This document shows, piece by piece, positions 1 to 64,000 of a stretch of 64,000 nt of DNA (its first letter is position 1; each line of letters begins with the position of its first letter). This DNA comes from Ginglymostoma cirratum. Lineage: Eukaryota. The notes under the pieces were generated by a model. The model ran no database searches. It had not been told where the DNA came from and saw nothing but the letters and a program-made list of their open reading frames with translations. Both the position numbers and the translations under genes were made by a program. Location of the stretch: NCBI GenBank assembly GCA_024137785.1, contig JAHRHZ010000283.1, positions 45,572,680 through 45,636,679 of the forward strand, in the 5' to 3' direction.

Positions 1-2685
1 TCTAGTGTCTGCAGTGTTTTCTGTTTGTTTTCAGATTTAATGTTCATTTTGGCTCATATTTGTTGGTTTTGCTGAGATTTATTTGTTTGCTTATTTATTT
101 ATTAAATAACATTTATTTGTTTGTCCAGAAGGTGGCATCCTCATAACCGTTGATGCATTTTGGGATCTTTAATCTGTTTGACCTATAGCTCCACACTGGT
201 GTTTGTCTTCAACTGCTCTATGTGTAAGATCATCGCAATTCCAAATTCCTTTCTGCTTCAGTAGGGATGGAGGCAGCTGAAGTTGGCACAATATTGGGTT
301 CCTACCTGATTCTGTGACATTTTCTGGGCGGGGTGGGGAGCAACGATTGACATGTTTTTCATAGCAAACATGGATCAATTTTGGTTTTGTTATCATGACT
401 CATCTAGAATTTCCCCTCAGAAATCAATGTCCTACTGTATTGTAAGAAACGCCACCATATTTAAGAAACTCAGCTCTAAATTACAAAGTTATTGTCTCCA
501 AGACGACAAACATACGTGCAAATGTAATATTGTTTTGGAGTATCCCACTGGAATATAGAGTTGGTTCAACATCCTGGGATTTTCTGCTTAAAAATTTAAA
601 AAGTTTTGGCAATCCACAGGCAAATGTGAATGAAAGTTTCAGAAGTATGCATTTGGAGCCTCATTCCAGTTTGCTACACAATAGCTCTACCCGACACTAT
701 AGGCTGACATGAAGAAAACTGGTTGAACCAGAATTATGAAGGACAGCAGACAGGTCTAGGAGGGGTCTTATGACTATGCATGTTAAGAATCAGCACAAGG
801 AGACACTCCTTTGGAGTTTATGTAGTTTCTTGTGACTCGGTTCAACAAGCCAAGTTGCGCTTCGACTTCCCTCCCCCTCTACCCTGAGCAAAATGAGTGA
901 ATGTAGAATTCCCAGCCAGCCACGGCCAATTTTTCAGCAATAGGTGGGAATACAAAATCGATCATGGACATCCTCTGCCACATGCAGCTCTTTACATACC
1001 TTTTCTCACAGACAAGTGACACAAAGTACATCTGCCTATTATGAGCAGGTATATCATCAATGTGTACAAATTAAACAAATAGGTCAAACAATTTTCTTTT
1101 ATCATATAGCACGATAGTGACACGAGATTATTGCTAATCTCCAGGATCCAAAGTTCTTACAGGGGCTTTTTTTTGGGGAATTTAAAAGTCCATGACATTT
1201 CATGCAGATGAAATCACATGGAGCATAGCTGACTGCAAAGGCTGTGGTGACAAATTAAAAGTTAAAAGAAATTACTTTTGCTGCATTTCAGAGGCAGCAA
1301 GTGTGTGGCAGGTCTCCAAGGCCAGTGGTAGCTTTCCTTTATCTCAAATCCAGGTAGAGTTCCTCAGAGAGGCATGACAGCTCACCAGAATGATGTTAGT
1401 GATTGTGGATGGAAATCTAGCTGTAATCAAAGAAATGTTTTTGATAATAAAGGAAGTCTCAACATATACAAATCCCAATCTTAATTTCTGATAATCCTTA
1501 ATCTTTCTCAAACGTCTCCAATTACTCAGCTGGTTAAAGCAGTGAATAATTACACTGTATGGGCCAGAAAGCTTTCATATTCAATTCACAGTAGCTGTGT
1601 CCAGGCCAAAGGAAGTTGTCCAACACAGGTCATCAGCATGTCATGGATCTTTCTGGAGTAAGTGTTGCTGTCAAAGACTGCTGGTTAGGCTGCTCGCTAT
1701 TTGACACAAACTGGTACACAGTCTGTACACTTGTACTTGAAAATTTCAATCTGAGTCCAAAATCCAAAGCATGGTCTTGATTTGACTATTTGAGGTGTCT
1801 TACACTCAGGATGTTTACTTCTTGCAGGCCCTCCTTTAAGCTGCATGTGGTGGGATTTTGGAACGTATCAGACAACCAAAGTGTTCCCTCGTACGCATTT
1901 CTCAAATGTTGGCCTCCCATTTTCATCGCTCGCTGGGACCTCCCAGTAACACGAGCAGCCGACAGTTGACAACCCCCTTCCCTTCCCCCACAACGTGCAT
2001 ATTCTCAGAGAAGTTAGATTAGTCCCTCTTTAGCAACTGTCAACACGATTTAGTAACTTGATGAGAGAGTAACTGCCATAATGGATGAGCCAATGTGCCC
2101 TCTTCTGCTGTGGTAAAAAAAACTGTGTTCTATATGTGCTGCTGAACCTAGTGGCAAGATTGAGAATTTGTGAGGAGTTGTATGGAGTAAAATCACTTCC
2201 ATACTCTTTAATACAAACTGGTTTATAATTCTGGCACAAAAGTCAAATCAACACAAATGCACGTGGAATGTCAATTATACCTGTGCCCGAACCTACACAA
2301 TTTGACCTTCAAATTCTGGTCCGGAGTTGGGGCAGGAAAAGAAAATTTCCTTTACCTGATCGGAATTATGCAGATTACTCTTCCATTTAAATATCAGACA
2401 ATTTTGTGAACCATCTGTGCTTTTTAAATTGTTAAAATGCTTTTTACATCTATGCTTTTTAACAATAAGGTATAAGCAAATGTAGAAAAAACTATCACTA
2501 TGCCCTCCTTTTTCAAAGTGCACAAATAATAGAAACTTAAACAAAAAGAACTGGTAAATTAAATGGTATTATTCACACTATCATATTTATTCTTTTGATC
2601 TTGCAGTATCCACTAGGTGGCATGCTTACAGTGAAGAATGTGCATGAATCAGCCTTTCAGCAACGCAATAAACTGGATAGCATAC

Positions 2686-2772
2686 CGACTCAAGGCAGTT
2701 CTCACATAGATAACCTCATTGTTAGAGAATTGGGCACCAGCCTGATGCAACAACTTGATAATTTCACTGTGC
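2686..2772 (-). pseudogene. ASPG: Paralogous copy of the ASPG exon at 49337-49423 (open, splice sites intact)
   Basis: 87 nt, ttctgcag|...|gtatg; HSEIIKLLHQAGAQFSNNEVIYVRTALS; hand count 66/87 nt and 17/28 aa identical to the functional exon, no indels. Confidence 0.9.
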
Positions 2773-3039
2773 CTGCAGAAAAAATAACAGAATCACTACC
2801 AACTGACAAGCAGAATATCCAAAAGTTGGAACAGAGAACCAATTTTTTAAAAATTGTTTACATTCAGTGAAAGCTATCATCAGCTTTAAAAACTGACTGT
2901 ACTTAACTTCCCTTTCACAGAAGAATTCTACCTAGATACTCCTGTTTATAAATTTTAAATTAATGGCCCATTTTCTGGGCTAAAGCTGGTGACTACTCAC
3001 CAGGTTAAAAGCGTCAGTATCATGTTTGACCTGATGGGG

Positions 3040-3213
3040 AGCTTGAGCCATTGCTAAATTGGACACGGCCCTTTTGTTTCGGTATGCATGGCCACTGCCT
3101 GAAATGAGCGCAGATACTACTGCAACATTACATAGAAACTCTTGTGCTTATTTCAGATCTGGATTCTGAAACACATTTGTCCCATCAGTGCTTGTGATAT
3201 GCAAATTCCACCT
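3040..3213 (-). pseudogene. Possible heavily decayed copy of the ASPG exon at 52819-52982
   Basis: Shared words (gcagatact, ccatca, ttcc..cct) in the expected order just upstream of the 2686-2772 copy. Confidence 0.3.
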
Positions 3214-3409
3214 CACATTTCCACCATCTTGGACTGCCTTTCCAGCTGTCCTTTATGGAATTACTGATGACTGCTCAAAACAGGTCACAAAACTTGGAAA
3301 CATTTCAGAAATTCTAAGAGAGGTCAAGTTTATTAAGTTCTGATATGATTTGGCAATAGTGAAAACAGCTACATGATGGTATTTCAGTGTTCGATCAGTA
3401 GGAGGCAGT

Positions 3410-3785
3410 AATGCATTCATTCATTAGCAGTCCCTCACAGCTAAGGATGACTCTCTTCCATTCTCAGGGTGAATCCGTAGGTGGCTGTGTAGACCAATGT
3501 GGTTTCTGCAGGCTCTGTTACACTTTGGGCAGAAGGCTGTCACAGGAAGGGGTGGGTGGGGCATTGGGTGTGGTAGCGCACTCCTTACGCTATTTTCGCC
3601 TGGCTTCTGATTTTTCCCAACGGCAAGTCTTGAGGTGCTCGATGCCTTCCCAATTGCTCCTCCTCTACTTTGGGCAGTCTTAGGTCAGGGATTCTCAGGG
3701 GTCCATTCTCCAGTGAGACCTTGAGGGTATCCTGAAGCACTTCCTTCGTCCACCTGGGGCTTGCCTGCTGTTTTGAAGCTGGCAC
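3410..3785 (-). mobile_element. RTE-clade LINE 3' fragment
   Basis: Translation ...LQDTLKVSL resembles the RTE C-terminal GGQxKRFKDTLKxSL motif. Confidence 0.55.
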
Positions 3786-3894
3786 AACAAGTATGTGACC
3801 ACAAACTAAGAAATGGGGACCCCAAATCTAGCCTCTTCCCGAAAACGTCAGGTATCGACAATCAAGCTGGGTAAGATATCAATCATAAGATAGA

Positions 3895-4565
3895 TAAGTT
3901 TGGAGCATGCATACAAATAAACTAAGAGAAAGAGAAGGCCATTCAGCCCCTTGAGCCTGCTCTAGCATTCAACAAGATCATGGCTGATCTGATTGCAATC
4001 TTAAAGCCAAACTCCCACCCACACCTTATAACCTATCATCCTTAGTTTAACAAGAACATATGTACTTCTGCCTTAAAAATTTCAAGGACTTTGCTTCCAC
4101 TAGCTTTTCAGGAAGAAAGTTTTGAAGACTATTATCACCTGAGACAAAAAAATCCCTCATCTCCGTTTTAAATGAGTCACCCTGATTTTAAGTAGAGACT
4201 TCTAGTTCCAGATTCTCTCATAAGAGAAAACACCTCTCCACCTACTCTGTCAAGACTGCTCAGGCTTCTATATGTTTCAATCAAGTTGTCTCTTACTCTT
4301 CTAAATTCCCATGGATATAACCCTAGCCTATCCAACCTTTCCCCATCAGGCTACACATTAATTCCAGGTCTGGTTAACTTTGTCTGAACTGCCTTCAATG
4401 CATTTGCATCCTTCATTAAATAAGGTGACTAGTGATGCGGAAATACTCCAAATGCGGTCCCACCAGTGCCCTGTATAACAGAAGTATAACCTCCACACCT
4501 CTGTATTCAATCCCCCGTGTTATAACTGATAAAATCTTATTAACTTTCCTAATTACCTGCTGTAC
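3895..4565 (-). mobile_element. CR1-type LINE 3' fragment, decayed
   Basis: Reverse complement of the CR1 RT C-terminus and 3' UTR seen in the other copies (ggccattcagccccttgagcctgct). Confidence 0.8.
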
Positions 4566-4569
4566 CAGG

Positions 4570-5915
4570 GTAAAATCATAAAGGAGATTAGAAAAGCAAA
4601 GAGCAGGAATTCAAAAGCTCAGGCAAGTTAAACTCAGGAAAACACAAAGATGTCTTATGAATAGATAAAGAGCAAGAGCAGAAGGAATTAGACACATTAA
4701 AGGTTATTGTGTGTGGAGTCATGACATGTGGGCATGGTTCTGAATGAATGCTCTGTTTCTGGTTTCAGGAAAGAGGATGACAATACAGACAGTATTGGAT
4801 GGTGGAATGTTGTGAGAGAGAAAACATTAAATGGATTAGGATTTTTAAAAGTGGACAAATTATGAGGCCCAAATGAAATATATCCTACACTGTTAAGAGA
4901 AGCAAGGGAAATCTTGGTAGAGGATGTGACCATCATTTTGAAATGTTCTAATGTTGTTTCATAGCTTTGAAAGGAAGGACATGATAATTAAAAGCCAGTT
5001 ATCTTAGCATCGGTGGTGGCCAAATTATTGCAAACAAACTTTGAGGAACAATAGAAATTGTTAGTTAGAAAGACACAAATGAATCAAGGACAGGCAAGAT
5101 AGATTTTAAGAAGTCATACATGAATATCTTGAGTGAATCATTTTGCAGAAATAACAAGGAGGGTTGATGGAAGGGAATTTGCTTCATGCAATCTATACAT
5201 TTATTCAAAACCCTTTTGGCAAGCCTGCACGTGGCGAGCCCAGAAATGTAAGACTTCAGGGGACGCAAGGATAAACAACACTTTCAATCCAGAACTGGTC
5301 AAAAAGTTCCATTGTATATTTAATTATATCACCCAAGGTCCCAAGTACACAAAATTTTATTGGAACTATATAGCATACTAGCTGGGCCAAAGTGAGAATA
5401 TTTTACAACAATTCTGGTTGCCACATTACAAGAAGGAGGTGATTACAATAGAAAGCATAGAGAGGAGACGAGCTGTTTGCCAAGAATGGTGTATTTTAGC
5501 TATAAAGAGAGTTTGGAAAGACCAGGACTGTTTCCTTTTGAACATAAGCACACGGGAGATTGAATCCAGTGTAGAAGACTACAAATGGCCTAAGTGGGGA
5601 AGATAGGGAAAACGTTTCTTCCTAACAATTCAAACAATAAGCAGACAATGGAGATTAAAATAATTGATGGAAGGATTATGAGGAGATGAGGAGAAATAGT
5701 TTCACCCAGCGGTGAGCGAGGGTCTCAAATACATTGACTGAAAGAGTGGTAGAGCCAGAAATCTTCATCACACCAAAAAGAATCTTGGAACTGTGTTTGA
5801 AATGTCATAACCTGCAGGCCTAGGGAATAATAGCTGGAAAGTTGAGCTGAGCTATACAGTTCTTTTAATTGACAGACATTTTGAGTTGAATGGCTTCATT
5901 CTGTGCTGTAAATTT
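4570..5915 (+). mobile_element. CR1-type LINE remnant, highly decayed
   Basis: Fragments matching CR1 RT (caattctggttgccacattacaagaagg; ttcacccagcggtg) and 3' end (gaatggcttcattctgtgctgtaa). Confidence 0.7.
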
Positions 5916-6130
5916 TCATGGTATTTATGTTGTTATCTTCTCTATCTGTCAATTTTTGATGATGCAATTAGAATTACAGTGCAATTAGACATATAACTAT
6001 TTGATAGGTCCAAACCATTTCCCAATGATTCTGCAGAGCAGAGTTGCTTTTGTATTCCTGTTTGTTTTCTGTGGACTTACCTTCAAAAGACCATTGCAGG
6101 ATACACCTTCTCTGACCAAGCCAGCAGGCT

Positions 6131-6450
6131 AGAATCCCTACAGTGTGAAAACAGGCCCTTCGGCCCAACTAGCCCACACCAAACCTCAGAGCATCCCACC
6201 CACACCCGTCCCCTTGTAACCCACCTAATCTACACATCCCTGAACACTACGGGCAATTTAGCATGGCTAAATCCACCTAACCTGCACATCTTTGGACTGT
6301 GGGAGGAAACCGGAGCACCCGGAGGGAACCCACGCAGACACAGGGAGAATGTGCAAACTCCACACAGACAGTCACCCAAGGCTGGAATCGAACCTGGATC
6401 CCTGGCACTGTGAGGCAGCAGTGCTAACCACTGAGCCACCGTGCCGCCCC
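6131..6450 (-). mobile_element. tRNA-derived SINE (HE1-like shark SINE)
   Basis: Minus strand GGCACGGTGGCTCAGTGGTTAGCACTGCTGCCTCACAG (A box), GGTTCGATTCC (B box), core CTCCCACAGTCCAAAGATGTGCAGG, CR1-like tail. Confidence 0.9.
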
Positions 6451-6472
6451 TGGAGGCTGGAGATTGCCTCCG

Positions 6473-6572
6473 TACATCTCATGTCACTTTGTAGCTGAAT
6501 GGAATGCAAACATGGGACATCAAGGGGACATGCTTCATGAGTGTCAAAAATGCCTCAATCCTCTTTCCCACT
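6473..6572 (-). pseudogene. Probable heavily decayed copy of the ASPG exon at 55464-55559
   Basis: Ordered shared words on the + strand (tagct, aatgca, acatgc, gtgtca, cctct); position collinear with the other remnants. Confidence 0.45.
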
Positions 6573-6677
6573 AGCACAGCAAAGAAAATCCCTGGCCTTT
6601 CAGTATCACCAATAGAGGTTCAATTTGGGCCTAAAGTACACAATGTAGAGAAAAGAAGGTCCAAGCAGGCAATCTAT

Positions 6678-7041
6678 TTTTTTTATTCATTCACGGCATG
6701 AGGGTGTTGCTGGCCAGGCAGCATTTATTGCCCATCCCTAATTGCCCAGAGGGCAGTTAAGAGTCAACCACATTGCCGTGGGTCTGGAGTCACATGTAGG
6801 CCAGACAGAGAAGGATGGCAGTTTCCTTCCCTAATGGACATTAATGAACCAGAGGGATTTTTTTTTGCCCCCCGACAATCGAGAATGGATTCGCAGTCAT
6901 GATTAGACTGGTAATTCCAGATATTTATTGAATTCAAATTCCACCATCTGCCATGGCGGGATTTGAACTCAGGTCCCCAGAACATTATCTGGGTCTCTGG
7001 ATTAACAGTCCAGCGATATTACCACAAGCCATTGCCTCCCC
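6678..7041 (-). mobile_element. tRNA-derived SINE, second family
   Basis: GGGAGGCAATGGCTTGTGGT head, GAGTTCAAATCCC B box, A-rich tail; partial copy at ~46555-46735 (+). Confidence 0.8.
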
Positions 7042-7199
7042 AATATTACCCACATGTTGCTCTACTTTAACATGTGCACTGCATAACTGCTGTTTGCTTT
7101 TAGCCATTGCATGATTTTGACCTTTTCTTAATGAATAATTAAACTTCCATTGTTAGAATAGAATCAGCTGTTTTGGTCATTCTCATCCTTCATTCAATG

Positions 7200-7320
7200 A
7201 TGTATTTACAATGACATGCTAAATCTGTATTCCTGAAAATTAATGAAGATTTGCTTTCTTCAGTGCAGGCAATCACACAGAATGTTTGCCCAGATTGGTT
7301 CAGTGTTACAGTTATTTGTC
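7200..7320 (-). pseudogene. Possible heavily decayed copy of the ASPG exon at 55822-55941
   Basis: Minus-strand TTCAGGAATACAGATTTAGCATGTCATTGTAAA resembles TTCAAGCTATTGCCAGATCTCTCAGTGTCAGCTGTAAA; spacing to the 6473-6572 remnant after removing the SINE (~270 nt) matches the real 262-nt intron. Confidence 0.4.
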
Positions 7321-7599
7321 AGAAAACAAACTTCCTTCTCAAACATTACTAATATACACAAAAGTGTGCCAGTTGGAGCATTCATCTGTTTGGGTTTCAC
7401 GTAGTTTTCTCACAAATGACATGCAAGTATGTTCCAATCACAAACTGTATTTCATTGTTTTCTTTGCTAATGACACAAGTAACAAGAACATGAATTGCTC
7501 TTCATAATTATCGATCATTGACCTGAAACTTTAACATGAGAAAATACCTCCTTTTCTGGGATAAAGTACTCCAGCTGTCTGATTTTCCTTGTCAATTGA

Positions 7600-9060
7600 T
7601 AGATTCTACAGAATATTCAAAGATGAATATTAATGACTGTCCTGATCCAACCCTCCCTTCTTCATGCAATCTAAGGAAATGTGCTTCCTCTGTATTATCA
7701 CAACAGTTTAAAAACCTGTTCCCTTTCCTGATTCCCCCTCTTCTGAAGATTTCTTAGCCATCCCTATCACTGCAATCAGTCTCCCCTTTAACTCCCAGCA
7801 ATGTCCTGCCTTATTACAATAGAAAACATGCTAATTACAACATGCTAAAACATGCTAAAATTACAATAGAAAACATGCTAAGTTCTTGATATAACTTTTT
7901 GATGCTAGTCTTTCTCCTTTATTACTTTGACATTCTTCTGCCTGTTCTCTAAAACATTCTCCATCTGCAGATTTTCTATGGATTCCCACATGACCCCATC
8001 TGCACATGTCTCTGTGAGATACCGTAGGTATCTACCAGAACTATTGTTTCTCTGAACTTTAATGTTTGATGCTCATGTAAATAAGTTTGTACTTTTATAG
8101 GAATGCTATTTCTGGATTCTTCCACAATCATAACTTACCTTACATTCTCATTTTTCTTTTCTCTTGCTTTAGTGACCTAAACCACACTGATCCCACTGCA
8201 TTTCTTTCCTCCTTGCAAATGTCTGATTAGGTTTCATTTTTGTCATCCTGTATTTTAATTAATAAGCTTCAGGGACAAGCTCATAAGTATTAAGTGTAGC
8301 CTTCTTGATAGTTTCATAATTTAAGGATTTTTCTCCTCACAAACTGCTGTATACAGTCATATATGTTCCTGACAAAACACTTTTCATCACTAAGGCTTAA
8401 ACATTTTCTGAATGTACCATCTGCACCTCATTTACAAATGAGGTAAAATACCTTTTGACTCCATCCTCAGCGAATTTAGACATTAACCATAAATTCTTAG
8501 TTAAATTTAAACCCTCATCGGAGTCAGAATCATCCTCCTACTACCACCACCCTCCATTATTATAAACAGTTCCATGGCCAACAATATGTTGTTTAAGTTG
8601 CTTATCTCTTTGGAGTTCAATTTTGTTTTAATTCCACCTCCCTCTCCTTTTTTTTCTTCCCTTTCTATTATCGTCCTTTCTTTTTCCCCTCCCTTTCCAT
8701 TTCAAGTTTTGTTAACGCAATCTCCATCAGTTTTTTTCTTTCCTCTAACTCAAGTCCTTTCCTTGCTTTAAATAATCCCTTCAGGTTTGTTAATCAAACA
8801 TTTCTGGTTTAGATTTTGCAAACTCTGAGCTAAGCTATTTCTAAATTACTCTGAATTAATTCCTTTCTCCAGGTGAGACTGTTCTTGCACCTAATCACAG
8901 CCAGGTCTTCTGCAAACAAACCCAAGGAACTTTCCAATCCGTGGGTTTGTCCTTAGCAAAAATTCAGTTCTTGATTTTACTCAACCAAAAGCAAGCTGAT
9001 GCCTTTCAATGTTTACCATCTCTGATTGTAAGACTCTCACAACAAACAAACTTGCAATAT
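7600..9060 (-). mobile_element. Gypsy LTR retrotransposon gag remnant
   Basis: Minus-strand fragments KFAEDGVKRYFTSF and LNTYELVPEA resemble Gmr1-type gag motifs. Confidence 0.5.
7813..7880. repeat. Short imperfect tandem repeat built from ACATGCTAA / TTACAATAGAAAACATGCTAA
   Basis: Four ACATGCTAA units seen directly. Confidence 0.8.
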
Positions 9061-9070
9061 CACTCCAAAA

Positions 9071-9328
9071 GAGCAGCATGGTGGCTAAGTAGATGGCACT
9101 GCTGCCTCACAACACCAGGGATGTGGGTTCAATTCCTGCCTTGCATGACTGTCAGTGCGGAGTTTGCACATGCTCTCTGTGTCTGCTCTGGTTTCCTCCC
9201 ACAGTCCAAAGATGTGCAGGTTGGGTGGAGTGGCCATGGTAGATGTAGGGCAACAGGGTTAGGGTAGAGTGAGATACTCTTTGGAGGCCCAGTATGGGCT
9301 GAATAGCCAGCTTCCACACTGTAGGGAT
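9071..9328 (+). mobile_element. HE1-like SINE
   Basis: Same head and core as 6131-6450. Confidence 0.85.
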
Positions 9329-9609
9329 TATACACTGATATACAATGACTTACATGATTTACATTCATGGCTCCAGAAAGACTGACAAGTTAATAATTAA
9401 ATCCTTCCACACACACAGATCAAAATTCACACAGCACAATTTCAAAATCCAATCTTTGAAATAAATGATATTTAATACGTAAAAATCACACATCTTGCAT
9501 CACAACAATTTGATCAGTTGCAGAGTCAATTTGACCGTACGTTGGGCTGAAAGTGAATTTGCTGAAGCAAAGGTGACTTATTTGGTTACAATGTGGAAAA
9601 AGGATAAAT

Positions 9610-11622
9610 TTAGGTTAGGACTATCGTCTGTCGGACGGTCTGTTGTACTTCTTAGAAGTACAGATAGATGATAGACCCATTACTGAACAAACCAGAGCAA
9701 AAAAGGAAAGTGGAACATCTTCAACACAGAAGAGAGAAAACCCTGTAAAGACTCAGGAAAGACAGGTACATTGTAATCTTACCAGTGGACAAAGGATGCA
9801 TGACAGTAATTCTCAGTATAATCCAACACATCGAGAAAGCTAACACACTACTAGCAGATATCGACACCTACCAACAGATGGCGATAGATCCAACACCACA
9901 GTTAAGGAACAGGATTACATACACGCTGAAGATTACATACACGCTGAAGATTACATACACGCTGAAGATTACATACACGCTGAAGATTACANNNNNNNNN
10001 NTGAAGATTACATACACGCTGAAGATTACATACACGCTGAAGATTACACAACTCAGGAAACATCAGCTAGATAGTCCATCAAAAAAAAGCCAGAGGGATC
10101 CAACACACCCCGATTCTGCAGACTGGCCAAATTATAGAGGGGTCCCCCTCAGACCCCTGTCTCAGTGCCAGGCACACCAACATATAGTCTTGCCAAACAG
10201 AAATTGAAATATTTAGTGGACAACACTACCCTTTCCATCCACTCATCCCAAGAATTCCTCAACATCATCAAGGACACCAGGGTAGAGGAGGACAAGGTGA
10301 TGATATCCTTTGATGTAACAGCACAATTTACATCTATAAACATCAACCGAGCCAAACAAAACACTGCTGGATGAATCAAGTAGGCAGGCAACCCAACGAT
10401 TTCAATAGGGACACTGTGAAACCACTAGATCTGTGCCTCAAAACCCACTTCACCTTCAACGGCAGCAAACAAAACAACGGAACACCAATGGAATTCCCAA
10501 TATCGGGACTGATTGCAGAAGCAGTAATGCAAAGGTTAGAACGAACAGTGCTCCCTACCACACAACCCAAACTTTGGGTCCGATATGTGGATGAGACTTT
10601 TGTGATTATTAAATGCACGAAACAAAAAGAAACACATCAACGCATAAAGAATATCCTTATCGGTACAAAATTCATGAAAGAAGAAGAGAACAGCAACCTA
10701 CTACCCCTCCTGGACATAATGGTAGAATGCAAAAACAACAGGGAACTCCAGACTAACGTATATAGAAAGACAACACATGCGGACCAGATACTCCCATTAC
10801 ATCAGCAACAACCCCAACGCCCACAAATAGAGCTTCATCAGGACACTATTTAAATGAGCCACAACACATTGCAGCAACCTGGAACTACACAAAGCTGAAC
10901 AGGGGCATTTATATGGAGTCTTCAAAAGAAATGGATACCCGAAAAGCACAATCCACATTACCTCCAAGACAGACGACAACAGGAAGACACAATATGACCA
11001 GAATCACTCATCACCCTACCATACATCAAGGACATTTCGGAGATGACCACAAGACTAGTCAGACCCCTAGGTATCAGAGTAGCCCAGAAACCAACTACCA
11101 TCCTACGACAGCTACTGACAAACACATCTGATCCCATACCCAAAACCAGTGTAATATACAAAATACCATGCAAGGCCTGTGAGAAACACGACATAGACCA
11201 AACCAGAAGAATACTGATAATACGGATACACAAACACCAACTAGCCACCAAGAGACACGACGAATTCTCACTTGTCTCACTACACACGGACAACGAGGGG
11301 CAACATATCAATGATTGCACAAGCCAAACAGAGACATGCTAGGGACTCCTGGAGGCCTGGTATTCCAACCGGAACTCATCAACAAACACATTGAATTAGA
11401 CCCAATGTACAAACCACTGAGAAACAAAACCAGAGGTAATACCGACCACCCCAGCGAACCAAGGCATATAAATAACAAGCGGGACAGAAAACCAATACTT
11501 CACCGGAGGCACATTGACTAAGTTACCTAGCAGGGTGACGAAACATTTGCAGCCACTGGCTCAGTGAGCATGTCTACAACCTCACCCACAACCCGAACTT
11601 CAAATCTTCTTGAAAACTTTAA
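9610..11622 (+). mobile_element. Penelope-like element (Penelope/Poseidon type), frameshifted
   Basis: RT motifs SFDVTAQFTSI, GTPMEFPISG, WVRYVDETF, VYRKTTHADQIL; GIY-YIG-like VIYKIPCKACEK; degenerate hammerhead near 11514-11547. Confidence 0.9.
9913..10048 (+). repeat. 18-bp tandem repeat GATTACATACACGCTGAA spanning an N gap
   Basis: At least six near-complete units around 10 Ns; translates as (KITYTL)n in the PLE frame. Confidence 0.95.
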
Positions 11623-12211
11623 ACGATAAGTTTAATTGTGAACTTCAGCACTGTCGTGGCTCCCCTAAAAAATCTACTGAAAGACGGCAAAAATTTTGAA
11701 TGGACAAAAGTGTGTCAGCATGCCTTTGACAATTTGAATGCTGACATCCACACTAGTTTTAGCATCTGCAGATTAGCAGCAGCAAGTTATGAGAGGGTAA
11801 CGCCAGTGTTGGCGCAGTGTTATTACAGAACAACATGAAGGGGATTGAATGACCTGACAGTAATTTTTCCAGGAAATTAAATGCATGTCAAAAAGCTCGA
11901 AGACATGATGGGTGCCTCACATTTGGCTCCTCACCCTTACACAGTGAGGATCCTTCTAACCCCCAAAAGTATTATCTTCATTCTACAACTACTATCCCTA
12001 AATCATGATGCATTCTGTAGTGTCTCCTGCAGGAACCAATGGACCACCCACAGTCTCCACGATCAAGGTGGTTGCTCTGGATCACATAGCCTCCTCCAGC
12101 TCTTAGGAAGAGAGCATGGTTATCCCAGAGTATGCTCCAGTAAATCTGCCTCCTCCACCTCCACTCCCTCCACCAACTCAGATACTGACACTTTGAAGTG
12201 GGAATATTACA

Positions 12212-12730
12212 TAGAAACATGGAAGATAAGAGCAGGAGGAGGCCATTCAGCCCTTCGAGCCTGCTCTGCCATCATCACGATCATGGCAGATCGTCCAATT
12301 CAATAGCCTAATCCTGCTTTCTCTCCATAACCTTTGATCCCATTCGCCCCCAAATGCTATATCTAGTTGCCCTTTGAATACATTCAATGTTTTGGCATCA
12401 ACTACTTCCTGTGGTAATGAATTCCACAGGCTCACCACTCTTTGGGTAAAGAAATGTCTCCTTATCTCTGTCCTAAATGGTCTACCCCAAAGCTTCATAC
12501 TGTGCCCCCTGGTTCTGGACACACCCAGCATCAGGAACATCCTCCCCTGCATCTACCCTGTCTAGACCTGTTAGGATTTTATAAGTCTCTATGAGATCCC
12601 TCTCCTTCGTCTGAACTCCAGTGAAAGTAATCCTAACCTAGTCAATCTCTCCTCATACGTCAGTCCCACCATCCCCAGAATCAGCCTGGTAAGCCTTCGC
12701 TGCATTCCCTCAACAGCAAGAGCTTCCTTC
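12212..12730 (-). mobile_element. CR1 LINE 3' fragment
   Basis: SRTRGHSMKLWGRPFRTEIRRHFFTQRVVSLWNSLP plus CR1 3' UTR. Confidence 0.9.
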
Positions 12731-13375
12731 CAAGTGTGAGACCACAATCTGGTGAGCACCTCACCAGGATAGCACTGCAGCTGGATGAGGAGAAAGTGCC
12801 CCTGATTGCTGGCACTCAGAGGACTGCCCGAGACCAGGTCCCTGCTCAGCCCTAGGCGGGCAAGGATCCCATAGTGTTGGCAATTCATTACTTCATTGAC
12901 ACAGGAGCAATAGGTGTGTTTGTTGGGGGGCATCGGGCAGCCTGACACAAAGGCTGCAGCAACACAGTTGCTCCCTCAGACATACTAGTGCCCTGGCATC
13001 TGCAATGGCCAAGTTGGCAGACGCCATGGAGAGCCAGGTCCAGCAGTGTCAGTACCTGCAGGATATATGCACAGGCCTGCATTCCATCCATCTAGCCACT
13101 GGGGCTCAGCACCAGCAACAAGGTAACAAAATAACAAGTGATCTCCAATTAGTCTTTCCTCACAAGGAGACACAGCAGTGTCAGCAGGCAGCCAGCAAGA
13201 GGAGGAACCTCATTCAGGCCTCTCTGAAGTCTCCTCTCAGGTCACTCCATAGACAGTTCAGGTTTTCACCTCCACCTTGCCTGCCACCCTCAGCCTGTGG
13301 AAGGTCATGCTGCTGAAGATATACCTGCCTCTGGGCAGGCATGTATGGACATTCTTTCTGACTGAAGTACATCAC

Positions 13376-13489
13376 TTTCCTGCTCGTATGTATACCCAGT
13401 TTAGTTTCCCCCTGTAAATAGACAACTTTACCAAAGCAGCTTCAGCTATAACATCATATTTAGAAATTACACCGAACAGTGGTGAGCTC
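13376..13489 (-). pseudogene. ASPG: Decayed paralogous copy of the ASPG exon at 60824-60937
   Basis: Same length (114 nt), retains tttag| and |gt; reads ELTTV/+1/GVISKYDVIAEAALVKL/-1/YLQGETKLGIHTSRK against ALTDVGLIPGGDMTPEAALAKLSYVLGKAELSIQEKRK; TAA at codon 10 in the spliced frame. Confidence 0.85.
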
Positions 13490-14179
13490 CTAAAATCAAA
13501 AAACAGAACCTGAAAAACAGGTTGAAATAAGGGGATTGTATAGCATCTGATAAAATAAGTTTGAAAGAGAATAAAACCACGAATTAATTCCAAATTTGAT
13601 GGTCATCAGGCCAGATAGGTAGTGATTCACAGTATGGATTTTATACCGTTGATACTAACTGTAAATTTGACATAAGGTCTTTGGAATTACTGAACTTAGG
13701 ATAATTTTAGAAGCAGTGCTTTACTTCATCCTGTCCAGTAGTCAGCTGGACTCAGACAGATTCAATCCTTTATATCTTTCTTCAAACCACAGACAAAGTA
13801 GGATGAAGGAGGAGTATTCTGCTCAATCTGGCCAGAATTTAAAGAGCTCTGCTGACAGAGCAGCTGAAAAACTACTTAACTGGCAATAGTTTTGCTATTT
13901 TTATTAAATGGCAGATTATTAAAATCAAAACCATGCTATGATTAGAATTATGATCGACAATTTTGGTTAAAACATATTAGGGCTGATATTATTCAGCATG
14001 CTTAAGTGGTATGGATTTGGCTGGGCAATGGAGTCAAATTACTTATTTTCATGCTATTGGCCGCACCATCTTGAATTTGGGCTTTAAAATAATTGGAGTG
14101 CCAGCCCATTTCAAATAGCAGGTGCTTCTAATAAACAAACAGGGGCTCAAAAAGCCTTAATGATAATTTTACCGTTCAG

Positions 14180-14530
14180 GTATGTCTTGAAGCATAGTCA
14201 CTGTTGCGTTGTACAACATATAGCAGCAAATACACAAATTGCAACCTCCTACAAACAGCAACATGGTCATGATCAGATGATCTGTTAATGTAATGTTACC
14301 TGAGAGAGAAATATTGACCAGAACACTGAATACCTCTGTACTTCTTCTAAATAATGCTGGGGATTTCTGCATGTTCATCTGAGAGGCTGCAGGACAACAC
14401 CACATTCAAGAGGCAGTGTCTACCCAGTACAACCCTCTGAAGGTACAGTATTGGACTTGCAGTGCTGATTCTTGTGAAGTCCTGCAGCTGTACTTGAACC
14501 CACAACCTTATGATTCATAGAATGCTAACC
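14180..14530 (-). mobile_element. DeuSINE-like (SacSINE1/AmnSINE1 group) remnant
   Basis: Resembles the Deu-domain word cttcttc.aaata.tgc..gggat.t....gt.ca.ctgagagg; decayed B box (cttgaacccacaacc on +). Confidence 0.55.
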
Positions 14531-15049
14531 AGGGAACCATGGAAAACCAGTAGTGGATGCTGCAGTCCTATTTTCACACATACATGACAGGGGAGCTATT
14601 GTAAGTTCTGACTTAATATTGGCCTAGTCAGAATTTTTGTTTTTATGTCAATGATAAAGAAAACAGTTTTATGTTGTGACATTTACTAAACATTGTTTAT
14701 CACAGACGTCCTGTTCTGTGGCCTGTACATCCCACATGCACACATTACACTCTTCAGGATCAGTGCACCTCTTCCCTCTACACTGGCTCTCAATCCTGAG
14801 GTCCCTCTTCTGCTGATCCCATTGTCACCCTCCAATCTCATCTTTAATGTCTCCTGTGTCTGTTGTCCTCAGCAGGAAGTCCTTTAGCAACTACCTGCAA
14901 CTTACCAACTTCTATCACTAGATAGAGACCAATCAGACAGGTCCGAAACCAGGCAGGGAGAAGTGGAATCATTTTTACATTGATAGCATCATGTTCCAGA
15001 ACTAACTGTATCTGTAAACAGCTATTCCAATAAAGTACAACATTAATAT

Positions 15050-15975
15050 CTACTTAGCAATGTGAAAATTGTCTCGATATGTCCTGTCCACAAAAAGAGA
15101 TACAATCAAATCTGACCAAGTATCACCCATTGGTTTATTCCTGAGTCAACACCAAGGTATCAGAAGGTGTGGAAAATGAGGCTTCCAAGCAGGACTGATA
15201 AATGATCAACCCACTGCTGCCTGGTTTGTATTCTACTGGGGCAACTCACATCAAGAGCTCATTGCAGCCTTGTATTAAACATGGACGAAAGAGATAAAAC
15301 AAGGGAGTTCCTGAGGTGTGATGAAAATGACTGCCTTTGATATCTATGGGGCAGCTGGACAGATTTGTCCTCAAAGAGCCCGAGGAAAGTTGAAATCAAT
15401 GGGAAAAAGGGGATTTGATTGTTGCTACATCTAACACAAAAGAAGATTATTTGTAATTATTCAATCTCAGCTTGAGGATATCATTGCAGAAGTTCTCCAG
15501 GGCAGTGTCCTACACTCAGCTTCTTCATTAATCTTTCTTCCATCATAAGGGCAGAAATAAGGCTGTTCACTGATCATTGTACAACGTTTCATTCTGCTTG
15601 CAATTCATAAATCAACGAACAATTTGTCTCGAGACATAGGCTGTTATGTAATCAGTTACATTTGCACCACACAATTGCCAGGCAATGACCATATCCAACA
15701 AGGGAGTCTAAACATTTCCATCTGATATTCAACAGCATTAGCATCACTGAATGTTCAGCACCATCATACTTAGGACCACCGCTGGTAAGAAACCTGGCTA
15801 CGAGATTAGGCCCTCAGCAAGCACTCTGTGGCAAATGACTCACCTTCTAATTTCCAAATTTTTCCACCATTTACAAAGCATCAATTAAAGGGGTAATGTA
15901 TTAATCCCCATGCCAGGATGAGTGTCATTACAACACAATGCAAATTGTTTTACATCATCCTGGGAAAAGCATCCA
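15050..15975 (+). mobile_element. Old non-LTR retrotransposon RT remnant (CR1/L2 group)
   Basis: cagaagttctccagggcagtgtccta (GVPQGSVL-like) and ctgttcactgatcat (FADD-like) in order. Confidence 0.6.
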
Positions 15976-17404
15976 CTTAATTGGCATCAGATACTCCACA
16001 GACACTGAGTTAGATAGAATACTGACAGGGAAATATCTATGGATGTTATTTATGTGAACTTCCTGAAGGCATAAGAGAAGGTTTCCCATTAATGATAGGC
16101 AATTTGTATCCAAATTTCAAGCTCATGAAACTGAAGGCAAATTATTGACCCAATTAGGAAATTGTTCAGTTGAAAAAGAAGTGTTATTGATGCAAGACTT
16201 TAGGCAGTTATTCTTCAAACTGCCTCTTCAATTTAAGGTTGAACAGAATGTGCTGAAAGAGGGAATGGTGAAAGCATACTGAACTCTCTTGGCAACAAAC
16301 ACATGTACTTTGGTTTTCATGGGTCCCAATGTTGACACCCATGTGAAAAGAGGGATAGATGCTGGATAACTGTCTGCCAGACTCATAAGGACAGAATAAC
16401 CTAAAGAGCGAGAAAGTGAGCTACTGCTGTGCTCAACATCGAGAAACTGGTGACTACTAAACAAAATTCTGCTGTGAGTCAGGTTTTCTGTTAGGGTAGG
16501 ACTTGCAGAAACTTAAAAGGTCATAGAATTGTTAGAGTGGTCTTTGCTGCTGGAACAAAGTTGGAACTCAGGTCACTGAGTTGAGAGCATTATCAAAGGA
16601 TATTGGAAGACTCACCCTGGTGCAACAGGACCGAGAAAGGCTGTTGAATAGCTGGGAGAAATCCACATCTCTCTATAATGCTACATATTTACTGAAAGGG
16701 TGGTGTGGTGTGTAAGCATAGTGTGAAGCTTTGGCTGTGTTAATAGGGAAGACAGCTCTTCTGTAGTTCAGTGTATTTGTTGCCTGCTACATAATGTTTA
16801 GTTGATGTACATCTGAGATTACTTGAAACAGTAAAAATCTTGAAACATGAACTCTTATCGATCGATTCCTTACATCTGTCACTGAGAAATTCATATCCCT
16901 TTTTAAAAAGTTATTGCTATCTATGGGGATCATAGCAACAGAGTAGAAATCATTGGCAAGATATCACTGGTTCTGTTGCACAAGGATTTTTGTCCACGCT
17001 TCAGTTATTTATTATACTCATTGATGATTTAGATAGTAGGATCGTAAGCTGCATGTCCAAATTTTCCCATGACTCAAAACTGAAAGTGTTAAATTATAAA
17101 GTGCTCCGTAGATTAAAAGAATGGGCAAAACTGTGGAAAATAAATTTCTAGGTAGACATATGTAAAGTCACTACTTTTGAACATATTAAGGATGGAACAG
17201 AATTATTTCCTAAATGGTAACAGTAGAAACAATCAAGGTCCAAACAGACTTGGGACGTATGGGGATTTCTAGACATACAGCTCAATGAGAGATTAAGAAC
17301 AAATGCCGGAAATAATCGAAAAGGATGATTGATGGCCAACTTTATACAAAGAAAACACAAGCAAGTAACAGTCACGCTTCAACCACACAAATCCCTAATT
17401 AGAT

Positions 17405-17866
17405 CACAAACAAAAACGGAAGTTGCTGGAAAAGCTCAGCAGATCCGGCAGCATCTGGGAGGAAAACAAATCAGAGTTAACATTGCGGGTTCAGTGACCC
17501 TTCCTCAGAACTGGTCTGTGTAATAGCAATATAAATGCAGTGAGAGCAACTGTCTGTGGAACATTGAACGTCACAGAGATATCTGTGATCCTGGGAGGAT
17601 TCAAAACATGAGGGATAAAACTTCAATTGGAATCCAAACGGGGTGAGTCTGAGCCAGAGGTAGTCACTGAGGAATGTGATATAGCTGTGGAAACGTGTTT
17701 TAGCAAGTACCTGGTCAAACACCAGGAGTGACAGTTCTGAGGAAGGGTCACCAGACCCGAAATGTTAACTCTGATTTTTTTCCTCACAGATTCTGCCAGA
17801 CCTGCTGAGCCTTTCCAGCAAGATTTGTTTTTGCTCCTGATTTACAGCATCTACGTTCTTTTGGTT
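17405..17866 (-). mobile_element. Non-autonomous Penelope-derived fold-back element with two hammerhead cores
   Basis: Inverted arms ~17409-17512 and ~17733-17833; internal PLE N-terminus-like fragment (FDQVLAKTRFHSYITFLS); TSD CCTAATTAGAT at 17394-17404 and 17867-17877. Confidence 0.85.
17737..17767 (+). ncRNA. Hammerhead ribozyme core (PLE type)
   Basis: agtt-CTGAGGA-a-GGGTC-acca-GACCC-GAAA-tgtt-aact; the inverted copy at 17478-17508 has GCAA instead of GAAA. Confidence 0.75.
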
Positions 17867-18199
17867 CCTAATTAGATTATGCCCATTACACTGCCAACAG
17901 TTCTGGACACCACACCTTAAAAATAACATACCAGAATTGAGGGGAGTGCACCACAGAATGACTAGAATAGTACCTGACCTCCAAATGTTGCGATGGAATG
18001 AGGAATTATAAACAAACTAGCTTAATATTTAACTTGAAGTATTAACACTGTTTCTCTTTCCATGTGTGCTACCAGACCCACTGAGTATTTCAAGCACTTT
18101 CTGTTTTAATTTATTATTATTGTGTTTCCTGGAATTTGTTGAAGGCTGATTTAAATGAAGTTTCAAGATATTACAGCAAACAGAAATGGTATATTAAGA

Positions 18200-19115
18200 G
18201 TGCGAGCAGCTAGGGGCTAAATTAAAAAGCTGAACTCCAGAGGTAATCATCTCTGGATTGCCATAGTATATTGGCACAGGATAAGTAAGATCAGAGAAGT
18301 GAATGCATCCTCAAAGATTGAAAGAAGAGAATTTCTGTCTATGTGAGTTTGGCACCAGTAAAACGAAACGTCACAGAAAAGTGTGAGCTGTATTCAGGTG
18401 TAGGGTCAGCCTACACCCAATTCATGCTGGTGCTGGTGGTCTGAGGATCATATAACTATCGGGCAATTGAGAAGGCTTTAAACTAAAAAGGAGAGAAAAG
18501 CAATCAGGTGAGTGGTGACATGGTAAATTAGAGGGAAACAACAAAATAATTGTAGGGCAGCAATTTGGTAATGATTACCAGAATGTGACAGGAAAGAATA
18601 GAACATACAAACACTAGCATGCACCAGCAGTCAAGGCGAGAGACTGCAAAAGTGTTTTAAATAACAGAGTTTAGGACCCAGTATCTGAATGCTTGCGGCG
18701 TTTGTAACAACAATGCTGAATTGTTTGCGTAGATGGAGATAACCACGTATCACCTGGTGGGCATTACAGAGCTATGGCTGAAAGGTGACAAAGGCTGGGA
18801 CCTGACTGTCGAAGGGAATTTGACAAATCAGAGCCAGGGTAGTGGGATAGCCTTGTTAATTCAGGATGGGGATAGTGCAATCAAGAAAAACTACCTTAAG
18901 TTGAATGATCAAGGTGCGGAATTAGTTTGGGTAGAGATAAGAAATAAAGAAACTAACAGGTTGCTTGTGGGAATAGTTTATAGGACCCCTATTCAGTAGT
19001 TATACTGTAGGACAGAATATAAAGGAAAAATAAATGAGGCATGTGAGAAATGTACTGCAATACTCATTGTTGACTCTAATCTACATGTCGATTAGAAATT
19101 TAAATTGGCAAAGGC
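18200..19115 (+). mobile_element. CR1 5' region remnant (ORF1 end / AP endonuclease)
   Basis: YLNA.., YHLVGITELWL, WVEIRNK, LVGIVYR APE motifs. Confidence 0.75.
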
Positions 19116-20721
19116 AGCCCCAACCCCAATGCCGCAAATAAAACCTCTGCTGATATCATTATGGCCAAGTCAGACCCAGTCTGAAATCTGGCTTGATAGA
19201 TCATATTTTGTATTTCTTTTCGTTTTAATAAGGTGGTCTGTCTCACTGAAACACCCATACATAATACTGCTGATTTAGTTTTAATAATTAAATAGAAATG
19301 CACTATGCAAAAGAAAGGAAGATAAAATGGAACAAACCAAACTATTTTCATTTAACACAAGTTTAAGGATTTAAAAACTCCTGGTAAAATACATTTCCAT
19401 TAATGCAAAAAGTGTGCTTTACATTAATCACACCAGAAAGAATTCCCTTCTCTTTCACATCTGTTGGGCTTGACCTAATTGCGACTTCAATTCTTAGGCT
19501 TGAGAGTCTGATAATCTCTTCCTCGAGTTTTCCTATAACTGAACATAAACTTTCTCATCATCAAGGGTTTTAACCAAAAGGTTCTGATCTGCAACTTGAA
19601 ACTAAACTGCTTACACTGAGGTAATCTATTTCTTAACAGTTCCAAACCATGACTTTTCATCAGGAGCAACTGTTTTACACAGCTAGACTTAGTCAAGACT
19701 TCTGCAAAACTGCCAAACTGAAACCCAAAGCTTTTCTCCAAGCTATGTATGTTTCCCCCATTAAAAGGAAAATTAATCAATCTCTGTCCTTCTAAACTGA
19801 AAGCTTAATGTACAACTGTTGACTTTGTTAACTCAAAATAAATCTTTCCCAATGTGAACAAATTGCCATCAGGCTTGAAGAATTCTCTGTCTAAGGCTGT
19901 GATTTAAAATAAATCACCATGGCCACAGAAATAATTACAGGTTAACAGTTAAACTCCTTCAGACACACAGATAAAACTTACAAGCCGCTAGGTCAAATCC
20001 AAACTCTGAAATAAATGATGTTAAAATATATATTCATTAGGCACTTTTCATCACAGTGTGATGTCTTAGTGAGTGGGAGTTGCTGACTCTTGATCTATTG
20101 ATGGGTAAACCATGCCAGTTTTGTGCCTGCATCACCTGTGACTACCCAACTGTGTTCAAATACAGAAAAAAAATCCCTTTGATAGCTGATGTAGGATTCT
20201 TTTATATAGTTATCTTGCTTTCCCATGTTCTTGCACTGGAAAATTTCTTCTTAAAATTAACATCAAAACTATAATTTAGTGTAGCAATATTCTTTCAACT
20301 ATCTCCATTTATTTCTACTGATTCCTGCAAATTCAATCTTGAAGTGAAATGTGACCAGCTGGTTGGCATGTTGCTGATCTGGATCAATATTAGTGTTTGG
20401 AAAATCACTCCTGTAAGTTCCCAGATTTCTATCAAGTAACATTAGCTTTTTGAATCTAGGAAGTTCGCGATATCTCAAAATTGCACAGAAGGCGGCCATT
20501 TGGCCCATTGAGTCTCTGAAGGAGTAATTCACGTAGTGCTATCCTTGCACCTTCTCCTAAAAACCCTGCACATTGGTCTTTTTTCAATAATGACCCCATA
20601 AGCTCTTGAATGTTTCCAATCCAACTGCCTCCTCATATCCTCAGGCAGTATATTCCATTTCTTAAGCAGTACCATTGTTCATTGAAAAGTCCAAGTACAA
20701 GGTTGGTGATGAAATCGAAAT

Positions 20722-21025
20722 AGGGTGGCATAGTGGTTAGCACTGCTGCCTCACAGCACCAGGGACCCAGGTTCAATTCCACCCTCAGGCGATGGTCTGT
20801 TTGCACATTCTCCCCGTGTCTTTGTGGATTTCCTCTGGGTGCTCCAGTTTCCTCCCACAGTCCAAAGATGTGCAGTGTAGGTGGATTGGCCATGCTAAAT
20901 TTCCCATAGCATTCAGGGATGTGTAGATTAGGTGGTTTAAGGGGGGGAATTGGTCTGGGTGGGATGTCTGAGGGTCAGTGGGGACTTGTTGGGCTGTAGG
21001 GCCTGTTCCCGCACTGTAGGGATGG
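20722..21025 (+). mobile_element. HE1-like SINE
   Basis: GGTTAGCACTGCTGCCTCACAG, GGTTCAATTCC, CCCACAGTCCAAAGATGTGCAG. Confidence 0.88.
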
Positions 21026-21616
21026 ATTGATCGAAAAAGAAATAGAAAACTGATACAGTATAGATTTTAAAAAAGTCAAATTTTAGAGAGATTTTTGATG
21101 GCCGGAATGGATCAAAAGGAAATATGATGAATTAAAGGCGTCCTACTGACAATCAAGGAAATAGAACAGATATTTGTATGACTATTTTGAAATTGCTGTA
21201 TAGAGAAATGGAGAGTTAAGGGAAATCAACAAGAAAGATAAGGGGGCAGAGATCTAGTGTGGGATAAAATGTGGACTGTGATATTGAAGTTTGATCTCAT
21301 GTCAAGACTGTTGGAAATGGATGTTGGAAAGGTCAAATCTAAATGTGACAAAAGGATAATCAGGTTTCAGCAGGAAGTAAGATTTAAAAAAAACTTTTGA
21401 GAGTTCTGAAGTGGCTTCTACAATGCAAGAAGTTTCTCAAATTGATTCTAGTTGTTGGGCTTTTGATGGTTTAGGAAAGCTGAGTTGGTAAATATGCTGC
21501 CTATGGTTGAACTGAAACACATTTCTGAAATTATTTATTTCACATCACATTAAAAGAATACCTTGTATTGGTTTGAGGCCTGGAAGGAACCATAGCAGTC
21601 TACAGTCTACAGTCTA

Positions 21617-24481
21617 GATAATGAAGTCAGTGTGACTAAGGGGAAGAGTAGGCAGAGAGCAGATGATGAACGCAGAGGGACAGGCGGTCCGAGGTGCATT
21701 TGTTTTAATGCGAGAAGTGTAGTAGGTAAGGCAGTTGAACTTAGGGCTTGGATTAGTACCTGGGAGTATGATGTTATTGCTATTACTGAGACTTGGTTGA
21801 GGGAAGGGCAAGATTGGCAATTAAACATCCCAGGATATAGATGCTTCAGGCGGGATAGAGAGGGAGGTAAAAGGGGTGGAGGAGTTGCATTACTGGTCAA
21901 AGAGGATATCACAGCTGTGCTGAAGGAGGGCACTATGGAGAACTCGAGCAGTGAGGCAATTTGGGCAGAGCTCAGAAATAGAAAGGGTGCAGTAACAATG
22001 TTGGGGTTGTACTACAGGCCTCCCAACAGTGAGCGTGAGATAGAGGCACAAATATGTAGACAGATTATGGAAAGATGTAGGAGCAACAGGCTGGTGGTGA
22101 TGGGAGATTTGAATTTTCCCAACATTGACGAGGATTCACTTAGTGTTAGGCATTTAGATAGAGCAGAATTTGTAAGGAGCATCCAGGAGGGTTTTCTAGA
22201 GCAGTATGTAAATAGTCCAACTCGGGAAGGGGCCATACTGGACCTGGTGTTGGGGAATGAGCCCAGCCAGGTGGTTGAAGTTTCAGTATGGATTACTTTG
22301 GGAATAGGGATCACAATTCCGTAACCTTTAGAATACTGATGGACAAAGACGAGGAGTGGTCCTAAAGGAAGAGTGCTGAATTGGGGAAAGGCCAACAATT
22401 GCAAAATTCGACAGGAGCTGGGGAATGTGGATTGGGAGCAGCTGTTTGAGGGTAAATCCACATTTGATATGTGGGAGGCTTTTAAAGAGAGGTTGATTAG
22501 AGTGCAGGACAGACATGTCCCTGTGAAAATGAGGGATAGAAAGGGCAAGATTAGGGAACCATGGATGACAGGTGAAATTGTGAGACTAGCAAAGAGGAAG
22601 AAGGAAGCATACACAAGGTCTAGGCAACTGAAAACAGACGAAACTTTGGAAGAATATCAGGAAAGTAGGACCAATCTGAAATGAGGAATTAAGAGGGCTA
22701 AAAGGGTCATGAAATATCTTTAGCAAACAGGGTTAAGGAAAATCCCAAAGCCTTTTATTCATACATAAGATGCAAGAGGGTAACTAGAGAAAGGGTTGGC
22801 CCACTCAAGGACAAAGGAGGGAAGTTATGCGAGGAGTCAGAGAAAATGAGTGAGATTCTTAATGAGTACTTTGTGTCGGTATTCACTGAGGACAGGGACA
22901 TGACGGATATTGAGGTTAGGGATAGATGTTTGATTACTCCAGGTCAAGTCAACATAAGGAGAGGGGGGAAGTGTTGGGTATTCTAAAAGGCATTAGGGTG
23001 GACAAGTCCCCAGGTGTCCCGGAGGACTGGAGAATTGCTAATGTTGTCACCTTGTTTAAGAAGGGTAGCAAGGATAATCCAGGTAATTATAGACGGGTGA
23101 GCCTGATGTCAGTGGTGGGGAATCTGCTGGAGAAGATACTGAGGGATAAGATCTATTTACATTTGGAAGAAAATGGGCTTATTAGTGAGAGACAGCATGG
23201 TTTTGTACAGGGAAGGTCATGTCTTACCAACTTGATAGAATTCTTTGAGGAATTGACAAAGTTGATAGATGAGGGAAGGGCTGTAGGTGTCATATACATG
23301 GACTTCAGTAAGCCGTTTGATAAGGGTCCCCATGGTAGGCTGATGGAGAAAGTGAAGTCACATGGGGTCCAGATTGTACTAGCTAGATGCATAGAGAACT
23401 GACTGGGCAACAGGAGACAGAGAGTTGTAGTGGAAGGGAGTTTCTCAAAATGGAGAACTGTGACCAGTGGTGCTCCACAGGGATCCGTGTTGGGACCACT
23501 GTTGTTTGTGATATACATAAATGATCTGGAGGAAGGTATAGATGGTCTGATTAGCAAGTTTGCAGATGACACTAAGATTGGTGGAGTAGCAGATAGTGAA
23601 GGGACTGTCGGAGAATGCAGCAGAATATAGATAGATTGGAGAGTTGGGCGGAGAAACGGCAGATGGAGTTCAATCCAGGCAAATGAGAGGTGATGCATTT
23701 TGGAAGATCCAAGTCAAGAGCGAACTATACGGTAAATGGAAAAGCCCTGGGGAAAATTGATGCACAGAGATCTGGGTATTCAGGTCCATTGTACCCTGAA
23801 GGTGGCAATGCAGGTCAATAGAGTGGTCAAGAAGGCGTACGGCATGCTTTCATTCATCAGACGGGGTACTGAGTACAAGAGTTGGCAGGTCATGTTACAG
23901 TTGTATAGGATTTTGGTTCGACCACATTTGGAACACTGCGTACAGTTCTGGTCATCACATTACCAAAAGGATGTGGATGCTTTGGAGAGGGTGCAGAGGA
24001 GGTTCACCAGGATGTTGCCTGGTATGGACGGGGCTAGCTACAAAGAGAGGTTGAGTAGATTAGGATTATTTACATTAGAAAGACAGAGGTTAAGGGGGGA
24101 CCTGATTGAGGTCTACAAAATCATGAGAGGTACAGACAGGGTGGATAGCAAGAAGCTTTTTCCCAGACTGGGGGACTCGATTACTAGGGGTCACGATTTC
24201 GAAGTGAGAGGGGAAAAGTTTAAGGGAGATATGCGTGGAAAGTTCTTTACGCAGAGGGTGGTGGGTGCCTGGAACGCGTTGCCAGCGGAGGTGGTAGAGG
24301 CAGGCACGATAGTGTCATTTAAGATGAATCTAGACGGATACATGAATGGGGCAGGGAGCAGAGGGATACAGATCCTTGGAAAATAGGCGACAGGTTTAGA
24401 TAGTGGATCCGGATCAGCGCAGGCTTGGAGGGCCGAAGGACCTGTTCCTGTGCTGTAATTTTCTTTGATCTTTGTTCTTTG
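21617..24481 (+). mobile_element. CR1 LINE, 5'-truncated, near-complete ORF2 (APE+RT) with stops and frameshifts
   Basis: APE (NARS, AITETWL, YRPP, GDLN, LDLVL), RT ([24 protein letters not shown]), C-terminal FFTQRVV, (TTCTTTG)n tail. Confidence 0.95.
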
Positions 24482-25354
24482 TACAGCACTTCGGAAGCTA
24501 TTTGGTTCATTCTGTCTGTACTATTTACTGTTTGAAAGTTTAAAGCTAATAATAGTTCATTGCCAAATGCAAAGTATCTTTGGAACTTTAATCTATTATG
24601 TATTGATGTAACCTCATATCTCGACCAGACCATATGGGTGACTGAGTATTTAGTTTGTTGTTAATTATAACAAATGATAACTTGTACCAACAAATTCACA
24701 ATGTATATTTTATTTTCTATCTTCAAGTATTGAAAGCAGACTCCCATTAAACAATTTTTAATGGCTTTGCTTCAAGTGTTGCTTCATTTATCTCGCAGTG
24801 AAGTAGAATATTGTGGCTGACAACACAATCATTCACCAGACTGCACTATCTCATCACTCTCAAACCCCCACATAATATTTGTATCCTACATTATAATATT
24901 GTGGTGACACACTTTATTCACAAGATAGTAATGGTTTAAGATGCTATAGGACTTTTTCACCCTCCTTTGGATGAAATCTGAAACTGAGTCCTATTCAAAT
25001 GGATGTAAGATTTTACGGTTCACTTTAACTGGAAGAGCCAGGTCAGTTGTACTTAATTACAGGTATATTTAATCAATGCATTCAGAGGTATTACTACAAA
25101 TCTCTGCAGCAAGTACGATAGGCCCCTGGGTGAAACATAGAGACACTACCACTGTGCCACAAGAAGCCTAACGTACAATTACAGACTGATTTGAGAGCCA
25201 ATTTCAAAGGTATATTAGTCTTGTTGAGTTACAATACCCATTCTAGGTACAAGTATGTTTTGACAAGTTTCATGGAACTCATTAAAGGTCATCAGAACAA
25301 GTACAAAAGAATTGCTACTCAATAAGAGAAGAGGATTCAGTCAATTCACAATAG

Positions 25355-26225
25355 AACCATCATACAGTCTCTGACTGAATGGGTACTTCTTACATTCTCT
25401 ACCTGTTTTTAGTCCTTTTTCTATTTTGGAAAACTCAAAAGCCCATCAGGATCTTTTAACTAAAGAACCATGAGTGACTCCACAATAATTGTCAAAGTCT
25501 GAAGCAAGTTGACTGAATTTACTTTCAAAAGATCAGACTTGCTCTTTTGTTCTCCAAATTAAAAAAAAGTCAAATTAGCAAAACTCATATCGTACCACCA
25601 TACTGGGGCAGCAAAATAGCATAGCAAATGACAGCAAAAAAATACATGAAGTTTAAAATAACCATACAAAACTACTAATTACAAAACCAACTTATTTTTA
25701 AATATTGTTGTATCACATTTGCTGGACAGCAAGTGAATGTCAGGTGACAGATCTGTGCAAAGTTTCTCAAGAGATACAGCAACCAACAAATGTGAAAACA
25801 CTGTAATGATTCAGGGAATCATGAACTCTTTAGCAAAGTTTTTTGCCCAATTTTTCATCAGACTTAGAATCTCTATGCAGGTTCACTGCTACCAATGTGA
25901 AGTAGTATTGGGACACAGAAACAGAACTAGCTTTCACTAAAATCAAACTTGATACTAAGACAGTGCTGAGGAATGACAGTGTCAATGAAGAAGTCACCCT
26001 GCTCTATGATGTCAACGAAACAGACTTGGATTAACCTTTATGCAGCCATGACAACCAGTTAACCATCACACAGTCTCTGACTGAAGGGGTACATGCCTTA
26101 TGTTCTCTACCTTTCTTTGGTCTTTTTACTATTCTGGAAAATTCCAAAGCCCATCAGTATCTTTTAACTAAAGAGCCATGAGGGACTTCACAAGAACTGT
26201 CAAAGTCTGAAGCAAGTTGACTGAA
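25355..26225 (+). repeat. Pair of ~165-bp direct repeats (25355-25517 and 26061-26225)
   Basis: Both start AACCATCAyACAGTCTCTGACTGAA and end GTCAAAGTCTGAAGCAAGTTGACTGAA. Confidence 0.9.
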
Positions 26226-27740
26226 ACAACATTATGCTCAGATGGAGAGAGAGAGATGGCGCCTGTCTTTGCTTTTGAATTAATTCCTACGGGGGGAGAC
26301 AAAGTTACAGTGAAGTCAAACCATAAACTACTTCAAAGCATCATCTTGAAACCACTTTGATCCACTCCGGGGTATTTGCAAATAATGTTACTTTGTTTTC
26401 AGGGATACCATCTGGATGTGACATTCAAGGAAAGGATACAGATATAGATTGCTAAAAAGCTACAGAAATAACGAAACCTTTCAGGAACAACAAGAAGCAA
26501 CAGTTCAACATGTTCTGGATGTTATTAACACAGCTGAAACATTCAATTGAAAGACAAATGTCTTATTCAAACCAAACAAACCACACAAATTGCATCTCTC
26601 CACTATTGCACAAAGTAGAGATGAAAATCCCTAGATCACCAGAAAAAATCAAGGACATATCTGTTGCTATAAAAGAGTATCTTGCAACAGAGATATGAAA
26701 ATTTTAATAACTGCATGTTATTGTAAATGAAGCTTTTTTTAAAGGATGAGAAAAAAGATGAAGTGCATCCATACAAATCATCAAAGAATTGAGTCCATTG
26801 TGAAGATTATAAATGATCCACTGGCTAAACATGAGCAGGAAGTTTAAGGACCACATTATGCAATGCAATGCTGGTACTGAATTACCAACTCTGCTTTAAA
26901 GAGCTGCTGATGACACATGATATCCCAGACCATGGATGAAACTCAGAATAGACCCCTGCACTCTAGTGGCAACTGATTATCTTGTCACCATCAATTCCAA
27001 TGCTGACCGCCACTGACCACCTGTGACTAACAGTGACATTGTAAAATGCCTGAAATGACACTTCAGTTGTTATAGAACTCCAGACGTAGTGATGACTGGC
27101 AATGGTCTTCATTACAAGTGAAAAATTCAACTATTTCCTAAAGGATTGGAAAATTCAATGGAAATTCATCTTCTCCACACCACCCCTGGTCAAATGGGAA
27201 GGCTGAAGCAACAAAGAAAATCGCCAAATGCATCATAAAGTTGTTGAGCAAATCCAGGATAGACTTGTACAAGGCAAGCCTCGAGTGGTGAAATATACCT
27301 GCTGAGGCATGGAAAGTAGTCCAGTCGAAGGATTAATATCATCTCACCAAAACCTCTCTTCTAATAGTAAAAACAACTATTGAAGCCAGACAAAGTAACA
27401 GGCATAGTTTGAAAATCAAGATGGCACAACAGAAAGCTAAATTTCAGACATGGTAGGTCAGCAACAAGGACTATTCCCTCAAATCCTGGCTGAAAACACT
27501 TGTCAGGAATCCTCAGACTGACACTGAGAAGCATGGAAAGGTTTAATGCTGCACATGCTTCCCCGGTGGCCACTGTAGATCAGATGGCTCCTATCACTTC
27601 AGTCTTTTGAAAAAACCGAAACCGTTAAGTCATTGCCAGAGCCAGTTAGGGTGCAACTGTTGAAATCTTTTGCTAAACGTCAGACCACTTGGCAACTTGA
27701 GACCTGTGTTGCGCAGTTCTCACCTCAGTCATAAGGTGAA
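25975..27740 (+). mobile_element. Gypsy (Mag-like) RNase H / integrase remnant
   Basis: QHYAQMERE, VTVKSNHKLL, HDIPRPW, SSPHHPWSNGKAEA motifs, all degenerate. Confidence 0.75.
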
Positions 27741-27787
27741 TGTGAATCAATGGTTGTGAATAACTAGACATATCATAGAGTCATCAC

Positions 27788-27995
27788 AGAATCCTTACAG
27801 TGTGGAAACAGGCCCTTCGGCCTAACAAGTCCACACCGACCCACACAGCATCCCACCCAGACCCATTCCCCTATAAACCCACATAATCTACGCATCCCTG
27901 AACACTATGGGCAATTTAGCATGGCCAATCCACCTAGCCTGCACACCTTTAGACCGTGGGAGGAAACCGGAGAACCCAGAGTAAAACTGCAGACA
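27788..27995 (-). mobile_element. HE1-like SINE, 5'-truncated
   Basis: Matches the 3' two-thirds of 6131-6450. Confidence 0.85.
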
Positions 27996-28029
27996 TCTGT
28001 AAATAGCTGTAAATCAGGAAATGGAATGG

Positions 28030-28470
28030 AGGGACACACTTAAGAAAATTACTATCCCCACAGAAATACTACTGAGCAAATTGTTTGAAGTGTGAGCTCA
28101 CAGATCCCGGAGTCCTGGAGAAATTCATCCTTACTGCTTAAAATATAGGTGACGTTGTTGGTGCACTAGTTTTAATTTTCAAAAATTGCAGATATTCAGC
28201 TAAGGTTCTATTAGAACAGAAAATTTAGTCAATTAGGGTGGGAAACAGGAAAAGTTAATACAAATTATTAAAGATGTTTCAGCATGGCTCTTAGAAAAAA
28301 AAAACTAGGTAATTAGGCAGAGTCAATATGTTCTTGTGAAAGGGAAATTATGTTTAACCAGTTAATTGGAATTTTTTGAGGAAGGACCATGCTATGGATA
28401 AAGTGGAACTGGTATATGTACTGCTCCTGGATTTCCAGAAGATATTTGATAAGACCATGAAACATAGGAC
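28030..28470 (+). mobile_element. CR1 RT remnant
   Basis: KGKLCLTS*LEFF and LLDFQKIFDK motifs. Confidence 0.7.
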
Positions 28471-29719
28471 CAGAATTATATCAATCTTTGTCTCCTTGCC
28501 TTCTTTGAGTTTGCCTAATTTTTTCACAATTTTATTCAAATGCTTTTATTTCATTGCTCATCTCATAGTTCCGTGTCATCTACACTTATTCTATCCCAGA
28601 TAGGATACGAAAGTAATTATTTAATGTTTCTGCCTTCTCTCCATTGCTGTCTGTAGTATTATGCTGTCAATCCTTTAATGATCTTATTTCTATCAGCCTT
28701 CCTTTCTTCTACTGATGTGACTGCAAAACATTTTACCTTTTAAAATTAGCAGGGAACATAAAGCAATGTCATTGATCCTCTTTGGCTTTCTAATGACTTT
28801 TTAAAAAATGTCCATCTCTTCATATTCTATCTCATTGCAGTCTTCAACTATCCACGTACTAAATGCTTGCATCCATGGAACCACACAGGTTTAGTTTATT
28901 CTTTCCCTCTTGAGGAATACATTTTTCTGCACTCTGTTCAAGACAATTTCAAAAGTTTCCCTCTATCAATATACACAATTGTTTACCAATACAGTCAGCA
29001 ATTTTATTTCCTGAAATTCTATTCTTAGCCCCTCAAAATCAGACGTTCTCGGATCTATTACTTTGTTTTTCATAATATTTATGTCCTCTCCATTATCTTA
29101 ATAAAGTGTGCTCTATTATGGTCGCTATATTACTGTCAGGATTTTCCTTTATCTTTAATTCTCTCAGTTTATGTAGTTCATTCCCCATTACTAATCCAAA
29201 AACATTCCCTTGTTGAGCTGTTTACATAATGATGTCATCAAATGGCGTGGTTTCCTGATCTTCTTCCCTTTTCCACACCTATTATCAATCCCTTATCTAT
29301 CTTTGTACTTTTGAAGAGGAAAGGGTGTGGGGGATTTAAGGATAGGGTATAAATTATAAAGAAATTGTAGCAATTCATATTTCCTAATTGCCAATGCATT
29401 ATGCCTCACTGAGGCAGCATGCTAAAAGTCAAGCCCGCTATTTCCAGAGTTGTCACAAGAGTTAAATTTTTTTTCAAAGTACATAAATTACACAATTTAC
29501 CTGTCTTTTAGACCCAGGTTGCCAGAAAGCATGGACCAAATTTCAGTACTTAATAAAAATGACTATTTATTACAGTAATAAATACAAGTGAACAGTAATG
29601 AATCAGTGGCAGTTTAGTACAGGATGGTGTATGAGCATGCACTTTGGTCAGAAGAATCAAAAGACAAACTATAACTTAAACAGAGAAAGATTTTTTTAAA
29701 AAAAATTACAACAGAGGGG

Positions 29720-29908
29720 TAGAGATAACAAGGTGTAGAGCTGGATGAACACAGCAGGCCAGGCAGCATCAGAGGAGCAGGAAAGCTGATGTTTTGCGTC
29801 TGGACCCTTCTTCAGAAAATGCCCCTCTGATGCTGCCTGGCCTGCCGTGTTCATCCAGCTCTACACCTTGTTATCTCAGACTCCAGCATCGGCAGTTCCT
29901 AATATCTC
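29720..29908 (-). mobile_element. Minimal Penelope-derived fold-back element (189 bp) with a decayed hammerhead in the loop
   Basis: ~54-bp inverted arms (29722-29775 / 29824-29877, one mismatch); TSD TTACAACAGAGGGG at 29706-29719 and 29909-29922. Confidence 0.9.
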
Positions 29909-29922
29909 TTACAACAGAGGGG

Positions 29923-30525
29923 AATTTGTGTGTTCTTGCATATGAAACATAAAAGGTTAGCATGCAATGGCAGCAAGTAATTAGGATGGCATATGGAATT
30001 TTAGCTTTTATTGCTAAGGTGTTGGAGCTGTACAGGATGTTGCTGTGATTGCACTGGGAAGGCTGCATTGAAGGCTGTTCAAAAGAGATTTACTAGGCTT
30101 ATTGTTGGGATGAAACAGTTCACTTACCAAGTACAACTAAACAGGTTGGACCTTTATTCATTGAAGTTTAGAAGAATGAGGAGTAGAAGATACAAGATTC
30201 TGAGGGGACTTGACAGGGTAAATGATAAGAAGATGCCTCCACTAGAGAAGGGTCTTGAACTAGGGGGCATAGTTCCAAAATAAGAGGACTTTTATTTCAT
30301 GCCGAGATGCAAAGGAATTTCTTCTCCCAGAGGACAGCGTATGCCTGGATTTTTTACCCTAGGGAGTTTGGAGGGTGGAATCACCAAAATTATTTGGAAG
30401 AGATATAGATACTTGAAATTTCAGGGGGTTGCTGGCTATCATGAGCTGGTATAAAAGAGACGTTGAAGCCTGTGGCAGATCAGCCATGATCCTGTTGAAT
30501 ACTGGGGTAGGCTGGAGAGTCTGAA
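29923..30525 (+). mobile_element. CR1 3' fragment
   Basis: ALKAVQKRFTRLIVGMK, YKILRGLDRV; 3' UTR gatcagccatgatc. Confidence 0.8.
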
Positions 30526-32589
30526 TGTTTGGCAGCATTGCAGCTAGTTCTCCAGCTGCCTGTCTGCATCCATGGACGTGTTGGTGGCTGCAATGAACAG
30601 ACAAGTCCAGCACCATCAAGGGTGCATGCAATCATTCCACAATTGGTGCACAGGACCGAAGAGAGAGCAAGATTGGGATGGACAGTCTAGGGTACCTAGT
30701 CTGGGTAGTCTCCTCCTCGTAAAGAGATAGGGCAGTTTTAGGAAATATCCAGCCAAGCCACAAACAGATCACTTGACATCCCACCTGGGAGGCTGCAAAG
30801 GTGGCTGGATCCTGCACCAGCACTCTGTTTGCCACTCTCTAGCCAAGAAGGGTCAACTTGCCTCTGGCAAGACCACTTTTAGCCATCTGACCCATCTAGA
30901 CCCAATTTCCTCAGCATCACCTATCAATTCCTCAGGGCCAATGCACTTGCTCCACCCCATCTGCTCAGCAAGGTAAATCTATGCATTGCAGTAGGAAGGA
31001 GAGGAAAAGGAAATCAGACTAAGGGCATGTGTAGCAACGACTAACAATGTTACGTAAGTAGTCTGTTTATTTCTTTAACTATTGCCTTTCACTGTTGATG
31101 TATGCATCTTTGCTTAGGTTCTATCCACTCCAGTGAACTTTGTAGCTCCAGTCTTTGTCCATTAAAAATGCATAATGATTAATGAGGGCCAATTGCAAAT
31201 TCCATGTGCAAACAGGAGTAGCAATGCATGTATGGCATTGGATCACTGACATCCTAGCCTCCCCTCCCCTTCAACATTGTCTGTTTTCACACTGGCTGTG
31301 TGCACACAAGCGTATACCTGAGGGAAACCAACAGAGACATGGAGGTGCACCACAAAGAGATAGTCAATGCTACAGGATGGCCAGGGCATGCCATATGTTG
31401 TAGACCAATCTTATTCCCCGAGATTGGCTTCAGATGCAGACCTCTCCTTCATGCTGGCTCACTTACCTGCCAACTGTGAGTACATTCACAGTCGTCTTTC
31501 TCAATATTCTCAACATGATTGGAACGACAGCAGTGGTCTACTGCCAGTGGATTTCAGTCTGTGTTAACACACCGTTGACAGCACCAATATCACCACTTCA
31601 TTTCTAACTGCCTGTTCTCGCAACCCCATAGACTTCACACTTTGCCATGTCATCACCCATACACTGTGCATACACCTATAACTGTTTACATGCCGAACAT
31701 CTCCCCTAGCCCTGCCCTTCCTATTAATTTCTGAAAATGGAGACAATTGCATGATTGGAGCCCACCCTCTCTAGTGACCTGTCAGCAATGGCTGTCACCT
31801 ACCCAAACCATTGGCGGGTGGACAAACATTTCCCTGATGGCAACACACCTACTCCCTACACTGGACCCTGTGCAGACAAAAGCCACATCCTGGGGCACAC
31901 TGCCCCTGTGTGCAATGCCATCCCAGCCAGATGCCTGACATTGGCCTAGGACAAGTCATGAAGCTGCCTTTGATGAACGTGACTGATGGGTGTCCCATGG
32001 ACATCACTGCAAACTACATCCTTAAGACTTTGTGAAACATTACACTGCTTGCTGCAGTTGGCATGTTTGCATAAATGCAGAGGACACCTAGTACAGGCAT
32101 AGAGTGATGTGGTACACCGACATATGACAGGGTGCAGGAGAACTGCTGTGCAGTCTATCATCACAGGGTGCAGTGCTGGTGCATTTGAGGATGCCAGGAT
32201 GCTGGTGATAATTCACTGAAAGTGGAGTATCAATATCCCTGGAGGAAGGGTATGTGCAGCTGGTGCTGGTGGATCATGCCTTGCTTTGCAGTTTGGACAA
32301 GTGGAGGTCATTTGCAGGAAATGGCAAGTTGAACCTGCCAAAAATTTGCTTTGGTTTCTACATCAAGTTTTCCCAGTGCCTGGTTTGTGTGGCAAGTTTC
32401 ATAAGATCATAACTCATGATGCATTGGACTGTTAACAAGATATTTAGCAAGCAGTGCTAAACATTACCTCACAGTAATTGTGTGGTTACAGGGATAGGGT
32501 AGGGGGTAGGTCTGGGTGGGATGCTTTTCTGAGTGTCAGTGTGGACTTGATGGGCTGAATAGCCTGCCTCCACACTGTAGTGATTTAAT

Positions 32590-33650
32590 GGAAATATCTG
32601 GCACGTTTGTGTTAACTGATGCTCGGAAAGCATATCCTCGCTTAAACTTGTTGACACTGGGAGCTTACAATGAAGCTGAGGCTGAAGGAGTTCTGCTGTG
32701 CTAATCTATTAAGCATAGAGTTCTGATGAGGAAATGGAGACGCATTCACAGATCTGTGGATGAAGAAAGAAGTTATTCATCAGGTAGTGATATCACTCCC
32801 CTATTGTAAGGAGCATATGAAATTTCTGTGGCAAGATGTGCATGAACATGGAAACTCTAGCGTCGATAAGCAGGCATTTTAGGTGGCCCGTACTTTATAA
32901 GAAAACGTGTAATTTTATAAAATGTGTCATACATTTCAGTTGGTAAACCTTAACATATAAATCAAGCCCAGCAACTTTAATAACCATATCAATTTTTGCA
33001 GAACCATTCTGTCGACTGTTAGTCGGTTGTACAAGACCATTACCCAAAATGAAAGCAGGACATCAGTGTACCCTAACATTATTGATATGAGAACCCACAT
33101 TCAAAAGCTATTAAAGACAGTTACAGCTAAGCTACTAGTGCAAAAATGAACTTGCTTTTTCACTTGTTATGGCCGACAATTGAAATACCATGTGATTAAG
33201 GTTCTAACTTTATCCTAAAAGATTTCCAGGATCTAATCAGCGGTTTGGATTTCAATCAACTGAAGTGAACCATATGTCATCTGCAAATACAGAGAGCTTT
33301 AAAGAGATACTACCAGACTCTCAAAACCACAAATACCCAAAGAATTAGGGCAAAGGGTAAATTTCTATAAGTTACGAACAGAGATTCTCCAAATTAATCT
33401 ACTAGGTTTAGTGATTTTCCACACACATCCACACCTGGTCTGTCTGTGTCTCTGTTTGTTTGTGGAGGGGAATTTAAGAAGGGGCAGGGTACATGTTATA
33501 TAGTTGTTACAGCATCTCTAGCCATTGGCTAGAGATAATTTGTTTTATAATAAAAGTTATTTTCTTCTTAGAGACAGTGAGTATTTTCTTCTAACTTGAG
33601 TTTGTCAATCGTCAGGTGGGTTGGAGACTTTGGATAGTTTAACTAAATGT
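32590..33650 (+). mobile_element. Gypsy (Gmr1-like) integrase remnant with LTR-like end
   Basis: Decayed HFRWP, CHT, IFAEPFCRL, PLPKMKAGHQ, RYYQTLKT motifs. Confidence 0.65.
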
Positions 33651-35129
33651 TCTCACATTTGTGGAATAATAGGGCTGGATTTCCAGCACACCACCCCAAT
33701 GAGATGTGACACTATGCAGGTTTGATGGAGAACTGAGCGAATGACCCAGTACCTACCACCTGTCACCATTCTCACATCAATTATACCAGCTTCAGGGGTG
33801 GCATCAGTAGGTAGTCTACCCACCAGTGTAGGTAATTGAGACCCTTGAGTAATCCTTAGCAACATTAAAAATACAATGAATTTCATATTCTTAATATATG
33901 TCAGCTTCCTTACCACCTCTGCTATCAGATGGCCACAAATTCAAGGGGACATTTCTAAACAAAGCCAAGAGCAACACTTGTACAGGTTCACTTCACTCAT
34001 TGTGGTCAGATTTTTCCAGTTACGGTAAAAGAAGTCATAGCACAATATGGTCAACTAAACAGATAATGCATAGTGCATTTTATTTTCCATTGCTTTATAA
34101 GAAAGTAACCGAGATTGTGAAGAAAAACATCCCCATGAGGTAAATCACGCAGTAGAAAGATATATTCCATTTTTATTCGAAGTGTAGCGACTACTATTTC
34201 ACATGTTCTTGCCCAATTGCGGGCAAAAGGTGATAAATGCAGTGGTACTGCTATTACAACTCCCTACATAGTTCAATCTCGACTTGCACCTTCCGCATAC
34301 AGCTTCACATGATTTGGAACATTCACTGGGTTATGACTTCAAGTAGAATCTCTACTTTATAATGCAGACCATTCAGTATCACTGATCCAAATTGCTTGAT
34401 TTTGATAACATGAAAATTATTCAAATATAATGGCTGCTACATGAAAACTGATTTGTGTAACATATAGCACTATGAAATAAAAGAGATGATCCTGTAAGAC
34501 AATGATATTATTGGCTTTTGATTGTGCCAGGACGTAAATCTGTTAAATTTCTTGATGGTGGACACCTAAAGCTGTAAAATAGAAACAAATTCAATGTCAA
34601 GTCCTTGAGGTCACAACAGTTCAATAAAACAAGGCTGCTGCAAATCTTCAGTTCCAAAAATTTACACAAAACCAGCTTCTTTTTCACTTTAACTTAACTT
34701 GAGACAAGGGATTTATACTTCAACACCACTCCAAGTCACTTACCACATTCATTAATGTTGTAAAGGATAAAACAGAACATGAAAATCATCACTCCCTCAT
34801 TTATTAGCATTTAGATATCGCAATCAAATTTGTGCAGTGAAAAACCTGAATTAGTCAAGGGCAGCGATCTAAGCCTCTGCTGGGCCAAGTGGTATTTTCA
34901 TCTTCTGCATGATCAGAATTCTAGACATTCTACATTAAGGTTGGCATGAGTTACAAGATATACTGCAATATTTCATTCATGATCATTAATAATAATCAGA
35001 TGGGGTCAGGGGGTGCTTTTAAGTTACCAAACATCAATACAGACTTTCTCTCAAAATCTTTCAAGGAAAGGCAATTCCTAACATCAAATAACACTGACAG
35101 ACTGGATTAACTTTTCAGTGGGATTTTGG

Positions 35130-35710
35130 AACTAACGCGTAATTGATGTTAAAGTATGAGCCCATTAGCAAGAATGCAAGGGCGGTGTGGTTATGCCGGA
35201 GCTGTATAAAATACTAGTTGGGCCATAACTTGAATACTGCAACAGTTCTGAAAGGGTGTAATTGCAGCAGAGGGGCTACAAAGTAGAATCATGAATTTGC
35301 TGCCAGCTCTAGAAAACTGCACCTATGACAAAAGATTGAATAGGCTGGAGTTATTTTCCTCGAGAAGTGACCTACGAGGTTCTGAGGAGTTAGGATAGAA
35401 TGGACAGAAAGGACTTATTCCCTTAGCAAAAGTGTCAGTGACTAGGGAAGACCAAATTAAGGTGATTGGCAGAGGGATAAAGGGAAGATGAAGGAAAACA
35501 TATTTTAGCAAGAGTCTGGAACTCTCTGCCGAAAAGGGTAATACAGGCAAAAGCCCTGAACTGATTTAAAAGGATGCCTAGATATGGACTTCTAATGCAG
35601 TGACCATTTAGAATACAAACCCAGTGTTAGAAAATAGGGTTACGTTGGATGTTTCCTTTCTCATATCCAGAAATGATAGGCGGAGCAGCCTCTTTCTGTT
35701 CTGTAAAGTT
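35130..35710 (+). mobile_element. CR1 3' fragment, decayed
   Basis: gagctgtataaaatactagttgggcca..ttgaatactgc (LYKxLVxP.LEYC), tggaactctctgcc. Confidence 0.7.
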
Positions 35711-38636
35711 GCTGCATTTTCTAAATATCTGAACAGGAGGAAAGTGCAGGGATGTGAGGAGAGGGCAGTACACAAATTACTCCTTAGGAGTGTCAGTGCC
35801 TTAGGCAGACACCGAAGAAAGCAAGTGGCTTCAATCCTAAAGAAGATAACTGGGTATCAAGAACATCATGTTTTCCTTGCTTTGACCATGCAACGGCACT
35901 GAAACATTAATGGCCTAATAGCAGTTCAGGCATGTTTAAAATAAAAATCAGGAATCATGGGAGACTGGCAAGGACTAGGTGGGCAAAGATGAATATGTAG
36001 CATCTTTGTAATTGGATGGTTAAGTAAGGGCGCAAGTCCATAATTAGGTTAAACAGTTCTCCGTAGGATTTGCTTTGCAGTAGACAATGACAAGGAAGGG
36101 ACAGATTGACAAAGGTCTATCACATGTGTCATGTCAACTGGATGAAAGTGACTGGGGTACATTTCAATGGGAGTAGATTGTAAAAAATACAACCTTCTAC
36201 ACAGGCCATAGTGAGATATAACTCATGATTATAACATGTAAACTAATATATCAAGTCTCACTCAATAAATAAACCAGAACATTACTACAACTAAGAGTCA
36301 AGCTAAATCTTTCCTAACTAGAGTGAAAAGATTAATTTGCTTGAAACCCAAACTCAACATGAAAAAATACACATCGCTCTTTCCAATTCAAGAATTTTCC
36401 CAAATGTTCCCCTCAACTACTTATGGTTTGCTTATCTCTTTGACGTAGGCTTGGATTATAAGGTACTTTTATAACTTAACTAACTTCCCCTCAAACACGT
36501 ATGCAATTGTAAAAGCTGGACTCAGAATCAGGCAATTGCTGTAATCTGACTTGTTAGTTGCCATGTACAGAGCTGTCCCAACACCATGAAAATTTGTTGG
36601 TGGGCACTCTTAAGCCATTCCTCAACAAGGCTGGGTCATATTCCGGATCTGAAAAATATTATGCTCATCAGGTTTGAACTGTCATGCAGAACATATAGTC
36701 CCAAACACTAAGAATACAAAATGTGCTGTTTTTCAGTGAGAAATGGTAGCTCCTGGATTGGCATGAAAGATACTGCAACTTAACTGAATAGAAACTGAAC
36801 AATATCAATCAGGCATCATTGATCAAGGTGATTCATCAGATTACAGGCAAATAGTAAGTGAACACTCATATTTACATTTTACAAAGTACACATCCCTTGG
36901 GCTAAGGTAACTCTGTTTAGCTTTGATAGCAATTGATAGCAATTACATCTCGGCCTTCAAAAGCATACTTCTCTTGTAAACTGTTTTCACAATAGACAGT
37001 TATTTCATCTACTCTTAAGCTAATGCGCAGTTTAATATGCTCAGAGTTATAAATGCACTAGCATTAAATTAGCACAGATTTATCAGACGATTTAAGAAAA
37101 TGTTAGTCATGACTTAAGTAATATGCATTCTATAAAGTTTAGCGCAATGAATTAAGTTTTCTACAGCAAAAAAAATTCCTTGAAGATTTTAAAGTGTCAC
37201 TGGCAAAAATACATTCATTACTTAATGAAATAATTTCTAGGCCATAAAGATGAGAGAACTGTCCGAAACCAGGCTCCCAGATTTGAAGTCTAAATTGTGC
37301 AAAGTCCTTACTAAATATTTGGCAAATTTATTTTTGCAAAAGAAATTCACAAATTATGGAGTTTTATATTACGACCTCAAAAACTTTGAGATCTGCCAAA
37401 ACGAATGATATACTTCAAATTAGTATGCACATTACTGGATTGAATTATAAACACCAAGTCAAGATACAAAGAAGCAACTTAGTAAAGATATACCAATGGG
37501 ATTACACAAGGTCAACATAGATTGATGAAAAGAAAATTGTGTTATACACTAGAAGGTAAATGTTTTCTGAACAAAGTGCAAAGCCATACTGCTACTGACA
37601 GCTTTATTTCAGTTAACCACATTGTATGAAACTCACACCTAATTGAGTACTAGCTCTCCACATTTATAGAATCAATTTATACCCAATTAACAATTCATTG
37701 ATATTTCCATCACGTTCTCTCACTTCAGTAAGCCACAGGTATTCTCTCGGATGATTTTAGATAATAACAGATTTCCTTTTTTCTTTTGAAGTAAATCAAT
37801 ATAAACGATACAAAAGAACAAAATATACAAATGATAACATATTATACTCTATTTGTTTTTCTTTGCACAATAAAGTTCCGTGGGTCATTTTTCCACTATG
37901 TCCGATAGTTTCTTGAGCTGGCTCCTTTCTTTGTAAAACAGTCAGATACTTGATTGCAGGTAGCCACCATTTCAGTTTGGAGATTTCTCTATTCTCCAGA
38001 ATCTATTTTAAAACTGTAAAATCAACGATCAGTCCTTTTCAATTCACACATCTCAGTGAGTGCATGTGATCCCGTGGTAACTTATCAATGTAGCTATATG
38101 TTGCTGCTGAATACCACTTTAGACTTTGTTCTGACATTTCACTAAGAAAAATGCCATTCCGACTGTCTCAGAAACAGTGGGTCTTCTACCACTAAGGTAC
38201 TTTTCATCACTTCTCTAATCTTTTCAGCTTCAAAGGCTAAATTGTGATGTTTACTTTCCTTTACCACAAGAAAAATTACAAACTCTCCTACACTTAAAAA
38301 CCCATCACCAATATCTGCATAAGAAGCATCACTAAGAACCACAAGTTTCATATTCTTCACCTCCCAACGCTGGAAATTTCAATACACAATGCTCTACTTT
38401 GAAATTTTTCAATCGTTTATTCATCCAAATAATATTTTTTACCTTGGGATTTTTCACAGTTGTAATCAGCTCTAATAATTTCAAAATTGGCTTTGTTTGG
38501 GTGCCAAACCAATTCAGCTGTCCAAGTAAAATTTGCAGTTCCCCCATTTTGGTTTAAAAGCTGCTGCATCTTTTTGAGGTAACAAGGTGATGATGAACAC
38601 AGCAGGCCAAGCAGCATCATAGGAGCAGGAAAGCTT

Positions 38637-38664
38637 GACGTTTCGGGCCTAGACCCTTCATCAG
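38637..38664 (-). ncRNA. Hammerhead ribozyme core (PLE minimal type)
   Basis: CTGATGA-a-GGG-tctagg-CCC-GAAACGTC. Confidence 0.8.
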
Positions 38665-38936
38665 AAATGGGGGAGGGGAAGAGGGTTCTGAAATAAATAG
38701 GGAGAGAGGGGGAGGCGGATAGAAGATGGATAGAGGAGAGGATAGGTGGAGAGGAGGCAGACAAGTCAGAGAGGCGGGGAAAAAGCCAGTAAAGGTGAGT
38801 GTAGGTGGGGAGATAGGGAGGAGACAGGTCAGTCCAGGGAGGACGGACAGGTCAAGGGGGTGGGATGAGGTTAGTAGATAGGAGATGGGGGTGCGGCTTG
38901 AGGTGGGAGGAGAGGATAGGTGAGAGGAAGAACAGG

Positions 38937-40517
38937 TTAGGGAGGCGGGGACGAGCTGGGCTGGTTTTGGGATGCGGTTGGGGGAGGGGAGATTTTGAAG
39001 CTTGTGAAATCCACATTGATACCATTGGGCTGCAGGGTTCCCAGGCTAAATATGAGTTGCTGTTCCTGCAGCCTTCGGGTGGCATCATTGTGGCATTGCA
39101 GGAGGCCCAGGATGGACATGTCGTCTGAGGAATGGGAGGGGGAGTTGAAATGGTTCGCGACTGGGAGGTGCAATTGTTTGTTGCAAACCGAGCGCAAGTG
39201 TTCTACAAAGCGGTCCCCAAGCCTCCGCTTGGTTTCCCCGATGTAGAGGAGGCCACAACGGGTACAGCGGATGCAGTATACCACATTGGCAGATGTGCAG
39301 GTGAACATCCGCTTGATGTGGAAAGTCTTCTTGGGGCCTGTGATTGGGGTGAGGGAGGAGGTGTGGGGGCAGGTGTAGCACTTCCTGCGGTTGCAGGGAA
39401 AAGTGCCAGGTGTGGTGGGGCTGGAGGGGAGTGTGGAGCGGACAAGGGAGTCACGTGGAGAGTGGTCCCTCCGGAAAGCAGACAAGGGTGGGGAGGGAAA
39501 AATGTCTTTGGTGGTGGGGTCGGATTGCAGATGGCGGAAGTGTCGGAGGATGATGCGTTGGATCCGGAGGTTGGTGGGGTGGTACGTGAGGACGAGGGGG
39601 ATTCTTTTTTGGTTGTTATTGCGGGGACAGGGTGTGAGGGATGAGTTGCGGGAAATGCGGGAGACACGGTCGAGGGCGTTCTCGACCACCGCAGGGGGGA
39701 GGCTGCGGTCCTTGATGAATGAGGACATCTGAGATGTACGGGAGTGGAATGCCTCATCCTGGGAGCAGATGCAGCGGAGGTGAAGGAATTGGGAATAGGG
39801 GATGGCATTTTTGCAGGAGGGTGGGTGGGAGGAGGTGTATTCTAGGTAGCTGTGGGAGTCGGTGGGCTTGAAATGGACATCGGTTTCTAGGTGGTTACCC
39901 GAGATGGAGACAGAGGTGTCCAGGAAGGAGAGAGAAGTGTTGGAGATGGTCCTGGTGAACTTCAGGTTGGGGTGGAAGGTGTTGGTGAAGTGGATGAACT
40001 GTTCGAGCTCCTCGTGGGAGCACGAGGTGGCGCCGATACAGTCATCAATGTAACAGAGGAAGAGGTGGGGTTTAGGGCCAGTGTAGGTACGGAAGAGGGG
40101 TTGTTCCATGTAACCTGCAAAGAGGCAGGCATAGCTTGGGCCCATGCGGGTACCCATGGCCACCCCCTTTGTCTGTAGGAAGTGGGAGGAATTGAAAGAG
40201 AAGTTGTTGAGGGTGAGGACGAGTTCGGCCAAGCAGATGAGGGTGTCAGTGGAGGGGGATTGGTCAGGTCTGCGGGACAGGAAGAAGCAGAGGGCCCTTA
40301 GGCTATCAGCATGGGGAATACAGGTGTATAGGGACTGGACGTCCACAGTAAAAATGAGGTGTTGGGGACCGGGGAATTGGAAGTTCTGGAGGAGGTGGAG
40401 GGCGTGGGTGGTGTCACGGATATAGCTAGGGAGTTCCTGGACTAAGGGGGAGAAGATGGAGTCTAGGTAGGTGGAGATAAGTTCGGTGGGGCAGGAGCAG
40501 GCGGAGACAATGGGTCG
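38937..40517 (-). CDS. PLE reverse transcriptase + GIY-YIG endonuclease (uninterrupted, N-terminally truncated)
   Basis: RPIVS, DVQSLYTCIP, GVAMGTRMGPSYA, YIDD, FLD, then VVYCIRCTRCGLLYIGETKRRLGDRFVEH; the first 33 aa of the listed 559-aa ORF come from the inverted pLTR. Confidence 0.9.
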   Translation of the reverse strand, partial: RPIVSACSCPTELISTYLDSIFSPLVQELPSYIRDTTHALHLLQNFQFPGPQHLIFTVDVQSLYTCIPHADSLRALCFFLSRRPDQSPSTDTLICLAELVLTLNNFSFNSSHFLQTKGVAMGTRMGPSYACLFAGYMEQPLFRTYTGPKPHLFLCYIDDCIGATSCSHEELEQFIHFTNTFHPNLKFTRTISNTSLSFLDTSVSISGNHLETDVHFKPTDSHSYLEYTSSHPPSCKNAIPYSQFLHLRCICSQDEAFHSRTSQMSSFIKDRSLPPAVVENALDRVSRISRNSSLTPCPRNNNQKRIPLVLTYHPTNLRIQRIILRHFRHLQSDPTTKDIFPSPPLSAFRRDHSPRDSLVRSTLPSSPTTPGTFPCNRRKCYTCPHTSSLTPITGPKKTFHIKRMFTCTSANVVYCIRCTRCGLLYIGETKRRLGDRFVEHLRSVCNKQLHLPVANHFNSPSHSSDDMSILGLLQCHNDATRRLQEQQLIFSLGTLQPNGINVDFTSFKISPPPTASQNQPSSSPPP

Positions 40518-40815
40518 CAGCCCAGCTCGTCCCCGCCTCCCTAACCTGTTCTTCCTCTCACCTATCCCCTCCTCCCACCTCAAGCCGCACCCCCATCTCC
40601 TATCTACTAACATCATCCCGCCCCCTTGACCTGTCCGTCCTCCCTGGACTGACCTATCTCCTCCCTACCTCCCCACCCACACTCACCTTTATTGGCTCCA
40701 TCCCCACCTCTCTGACTTGTCTGTCTCCTCTCCACCTTTCCTCTCCTCTATCCATCTTCTATCCGCCCCCCCCCTCTCCCTATTTATTTCAGAACCCTCT
40801 TCCCCTCCCCCATTT

Positions 40816-40843
40816 CTGATGAAGGGTCTAGGCCCGAAAGGTC
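40816..40843 (+). ncRNA. Hammerhead ribozyme core, stem III mutated
   Basis: CTGATGA-a-GGG-tctagg-CCC-GAAAGGTC. Confidence 0.65.
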
Positions 40844-42479
40844 AAGCTTTCCTGCTCGGCCTGCTGTGTTCATCCAGCTCCACACCTTGTTATCTCGGAT
40901 TCTCCAGCATCTGCAGTTCCTATTATCTCTGATACATTATTCCTGAGGTTCATTGATTTATAATAAATCCCAAATCCTTTTGCTTCTCAAAACTACAAAT
41001 AGTATTTGGCTTTATTTCTCTCGGTTACAATTCTCCTTTTGTTCTGTCACCTGTCACTTCTATCTAGATGGTCTCATCAATTTGTTAAAGTTGTGACTTC
41101 CATTTTCTTTTGTATCACTGAGGCCCCACTTGTGCAATGAACACTGCCAGAAAGGTATGTTTTCCCAGATATCTTTTCTAGTGCTTCTGACGAGTGTTCT
41201 AGCAATGTCTATTTGTCTGCAAATTTAACTTGTGTCAAAACTAAAATCTGCCCATAATTAGTACTTTGGCACAGTCCAATAACTTTAAGGCCAGAATAGA
41301 TTGGGTTATTTCCAAACTAAATTTCTGCAGTCTTCCTCACAAAATACTGAATTCTATTATTTACAGTTCCTTTGACAAATTCAGAAAGATTGGAGATAGA
41401 ACAAAGTCTGATCATGCCTCAATAAATCATCTTTTTGTTAAATTTTAAATCAGATTAACAAATCAGTCCAAAGCTTCTTCAATGTCAAATGACCACGCTC
41501 CAATTCTGACAAAATTTGGTTTCTTAGCCCGCTTCTGGATGGTAACAGAAGTGCCAGGGCCATACCTTGTTTCCTCTTTGGTAAAGAAATAACCCAGGTC
41601 CACATGTTTATTTCATTATTCCATTGGTTATAACGCTCACTTTCATAAAAAGGGAGTGGGCAATAAAACTCCAAATCTTTGTATGTTGACTCAATCATCC
41701 TCTACAAGACATACACTACAAGATAAATGTTTCTGTACAGAATCCAAGCCCACACCTTTGCAAGACCTTTATACCTGTTAACCACATTCCATAAAACTCA
41801 CACCCCAATGAAAGTTACACATAAAATTTCTATATTTATACAACCGTTCCACATTCAATTAACCCTTAATTATCACAACCATCATCGGTTCACCTGCTCC
41901 ATAATGATCAGATTAGACCACATTAGAACCATAATGTAGATAACGACTTCAGTAGGTGATTGGCTATTGATTAGAAAATATTGATTAATAATTATTAAAA
42001 CATTTTTAAAATGTTGTCCTTTGCTTTCTGTTTTTCTTCATTGCTTTGATCCATCAGGTTGGAAGTTCATTTTCCTCCATTAAAAGTGTCAAGGGATCTA
42101 GGGGAAGGGCAGCAGTATGGCATTCAGATAGAGGATCAGCCACAACCCTGGAACAGTGGAGTGGGGTCAGTGAGCCAAAAGGCCTACTCCTGATCCCATT
42201 TTCTATGTTTCTATATCTTACAGAGCACACTAAAATGGGATATAAAGGATACAAGTAAAAACAAACTTCCAACAAGATAGAACAAAAACATGAAGATAAA
42301 TTGGAAACAAAAGGCAATCTTTTAAAGATATATTAATTCATTCTGTTTTGAAACTTGGCAGTTGTCCCACAATATTTGCACTTTTTTTTGCAGTCTTCAT
42401 TCCTACCAGTAACTTCCTGCTACATTAAGGCCCACACTAACTCCACTGAGTAACAAGCTGCTGAAGGTCATGTGTAGTC

Positions 42480-44352
42480 AGTCAAATGAGGTGCACCGCA
42501 GATGCAGGAGAGGGTCGAACGCTGGAATAAGGAAGGCAAAGAGGAAGCATAAGGAATGAATGGCAGGCTGTGCTAAAACAAACAATAAAATGTTATTGAA
42601 GCATATTAATAGTAAAAGATTAGTGAAGGATAGAATGGGGCCCATAAGGAATAAGCAGGGTGAGCTGCTCACTGAAGCAAAGGATATGGCAGAGGTACTC
42701 AATGAACATTTCGCCTTGGTCTTTGCCAAATTAGAAGATGGTGACACTGGCTTACTTGAAAACATGGGTGTGGAGCAAATGAACAGTATAGTGATCGATA
42801 AGTGCTAAAAAGGCTAGCAGCATGTATAGAAGTTGCCAGGTTCAGTTGGGATGCATCCTAGATTGCTGAGAGAGTTAAGGGAGGAAATTGCAGAGCCGAT
42901 GAGAGAATTTATCCAGGATTCTCGGAACACAGGAACAGTCCAGGGGGACTGGAGGACTGCACATGTGACACCATTGTTTAGGAAAAGGTACAAAGTATGA
43001 TCCAGGAAACCTCAGACCCATCAGCTTCATATCAGTAGTGGGAGAACTAATGGAGGCCATAAGGTAAATGTACACTTAGAAAAATATAAGTTGACACCAG
43101 ACTGGCTTCGAGAAGGGCAAGTTATGTCTGAAAAATTTAAAAGAGTTATCTGAGGAGGTGACACAGGCATTAGGCGAGGGTAGTGCTGCAGATATTGTAT
43201 CTTTGGACTTACAGAAAGCATTTGATACGGTGCTACATGGCAGGTTGGTTAGCAAATTAGAAATGTTTGGGATCGATGGGCCCTTGTCAGCATGGATTAG
43301 AAGTTGGATAAAAGATGGAAACAGAGGGTGGGTATAGATGGGCATTTCTCAGATTGGGGATGAATTGAACATAATGTTCCCCAGGAATCAGTGTTGGGGC
43401 CCTTACTTTTTCTGATTTATATAAACAATTTAGAATTGGATGTTGAGGGCAATAGCTCTAAATTTGCAGATAATACTCAGCTAGGGAGAATAGTGAATTG
43501 TGAAGATGAAGCTGAGTGACTTCACAGGGACATTGACAAGTTGGCCAAATGGACAGACACATGGCAAAAGAATTTCAATGTAGAGAAATGACAGGTAATG
43601 CATTTTGGTAGAAGGAATGCAGTGGGACAATACAGGCTCAATGGTACAACTTTGAGGGGAGTTCAGGAGGAGACAGACCTCAGAGCTCATGTGCATAATT
43701 CTCTGAGGGTGGCCAGGCAAGTTGAAACAGTTGATAAGAAGGCTTATAGGGTATTTGGGTTTATAAATAAAAGCATTGTGCATAAAAGCAAGGACATGAC
43801 ACTATACTTTATAAATCATTGGTCAGACCAAATTTGGAGCATTATGTTCAGTTCTGGGTACCTTATTTAAGGAAGGATGTTAAAGTCCTGGATAGAGTTT
43901 GAAGCCAATATATTGGAATTATACGAGGAATTAATAAACTTAGTTACAAGGAAGGATTAAAGAAATTGGGCTTATTCTTCTTGGAGCTCAGCTGATTAAG
44001 AAGTGATCTTACTGAAATGTTCAAAATTATGAACAATTTTGACAAGGTAAAGAAGACCATTCTGTTCCCACAAATTGGTATGTCAGTAACCAAAGGGTCA
44101 CAATTTCAAGACTGTCAGCATGAGAGCGAGGTGAGGAGAAACTTCTTTACTTAAAGTTCTCAGGATTTGGAATGCGCAGCATGGGACAGTATGTAAGGTG
44201 GAATCCATGAGAGATTTCAAAAGAGAGCTAGATATATATTTGAGTTAGAGGGCTACAGAGATTAGGTTGGAGAATGGGAGTGGTTGGGTAGCTCTCTTAG
44301 GAGTGGGTACAAAGATGATAGGTCAAATGGCCTCCTGTACTGTAAAATTCCA
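42480..44352 (+). mobile_element. CR1 LINE RT remnant
   Basis: AEVLNEHFA, LDLQKAFDTV, PQESVLGP, SKFADNT, MHFGRRN; many stops. Confidence 0.9.
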
Positions 44353-45255
44353 AGATCCTATCATTAACATATCCATCTCATTCCCTGAAGATGTAGCCAC
44401 TGTTAAGGGCCTCATTCCTTGAGAATGAAGATACATCATCTAGAATCTGAAAACACCACCATATTTTGTACTGCTATACATCAGTACCCCCTCCAGATCA
44501 ATTATAGTCCTGTCGCTGAATTTTCAACAAAGGCAAGAAACAGGGTCCAAGTCTGTTTTGAACTCAGAAACCCATCTCCAGCAACAGACAGATTAAAGTT
44601 AAGATTTTCACATGGGGAAGTTCTGGGCCTCGAGGCCGTTTCTACGGGTGGCCTCTCAAAAGACCTAGGGGGCAAATAACAGGCCGTCCAGCTTCAGAGA
44701 AGCATCCGACTACAGTACTTGGAGGGCACCTTAGTATAGATATGCCTTCTCAGCTCCTTCTAAAATATTTAATTAGAGAAAGTAAAAGCAGCCAGGCCAC
44801 TACCAAGACAGTCTTCTCTGCAGGGTGGTCTTTGGCTGCACTCCCACCCAAGCACACATGGAGGGCTGAGAGGTCAGTAGATCTGCCTCCCCACTCACCC
44901 ATCACTTTGGGAAATTGGAGCGTTCCTGGGAAATTGCAATTGCCCTCCAAACCTACTTTTAACAAGGCGCTTAATGAGTTTAATTGCCTGCTTGCCTCCT
45001 AGGGAGTTGATGAATGGATTTTCTGAGTTCACCACCTCACATAATGGCCAGGAATGGTGTGCTGACATAGACAGTACAGCTTTGCAAGAGGTGGAGTGAA
45101 AATTCAGCCCATGATGTGGGCTGGAAACAACATTTTATTGCTTTACAGAACGAATCAAGAATGGACAGCTGCCAATTGGTGCAATTTACAATTTCAGTTC
45201 AATTTGGGATTGTTGTGCTTACACTAAACATTCACAGAATCTATGCAACTCTTAC

Positions 45256-45321
45256 CAGCCCGTTTTGCTTGCATGCTGACTGAAGGAATGCAACCACCTC
45301 TTCATTACCATCAGCCAAAGC
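45256..45321 (-). CDS. ASPG: ASPG penultimate-type exon (~exon 15)
   Basis: 66 nt, ctccag|...|gtaaga, phase 0/0; ALADGNEEVVAFLQSACKQNGL resembles the GNxxVVAFLQS segment of ASPG; no stop, so a terminal exon must follow. Confidence 0.88.
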
Positions 45322-45523
45322 CTGGAGGCAAAGGCAGAAAAATTCATAAAACTGAAAAATATGAGTCATATTAAAAGTGCAAAAAGCCATTTTGAATCGC
45401 CAGCTAGTCGGCTAAATTTGTCAAAGCATCACATGACCCTCATCCGGAAGTAGTGTCGCCTGTACGATTTTTCTGAGCTTTCCGCAGTTTCTTTCAAAAA
45501 CAAAATTCAAAATATTTGCTTAC

Positions 45524-45623
45524 AACTTCCAAGGGATTTTGTCCATCGTAGCTACAATGGTCCAAGTCCAGCCCTGCAAGGTGCCAAGCTGTCAGTCCCT
45601 CCACGTCACCACTTGCAGCCAGG
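45524..45623 (-). CDS. ASPG: ASPG internal exon (~exon 14)
   Basis: 100 nt, acacag|...|gtaagc, phase 2/0; LAASGDVEGLTAWHLAGLDLDHCSYDGQNPLEV, ankyrin-like. Confidence 0.92.
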
Positions 45624-47997
45624 CTGTGTACAACAAACATTGTTTAATGTCTTTTCTGCACAGATAATGACTAAAACATTACATCCTTAAAAGCATGTCC
45701 GGCTCATCTTGTTTTAAAAGCACCATGTTTGTAAATATTCTGTCTTCAGTCAACTCATAACTTATTCACCTTTAGAGCATTGATCCACATTAAAAGTCTA
45801 TTATGTTAATTGGGCAAACAAACTGCCCATCCAATTTAAGAATTATTTAAAATTCATAACATTTTTCAAACTAGATTAGAATACGCTCATGTTTAAAAAC
45901 ATACACACTAACATTATATCTCAAGATTCCTCTCTTTTTTATCTCCTAATTCAGATCTATTTTCATCCAGTCTCCTGATTGTTCTATTATGCAACTTTTC
46001 TCTGCCACAGTATGGATAAGTGGTCTGGTCCCACTGATGTCTGTTAATGCCACACTATCAGCAGCCAAGATGGACATAATCTTACCATTTCTTTCAAACA
46101 CTTATTGGTCCAAACTTGTATAAAATAACTAATCCAGGTGAGGTGACAATAACTGTTCCTGGCATCAATGCAGGATTTGACAAATGTAGCATCAAGGAAC
46201 CCAACTAAAACTAAAGTGAATGGGAACTGGGAGGCGATTACTGGCATTGCTACACCACCACCGCTTCCCCTGATGAAAAGATGTGCCTTCTCAGCTCCTT
46301 CTAAGATATTTAATTAGAAAAAGTAAAAGCAGCCAGGCCAGTACCAAGGCAACCTTCTCTACAGGGTGGTCTTTGGCTGCACTCCTACCCAGGCACACAT
46401 GGAGGGCTGAAAGGTCAGTAGATCTGCCTCCCCAGACTGTTGCTTTTTAATACTTGGAAGATGTTATTGATGTGGTTAACTTAAAGATTTATCCGATATG
46501 CATATCTGAGTAAATGATATTGGAAATTTGTTTATCACTGAGTAAAATATATTCAGATATGGTGATAATGTCATTGGATTATTAATTCAGATGCCTGAGA
46601 TTCTGGAGAATCCAGAAGGCTAATGCTGTGGGAACGTAGGATCAAATCCCATCATGACAGCCAACAGAGTTTAAATTCAATTAATAAAATCTGGTACTCA
46701 AAGCTTGTATGTGTGGGCATGAACTTATCATCGATTTCTGACAAAATATGACATTCAGAATGGAATTCAACGCATTTGGGATTATACATTAGAAAACAGT
46801 TGTTAACAAACAATCCGATAGGAAAACAATGAGATTCAAGTATAGCTAATAATTCTGCAGAAGAAAAACCGTCAGCAAAGTTACAATGCTAGCAAGACCA
46901 TTGTAATGGTTGTCACTGCTAGTGTTCTAGAACGTAATAATGGTATCAGCATAGGCGAGAAGTACTAGTGAGTTCCTGACCCAGCTTACTTCCCTTTTAG
47001 GGTACTGATCTGATTTTAAGAAAGGGATGACTAGTACAATGTGATATAATTAAATTCAAATTTATTTCATTTTTACTGCTTGGTGTTCTGATGACAGAAT
47101 ATTTCTGTTGTGCAAGTCTAAAATTTCCATTGGTGATTTTGAGATCAATGGGAATTTGCTTTTAAAATGTGAAGTACAGCCCTGTTCTCTCTCAGGTTCT
47201 CTCTCCCTTTCTCCTGTTACTACGTGGGCATGGAGTTTAATAAAACTCATGCCTGTTTCTTTTACCGCATTTGAATTTTGATCTTCTGCGTCACATTACT
47301 GTACACCAGTCCTGTGAAAATACTCAAAAATGATTCAAAACACAATGTTGATAGAGGAAATTATGTGAAGACAAATATTTGTATCTACTGCATCTTGCAT
47401 AATCAGAAATTGAAGTTTGTTACCTTGCTGCATGTTGACTATATGGCTGCTCTTCCTATAAAAGCCTGGCCTGAACAATGAGTGCTCACAAGCCACTTAA
47501 CCAATTGTCTGACGTCACAATCAATCCAATTTTGTTCTCACAGGACACTGACAGTGGCTCACTCTCCAGTGGAAGGCAGCTATAAAGTAATTAGGAGCTG
47601 GAATCCTGAGTGATTTTCTCTTCCTGGTTGAAGTCATTAGGATGACTGAAAAATTTCTAAAAATACTCCAGCTCAGCAAATCATCCAATGTGGGACTTTT
47701 TTGTTCTGTTTGGGTCAGTAACAACCTTAGTAGAGCACTTATTCTTCAAGTTAAAGTGACAGCTTAATAAAGTGCGGTTAAAATCCACTGATGCAACTGA
47801 AAAGAGCAATTGTGGCTTTCATTAAGCATACAACTGTTGTTGTGATGACTGTTGCTCTCAGTAATACATTTTATGATATCTACATTTGTTCTCTGAATTG
47901 AAAAAATAAGCTGAAAATGTAACAGAAGATCTCTTCAGTTTTGTAACATCTTGCTCATGATTGGGATGATGCAAAAGGGGATTCCATTGGATTATTT

Positions 47998-48277
47998 CAT
48001 AGAATCTCATAGAATCCCTATAGTGTGGAATCAGGCCATTCGGCCCATCGAGTCCACACTGACCCAACCCCCCACCCTATCCTGCATTTCCCACCCTAGA
48101 CGCTACGGGCAATTTAGCATGGCCAATCCACCTACCTGCACACCTTTGGACTGTGGGAGGAAACCGATCACCCGGAGGAAACCCATGCGGACACGAGGAG
48201 AATGTGCAAATTCGACACCGACAGTTGCCTGAGGATGTGAGGCAACAGTGCTAACCACTGAATCACCATGCAACCCC
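47998..48277 (-). mobile_element. HE1-like SINE
   Basis: Same family as 6131-6450, internal deletion. Confidence 0.85.
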
Positions 48278-49336
48278 ATTTATTGTCACTTACATCTTAC
48301 AGCGAATAACACAGTAAGATACAGTGAAGAGCTTCAACTGTCACCACAGTCCACCGCCATTTTGAATAGTTTAAAAATAAAAAGAGTAAAAAGATATAAC
48401 TGACAGAGTTGATCTTTGTTCTGCCGCCTCCATCGTGAGTCTGAGCTGGCTCAGCAGCAAATGACACCTGCGCTGATTTGTAATGTAAACATGATGTGCC
48501 TGCAGTGCCTTTGTCTATGATCAGTACATACACTGGCATTCTGTTCTGCCACCACGAGAAGACAGGGTGTGCATGCAAGTACCTGGTGGGAGCTTCTTGC
48601 TACAGGAATACTCCCCTTGTTTATCAGCATTTTGCATGAACAGAGTCACATGTGCTGATTCTATGCAATTGGCAATGGAGTTCTGTCAGGGACACCGGTG
48701 CAACCTGTAATTATGTGCAGCTTGGGGGAGTCCATGTTTCTTCAGCCCAGGTCACTACTCTGAGAAATTCCTACAGTGGTGTGCATGGGCTCAGGTGATC
48801 GACCTTCAATAATCATACCATCTTCCTTTGTGCTTTTTATGATCCCAACATATAGAAAGATTTCCCCCGATTCCCATGAATACCAGTTTTGCTAGGGCTC
48901 CTTGATACCATACTCAGTCCAATGCTGCCTTGATGTCCAGGGCAGTCATTCTCAATTCTACAGTCCAGCATTTTTTTTTCCAACATTTGGGCCAAAGCTG
49001 TACTGATGTCAAAAATTGACTGACATTAAATGAGTCACGATAACAATGTTAAAATTGATTAGTTCAAAATTGTCCGTATAAATGGGCTCAATGCCATCAA
49101 ATAAATGACCATCTAACAAAATTGCCTCCTTTTCAGAGAGGCATAAGTAATGTAGAAATTTTTTAAAAAAGCAAACTTATAATTTTAATATTATTATTCA
49201 CATTATCTATCACAGTCCTTGGGCCTTATGGTGTCCACTGGTCACAAAGGGCTCCAGTGCACCGGTGGACATTGCTTGCAGTGAATAACAAAGGTAAAGC
49301 AAGCTGCTTAGGTACACAACCCACAAGAAATCATAC

Positions 49337-49423
49337 CTGCACAAATCGGTTCCCACATCGATAATCTCGTTGTTTGAGAAATGGGCACCAGTTTGCCGCA
49401 ATAATTTGATAACTTCAGTGCGC
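49337..49423 (-). CDS. ASPG: ASPG internal exon (~exon 13)
   Basis: 87 nt, ctgcag|...|gtatg, phase 2/2; RTEVIKLLRQTGAHFSNNEIIDVGTDLC(S). Confidence 0.93.
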
Positions 49424-50899
49424 CTGCAGAAGGAAAAAGAGTAACTAGGAGACAGCAATCGAGAAGCAAATCATCTTATAAACAACTGAATAGCAGAACC
49501 TTTATGAAATGCCTGAGCCAATAAATCCACATTTAGTGAAATTTGGGATTAAAAATCTACCTTCCTTTTCGTGGGAATACTGTACGTGGAGACTTTGGTA
49601 CAAAAATTTTAAATTGTTGCAGTCACCTAATGGAACTAAAACTGATGCTATAGGATTAAGTTAGAGTGTGGGGGTCATGTCAATTTCCATGGGAATTTGG
49701 GATATTGCTAAATTAATAGGGCCCTTTTATTTGGGCAACCATGGTCAAAAACTGAAATGAACTCGAGCCTTATTTCAAATTTGCTGAGTTGCATACCTGA
49801 CCTGAGCTCCAAAACTTGTTTGCCCTGTCAGTACTTGTGAAATGCAAGTTCCAGCTGGTTTGAGAAGTGTAACGGATGGTCCCTAAAGGGACTACAGTAG
49901 TCACTGCCATAGAACGTGAACAGGGAGTTATATTGTTACATTTCAGGTTTAAAAGATTTTCACACTGTGTCTTCAATTTGAAGTAAAATAAAGGGGTGGT
50001 GTGTAGCCTGCATTAGTCTGCTGGAATGCAAGCATGGCTACTTTGTTTGATTGTTGACAGATTAAAGGGACCCCAGATTGTTTTAGTGGGAACGAAGTGT
50101 AAAACGTTTACATTGAGAGAGAATGGCAGTAGGTCGTGTACTAACAGTGGATAGACAGTGGGTGGGTGGCTTCGAGTGACATGGGCTATGGTGAGATGTG
50201 TGACAGAATTAGACAGCAAATGCCACATGGCTCATCTTGATATTAAAATCATCTCGCTTCAACATTTATGCTTGTCACCAGTGGTGTCATGAGATTCTCG
50301 GCAGTGGTGAGAGGCAAACTAATTGTTTGCCAAACGCCACAACTCACCTGATAAATATTCAGACTGCCATCTCACCCCCAGGCTCTCGCGACACAGTGTA
50401 CAATCCCTTTCTCTGGGACAGAAGGTGCAGGTTCAAGTTCCACCTACTCCAGAGGTGTACCATAACACTTCTGAAAGGATAGACTAAATTAAATAATTCC
50501 TAAACTTGCCAATAAGCTAGACATTGGGAAAACGTGACAAGGAAAACACAGCAAGCACCTGATGGGTTCAGCTCACTGCTGTTCCAAATGACATTCCAGT
50601 TGGAAAGCAGGGACCAACATTTCAGGACATGCACAACTACACCTCTGGCTAGGAGAAAGAGAGAGTACTGGCAAATGGGGAATGTTCTGACCTCATTTCA
50701 GGGAAGACGCAGAGAGCTTTCAGACCATCCTGATAACATGTCCAAAGGAACCCCGTTGGAAGGTAAAGGCATCAAGGGATAGGGGGAGAAAGTGCAAATA
50801 TGGCACTGAGATACAGGATCAACCGTGACCATACTGAATGGCAGTGTAGGCTTTAAAAGCAAAATGGCCAACTCCTGCTGCTAGTTTCTACCCTTCTAT

Positions 50900-52190
50900 T
50901 CCTCAATCAAGGATTCTATCCAGCGTGGTCAATAGGACCTAAGCAGTGTCCAACTCATTTCTCCTAATTCTGCCCTCACTCCTTCAAGGATAACAAGTGT
51001 TCCTCTTGTCCTCACTTTCCATTTCTCTAGTCTCAGTACTGACAGAACATAGGACAGTACAACACAGGACAGGCCCTTCAGCCCACCGTGTGTCCGCCCA
51101 CCACGAAGCCACTCTACTAATCCCAACTACCTGGTCTATATCTCTCTATTCCCTGCTTGTACATGTGTCTGTTTAAATGGCTCTTATCATATCTGCTTCT
51201 ATCACCTCTCCTGGCAGCATGTTTCAGGCACCTATCACCCTCTGTGTAAAAAACGTTTACTGCATTACCAACTGAGTTACCCACATTCCATATGGATGAC
51301 TCAAAAGATTCATTCTCCACCTTTTCCACCGTCTTTTCTCTTCTCCTCCACTGTCAGCATTCTGTAGGGTCTCTTCCCTCCACGACAGCCTGGTTAACTC
51401 CTTATACTTCCTCAGCCCCAACTACGGCACCTTCCTGTGCAATCACAAAAGGTGTAACACTTGCCTTCTCACCACCTGCCTCCTCACTGTCCAAGGCCCC
51501 AAATATACTTTCCAGGTGAAGCAGTATTTTATTTGTACTCTTTCAACCTAGTCTTCTACCTTTACTGTCACAATCCAATCTCATTTACAAGGACAATGAC
51601 AAATGCAGACTGGGTGACTGCTTTGTGAATGCCTGCTTAAGAGCGACCCTGAACTTCAAATTGTCTGCCATTTCAATACATCACCTTGCTCACATGTTAA
51701 CATCTCTGTCCTTGGCCTGCTACAGTGTTCCAGTGAAGTTCAGTTAAAGCTGGAGACACATCTTGTTTTCTGTTTCGGTAATACACAGCTTCTAAGCTAC
51801 AACACTGAATTCACGTAACTTCAGACAGTGTCCTGTGTTCTCCATTTCGCTGACAACAGCCCTGGTCATGTCTCATTAGCTTTTCTCTCAGCAAAGCAGA
51901 CCCATTGTCTCCTTTCTACATCTCTCATTTACACCAATTCTACATCTCTATCACTCCTTTCCCACCTTTTGCTCTGGGCACCCACAAAATCTGTTGTACT
52001 CGTTCCTCCACTTCTGTCAACAGCACTAAAAAACACAGATTTCCAGCCCTATTCAGTTCTGAAGAGGAGTTACATTGGAATTGAAATGTTAACTCGGTTT
52101 CTCTCTCCACAGATGCTGCCAGACCTGCAGTGTTTCTCCAGTACTTTCTGTTTTATTTTAGATTTCCAGTAACCACAGTATTTTGCTTTC
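50900..52190 (+). mobile_element. Decayed PLE 3' half with pLTR, interrupted by a CR1 3' fragment (~51040-51260, minus)
   Basis: Collinear with the 38937-39700 PLE region (VPLVLTFH; gactgggtgactgctttg = RLGDxF; tgccatttcaat = HFN); hammerhead at 52059-52091. Confidence 0.75.
52059..52091 (+). ncRNA. Hammerhead ribozyme core (degenerate stem II)
   Basis: agtt-CTGAAGA-ggagttacattggaatt-GAAA-tgtt-aact. Confidence 0.55.
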
Positions 52191-52818
52191 AGTCTCTACA
52201 AGGATAGTAACTTTGGAGTCAGAAGGGAGAGTCGGGAAGCAAAAAAACAGTAAAACTTATGAATGACATATACTGGCCTGATTCATCTTGTATAACTCAA
52301 AATGGAGCCCAAATATGATTTCTGTTCATTTACAAGTATTGCTCTGATCAGTAAGGCTCTGGGTTCGAGTTCTACTCAGGAATGATGATGAAATCCAGCT
52401 CATTACTGTGCAGGCATACACTGCTGCCATCCTGAGTTTTCGTATAGACACACAACAAAAGGCAACCCACCACAGTGGTCATCCTACTGCAGCACTCGGG
52501 TAATTGAGCTGAGCAATTATAAGGACAAACATACTTTAAACAGTAGGTTTCTATTAGACCAGAGATGGGGTCCTACACATGATGGGGACTGGTATTGATC
52601 CACACTGGAAGATCAGTTTGCACTGGAATGAAGGGTGATGAGGCCAATACAAAGTGCTCTCCTTTAACTGGGAACAAAGAATCTTTACTTGACTTGGGTC
52701 ATTTGATTCTCACAACTTATGAAATAAATCTAATCATAAATTTCTACCACACAAGTTATATTTTAAAGGCTGCAACATAGAGTAAATTGTCTCATTTTCT
52801 AAAAATACTTTTGCATAC

Positions 52819-52982
52819 CTGAATCTCACTGCATTCTTCAGTGGTGTATCACCATATCGATCTTTGGCATAAACGGTGGCTCCGCGGCTGAGCAGATACT
52901 GCACAACTTCTAGGTGTCCTTCACAAGCTGCTATATGTAGTGGGGTTCGTCCATCATAATCCTCGCTACACAGGTTCCCACC
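52819..52982 (-). CDS. ASPG: ASPG internal exon (~exon 12), ankyrin repeats
   Basis: 164 nt, tttcag|...|gtatg, phase 0/2; GGNLCSEDYDGRTPLHIAACEGHLEVVQYLLSRGATVYAKDRYGDTPLKNAVRF(R), canonical ankyrin GxTPLHxAA. Confidence 0.95.
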
Positions 52983-53369
52983 CTGAAAGACATGTTGTTT
53001 TGAAATAAGCAGAGAGGGAGAAAAAAAGTAAAAGTAAATTGCCCTTTTAAAACCTGTGTCTTCTTTTAGATCTTATGTTATAACAATAATTCTAAATAGT
53101 CAGGGGAAAAAAAAAGTAACTATGTATTAACCACAATTATGATGTAATGAGCTATATTAACCAGAGGTCTGTAGTTCAATTCCTTGACTGATCTCATGAC
53201 ATGAATCTGCTAAATAGTGAATAGACCTCATTGCTCCTAAGCTGAAGAGTGAGACATAGGTCAAGACTTAAATAATATCTAAAGCACCGAAACTGGCCAT
53301 TTACGCCAAATAGTTGGCACTTATACACTTCAAACAAGCCTCCTCCCAACATACTTCATCTAAAATAAG

Positions 53370-53466
53370 AAATAACAAAGTGTGGAGCTAGACGAGCACA
53401 GCAGGCCAGGCAGCATCAGGGGAACAGGAAAGGTGACGTTTCGGGTCGGGACCCTTCTTCAGAAAT
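53370..53466 (-). mobile_element. Solo PLE pLTR end with intact hammerhead core (53435-53462)
   Basis: Minus strand CTGAAGA-a-GGGTC-cc-GACCC-GAAACGTC followed by the shared arm gatgctgcctggcctgctgtg. Confidence 0.8.
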
Positions 53467-55463
53467 CCTGTGTTTTGATTAATTCCTACAGGTTAGTGTA
53501 TATTTGTAGAACTCTGGTAAACATCGCATTGAGCCTGTGATGCATTCAATGCCTGACAGTCTGTTGGTACTCACTCTATAAGTCTACATATAAAAACAAT
53601 CTGCATCTCAGCATGCATTTGAAAGAAGAAGAAAGAACAGGATCAGAAACAGATCCAAAAAAAATCTTCAGTGCTGTCAAACTGCAAAAATAACTTCTAT
53701 AAGCATAAAATACCCTTTAATTGATTTTTATGAAGGAAAAGGTCTGGTTAATATTAGATTGTACTCTAGTAGAAAGCATCTTTATCTTTCAGGTATTTAC
53801 TCATCTATTATGTACTTGAAGAAAATATTATTTTAGCGTAGTTTATTTTAGGGTGAGACCAGAGATCAGAAGTAACTTTGCTCTAAGGTAACATAACAAA
53901 TATTGAAAGAGTCCAGACAAAACCTGATTTGTATTGTTTGACTCATTTAACAACTGTATTAAGTGAGCTGGGAAGAGGAGTGGATGTTATAGGGATGGGT
54001 ATTACTTAAGTGCAAACTTCATTGTAGAATATAATCTACAGTGTTTGGGTCAGGAAAAAGTGATGATTTGGGAGCAATAGACCAGAGTTAAATAATGAGG
54101 CTGTGACAATAAATAAACATTCCGTGGAACACCTTCAAATATGAGAATGAGCTTATGTAGATGTCTCCTTGAGGGAAGTAACATGAGATTATGACCTGAT
54201 TGAACAGACTGTGAATCACTGGTGGAAGAAAAAGGTAAGATGTATTAAACTGAATTTTCTTCTTCATGGTTACCTCAAGTTTTGGATAAACTATGCTTTC
54301 CTGACCATTAGTAAGACTGGAACCACATCTTCAACTCAAGCTAAAATGTCTGTGCCATTTCCACTGATTGGACTCTCAGTCCAGTGTTTCAGATCAAACC
54401 AGGCAATTCAACATCATGCATCCTCACTGGGAGTTCTGGTCAGATGTCCACTCCCTTACAAGAGCAAATTCTTAGTGGCCCTCTCTTGATATGAGGACTC
54501 ACACCATGATACAGTCCTAGTAGCGTTTCCTGGTACATCATTCCACCACCCTTAAGTATGAACCAAGACAGTAAGAATCAAAAGGCTGCTAAACAGTAAC
54601 AACTTGACTACAGCTTCACCCAACATCTACAAGTGTGTACTTCCTAGAAAGTGCCACTAAACACTAATCAGGAATGCAAACACATTAGTCTTCTTCACTG
54701 TAAGATGCTAAAAACAATTCTTTGAACTGGAATCAGGGTGGCCATATAAGATAAAAGACTGTTTATTAATGTACCATTTTGATCAGTTGTTATTTCATAA
54801 TTGTTGGCTGATCGTAACTGACTTTTTTATTCTATTGCAGACTTTAATTGCAGTGTCAGTGTCACTCACAACACTCTACAAGTTTCTTGGCGATTCAGAA
54901 CATACTTCCAAGAGCAATTGAACCAGAAAGACATTGGAGGGTTAGAATTAAAATTCTTGTCAATGGCACTCAATTTCTAAAGCTGTTTTTTAAGATAGAA
55001 ACCTACATGTCAACGTGGAAAACCACTATGTAAAAATGCTATTCAGCTTACTGCTTGTGTGGAACATAAGCAATGACTGACTGGTTGAGTCATACAGCCA
55101 GTTTCTTTCTATAAATAGTTCTGAGTCTTGTAGATGCTAAATGATTAAGATAGCTTTAACTGCAAAATCTGAAAATTTAGGAATTGCAAAACTGCCTAGG
55201 GTGATGTTTCTATTCCATAAAAAAAAGCACAGAAAATGCTGGAGACACCCAGTGGGTTAAAACTTACCTCTGGCAAAAACAAGAGTTCACATTTTAGGAA
55301 TAGTAACTTTGCCAAAACAATTCTTACAAATGATTCATGCTCCAATTGTGAGCTCATATTTTTTCTATATAAGTTATTTGATCTATGAAGTGTTTCCCGC
55401 ATTGTGTATTGCTTTCTATTTTGCAGGTTTTGTTGTAGCTTTTATTTTCCTTTTTGTTTTTAC

Positions 55464-55559
55464 CATATCCAGTATAGCTTCCAATGCATCAATATCACCA
55501 GACTTTGCTGCAGCACATGCCAACGAAGGTGTCAGAGCATCTCGGATAGCCTCTAGTTC
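55464..55559 (-). CDS. ASPG: ASPG internal exon (~exon 11), start of ankyrin region
   Basis: 96 nt, aatag|...|gtaaaa, phase 0/0; ELEAIRDALTPSLACAAAKSGDIDALEAILDM. Confidence 0.93.
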
Positions 55560-55821
55560 CTATTGTTTTAAAAGAAAAACTTATGGAATATTAAATCATT
55601 CAATATCCTTTGACTAAAAGCACATTTCAAGCAGCAAATGTGATAAAGCAGCACAATATATTAATACTCATTATGAACTAGTTCTATTTCACAATTGTTT
55701 GAGTTCCTGATTTGAGTCGCGCAATCTTTAAAAACCTTTTTTTAACATGTCTCAAATTGTAAAATAACAAGGTCAGTTCTTTAACTATGGCATGTTACAA
55801 CATCAGGATTATAAAATTTAC

Positions 55822-55941
55822 CTCTTTACAGCTGACACTGAGAGATCTGGCAATAGCTTGAATAAATCGACTATCTCGAAGCGAGATCTTAGCCTCCCCA
55901 AGGGCTACACTCATTTCTCCCCTCAGGTTTTCAGACAGCAT
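55822..55941 (-). CDS. ASPG: ASPG internal exon (~exon 10)
   Basis: 120 nt, ttccag|...|gtaaat, phase 0/0; MLSENLRGEMSVALGEAKISLRDSRFIQAIARSLSVSCKE (NLRGEM motif closing the asparaginase domain). Confidence 0.93.
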
Positions 55942-57064
55942 CTGGAAGAAAGCAAAATATAACCCATTAGTTGAATGTTTATCTTGTATAATTGTAATTT
56001 TGTAACAATCACTATAAAAGGAAACTCAAAACATTAAATTATGTAAATACCAAGCAACTAACAGTTAAAACTAGAGAAAAATATCTGACCAAAATTTGCT
56101 GAGAAAAATAGTACACGGATGAGGATTATCGTCATTAATGCGCAAATCGCCCAGTAATTTATAGCGAGAAAGTAATACCCTTGAAAGTATGAATTACACT
56201 ATTGCTGGCAATTTCTGCTATTCCTAACTTTATAAACAGTGCATCTCATCCTTAAGCTACCTATGAATTTCTTTTAGTTGGTGCATTTGCTCCATAAACT
56301 CATTACCGAAAAGCAAATCTAAAAAACAATGGCCTATGTATCCATTTGGTGAAATAGTAATTGCCAATGACTGCTAGTCAACCACGTTGGACTGAAAAGT
56401 GAATAATTAAAAGTGTGGGGTCTCATTTCTTCAAGTATTGTCTGTTGATGATTGTAAAATTATCCATTTTTAAGCATTTACATTTTTTTCTCTTCATTAA
56501 TTCAACCTTCCTTTTCTTACCTGATTTGACATTAAATTTATCCATTTTAATTCACCTTCCAATCTCTGCTTATTCCTCAATCCTTAAATTTCATTGGTGA
56601 GAGTTATCTATTAGTCCTGTTGTTTACCAAGGCCCCAAATGCCAACTCCTCATTGTTATTGGCTCACAATTCCATCAACTTGCATATTAAAATATTTTCA
56701 ACTCTATCTCGCAGGAATAAGTCCAACCACAAGACACCAGATGTTCTGCTCCAGCAAATTCCAGCCAACATTGTTTGACACGCAAATTTCCACATATATA
56801 AACAGCAAATTTTCCTCATGGATATGAATACTCAAATGCAAAATTACCTCTGAGCACAATAACCAAAAAAAAAAAAACTGGATGAGTAGGGCAGTACATA
56901 TTTGACAAAGCCCAATCAAGTTTCCATCCATACATTGACACAGACTAAAATTTGGCCAGTCCTGTTTTTCACACATTTCTTCCAATTCATTTTCCTCTAT
57001 CTGTTGTATTCAGGTCATCCCTTACGCCAAGCGTAAAAGTACACATCAAATATTCAAACACAAT

Positions 57065-57355
57065 GAGCTGATCCTGGGTATGGAGAGGGGAGGTTGAGTA
57101 GGTTGAGCTCACATTCTTTGGATTTAGAAGAATGAGAGGTGACAACATCAAAACAAATGAGATTCTTAGGAGGCTGGCAAGGTAGATGTGGAAAGGTTAT
57201 TTTTCCATGTGAGAGTTTAGGACAAAGGCCATTATCTGCCAGTAAGGGTCACCCATTTAAGACAGAAATGAGGATTTTTACCCCCCTCAGAGGTAGCAAA
57301 TCTGTAGAATTCTTTACTATAGAGGACTGGTTTAATGGTCTTATGGCCAATTCTC
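57065..57355 (+). mobile_element. CR1 3' fragment
   Basis: tttagaagaatgagaggtgac, ccatttaagacagaaatgagg. Confidence 0.65.
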
Positions 57356-59624
57356 TACCAATTACCCTCCTACATCTAACCCAAATTCTCTACAACCCTC
57401 CTGAACCGATACCACCTGACTCTCCCACTACCATCAACCATTCCCCAACCTGACCAAATTAATTCCAGACTCGATCTGACCTGAATCTCTCTCCCAGCAC
57501 CAGCTATCCAACCTGACTACTAGCCCCACCATCCCACCACAACCCAATCCTCTCACAACGACTCGCCTGACCTGACCGAAGGGCTCATTTATTCAAGCGC
57601 CCCCTCATCCACTCACCCATCCACATATCCTCCCACTCATTCATCCACCGCAGGAATTAAAATCTTTTAATAGTGTACAAAGCAGCTAATGTTAAAAATG
57701 GGCATGATATCTCTTTCCCTAGTGTCTGGCACTCGTTGGCTTTCTGCAAGAAGTGCTACACTGACCTCTCTGCTGGCACCAGGATTGCGAGTCTGGACTA
57801 AAAGTGTGCAAAAAATGTCTGATCACAGAAATGTTTGCAGGCAGTGGCAATTCACACAGCAGCAAAACTGACTGGAAGATCTTAGCATGGTGAGCATTTG
57901 TCTCTTGAGTTTGCTTGTGTTATGTACAAAGTTAATCATCCCTTTTAATGATGCATCAGCTCTGCAGAAATGTGAACTTTTAAATGCTAGGCGATGATTG
58001 GACAGTATGAATGAATTTGCTCTTTTCAACATAAAATCCATGTAACATCCTTTGACCCTCTTCTTTAATTCAGCAAAACCTCTTTGATCGTCTTTAGGTT
58101 TTCAAGTAACTTGAAATATCATGAATAGGTTTTCTACTTCAAAAAGTATCCTTTTCTGCACAATGCAGGAAAGTCTCAGCATGTATCAGTAGATCCATCT
58201 TGATGTCTAGTCATAGTCTGTCAATCACAGATTTTTTCCAGTTAAGGACATAGAACAGAGAACAGTACAGTACAGGAATGAGCCCTTTGGCCCACAATGT
58301 TGTGCCAAACATGATGCTAAATTAAACTAATCCCTTCTGCCTGCCTTTGATCTATATCCCTCCATTCATTACTTATTCATTTGTTTATCTAAAAGTCCCT
58401 TAAACGCTCCAATTGTATCTGTCTTAACACTACCACCACTGCAGCATGTTCCAGTATCCTAACACGCTTTTCAAATGGATTAGTTATGACAGAGCTCCCA
58501 ATTAAACTATATTACTATAAAATACTTAGGAATGGTAATGCTTTTAACAGAAATCAGCATTTACTTACAAATATCAGTCAGATGAGTGTGCATCTCACTG
58601 CTGAGTACACTTATCCTTCATCTGCTATTCGACCATAATGCTAATGAATGACTGACAAATACTTTAAACCATCACTCTTAAACAGATGCTGTCTTACCGA
58701 TCAGAAAAAGGAACTGAGTCATTTTATGGATTTTTAAAAAACATTTTTTGGATCTCACACGTGTTTGTAGGAAGTGTCTGTACTTTGCAGTAATTCACAG
58801 AGTCACAGAATGGTTATAGCACAAAAGTAGGCAATTCAGCTTGCACTGGTTCTATTACTTAGCGCCAATCACGCACCTTTTCCTCATACCCTTGTATGCA
58901 ATTTCTGTCCAAATAATCATCCAATACTCTCTTGATTGCATCATTTCAACTTATCTTCACCACATTTCCAGGCAGTGCATTCTATACCTTAATTGCTCAC
59001 AGTGAATAAGTTTTTGCATCTTGCTTTGTTTGCATATCACTAAATCTATGCCCTCCTATGTTGTTTTTATGTGTGAGAAACAGCTCATCTCTACCCACCC
59101 TGTCCAGCCTGCTCATGATTTTGAAAACCTCTATCAAATATCCTGCTCTCCAAAGAGAAGTGTCAACTTCTGCAATCAATCCTTATTATTGATTATAATA
59201 ATTACAAATCAATTTAGATAAATGTGCTCCAAAGTTATTTCCGTCAGTTTAAACCTAAACCTAATTTTTAAAAGTATCAATCTGTTTGACTCCACTAATT
59301 GCATTTAATATGTTGTATGATTGGCACATCAAAGGACTAATAGATGGTGAATCTCCGCTCTATTTGGATTTTCCTAACAATCAATATGCATAGAAGTGAT
59401 GATAATCGAGACTGATGGTAGGAAGATTAATGTTGGTGCTAATTGCATTCAAATTACCTAAATTTATAGTTACTAAATAAGTTTTCAATTAGAAACTTTC
59501 TTATTTTCAATGTGTTTCATATGAAAATCGTGCATAAGTAATTTAGTTCTCAGACCTCCTGGAAAGTCTCTGAACCTGCAGAACTCCACAGACTACAGCT
59601 TGAGAGCTAATGTATTGTGTTGCA

Positions 59625-59852
59625 GGTAAGGTAAAGTCCCCATAGTTACAGAGAGCCATGCAGCTGCTGTCTCATTAGAGAGATACAACTAGTGGTGGGT
59701 TTAACCTGAGGGCCACCACACTGCAGGCAAGGGGCACGGTTGAGAAAGCAGGACCTTCAATGATAACCTTACGTGGTACAGGAATTGAACCCGTGTTGTT
59801 GCATTACTCTGCATTGAAAACCTACATGTCCAGCCGACTGAACTAACTGACA
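59625..59852 (-). mobile_element. tRNA-derived SINE, third family
   Basis: Minus strand GTTAGTTCAGTCGG (A box), GGGTTCAATTCC (B box), ends CTTTACCTTACC. Confidence 0.65.
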
Positions 59853-60823
59853 CCTGTGTTGTGTTATGCTTCACCATCAATGTGTCAGTACTTTTAAAAG
59901 TCACCCTGGTGATATCATCGTTGTGGAATAGCATATTACCTAAGGGTATAAAGATCACAAGCTCCAGCTTAATGCAGATCACTTTAAGCATGACACATGG
60001 TCGTGAGCATACTGCTCTGTAATATTTATGTATTTTAGTGCGTGCTGCAATAAATATCGGTTGAATTATTCTATGATAGGTTATCCACTTCTAGTCTCTT
60101 GTGCTGCATGGATAACTCAACCATTGGTGCGTGTATGGAACGAGCTGCCAGGGCAAATGGTGGATGCGTGTACAATTACAACATTTAAATTTTATAAATT
60201 TTAAATTTTAATAAACATTTAAAACATCTGAATGAGTAAATGAATAGGAAGGGTTTAGAGGGATATGGGCCAAATGCTGGCAAATGGAAGAAGGTCAGAT
60301 GGTCTGGTCGGCATGGACGAATTGAACTGAAGTGTCTATTTCCGTGCTGAATGACTCTATGACACTGTTCAGCGAATAGCTTATTCCATTCACTTAAAAT
60401 ATCAGGTTATGCATTTGGATTACAAAATCAAACTGAATCTTTTCCTTTGATAGCTGGAAAAGGCATCTCCAGAGTCCACTACCTCACTTACTTGCTGGCA
60501 AGCTTCTGCTTGGCCCTTCACACTCAAGAGCTTGGCCTTAAAATTGGATCCTATGGCCATTAATTAGTACCCCAGGGAAAGACCCACAATTCTGCTTGAT
60601 GGCAAGGTTCAGAAGCTACTTGGGATTATCTAGATTGAGGCATTTCAAAAGATATTTACCAATGAAATATTGGGCTGACCTGTTGTCAAGAAAAATACGG
60701 TGCAACTCCTTTAGAGAAAGATGACTGATCATCCTCCTCACTGCTCAATGGAACTAAAATATAATCTTATAGAAAATAAGTGCACACAGCACTAGCACAC
60801 GAATTTGTGACTGAAATACATAC

Positions 60824-60937
60824 CTTCCTCTTCTCTTGAATACTTAGTTCTGCCTTGCCTAGTACGTAGGACAATTTAGCCAAAGCAGCTTCAGGTGTCA
60901 TGTCACCTCCTGGAATAAGACCTACATCTGTAAGAGC
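60824..60937 (-). CDS. ASPG: ASPG internal exon (~exon 9 by analogy to human), end of asparaginase domain
   Basis: 114 nt, ttcag|...|gtatg, phase 0/0; ALTDVGLIPGGDMTPEAALAKLSYVLGKAELSIQEKRK contains the type I asparaginase DMTxEAALAKL motif. Confidence 0.95.
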
Positions 60938-62428
60938 CTGAAATTGCAAGTAAATAGAACTTGAAATATATTTCAGTTGAAATAGAAGTTATAGTATATA
61001 AAGAAATTAGCGTGAAAGTTATTACACATGGACCCATAATTAATCATTCTCAGAATTAATACTAGACTTAATGGTTAATTGTCCAAATATACAGGAACTG
61101 ATTTTACACTTTCGTACTGATTATAAGCAGCACACAAATTCCATGGAGCTATGTACTTTATAATAATTTTATAACAAGTTCTCTGTTGCATTCTGTCCTG
61201 TAATCAGGTTTATTGACAGAACCAATGATCTGTTTTTATCAAAGCATAGACACATGTTATCAAATCAGGGGCAAAATAGGATTGCAGAAGTATATTCTGC
61301 TCAATCAAGTGGAGGAAAATGTGTAATTTTTTTTGTATTTTGTGCTCTGCGTCCTTTTTATGTGCATTTTATATGAACTCCAAGTAGATGAAAGGTTAAG
61401 TCAAATTTACATTTCAGATGCATGACCCATGTGACTTCAGTCAAGTCACAGTCACCCTGATGTGAATTCTAAGTGTAAGTAATATAAGGGCAGTAGGACA
61501 AATGATTAAAATTATGTTACGAGCTGTGATCAAAGAATATGATTAATGGACTTTGTCACTGGAAGAAATTAGCATTGGTTTGTCAAATGATTATACAGGA
61601 CACAGTTAACGAAGGACTGCTTCGACATTGAGGATATCTTGTTTGGATCAGGGGTCATGACCACAGGATATTTGTCTCTGGCAAATCAGACCCAAATGGC
61701 AATATCAGAATAGAGCAGGGGCCCAGTTGCAGAGGATAGAAGAACTCACTGAAGAGGCTGAACGCACAGATTTCAAGATGATATGGGAGAGGAGAGGCCA
61801 CCTTGTTTATGAGCCACCTTGAGCCTAGCGTGGTTGGAAGCAAGAACCATTTAACTAGGACGTCAATGATCTTTGTTTGTTTATAACTTCTGATGTTGAA
61901 TAAATTGCCTGAACACCGCTAGATTAGGTGTCGCCTTGTCTGACAAATATCATCTAGTCTGGAAGATGCTAATACCAGCTATCTAACAAGCAGTCATGCT
62001 GACAGAGCACTGAAGAATATTTTTAAAATCATCCTGTTCAAACATGGTGTGACTCACCTCCAGGGCAGACAGAACTCAAAACTGGACCTTTCAGTCCAAA
62101 GGTAGGGACATGACAACAGTGCCACATGAGCTGACTTTGAGCCATTCTTGCATTCATACTAGTAGCAATTCTGTGATCAATGATTTTGATTAAAACACGT
62201 TAGGGTTAATGTTATTACCTTTCATCAAGGATTAAACGTCGCAGAACACTGCCCTAATGTGAAGCTGAGTCACTTACTTTCATTTACAACAACGCTCTTG
62301 TGCCCACCATGTTGGTGAGGGACCTTTTTTGAATGTTTGGAGTACCTGTCTGCCTCAGATGGTTAGTCATTAGTAATAAACAAATTGGGTAAAAGGAAAC
62401 CCAAAAGCAGGCAGTGAACTTAACTGTG

Positions 62429-62743
62429 ATAGAGATAAAAGGTACTGCAGATGCTGGAGAATCCGAGATAACAAGCATGGGGCTGGATGAACACAGCAGG
62501 TCAAGCAGCATCATACTCACCTTTACTGGCTCCATCCCCGCCTCTTCGACTTGTCTGCCTCCTCTCCACCTATCCTCTCCTCTATCCATCCTGTATCCAC
62601 CTCCCCCTCTCTCCCTATTTATTTCAGAACCCTCTTCCCCTCCCCCATTTCTGATGAAGGGTTTAGGCCCGAAACGTCGAGTTTTCCTGCTCCTACGATG
62701 CTGCTTGACCTGCTGTGTTCATCCAGCCCCATGCTTGTTATCT
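62429..62743 (+). mobile_element. Non-autonomous Penelope pLTR fold-back element with intact hammerhead
   Basis: 47-bp perfect inverted arms 62466-62512 / 62697-62743; TSD AGTGAACTTAACTGTG at 62413-62428 and 62744-62759; body matches the pLTR at 40680-40896. Confidence 0.92.
62651..62678 (+). ncRNA. Hammerhead ribozyme core (PLE minimal type)
   Basis: CTGATGA-a-GGG-tttagg-CCC-GAAACGTC. Confidence 0.8.
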
Positions 62744-63514
62744 AGTGAACTTAACTGTGTTCTCCATCTGAATTCCATCTATAATATTTTTAATTTTATT
62801 AATTTGAGGACTGACACTTGCCTTCTAGATGATGTTCTACTTCCTTTTACATGAAATTTCTTAAGTTGTGTAATTAAATTACAGATGGCTGACACTTGAT
62901 TATTGATGTTCGCAAATTGAACATTTAAAATTTCCAAATACTTCTAGCTCTTTGGTAAACACCGAGAAATTATGTTACTATCTGAAACTAAAGATAATGA
63001 TTTAGTAATGATACAACTGCCACTTAGGAAGGAAGCTTGAGGCTTTGTTGGTTGTGTTTTCTTGTTGTAGATAATCATAGATTTCCAAATGTTGAAGTCG
63101 TTAAAATTAATTTGCATCATTGTATTTGATATGTAGTCACCTTCTTTTCAAACAAAAGCTGAAATATTTTTCACTTAATGAATTCTAGGGAAGCGTAACC
63201 TGAGTAGGAGAAAGGCTGTTCATCTGGTGATAAATTATCTATGGATATAAAATATAATATCTTTTGGCAATACGTTCACATACAGCTCCATAAAGTAATT
63301 CTGCACTTGGAAGAATGAAAATTTCTTTTTAATGTACGTAGAGATAATGCCACATACACAGAGACTTGAGATGTCTGAAATCAATTCTGCTGCATTGTGC
63401 ATGATGATTTATTGCATTGCTAATTCGCTTTATTTTTTGGCATCTATGAAGGAAATAGAATTTAAGACTGCACAAATATTAAGGTTATTTCTTCATGATG
63501 TTGGAAGGTGATAG

Positions 63515-63918
63515 TAAGAAAGAGGGGAGATCTTATAGAAACATATAAGATTATGAAGGGAATAGATAAAGTGGAGGCAGGGAGGTTGTTTCTGCTAGCA
63601 AGTGAAACTAGGACTAGAGGGCATTGCCTCAAAATAAAGGGAAGCAGATGTAAGACTGAGGTCAGGAGGAACTTCTTCACCCAAAGGGTTGTGAATCTGT
63701 GGAATTCCCTGTCCAGTGAAGCAACTGAAGCTACCTCACTGAATGTTTTTAAGGCAAAGCTAGACAAATTTTTGACCAGTAAAGGAATTAAGGGTTATGG
63801 TGAGTGGGCGGGTAAGTGGAGCTGAGTCTCAAAAAGATCAGCCATGATCTTATTAAATGGCGGGGCAGGCTCGAGGGGCCAGATGGCCTACTCCTGCTCC
63901 TAGTTCTTAAGTTCTTAT
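63515..63918 (+). mobile_element. CR1 LINE 3' fragment
   Basis: RGDLIETYKIMKG..TRTRGH..NFFTQRVVNLWNSL; 3' UTR ending ttcttaagttcttatg. Confidence 0.92.
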
Positions 63919-64000
63919 GATCCCTAGACACACAGCATTATGGAGGGAGAAACGGGCAAGGTGAGACCTCACAGCTAGAGGACCAGCGTTAGACTCAAGA

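Follow-up and report, generated by a model that had tools for sequence, protein, structure and literature searches.

Duplicated (unprocessed) pseudogenes lie next to their parent gene on the same strand, keep its introns, carry disabling lesions, decay neutrally and receive insertions of mobile elements; old ones are common. To our knowledge, ASPG is usually treated as a single-copy gene of vertebrates. The vertebrate protein, the 60 kDa lysophospholipase, is a type I L-asparaginase with ankyrin repeats, and its catalytic residues are Thr19, Thr116, Asp117, Lys188 and Tyr308 (PMC12128190; Thr19 also in PMC5443537). Vertebrate asparaginases are under study as leukaemia drug candidates (PMC12128190, PMC5443537). 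The first-pass annotation of the DNA analysed here knew of no described tandem paralogue of ASPG, and a literature search at the level of titles and abstracts likewise found none, whether in sharks or in tandem; 12 of the 24 supplementary files of PMC8455134 held no match.

The window analysed here is a stretch of 64,000 nucleotides of the shark Ginglymostoma cirratum. It contains seven exons of a functional ASPG gene (45256-60937), 97% identical to whale shark ASPG. Once spliced, they give an open frame of 747 nt in which 242 of 249 amino acids are those of the whale shark protein (P0088), and their translation also matches the solved guinea pig and human ASPG. The exons are numbered 9 to 15, which we take to be their numbers in the human gene:

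60824-60937, minus strand: functional exon 9, parent of the copy at 13376-13489
55822-55941, minus strand: functional exon 10, copy not found
55464-55559, minus strand: functional exon 11, copy not found
52819-52982, minus strand: functional exon 12, copy not found
49337-49423, minus strand: functional exon 13, parent of the copy at 2686-2772
45524-45623, minus strand: functional exon 14, copy expected about 1 kb ahead of the window start
45256-45321, minus strand: functional exon 15, copy likewise expected ahead of the window start

Two segments elsewhere in the window resemble exons of this gene. With high probability, in our judgement, both are what is left of another ASPG copy, on the same strand and with introns included. 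A single tandem duplication near the root of the galeoid sharks is its likely origin, and for most of its existence it was likely without function. The pseudo-exons and the blocks of homology around them are:

2686-2772, minus strand: pseudo-exon, copy of ASPG exon 13 (ankyrin region), with an open frame, intact AG/GT and altered invariant residues
13376-13489, minus strand: pseudo-exon, copy of ASPG exon 9, with +1 and -1 indels, an in-phase stop and AG/GT kept
2477-3213, minus strand: block A, the 3' part of intron 12, the exon 13 copy and the 5' part of intron 13, matching 49098-49856
13355-13828, minus strand: block B, the 3' part of intron 8, the exon 9 copy and some 20 nt from intron 9, matching 60804-61306
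13951-14144, minus strand: block C, intron 8 DNA only, matching 62174-62389

The exon 13 copy is the best-preserved part of the remnant. Compared with 49337-49423, 66 of its 87 nt (76%) are identical, as are 17 of 28 amino acids, and its local alignment score is 333, whereas none of 1448 null windows exceeds 120; the length of 87 nt, the AG/GT splice dinucleotides and the translation match originally reported are all borne out. The exon 9 copy scores 224 (maximum of 1448 null windows, 130). Its 114 nt, AG/GT dinucleotides and homology stand as claimed, but the equal length results only from compensating +1 and -1 indels: ungapped identity to functional exon 9 is only 49/114, a stop appears at codon 10 when the copy is read in the phase of the functional exon, and the protein match (17 of 35 amino acids) needs two frames. 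The two copies have the order and strand first described, spanning 10804 nt against 11601 nt in the functional gene, with offsets of 47448 nt (exon 9) and 46651 nt (exon 13) from their parents.

Because the homology runs into introns, we read the remnant as a DNA-level tandem duplication and not as a retrocopy or a misassembly. Block A is 61.5% identical over 793 columns (E 6e-42, score 882), block B 61.6% over 515 columns (E 2e-26, score 594) and block C 60.8% over 217 columns (E 6e-5, score 227); the respective maxima among 66 null windows were 112, 142 and 84. The blocks keep the collinear order at offsets of 46.6-48.2 kb and together make up about 1.4 kb of recognisable DNA. Their identities are alike, at 61-62% when gaps are counted and 66-69% in aligned intron columns. 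Both exon copies lie within collinear blocks, so the collinear alignment of at least two exons on which the initial proposal depended is present, and the view of an old tandem duplication that has become a pseudogene gains strength, as the intron DNA is homologous too. In a processed (retro) pseudogene the exons would be joined and the introns gone; here the flanking introns are homologous. Eight of nine tests of outward or inward extension of the blocks stayed at null level, the lone candidate being a short collinear match of 13837-13871 to 61981-62017 that 4.5% of the null reached. Homology to ASPG ends at about 14144. The intronic homology blocks add to the list of features in the first-pass annotation.

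Three fainter remnants had been placed in the expected order between the pseudo-exons. None withstood comparison with about 1445 null windows, of which 3.3% equalled or bettered the alignment of the expected exon at 7200-7320, 29% that at 6473-6572 and 64% that at 3040-3213. The score at 7200-7320 is non-specific: the exon expected there scores 94 on it and 96 on 6473-6572, and the exon 12 query reaches 102 on 7200-7320, above the expected exon. The segment 3040-3213 is homologous to intron DNA near 49680-49856 and belongs to block A. Copies of exons 10-12 were not detected, although in simulation decayed versions of these exons exceeded the null in no fewer than 99% of trials (300 per setting); rather than the whole, evenly decayed copy with exons 10-12 that had been implied, only two exon-centred islands survive. 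A frameshift-tolerant ASPG profile scan of 1-44500 (31 segments) revealed nothing beyond exon 9 (score 51) and exon 13 (score 80; null maximum about 41), and tblastn with shark, ray and paralogue proteins yielded no additional exon in 1-44 kb. Exons 1-8, whose functional versions lie past the end of the window, were sought by protein profiles, the simulated detection power covering exons 10-12 alone, and the profile scan found no trace of them at 14-44 kb. A candidate third copy at 29372-29455 (exon 14-like, score 112) was rejected, as 25 control queries reach 115 and the match had no extension.

The DNA that separates the islands has the following features:

3214-13354, no strand: filler between the blocks, with no detectable homology to 49857-60803
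9749-11327, plus strand: decayed reverse-transcriptase element (RVT_1, E 1e-4 at 10314-10850; ends estimated from open reading frames)
8031-8600, minus strand: degenerate remnant of coding sequence from a large protein family (600 matches at E<=0.001, best 4e-23)

At least 3960 of the 10141 nt of filler are in-window repeats or the reverse-transcriptase element. The remnant at 8031-8600 matched no Pfam family and is presumably retrotransposon gag-like, to go by its motif, and the open reading frame at 12900-13313 had neither a significant Pfam match nor an Atlas match. Six-frame Pfam scans of 1-29100 returned endonuclease and reverse-transcriptase domains only; 29101-44100 was covered by Pfam on the longest open reading frames and by the ASPG profile scan, and Rfam gave no matches. 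Chaining of weak matches across the masked filler produced a best score of 2, against 3-7 in 14 controls, and 7%, 81% and 5% of null windows did as well as the three filler regions suggested by the diagonal when these were aligned directly. The figures behind the reported similarity in span are correct, but in a filler so rich in repeats the similarity probably arose by chance, through losses and inserted repeats. The sole assembly gap of the window (10 N at 9992-10001) falls between blocks A and B. It sits in an 18-bp tandem repeat (9913-10048) inside the reverse-transcriptase element, which continues on either side.

Judged by its sequence, the copy is dead, with a frameshift in exon 9 and losses of invariant residues as in neutral decay. 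It has altered 12 of 28 invariant columns and 11 of 35 variable ones, so that invariant sites were not spared; in the same 28 columns, the bamboo shark (P0192) and smooth-hound (P0099) proteins have each altered one. Neutral simulation gives about 12 invariant changes at d near 0.3; neutral divergence to that extent, about 0.3 substitutions per site, makes up at least half of the whole intron distance (0.40-0.46). The pairwise dN/dS of 0.27 (95% interval 0.01-0.57) fits early death and also a spell of selection, and does not separate an early from a late death of the copy. The original wording, "mostly pseudogenised", is right about the pseudogene and too cautious about its extent, which is full. 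Intron homology, disabling lesions and the absence of purifying selection on the protein are those of a duplicated (unprocessed) pseudogene. As an ASPG enzyme the copy fails: in the profile scan of 1-44500, none of the exons for catalytic residues rose above the null, and a continuous frame through the ankyrin repeats is absent, the exon 13 copy alone remaining within the window. The remnant is predicted to produce no enzyme.

Divergent second forms of ASPG are already annotated among NCBI-named shark proteins: P0192 of Chiloscyllium plagiosum ("60 kDa lysophospholipase-like"), P0099 of Mustelus asterias ("60 kDa lysophospholipase") and P0241 of Cetorhinus maximus ("L-asparaginase 1-like"). 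P0192 and P0099 form a clade (support 100/99) with 33 derived residues in common, and make up a second ASPG lineage in sharks, separate from canonical ASPG, whose cluster has 28 sequences. Two trees of the named shark proteins without duplication were rejected (AU p 4e-7 and 3e-9). Both proteins are full length and keep the catalytic motifs. Thr34, Thr138, Asp139, Lys210 and Tyr331 of P0192 align to motifs of guinea pig chain 5dnc_A (mapped by motif, the numbering offset being inferred), and matching motifs are present in P0099 and P0241. The nucleophile loop of the intact paralogue reads TGGTMTM instead of TGGTIGM. The basking shark protein P0241 is degenerate, missing the exon 13 region and ending early, and is a third divergent form. 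Going by these database proteins, some other sharks seem to have retained a second, apparently intact ASPG; the three named forms imply a duplication of the gene in galeoid sharks.

We propose that one tandem duplication, probably by unequal crossing-over (assumed, as no breakpoint repeat was identified), copied ASPG plus introns on the same strand; exons 10-12 would then have been lost by deletion, with mobile elements filling the gap. The duplication would be older than the split of Ginglymostoma cirratum from the whale shark, and the same episode may have given the divergent proteins of bamboo shark, smooth-hound and basking shark. We give no absolute date, the consulted parts of two shark genome papers (PMC10620051, PMC7677710) holding no usable calibration. 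Placement of the copy rests on 63 residues and is tentative. Its best positions lie around the galeoid (duplication) node, within 0.2 log units of each other, and the AU test on either backbone rejects only 3 of 20 attachment points; a position as sister to the window's own ASPG (p 0.09) is not rejected. The copy retains two ancestral residues, the His that starts exon 13 and the Thr in GKT, which in whale shark and in the window gene alike are replaced by Arg and Ala, respectively. The diagnostic residues conflict, with the Asn-Asn of exon 13 as in canonical genes and an Ile as in P0192 and P0099.

This explanation may be refined: with a chance that we put just under even, a specific shark paralogue that survives elsewhere has its dead orthologue in this remnant, be it the paralogue of basking shark (P0241) or that of bamboo shark and smooth-hound (P0192/P0099). 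The maximum likelihood tree sets the copy beside P0241, albeit unsupported (0/22), and at the EAALAK site the copy has Val and P0241 Ile, one base apart, the other 16 rows having 13 Ala and 3 Ser. The exon 13 Ile points towards P0192 and P0099, and all three named forms have five derived residues in common that are absent from 11 canonical cartilaginous-fish sequences. Yet neither placement is better than the alternatives, and orthology to P0192, which is intact in another carpet shark, fits poorly with neutral decay of such extent. Almost as probable, though somewhat short of even, is a separate origin, in which part of the canonical gene was duplicated independently of the intact paralogue lineage, the duplicate being dead on arrival and perhaps never holding exons 1-8. 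The lack of exon 1-8 traces at 14-44 kb and the end of homology near 14144 are in line with this, as is the Asn at the first position of the Asn-Asn pair, found only in the copy, whale shark, horn shark and the window gene; moreover, placing the copy as sister to the canonical carpet-shark pair (delta logL 0.03-0.2) is as likely as any placement. Such an origin, however, requires a second ASPG duplication at about the depth of the paralogue split, and makes the Val/Ile and Ile matches to the paralogues a coincidence.

Continued use of the exon 13 copy as an exapted exon, coding or non-coding, in some transcript is improbable. Its open frame, good polypyrimidine tract, AG acceptor and GTATG donor would agree with it, and under neutral models the chance that the frame and both splice sites survive is just 0.03-0.15, but this probability is biased, the exon having been noticed for its preservation. 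Moreover, 5 of the 12 altered invariant residues fall in this best-preserved segment, including the Arg split by its upstream junction, and the profile scan found no partner exon. Separate copying of the two islands, for example by mobile-element transduction, would account for 10 kb between them with a chain score below all controls; we think it very unlikely, given blocks on the same strand, in the right order, at near-equal offsets and equally diverged. Six of the 15 top weak filler matches also lie near the expected diagonal, a post hoc count that was not significant on direct test. Least credible, to the point of being negligible, is an assembly artefact (duplicated haplotype) or a retrocopy. 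The 10-N gap falls within the interval, but inside a tandem repeat of one element, and identities of 61-76%, with intron DNA included, are far under allelic levels; a misassembled haplotype had already been held unlikely on this ground.

The remnant is thus a duplicated pseudogene of the ordinary kind, and it directs attention to a paralogue of ASPG in sharks. Alone it carries little weight, and it is useful as a marker. We tentatively entertain, at rather less than even confidence, a wider picture in which galeoid sharks would have a tandem family of two to three ASPG genes without prior description: one paralogue would be intact and diverging in bamboo shark and smooth-hound, where the TGGTMTM loop may shift its activity as an asparaginase or as a lysophospholipase; a second would be in decay in basking shark; and the window would hold the fossil of one of them, marking the locus and a lineage-specific loss. 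A paralogue with motifs kept and an altered active-site loop would be a test of how the kinetics and substrate range of the enzyme can change. The Mustelus protein P0099, labelled as plain ASPG, may be the paralogue and would then mislead orthology-based studies. Compared with vertebrate ASPG, the copy derives from two exons and comprises about 66 codons, frameshifted and lacking the exons for the five catalytic residues. P0192, P0099 and P0241 branch at about the depth where it fits best; of these, P0192 and P0099 have their full length and their catalytic motifs, whereas the copy is dead and a candidate for orthology only. With duplicated pseudogenes it is alike throughout, with no categorical difference, as an old one worn down to those few recognisable blocks.

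The exons of the functional ASPG gene in the window, located by scanning for splice sites and ORFs and by tblastn searches using named shark proteins, carry what we take to be the exon numbers of the human gene (9-15).

60824-60937, minus strand, functional ASPG exon 9
55822-55941, minus strand, functional ASPG exon 10
55464-55559, minus strand, functional ASPG exon 11
52819-52982, minus strand, functional ASPG exon 12
49337-49423, minus strand, functional ASPG exon 13
45524-45623, minus strand, functional ASPG exon 14
45256-45321, minus strand, functional ASPG exon 15

Joined, the seven exons form a 747-nt open frame, and the protein is identical to whale shark ASPG at 242 of 249 residues and to horn shark ASPG at 222 of 249, which makes a carpet shark the likely source. 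The exon at 60824-60937 (minus strand) matches chains of known structure from ASPG and from type I asparaginases; exons 1-8 fall past the window end. Inverted repeats (44738-44893 and 46279-46434, 93% over 156 nt) flank exons 14-15.

Sensitive blastn and nhmmer recovered three collinear blocks, each outscoring 66/66 null windows.

2477-3213, same strand as 49098-49856, block A (61.5%, E 6e-42)
13355-13828, same strand as 60804-61306, block B (61.6%, E 2e-26)
13951-14144, same strand as 62174-62389, block C (60.8%, E 6e-5)

The duplication is DNA-level, and aligned intron columns of copy and parent are 66-69% identical (JC 0.40-0.46). The block distances are likely underestimates, because the blocks were detected through being conserved and unrelated pairs also align at 60-64%, although the six control pairs do so in shorter, gappier stretches with fewer transitions. 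Block-level homology, introns included, excludes a retrocopy as the source of the remnant, and a block identity of 61-62% excludes a duplicated haplotype.

In a frameshift-tolerant profile scan of 1-44500, only two exon copies rise above the null.

2686-2772, minus strand, copy of exon 13
13376-13489, minus strand, copy of exon 9

The former scores 333, where the best of 1448 null windows reached 120, matches exon 13 at 66/87 nt, and has an open frame with AG/GT present. The latter also stands as an ASPG exon copy (224 against a null maximum of 130), but its equal length, cited in the first-pass annotation, is an artefact of one +1 and one -1 indel: without gaps it matches exon 9 at 49/114 nt, and read in phase it meets a stop at codon 10. 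Copies of exons 14-15 would be expected ~1-1.4 kb ahead of the window start; a candidate for the 3' half of exon 14 (29372-29455, minus strand) was rejected, its weak likeness scoring inside the null range. The ASPG catalytic residues named in PMC12128190 are Thr19, Thr116, Asp117, Lys188 and Tyr308; none of these lies in the surviving exons.

The fainter remnants proposed as further exon copies fared poorly. Aligned to the exons expected there, 7200-7320, 6473-6572 and 3040-3213 are equalled or exceeded by null windows in 3.3%, 29% and 64% of cases; the match at 7200-7320 is not specific to one exon, and 3040-3213 is a copy of ASPG intron 12. When exons 10-12 were decayed in simulation to d 0.35-0.45 with indels (300 trials each), at least 99% of trials gave scores above the null (medians 217-442); the best real scores in the window copy were 85, 72 and 74, where the null maxima were 79, 73 and 88, the 85 being a 41-column match at 7748-7787. 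Once repeats were masked, no homology to 49857-60803 could be chained across 3214-13354 (score 2, against 3-7 in 14 controls), and at least 3960 of the 10141 nt there are in-window repeats or reverse-transcriptase element. Since exons 10-12 were not found and the gap is rich in repeats and mobile elements, the similar span of copy and parent, once read as a duplication signal, is likely coincidental. As a caveat, a 10-N assembly gap separates the blocks (9992-10001); it sits within a tandem repeat of 18-bp units, and one and the same element lies to either side of it. The segment 8031-8600 derives from a large protein family, possibly gag-like by motif, and is decayed. Sequence of unknown origin (12750-13354) starts ~20 nt past the donor of the exon 9 copy; its plus-strand ORF 12900-13313 (138 codons) has no significant Pfam or Atlas match.

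Other elements occur across the window. An open frame of 575 codons that matches RVT_1 and GIY-YIG (38940-40664, minus strand), Penelope-like by domain content and young in appearance, is bracketed by inverted repeats 92% identical (38592-38963 and 40518-40874). A long LINE-like element (21596-24383, plus strand), which carries both an endonuclease and a reverse-transcriptase domain, has a related copy at 42938-44107, and 25355-25517 and 26061-26225 are inverted repeats (87% over 165 nt). A multi-copy SINE-like family, which we take to be the shark HE1 type, lies at 6125-6450, 9073-9330, 20724-21036, 27770-27995 and 47994-48277 (70-87% alike).

Judged by its sequence, the copy is dead. Compared with 14 canonical ASPG sequences, it is altered at 12/28 invariant and 11/35 variable columns; neutral simulation reaches 12 altered invariant columns at ~0.3 substitutions per site, though the range is wide. 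Against the parent, dN is 0.28 (0.19-0.39), dS 1.07 (poorly bounded) and dN/dS 0.27 (0.01-0.57), an interval that takes in the 0.5 expected where just one copy was ever constrained. The kept frame and splice sites of the exon 13 copy speak against this reading, their chance under neutrality being 0.03-0.15; we treat them as ascertainment. The intron-spanning blocks, the exon 9 indels and in-phase stop, and the altered invariant columns thus uphold the proposed old tandem duplication of ASPG, now pseudogenised.

Homologue searches (best 120 of 965 and best 120 of 502 matches listed) gave, among the matches listed, three divergent named shark ASPG proteins.

P0192, Chiloscyllium plagiosum (bamboo shark), named "-like"
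P0099, Mustelus asterias (smooth-hound), named plain "60 kDa lysophospholipase"
P0241, Cetorhinus maximus (basking shark), named "L-asparaginase 1-like"

P0192 and P0099 form a clade (support 100/99, 20-protein tree); in the species tree, the bamboo shark is closer to the whale shark than to the smooth-hound. With a 17-row alignment, both no-duplication trees were rejected (AU p 4e-7 and 3e-9) and none of four duplication trees was, the one with the split before horn shark giving p 0.066. The pair share 33 residues that none of 11 canonical cartilaginous-fish rows has, and P0241 has 5 of these as well. These comparisons indicate that a second ASPG lineage, apart from the canonical one, exists in sharks. 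All three proteins retain the catalytic motifs, but in P0192 and P0099 the loop following the nucleophile reads TGGTMTM; P0192 further carries Thr in place of the conserved Gly that precedes Ser-Gln, and Asn in place of Asp two residues past the catalytic Lys, both near the active site. P0241 may be decaying or mis-annotated, as the exon 13 region is missing from it and the protein stops short. P0099, whose N-terminus is canonical-like although it groups with P0192, may be the paralogue or a chimeric model. A search of literature listings found no account of the remnant or of a shark ASPG paralogue.

The copy likely predates the split between whale shark and the window-gene species, because it retains an ancestral His and Thr where both canonical genes have Arg and Ala. 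Its best attachments all cluster at the galeoid node and differ by no more than 0.2 log units; just 3/20 attachment points were rejected on either backbone (AU), and a sister position to the window gene was not (p 0.09). Single-residue affinities conflict: in EAALAK the copy has Val and P0241 Ile, elsewhere the copy shares an Ile with P0192 and P0099, but its Asn-Asn is shared with the canonical genes. Orthology to the paralogue intact in bamboo shark fits badly with the early death suggested by ~0.3 neutral substitutions per site, and we argue against it; an orthologue of P0241 and an independent duplicate are about equally open.

We consider it very probable that one tandem duplication of ASPG, followed by loss, accounts for the whole. 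It would have arisen near the galeoid radiation, probably via unequal crossing-over, for which no breakpoint repeat was identified. The copy would have lost function early; the exon 10-12 region, which is gone, would then have been deleted, with mobile elements refilling the gap. The remnant is a duplicated pseudogene, a familiar kind of feature. In the carp Labeo rohita, the ASPG models P0135 and P0227 each hold two asparaginase domains in tandem, and residues 12-359 and 362-866 of P0135 both align to horn shark ASPG, which suggests a separate tandem duplication merged by annotation.

Follow-up and report, generated by a model that had tools for sequence, protein, structure and literature searches.

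Head-to-head Penelope-like element insertions with one-sided tails in the genome of the shark Ginglymostoma cirratum

What kind of insertion leaves two copies of one terminal repeat facing each other, with a short tail on just one of them? Within a 64,000-nt stretch of Ginglymostoma cirratum DNA (the window), the original prediction described four such elements, here E1 to E4, at 17405-17866, 29720-29908, 38576-40931 and 62429-62743, and assigned them to Penelope-like elements (PLEs); both the positions and the assignment were borne out. E1–E4 are truncated, head-to-head PLE insertions of two Neptune-type families, A and B, a label that follows a linker motif rather than RT phylogeny, with family A represented by its N-terminus only.

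Architecture of the four insertions

The protein-coding part is best seen in E3 (38576-40936). Its 3' pLTR (38576..38936, minus strand) forms the tailless end and contains an intact minimal hammerhead (38637-38664); next to it lies a 5'-truncated, stop-free ORF of 526 aa (38937..40517, minus) with an RT, a CX4CXXC linker and a GIY-YIG domain with an internal CXXC. Across a blunt junction follow the inverted pLTR (40518..40896, plus), which has a 14-nt deletion near 40851 and a core (40816-40843, plus) with a minority change at 40840, and the tail (40897..40936, plus), whose length is 35 nt if it stops at 40931 and 40 nt if it stops at 40936, family ends occurring at 40930/40931 and also at 40936. 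One ORF that encodes an RT and, at its C-terminus, a GIY-YIG domain, as in EN+ PLEs, is thus present, its domain matches (RVT_1, E 1e-5; GIY-YIG, E 1e-3) both lying below Pfam's cut-offs and its protein sharing 51-55% identity with relatives of ~900 aa. The linker that marks Neptune/Nematis-type PLEs, CX2-5CXXC between RT and endonuclease, occurs as CX4CXXC in P0001, in which a CXXC also lies between the two motifs. The elements had been described as ORF-less, which the stop-free 526-codon RT-endonuclease frame of E3 contradicts.

E1 is bounded by an exact 11-bp TSD (17394..17404; partner 17867-17877). Its tailless pLTR end (family A; 17405..17513, minus, ORF-sense) begins 5 nt before hammerhead C3 and holds a core with a damaged GAAA box (17479-17508, minus); the middle (17514..17731, minus) is an N-terminal piece of the PLE ORF, about codons 30-100, joined directly to the pLTR end; and the inverted arm (17732..17839, plus; core 17737-17766), whose first unit base is the same as that of the tailless arm, leads into a 27-nt tail (17840..17866, plus). 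The DNA alone left the orientation of the body undecided; we place it on the minus strand because 18/18 tblastn matches lay in a minus frame (best E 2e-11) and P0122 matched the piece at 70% identity (E 1e-15). A word-based protein search with this piece gave no match, and an exhaustive one found eight, including P0123 with seven short stretches. An ORF running through the inverted arm was ruled out, since the residues of P0122 differ there and a stop lies in frame; a core-like motif at 17667 (plus), antisense to the ORF piece and with a stem of G-U pairs only, was set down to chance. The predicted layout of variably truncated body plus inverted arm stands, with the correction that the body of E1 is not a plain 5' truncation.

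E2 (family B) lies within an exact 14-bp TSD (29706..29719; partner 29909-29922). Its tailless arm (29720..29821, minus) begins 6 nt before C3 and carries a damaged core (29788-29815, minus) that fails hammerhead descriptors, while the inverted arm (29820..29877, plus) starts ~10 nt downstream of the predicted cleavage site, overlaps the body by 2 nt at the junction and ends in a 31-nt tail (29878..29908, plus). Rfam miRNA matches on E2 merely reflect its hairpin shape. In E4, flanked by an exact 16-bp TSD (62413..62428; partner 62744-62759), a 37-nt tail (62429..62465, minus) and a 50-nt inverted arm without hammerhead (62466..62515, minus) precede a tailless body (62516..62743, plus) with an intact minimal hammerhead (62651-62678).

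Each of the four elements therefore has one tailless and one tailed end, and alignments place the tail on the inverted arm in 4/4. The TSDs of 11-16 bp foreseen for three elements were recovered as exact repeats at E1, E2 and E4, a length of 10 bp being reached by 0/300 random position pairs; E3 has no TSD, just one 6-mer, a length that 27/300 pairs also gave. The tail had been put at ~30-37 nt; it measures 27, 31, 35-40 and 37 nt in E1 to E4.

Elsewhere in the window, an old PLE copy (about 51300..52190, plus) with an ORF remnant and a family-A-like pLTR shows a tail-like end on its body, and a solo tailless family-B stub (53368..53466, minus) begins 4 nt before C3, with neither an inverted arm 5' of it nor a TSD above chance. 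Inverted arms sought near 9700-11620, 51300-52190 and 53368-53466 were not found (scores 21, 24 and 18; null medians 22 for the first and 24 for the second), and none of these three copies has a TSD above 7 bp. PLE copies are very many in shark genomes: the contigs aligning to an 801-base reference number 20,504 and 63,006, and linkage of a tailless end to an inverted, tailed one recurs in 20 contigs of set X13 and two of set X2. A pattern scan outside shark matched eight loci (viral 0, metagenome 5, bacterial genomes 3), all covering 19-30 bases and attributable to chance.

Likeness to published PLEs and state of the hammerheads

An inverted pLTR with a one-sided 30-40-nt tail and a TSD is an already published pattern. 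As PMC3846280 and PMC8557442 describe it in their passages on insertion structure, the EN+ PLE insertion unit is a 5'-truncated body with an adjacent inverted, 5'-truncated copy, arranged head-to-head and accompanied by a TSD, in which just one end bears a tail, of 30-40 bp; E1–E4 are like it in those parts, save for the TSD in E3. The reproducible integration geometry that had been predicted is accordingly supported but not new, and the tail has been explained in PMC11167929. The shark TSDs measure 11-16 bp, against 8-10 bp in the rotifer examples of the same passages, and the inverted junctions of rotifer PLEs are palindromic, unlike those of the shark elements.

For PAc, a Poseidon PLE of Anolis studied in vitro (Frangieh et al. 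2024, PMC11167929), nicking and extension occur on both strands, two RT start sites delimit the tail, a dimer is predicted, and hammerhead mutants still insert. PAc and the shark families alike have two discrete 3' ends bounding the tail downstream of the hammerhead, with no RNA ends seen at the cleavage site. They differ in the CX2-5CXXC linker, which the E3 protein has and Penelope and Poseidon lack, and in the stable tail stem-loop of PAc, which was not predicted for the shark elements in 5/5 folds (z -0.3 to 1.2). The main text of the PAc paper does not address inverted arms.

The pLTR of EN+ PLEs contains a minimal hammerhead, and all five cores in the window that pass a strict descriptor sit in arms; any match to this descriptor arose in 1/100 Markov-shuffled windows. 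The predicted count of nine hammerhead-like cores in 64 kb agrees with ~8-11 homologous positions if decayed ones are included, and exceeds the five strict ones. Compared with the metazoan PLE hammerheads of Cervera and de la Pena (2014, PMC4209133), as far as their core features are set out there, shark cores match in CUGANGA, the extra base before stem II, the G10.1-C11.1 pair, the palindromic minimal helix III, the short helix I and opposite-strand motif pairs 100-700 bp apart; nothing essential differs, shark stem II having 3-5 Watson-Crick bp and most cores being decayed. Only two cores of E1–E4, 38664(-) and 62651(+), are fully intact, combining the palindromic helix III with a helix I of 3 bp or more. 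Most either carry damage or, in structure prediction, misfold or disappear into the duplex that the arms form; for the cores tested, those of E1, E4 and (in a local window) E3, the predicted pairing probability of stem II is 0.00-0.01. Rfam gave no hammerhead family at E<=5, its eight matches all falling below gathering score.

This state of the cores bears on whether the hairpins could be a non-autonomous family of the retrozyme kind that propagates itself and has active ribozymes, which we hold to be very improbable. Vertebrate PLE-derived retrozymes are known, and the copies are numerous and for the most part short, the depth of reads in RNA run X21 near the 3' end being ~40 times that over the ORF. 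But dimer self-cleavage needs two same-strand cores, which occur in none of the four elements, and the tandem same-strand units of non-LTR retrozymes, each with a complete hammerhead, are likewise missing from them; moreover, 4/4 junctions differ, two families are involved, and 91% of aligned X21 reads continue into unrelated sequence. Neither X21, apparently unstranded, nor X22, with only 46 reads, shows a site with many molecule starts or ends among the places listed. Ribozyme-bearing hairpin elements as a functional class, which had been proposed, are thus not upheld: the cores are likely passengers in dead copies, and the elements are probably dead PLE insertion scars rather than active ribozyme elements.

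Junctions and the origin of the two arms

The junctions are blunt in E3, judged against the continuation letters of other copies, and share 2 nt in E2 and 1 nt in E4; no junction palindrome exceeds 4 bp in any of the four elements, and 4 bp is the chance level for 153 tries. Within elements, the arms of E2 and E4 mismatch at 1/51 and 1/50 positions, against 4-13 mismatches to other copies, a likeness that would fit derivation of each element's arms from one source. Conversion after insertion could also produce such likeness. The E3 arms differ at 5/40 positions of the 3' segment, no closer to each other than to other copies, and have 4/11 listed minority alleles in common.

Self-priming or fold-back on an antisense template would make the inverted arm in the scheme of Arkhipova (2013) and Craig (2021), the endonuclease later trimming or leaving the tail; in the relevant passages it is founded on palindromes at rotifer PLE inverted junctions and proposed for the tail too. 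It would predict near-identical arms, and the D. virilis endonuclease requires the tail for recognition (as cited in PMC11167929). However, junction palindromes here do not exceed 4 bp, and since in 4/4 the short arm has the tail and the body lacks it, neither the short arm nor the longer body can have been copied from the other; a copy of a tailless body cannot acquire a tail. For PAc, besides, direct measurement located RT starts at the two borders of the tail (PMC11167929). We consider this scheme unlikely for the shark elements, and the fold-back mechanism of the original prediction is probably wrong, the short arm holding sequence that the body lacks.

The best explanation, which we regard as probable, is that each nicked target strand primed its own cDNA, one at an inner (tailless) and one at an outer (tailed) RNA start site. 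The stagger of the nicks would set the TSD; the two cDNAs would differ in their end point, which would often be the RNA 5' end immediately ahead of the hammerhead; and their 3' ends would then be joined, each templating the second strand of the other. More speculatively, both primers might sit on one RNA, where the tail-primed RT would trail and could not pass, so that the arm which is shorter and inverted would receive the tail. The in vitro data come from a Poseidon element and include no head-to-head product, E3 stands without a TSD, and the RNA start is read from motifs alone.

Those motifs are what we take to be a TATA-like box (40781-40787, plus) and an initiator-like site (A at 40812, plus), 31 nt apart and just before the hammerhead; judging by sequence, the stretch 40781..40815 may mark the RNA start. 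Opposite-strand joints cluster at 40809-40821 among the joints listed, in a table distorted by the 14-nt deletion in the reference, and arm 5' ends lie 4-6 nt before C3 in 4/9 cases in the window. Among the loose ends listed, those of the family concentrate at 40895/6 and at 40930/1/6, the inner and outer clusters holding 248 against 100+115 of the listed X2 contig ends and 4566 against 7934+2942+2379 of the listed X21 read ends; two discrete clusters, 34-40 nt apart, thus appear in reads of two organisms. A tail-to-pre-tail depth ratio (0.66-0.93) was set aside, as the deletion in the reference under-recruits tailless copies.

In LINE-1 twin priming, too, both target strands prime, and the products show an inverted 5' segment, a TSD and short junction microhomology. 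The shark PLEs resemble it in those features, but LINE-1 segments are non-overlapping, whereas the shark arms start near the same 3' point, which yields a palindrome.

Tail side and what it may record

The passages of PMC3846280 and PMC8557442 on the tail locate it "at either end" or on "one of the inverted pLTRs", whereas in E1–E4 it is on the inverted arm in 4/4. The prediction that it is always there holds for these four elements, but n is only four and the old copy at 51300-52190 has its tail-like end on the body. A result of 4/4 gives p=0.0625 one-sided and 0.125 two-sided (exact 95% interval 0.40-1.0), and the null for short copies lies above 50:50, since priming from the tail costs a cDNA of the same length ~35 nt of reach. 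Clean tests come from E3 and E4 only, the pLTR pieces of E1 sharing their start base and the arms of E2 differing by ~43 nt. Read and contig alignments do not phase ends with junctions, so the tail side is not readable from them.

Instead, the two strands might be primed by two RNA-protein particles acting independently, or by a pair of RNAs on one dimer, the tail side being free and 4/4 reflecting chance plus the built-in 35-nt offset. A tail-side p of 0.06-0.125, the mere two clean tests, the divergence of the E3 arms at ~5% of sites and the placement "at either end" in the passage of Craig et al. speak for this possibility; we nevertheless find it doubtful, as the arms of E2 and of E4 have variants in common that are absent from other window copies, and one tailed plus one tailless end per element still demands coordination of the primers.

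Within the preferred explanation, in which each strand is primed at its own start site, we tentatively suggest, at less than even confidence, that the fixed tail side is a strict rule, a genomic trace left when a PLE dimer copies a single RNA two times: the leading RT would start from the inner site and the trailing RT from the tail end, so that the tailed arm would never reach further upstream than the tailless one, and many of the very short copies would, rather than being randomly truncated, reflect run-off at a transcription start that lies directly ahead of the hammerhead. Published figures, such as Frangieh Fig. S2, may already show the rule. Tail side set against arm length would tell one-RNA from two-RNA priming; if the side is free, these elements are ordinary repeat debris. 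The shark insertions bear on the mechanism by which PLEs make tandem and inverted insertions, which PMC8557442 and PMC11167929, in their passages on the subject, call unresolved.

Arms, tails and target site duplications

The inverted arm described at each of the four sites was confirmed, where E1 (17405–17866), E2 (29720–29908), E3 (38576–40936) and E4 (62429–62743) form head-to-head Penelope-like element (PLE) insertions, each with a body ending in a pLTR and an opposite-strand pLTR copy. By arm alignment, E1 represents a family (A) distinct from that of E2, E3 and E4 (B). The target site duplications (TSDs) of 11–16 bp noted for three elements were also recovered, as exact repeats in E1 (11 bp), E2 (14 bp) and E4 (16 bp); at least 10 bp was matched in 0 of 300 random position pairs, and the search at E3 yielded a 6-mer, at chance level against random pairs. 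In family B, the tailless point is the end of the longer arm, and the tail lies on the shorter inverted arm. This tail measures 31 nt in E2, 35–40 nt in E3 and 37 nt in E4, where about 30–37 nt had been noted.

In E1, the inverted arm is not assignable from DNA alone, and its orientation was taken from protein matches. The middle piece (17514–17731) gave 18 of 18 matches in the minus frame in a search of 121 proteins, with 70% identity to a Heterodontus protein, and corresponds to about codons 30–100 (N-terminal) of a PLE ORF. It shares its strand with the tailless arm, which places the 27-nt tail on the inverted arm. The described restriction of the tail to that arm thus stands in 4/4 elements, at a one-sided p of 0.0625 (n = 4). 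Since the fair null for tail side exceeds 1/2 in short copies and both E1 pLTR pieces start at an identical base, a clean test is offered by E3 and E4 alone. More broadly, the tail is probably not confined to inverted arms, because an old copy at 51300–52190, at which no inverted arm was found, has a tail-like end on its body. Further copies comprise a solo tailless family-B stub (53368–53466, minus strand), decayed family-A-like ends at about 18012–18115 and 55219–55298, and, from a third family, a nearly full-length but decayed PLE at about 9690–11620 (plus strand), which retains its own hammerhead remnant near 11516 and is broken at about 9927–10048 by a short tandem repeat and a gap of 10 N.

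The elements had been described as ORF-less, which E3 contradicts: 526 codons remain open there, and the frame matches RT and GIY-YIG, each at a score below the Pfam threshold. The encoded protein has a CX4CXXC linker and a CXXC within the nuclease; judged by sequence, it is of Neptune/Nematis rather than Penelope/Poseidon type under the definitions in PMC8557442. Its identity is 91% with a protein from Rhincodon and 85% with one from Stegostoma, which makes a carpet shark the likely host. As full-length relatives reach ~900 aa, the E3 5′ end is short of about 380 codons.

The window (GC 40.5%, 10 N) includes, within 52737–53072, a host-gene exon that codes for ankyrin repeats (minus strand; Pfam Ank_4, E 2e-14), so the PLE insertions are probably intronic; the exon may resemble asparaginase-like ASPG. 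Also present are a decayed LINE whose frames encode an APE endonuclease and an RT (21596–24383, plus strand), a SINE-like repeat with several copies in both orientations (6130–6447, 9073–9244, 20724–21023, 27770–27995, 47994–48225), and two direct-repeat pairs of ~160 bp, possibly the ends of other elements (44738–44893/46279–46434, 93% identical; 25355–25517/26061–26225, 87%).

Ends and joints in other copies

Four of 24 listed runs were aligned to 40300–41100. Among the loose ends listed, two clusters appear: tailless at 40895/40896 (248 contigs of organism A, 285 and 786 of organism B, and 4566 reads of RNA run X21) and tailed at 40930/40931/40936 (100 and 115 organism A contigs; 7934, 2942 and 2379 X21 reads). 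Both end types are therefore family-wide. Opposite-strand joints, among those listed, cluster at 40809–40821 (1 organism A and 15 organism B contigs; 1404 X21 reads at 8 positions). Hairpins like E2, in which one of the arms begins at the hammerhead's upstream edge, therefore recur, although the coordinate of the joint partner, 40852, is artefactual because the E3 reference carries a 14-nt deletion. Because the read output gives ends and junctions unlinked, tail side is not countable from reads. The tailless end (40896) is joined tail-to-tail to an inverted tailed end (40931) in 20 organism B and 2 organism A contigs, which could represent head-to-head units in tandem, or an element that inserted at its own end. 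A single organism B contig matches the E3 right flank solely from 40939 (40939–41100), which suggests that E3 is missing from this site there.

Origin of the two arms

Of the window's nine arms, four start 4–6 nt before the hammerhead core position C3: the two of E1 (at 17513 and 17732), the E2 body (29821) and the solo stub (53466). The hammerhead cleavage site is the start of 0/9. These clustered starts are most simply read as run-off where the RNA begins; in family B, a TATA-like box lies there 31 nt from an initiator-like site, as candidate signals for an RNA start. The E1 ORF fragment (17514–17731) lies between two pLTR ends with a common start base, where a template jump is possible; E1 would then derive from run-off cDNA synthesis and a subsequent jump to the nearby ORF start, not from deletion within a full element.

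A fold-back origin of the hairpins, as the original term implies, is probably wrong, judged by sequence content: the tail is in the short arm and not in the body, and upstream sequence is in the body and not in the arm. As each holds sequence that the other lacks, neither arm is a fold-back copy of the other, and both require element RNA. The E3 junction is blunt against the continuation letters of other copies, those of E4 and E2 share 1–2 nt, and palindromes at the junctions reach at most 4 bp. For PAc, an Anolis Poseidon PLE studied in vitro, PMC11167929 reports that either target strand is nicked and then extended by the protein, and that reverse transcription begins at two sites bounding the tail, alike on both strands. 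Priming by both target strands, with one start site each, would account for the head-to-head arrangement, for a tail on one side and for the TSD.

The E2 arms differ at 1/51 sites and the E4 arms at 1/50, versus 4–13 differences from other copies; this lower within-element mismatch fits one source for the arms of each, and conversion after insertion might also account for it. The E3 arms are mixed, with 5/40 differences and 4/11 listed minority alleles common to both. More speculatively, if a single RNA served both primers, the tail-primed RT would trail the other, in which case the tail would be expected on the shorter arm.

Hammerhead cores and relation to known elements

Nine hammerhead-like cores had been counted in the 64 kb; a search with a strict descriptor gives five, with any match in 1/100 shuffles. 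Palindromic helix III is kept by 3/5, two of which also have a helix I of at least 3 bp. The solo stub reaches a predicted stem II pairing of 0.95, against 0.00–0.01 for the cores of E1, E4 and (in a local window) E3, and 0/4 elements carry two cores on one strand. Minimal hammerheads are described as weak as dimers and inactive as monomers in PMC4209133, and PMC11167929 reports that the PAc hammerhead requires protein and is dispensable for in vitro insertion. No pile-up of RNA ends was seen in X21 or in a second RNA run, X22, a weak negative given that X21 is seemingly unstranded and X22 yielded 46 reads; 91% of aligned X21 reads run on into unrelated sequence, as read-through would give.

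Published work describes an adjacent inverted 5′-truncated copy with a tail at either end (PMC8557442), and lists inverted copy and tail as known PLE peculiarities (PMC8969392). Retrozymes, as defined in a preprint, are tandem units, unlike E1–E4. No statement of a fixed tail side was found in the text of the literature searched. The architecture is already known, with E1–E4 as its shark members; that the tail keeps to one side, and what this would mean for the mechanism, may be new.
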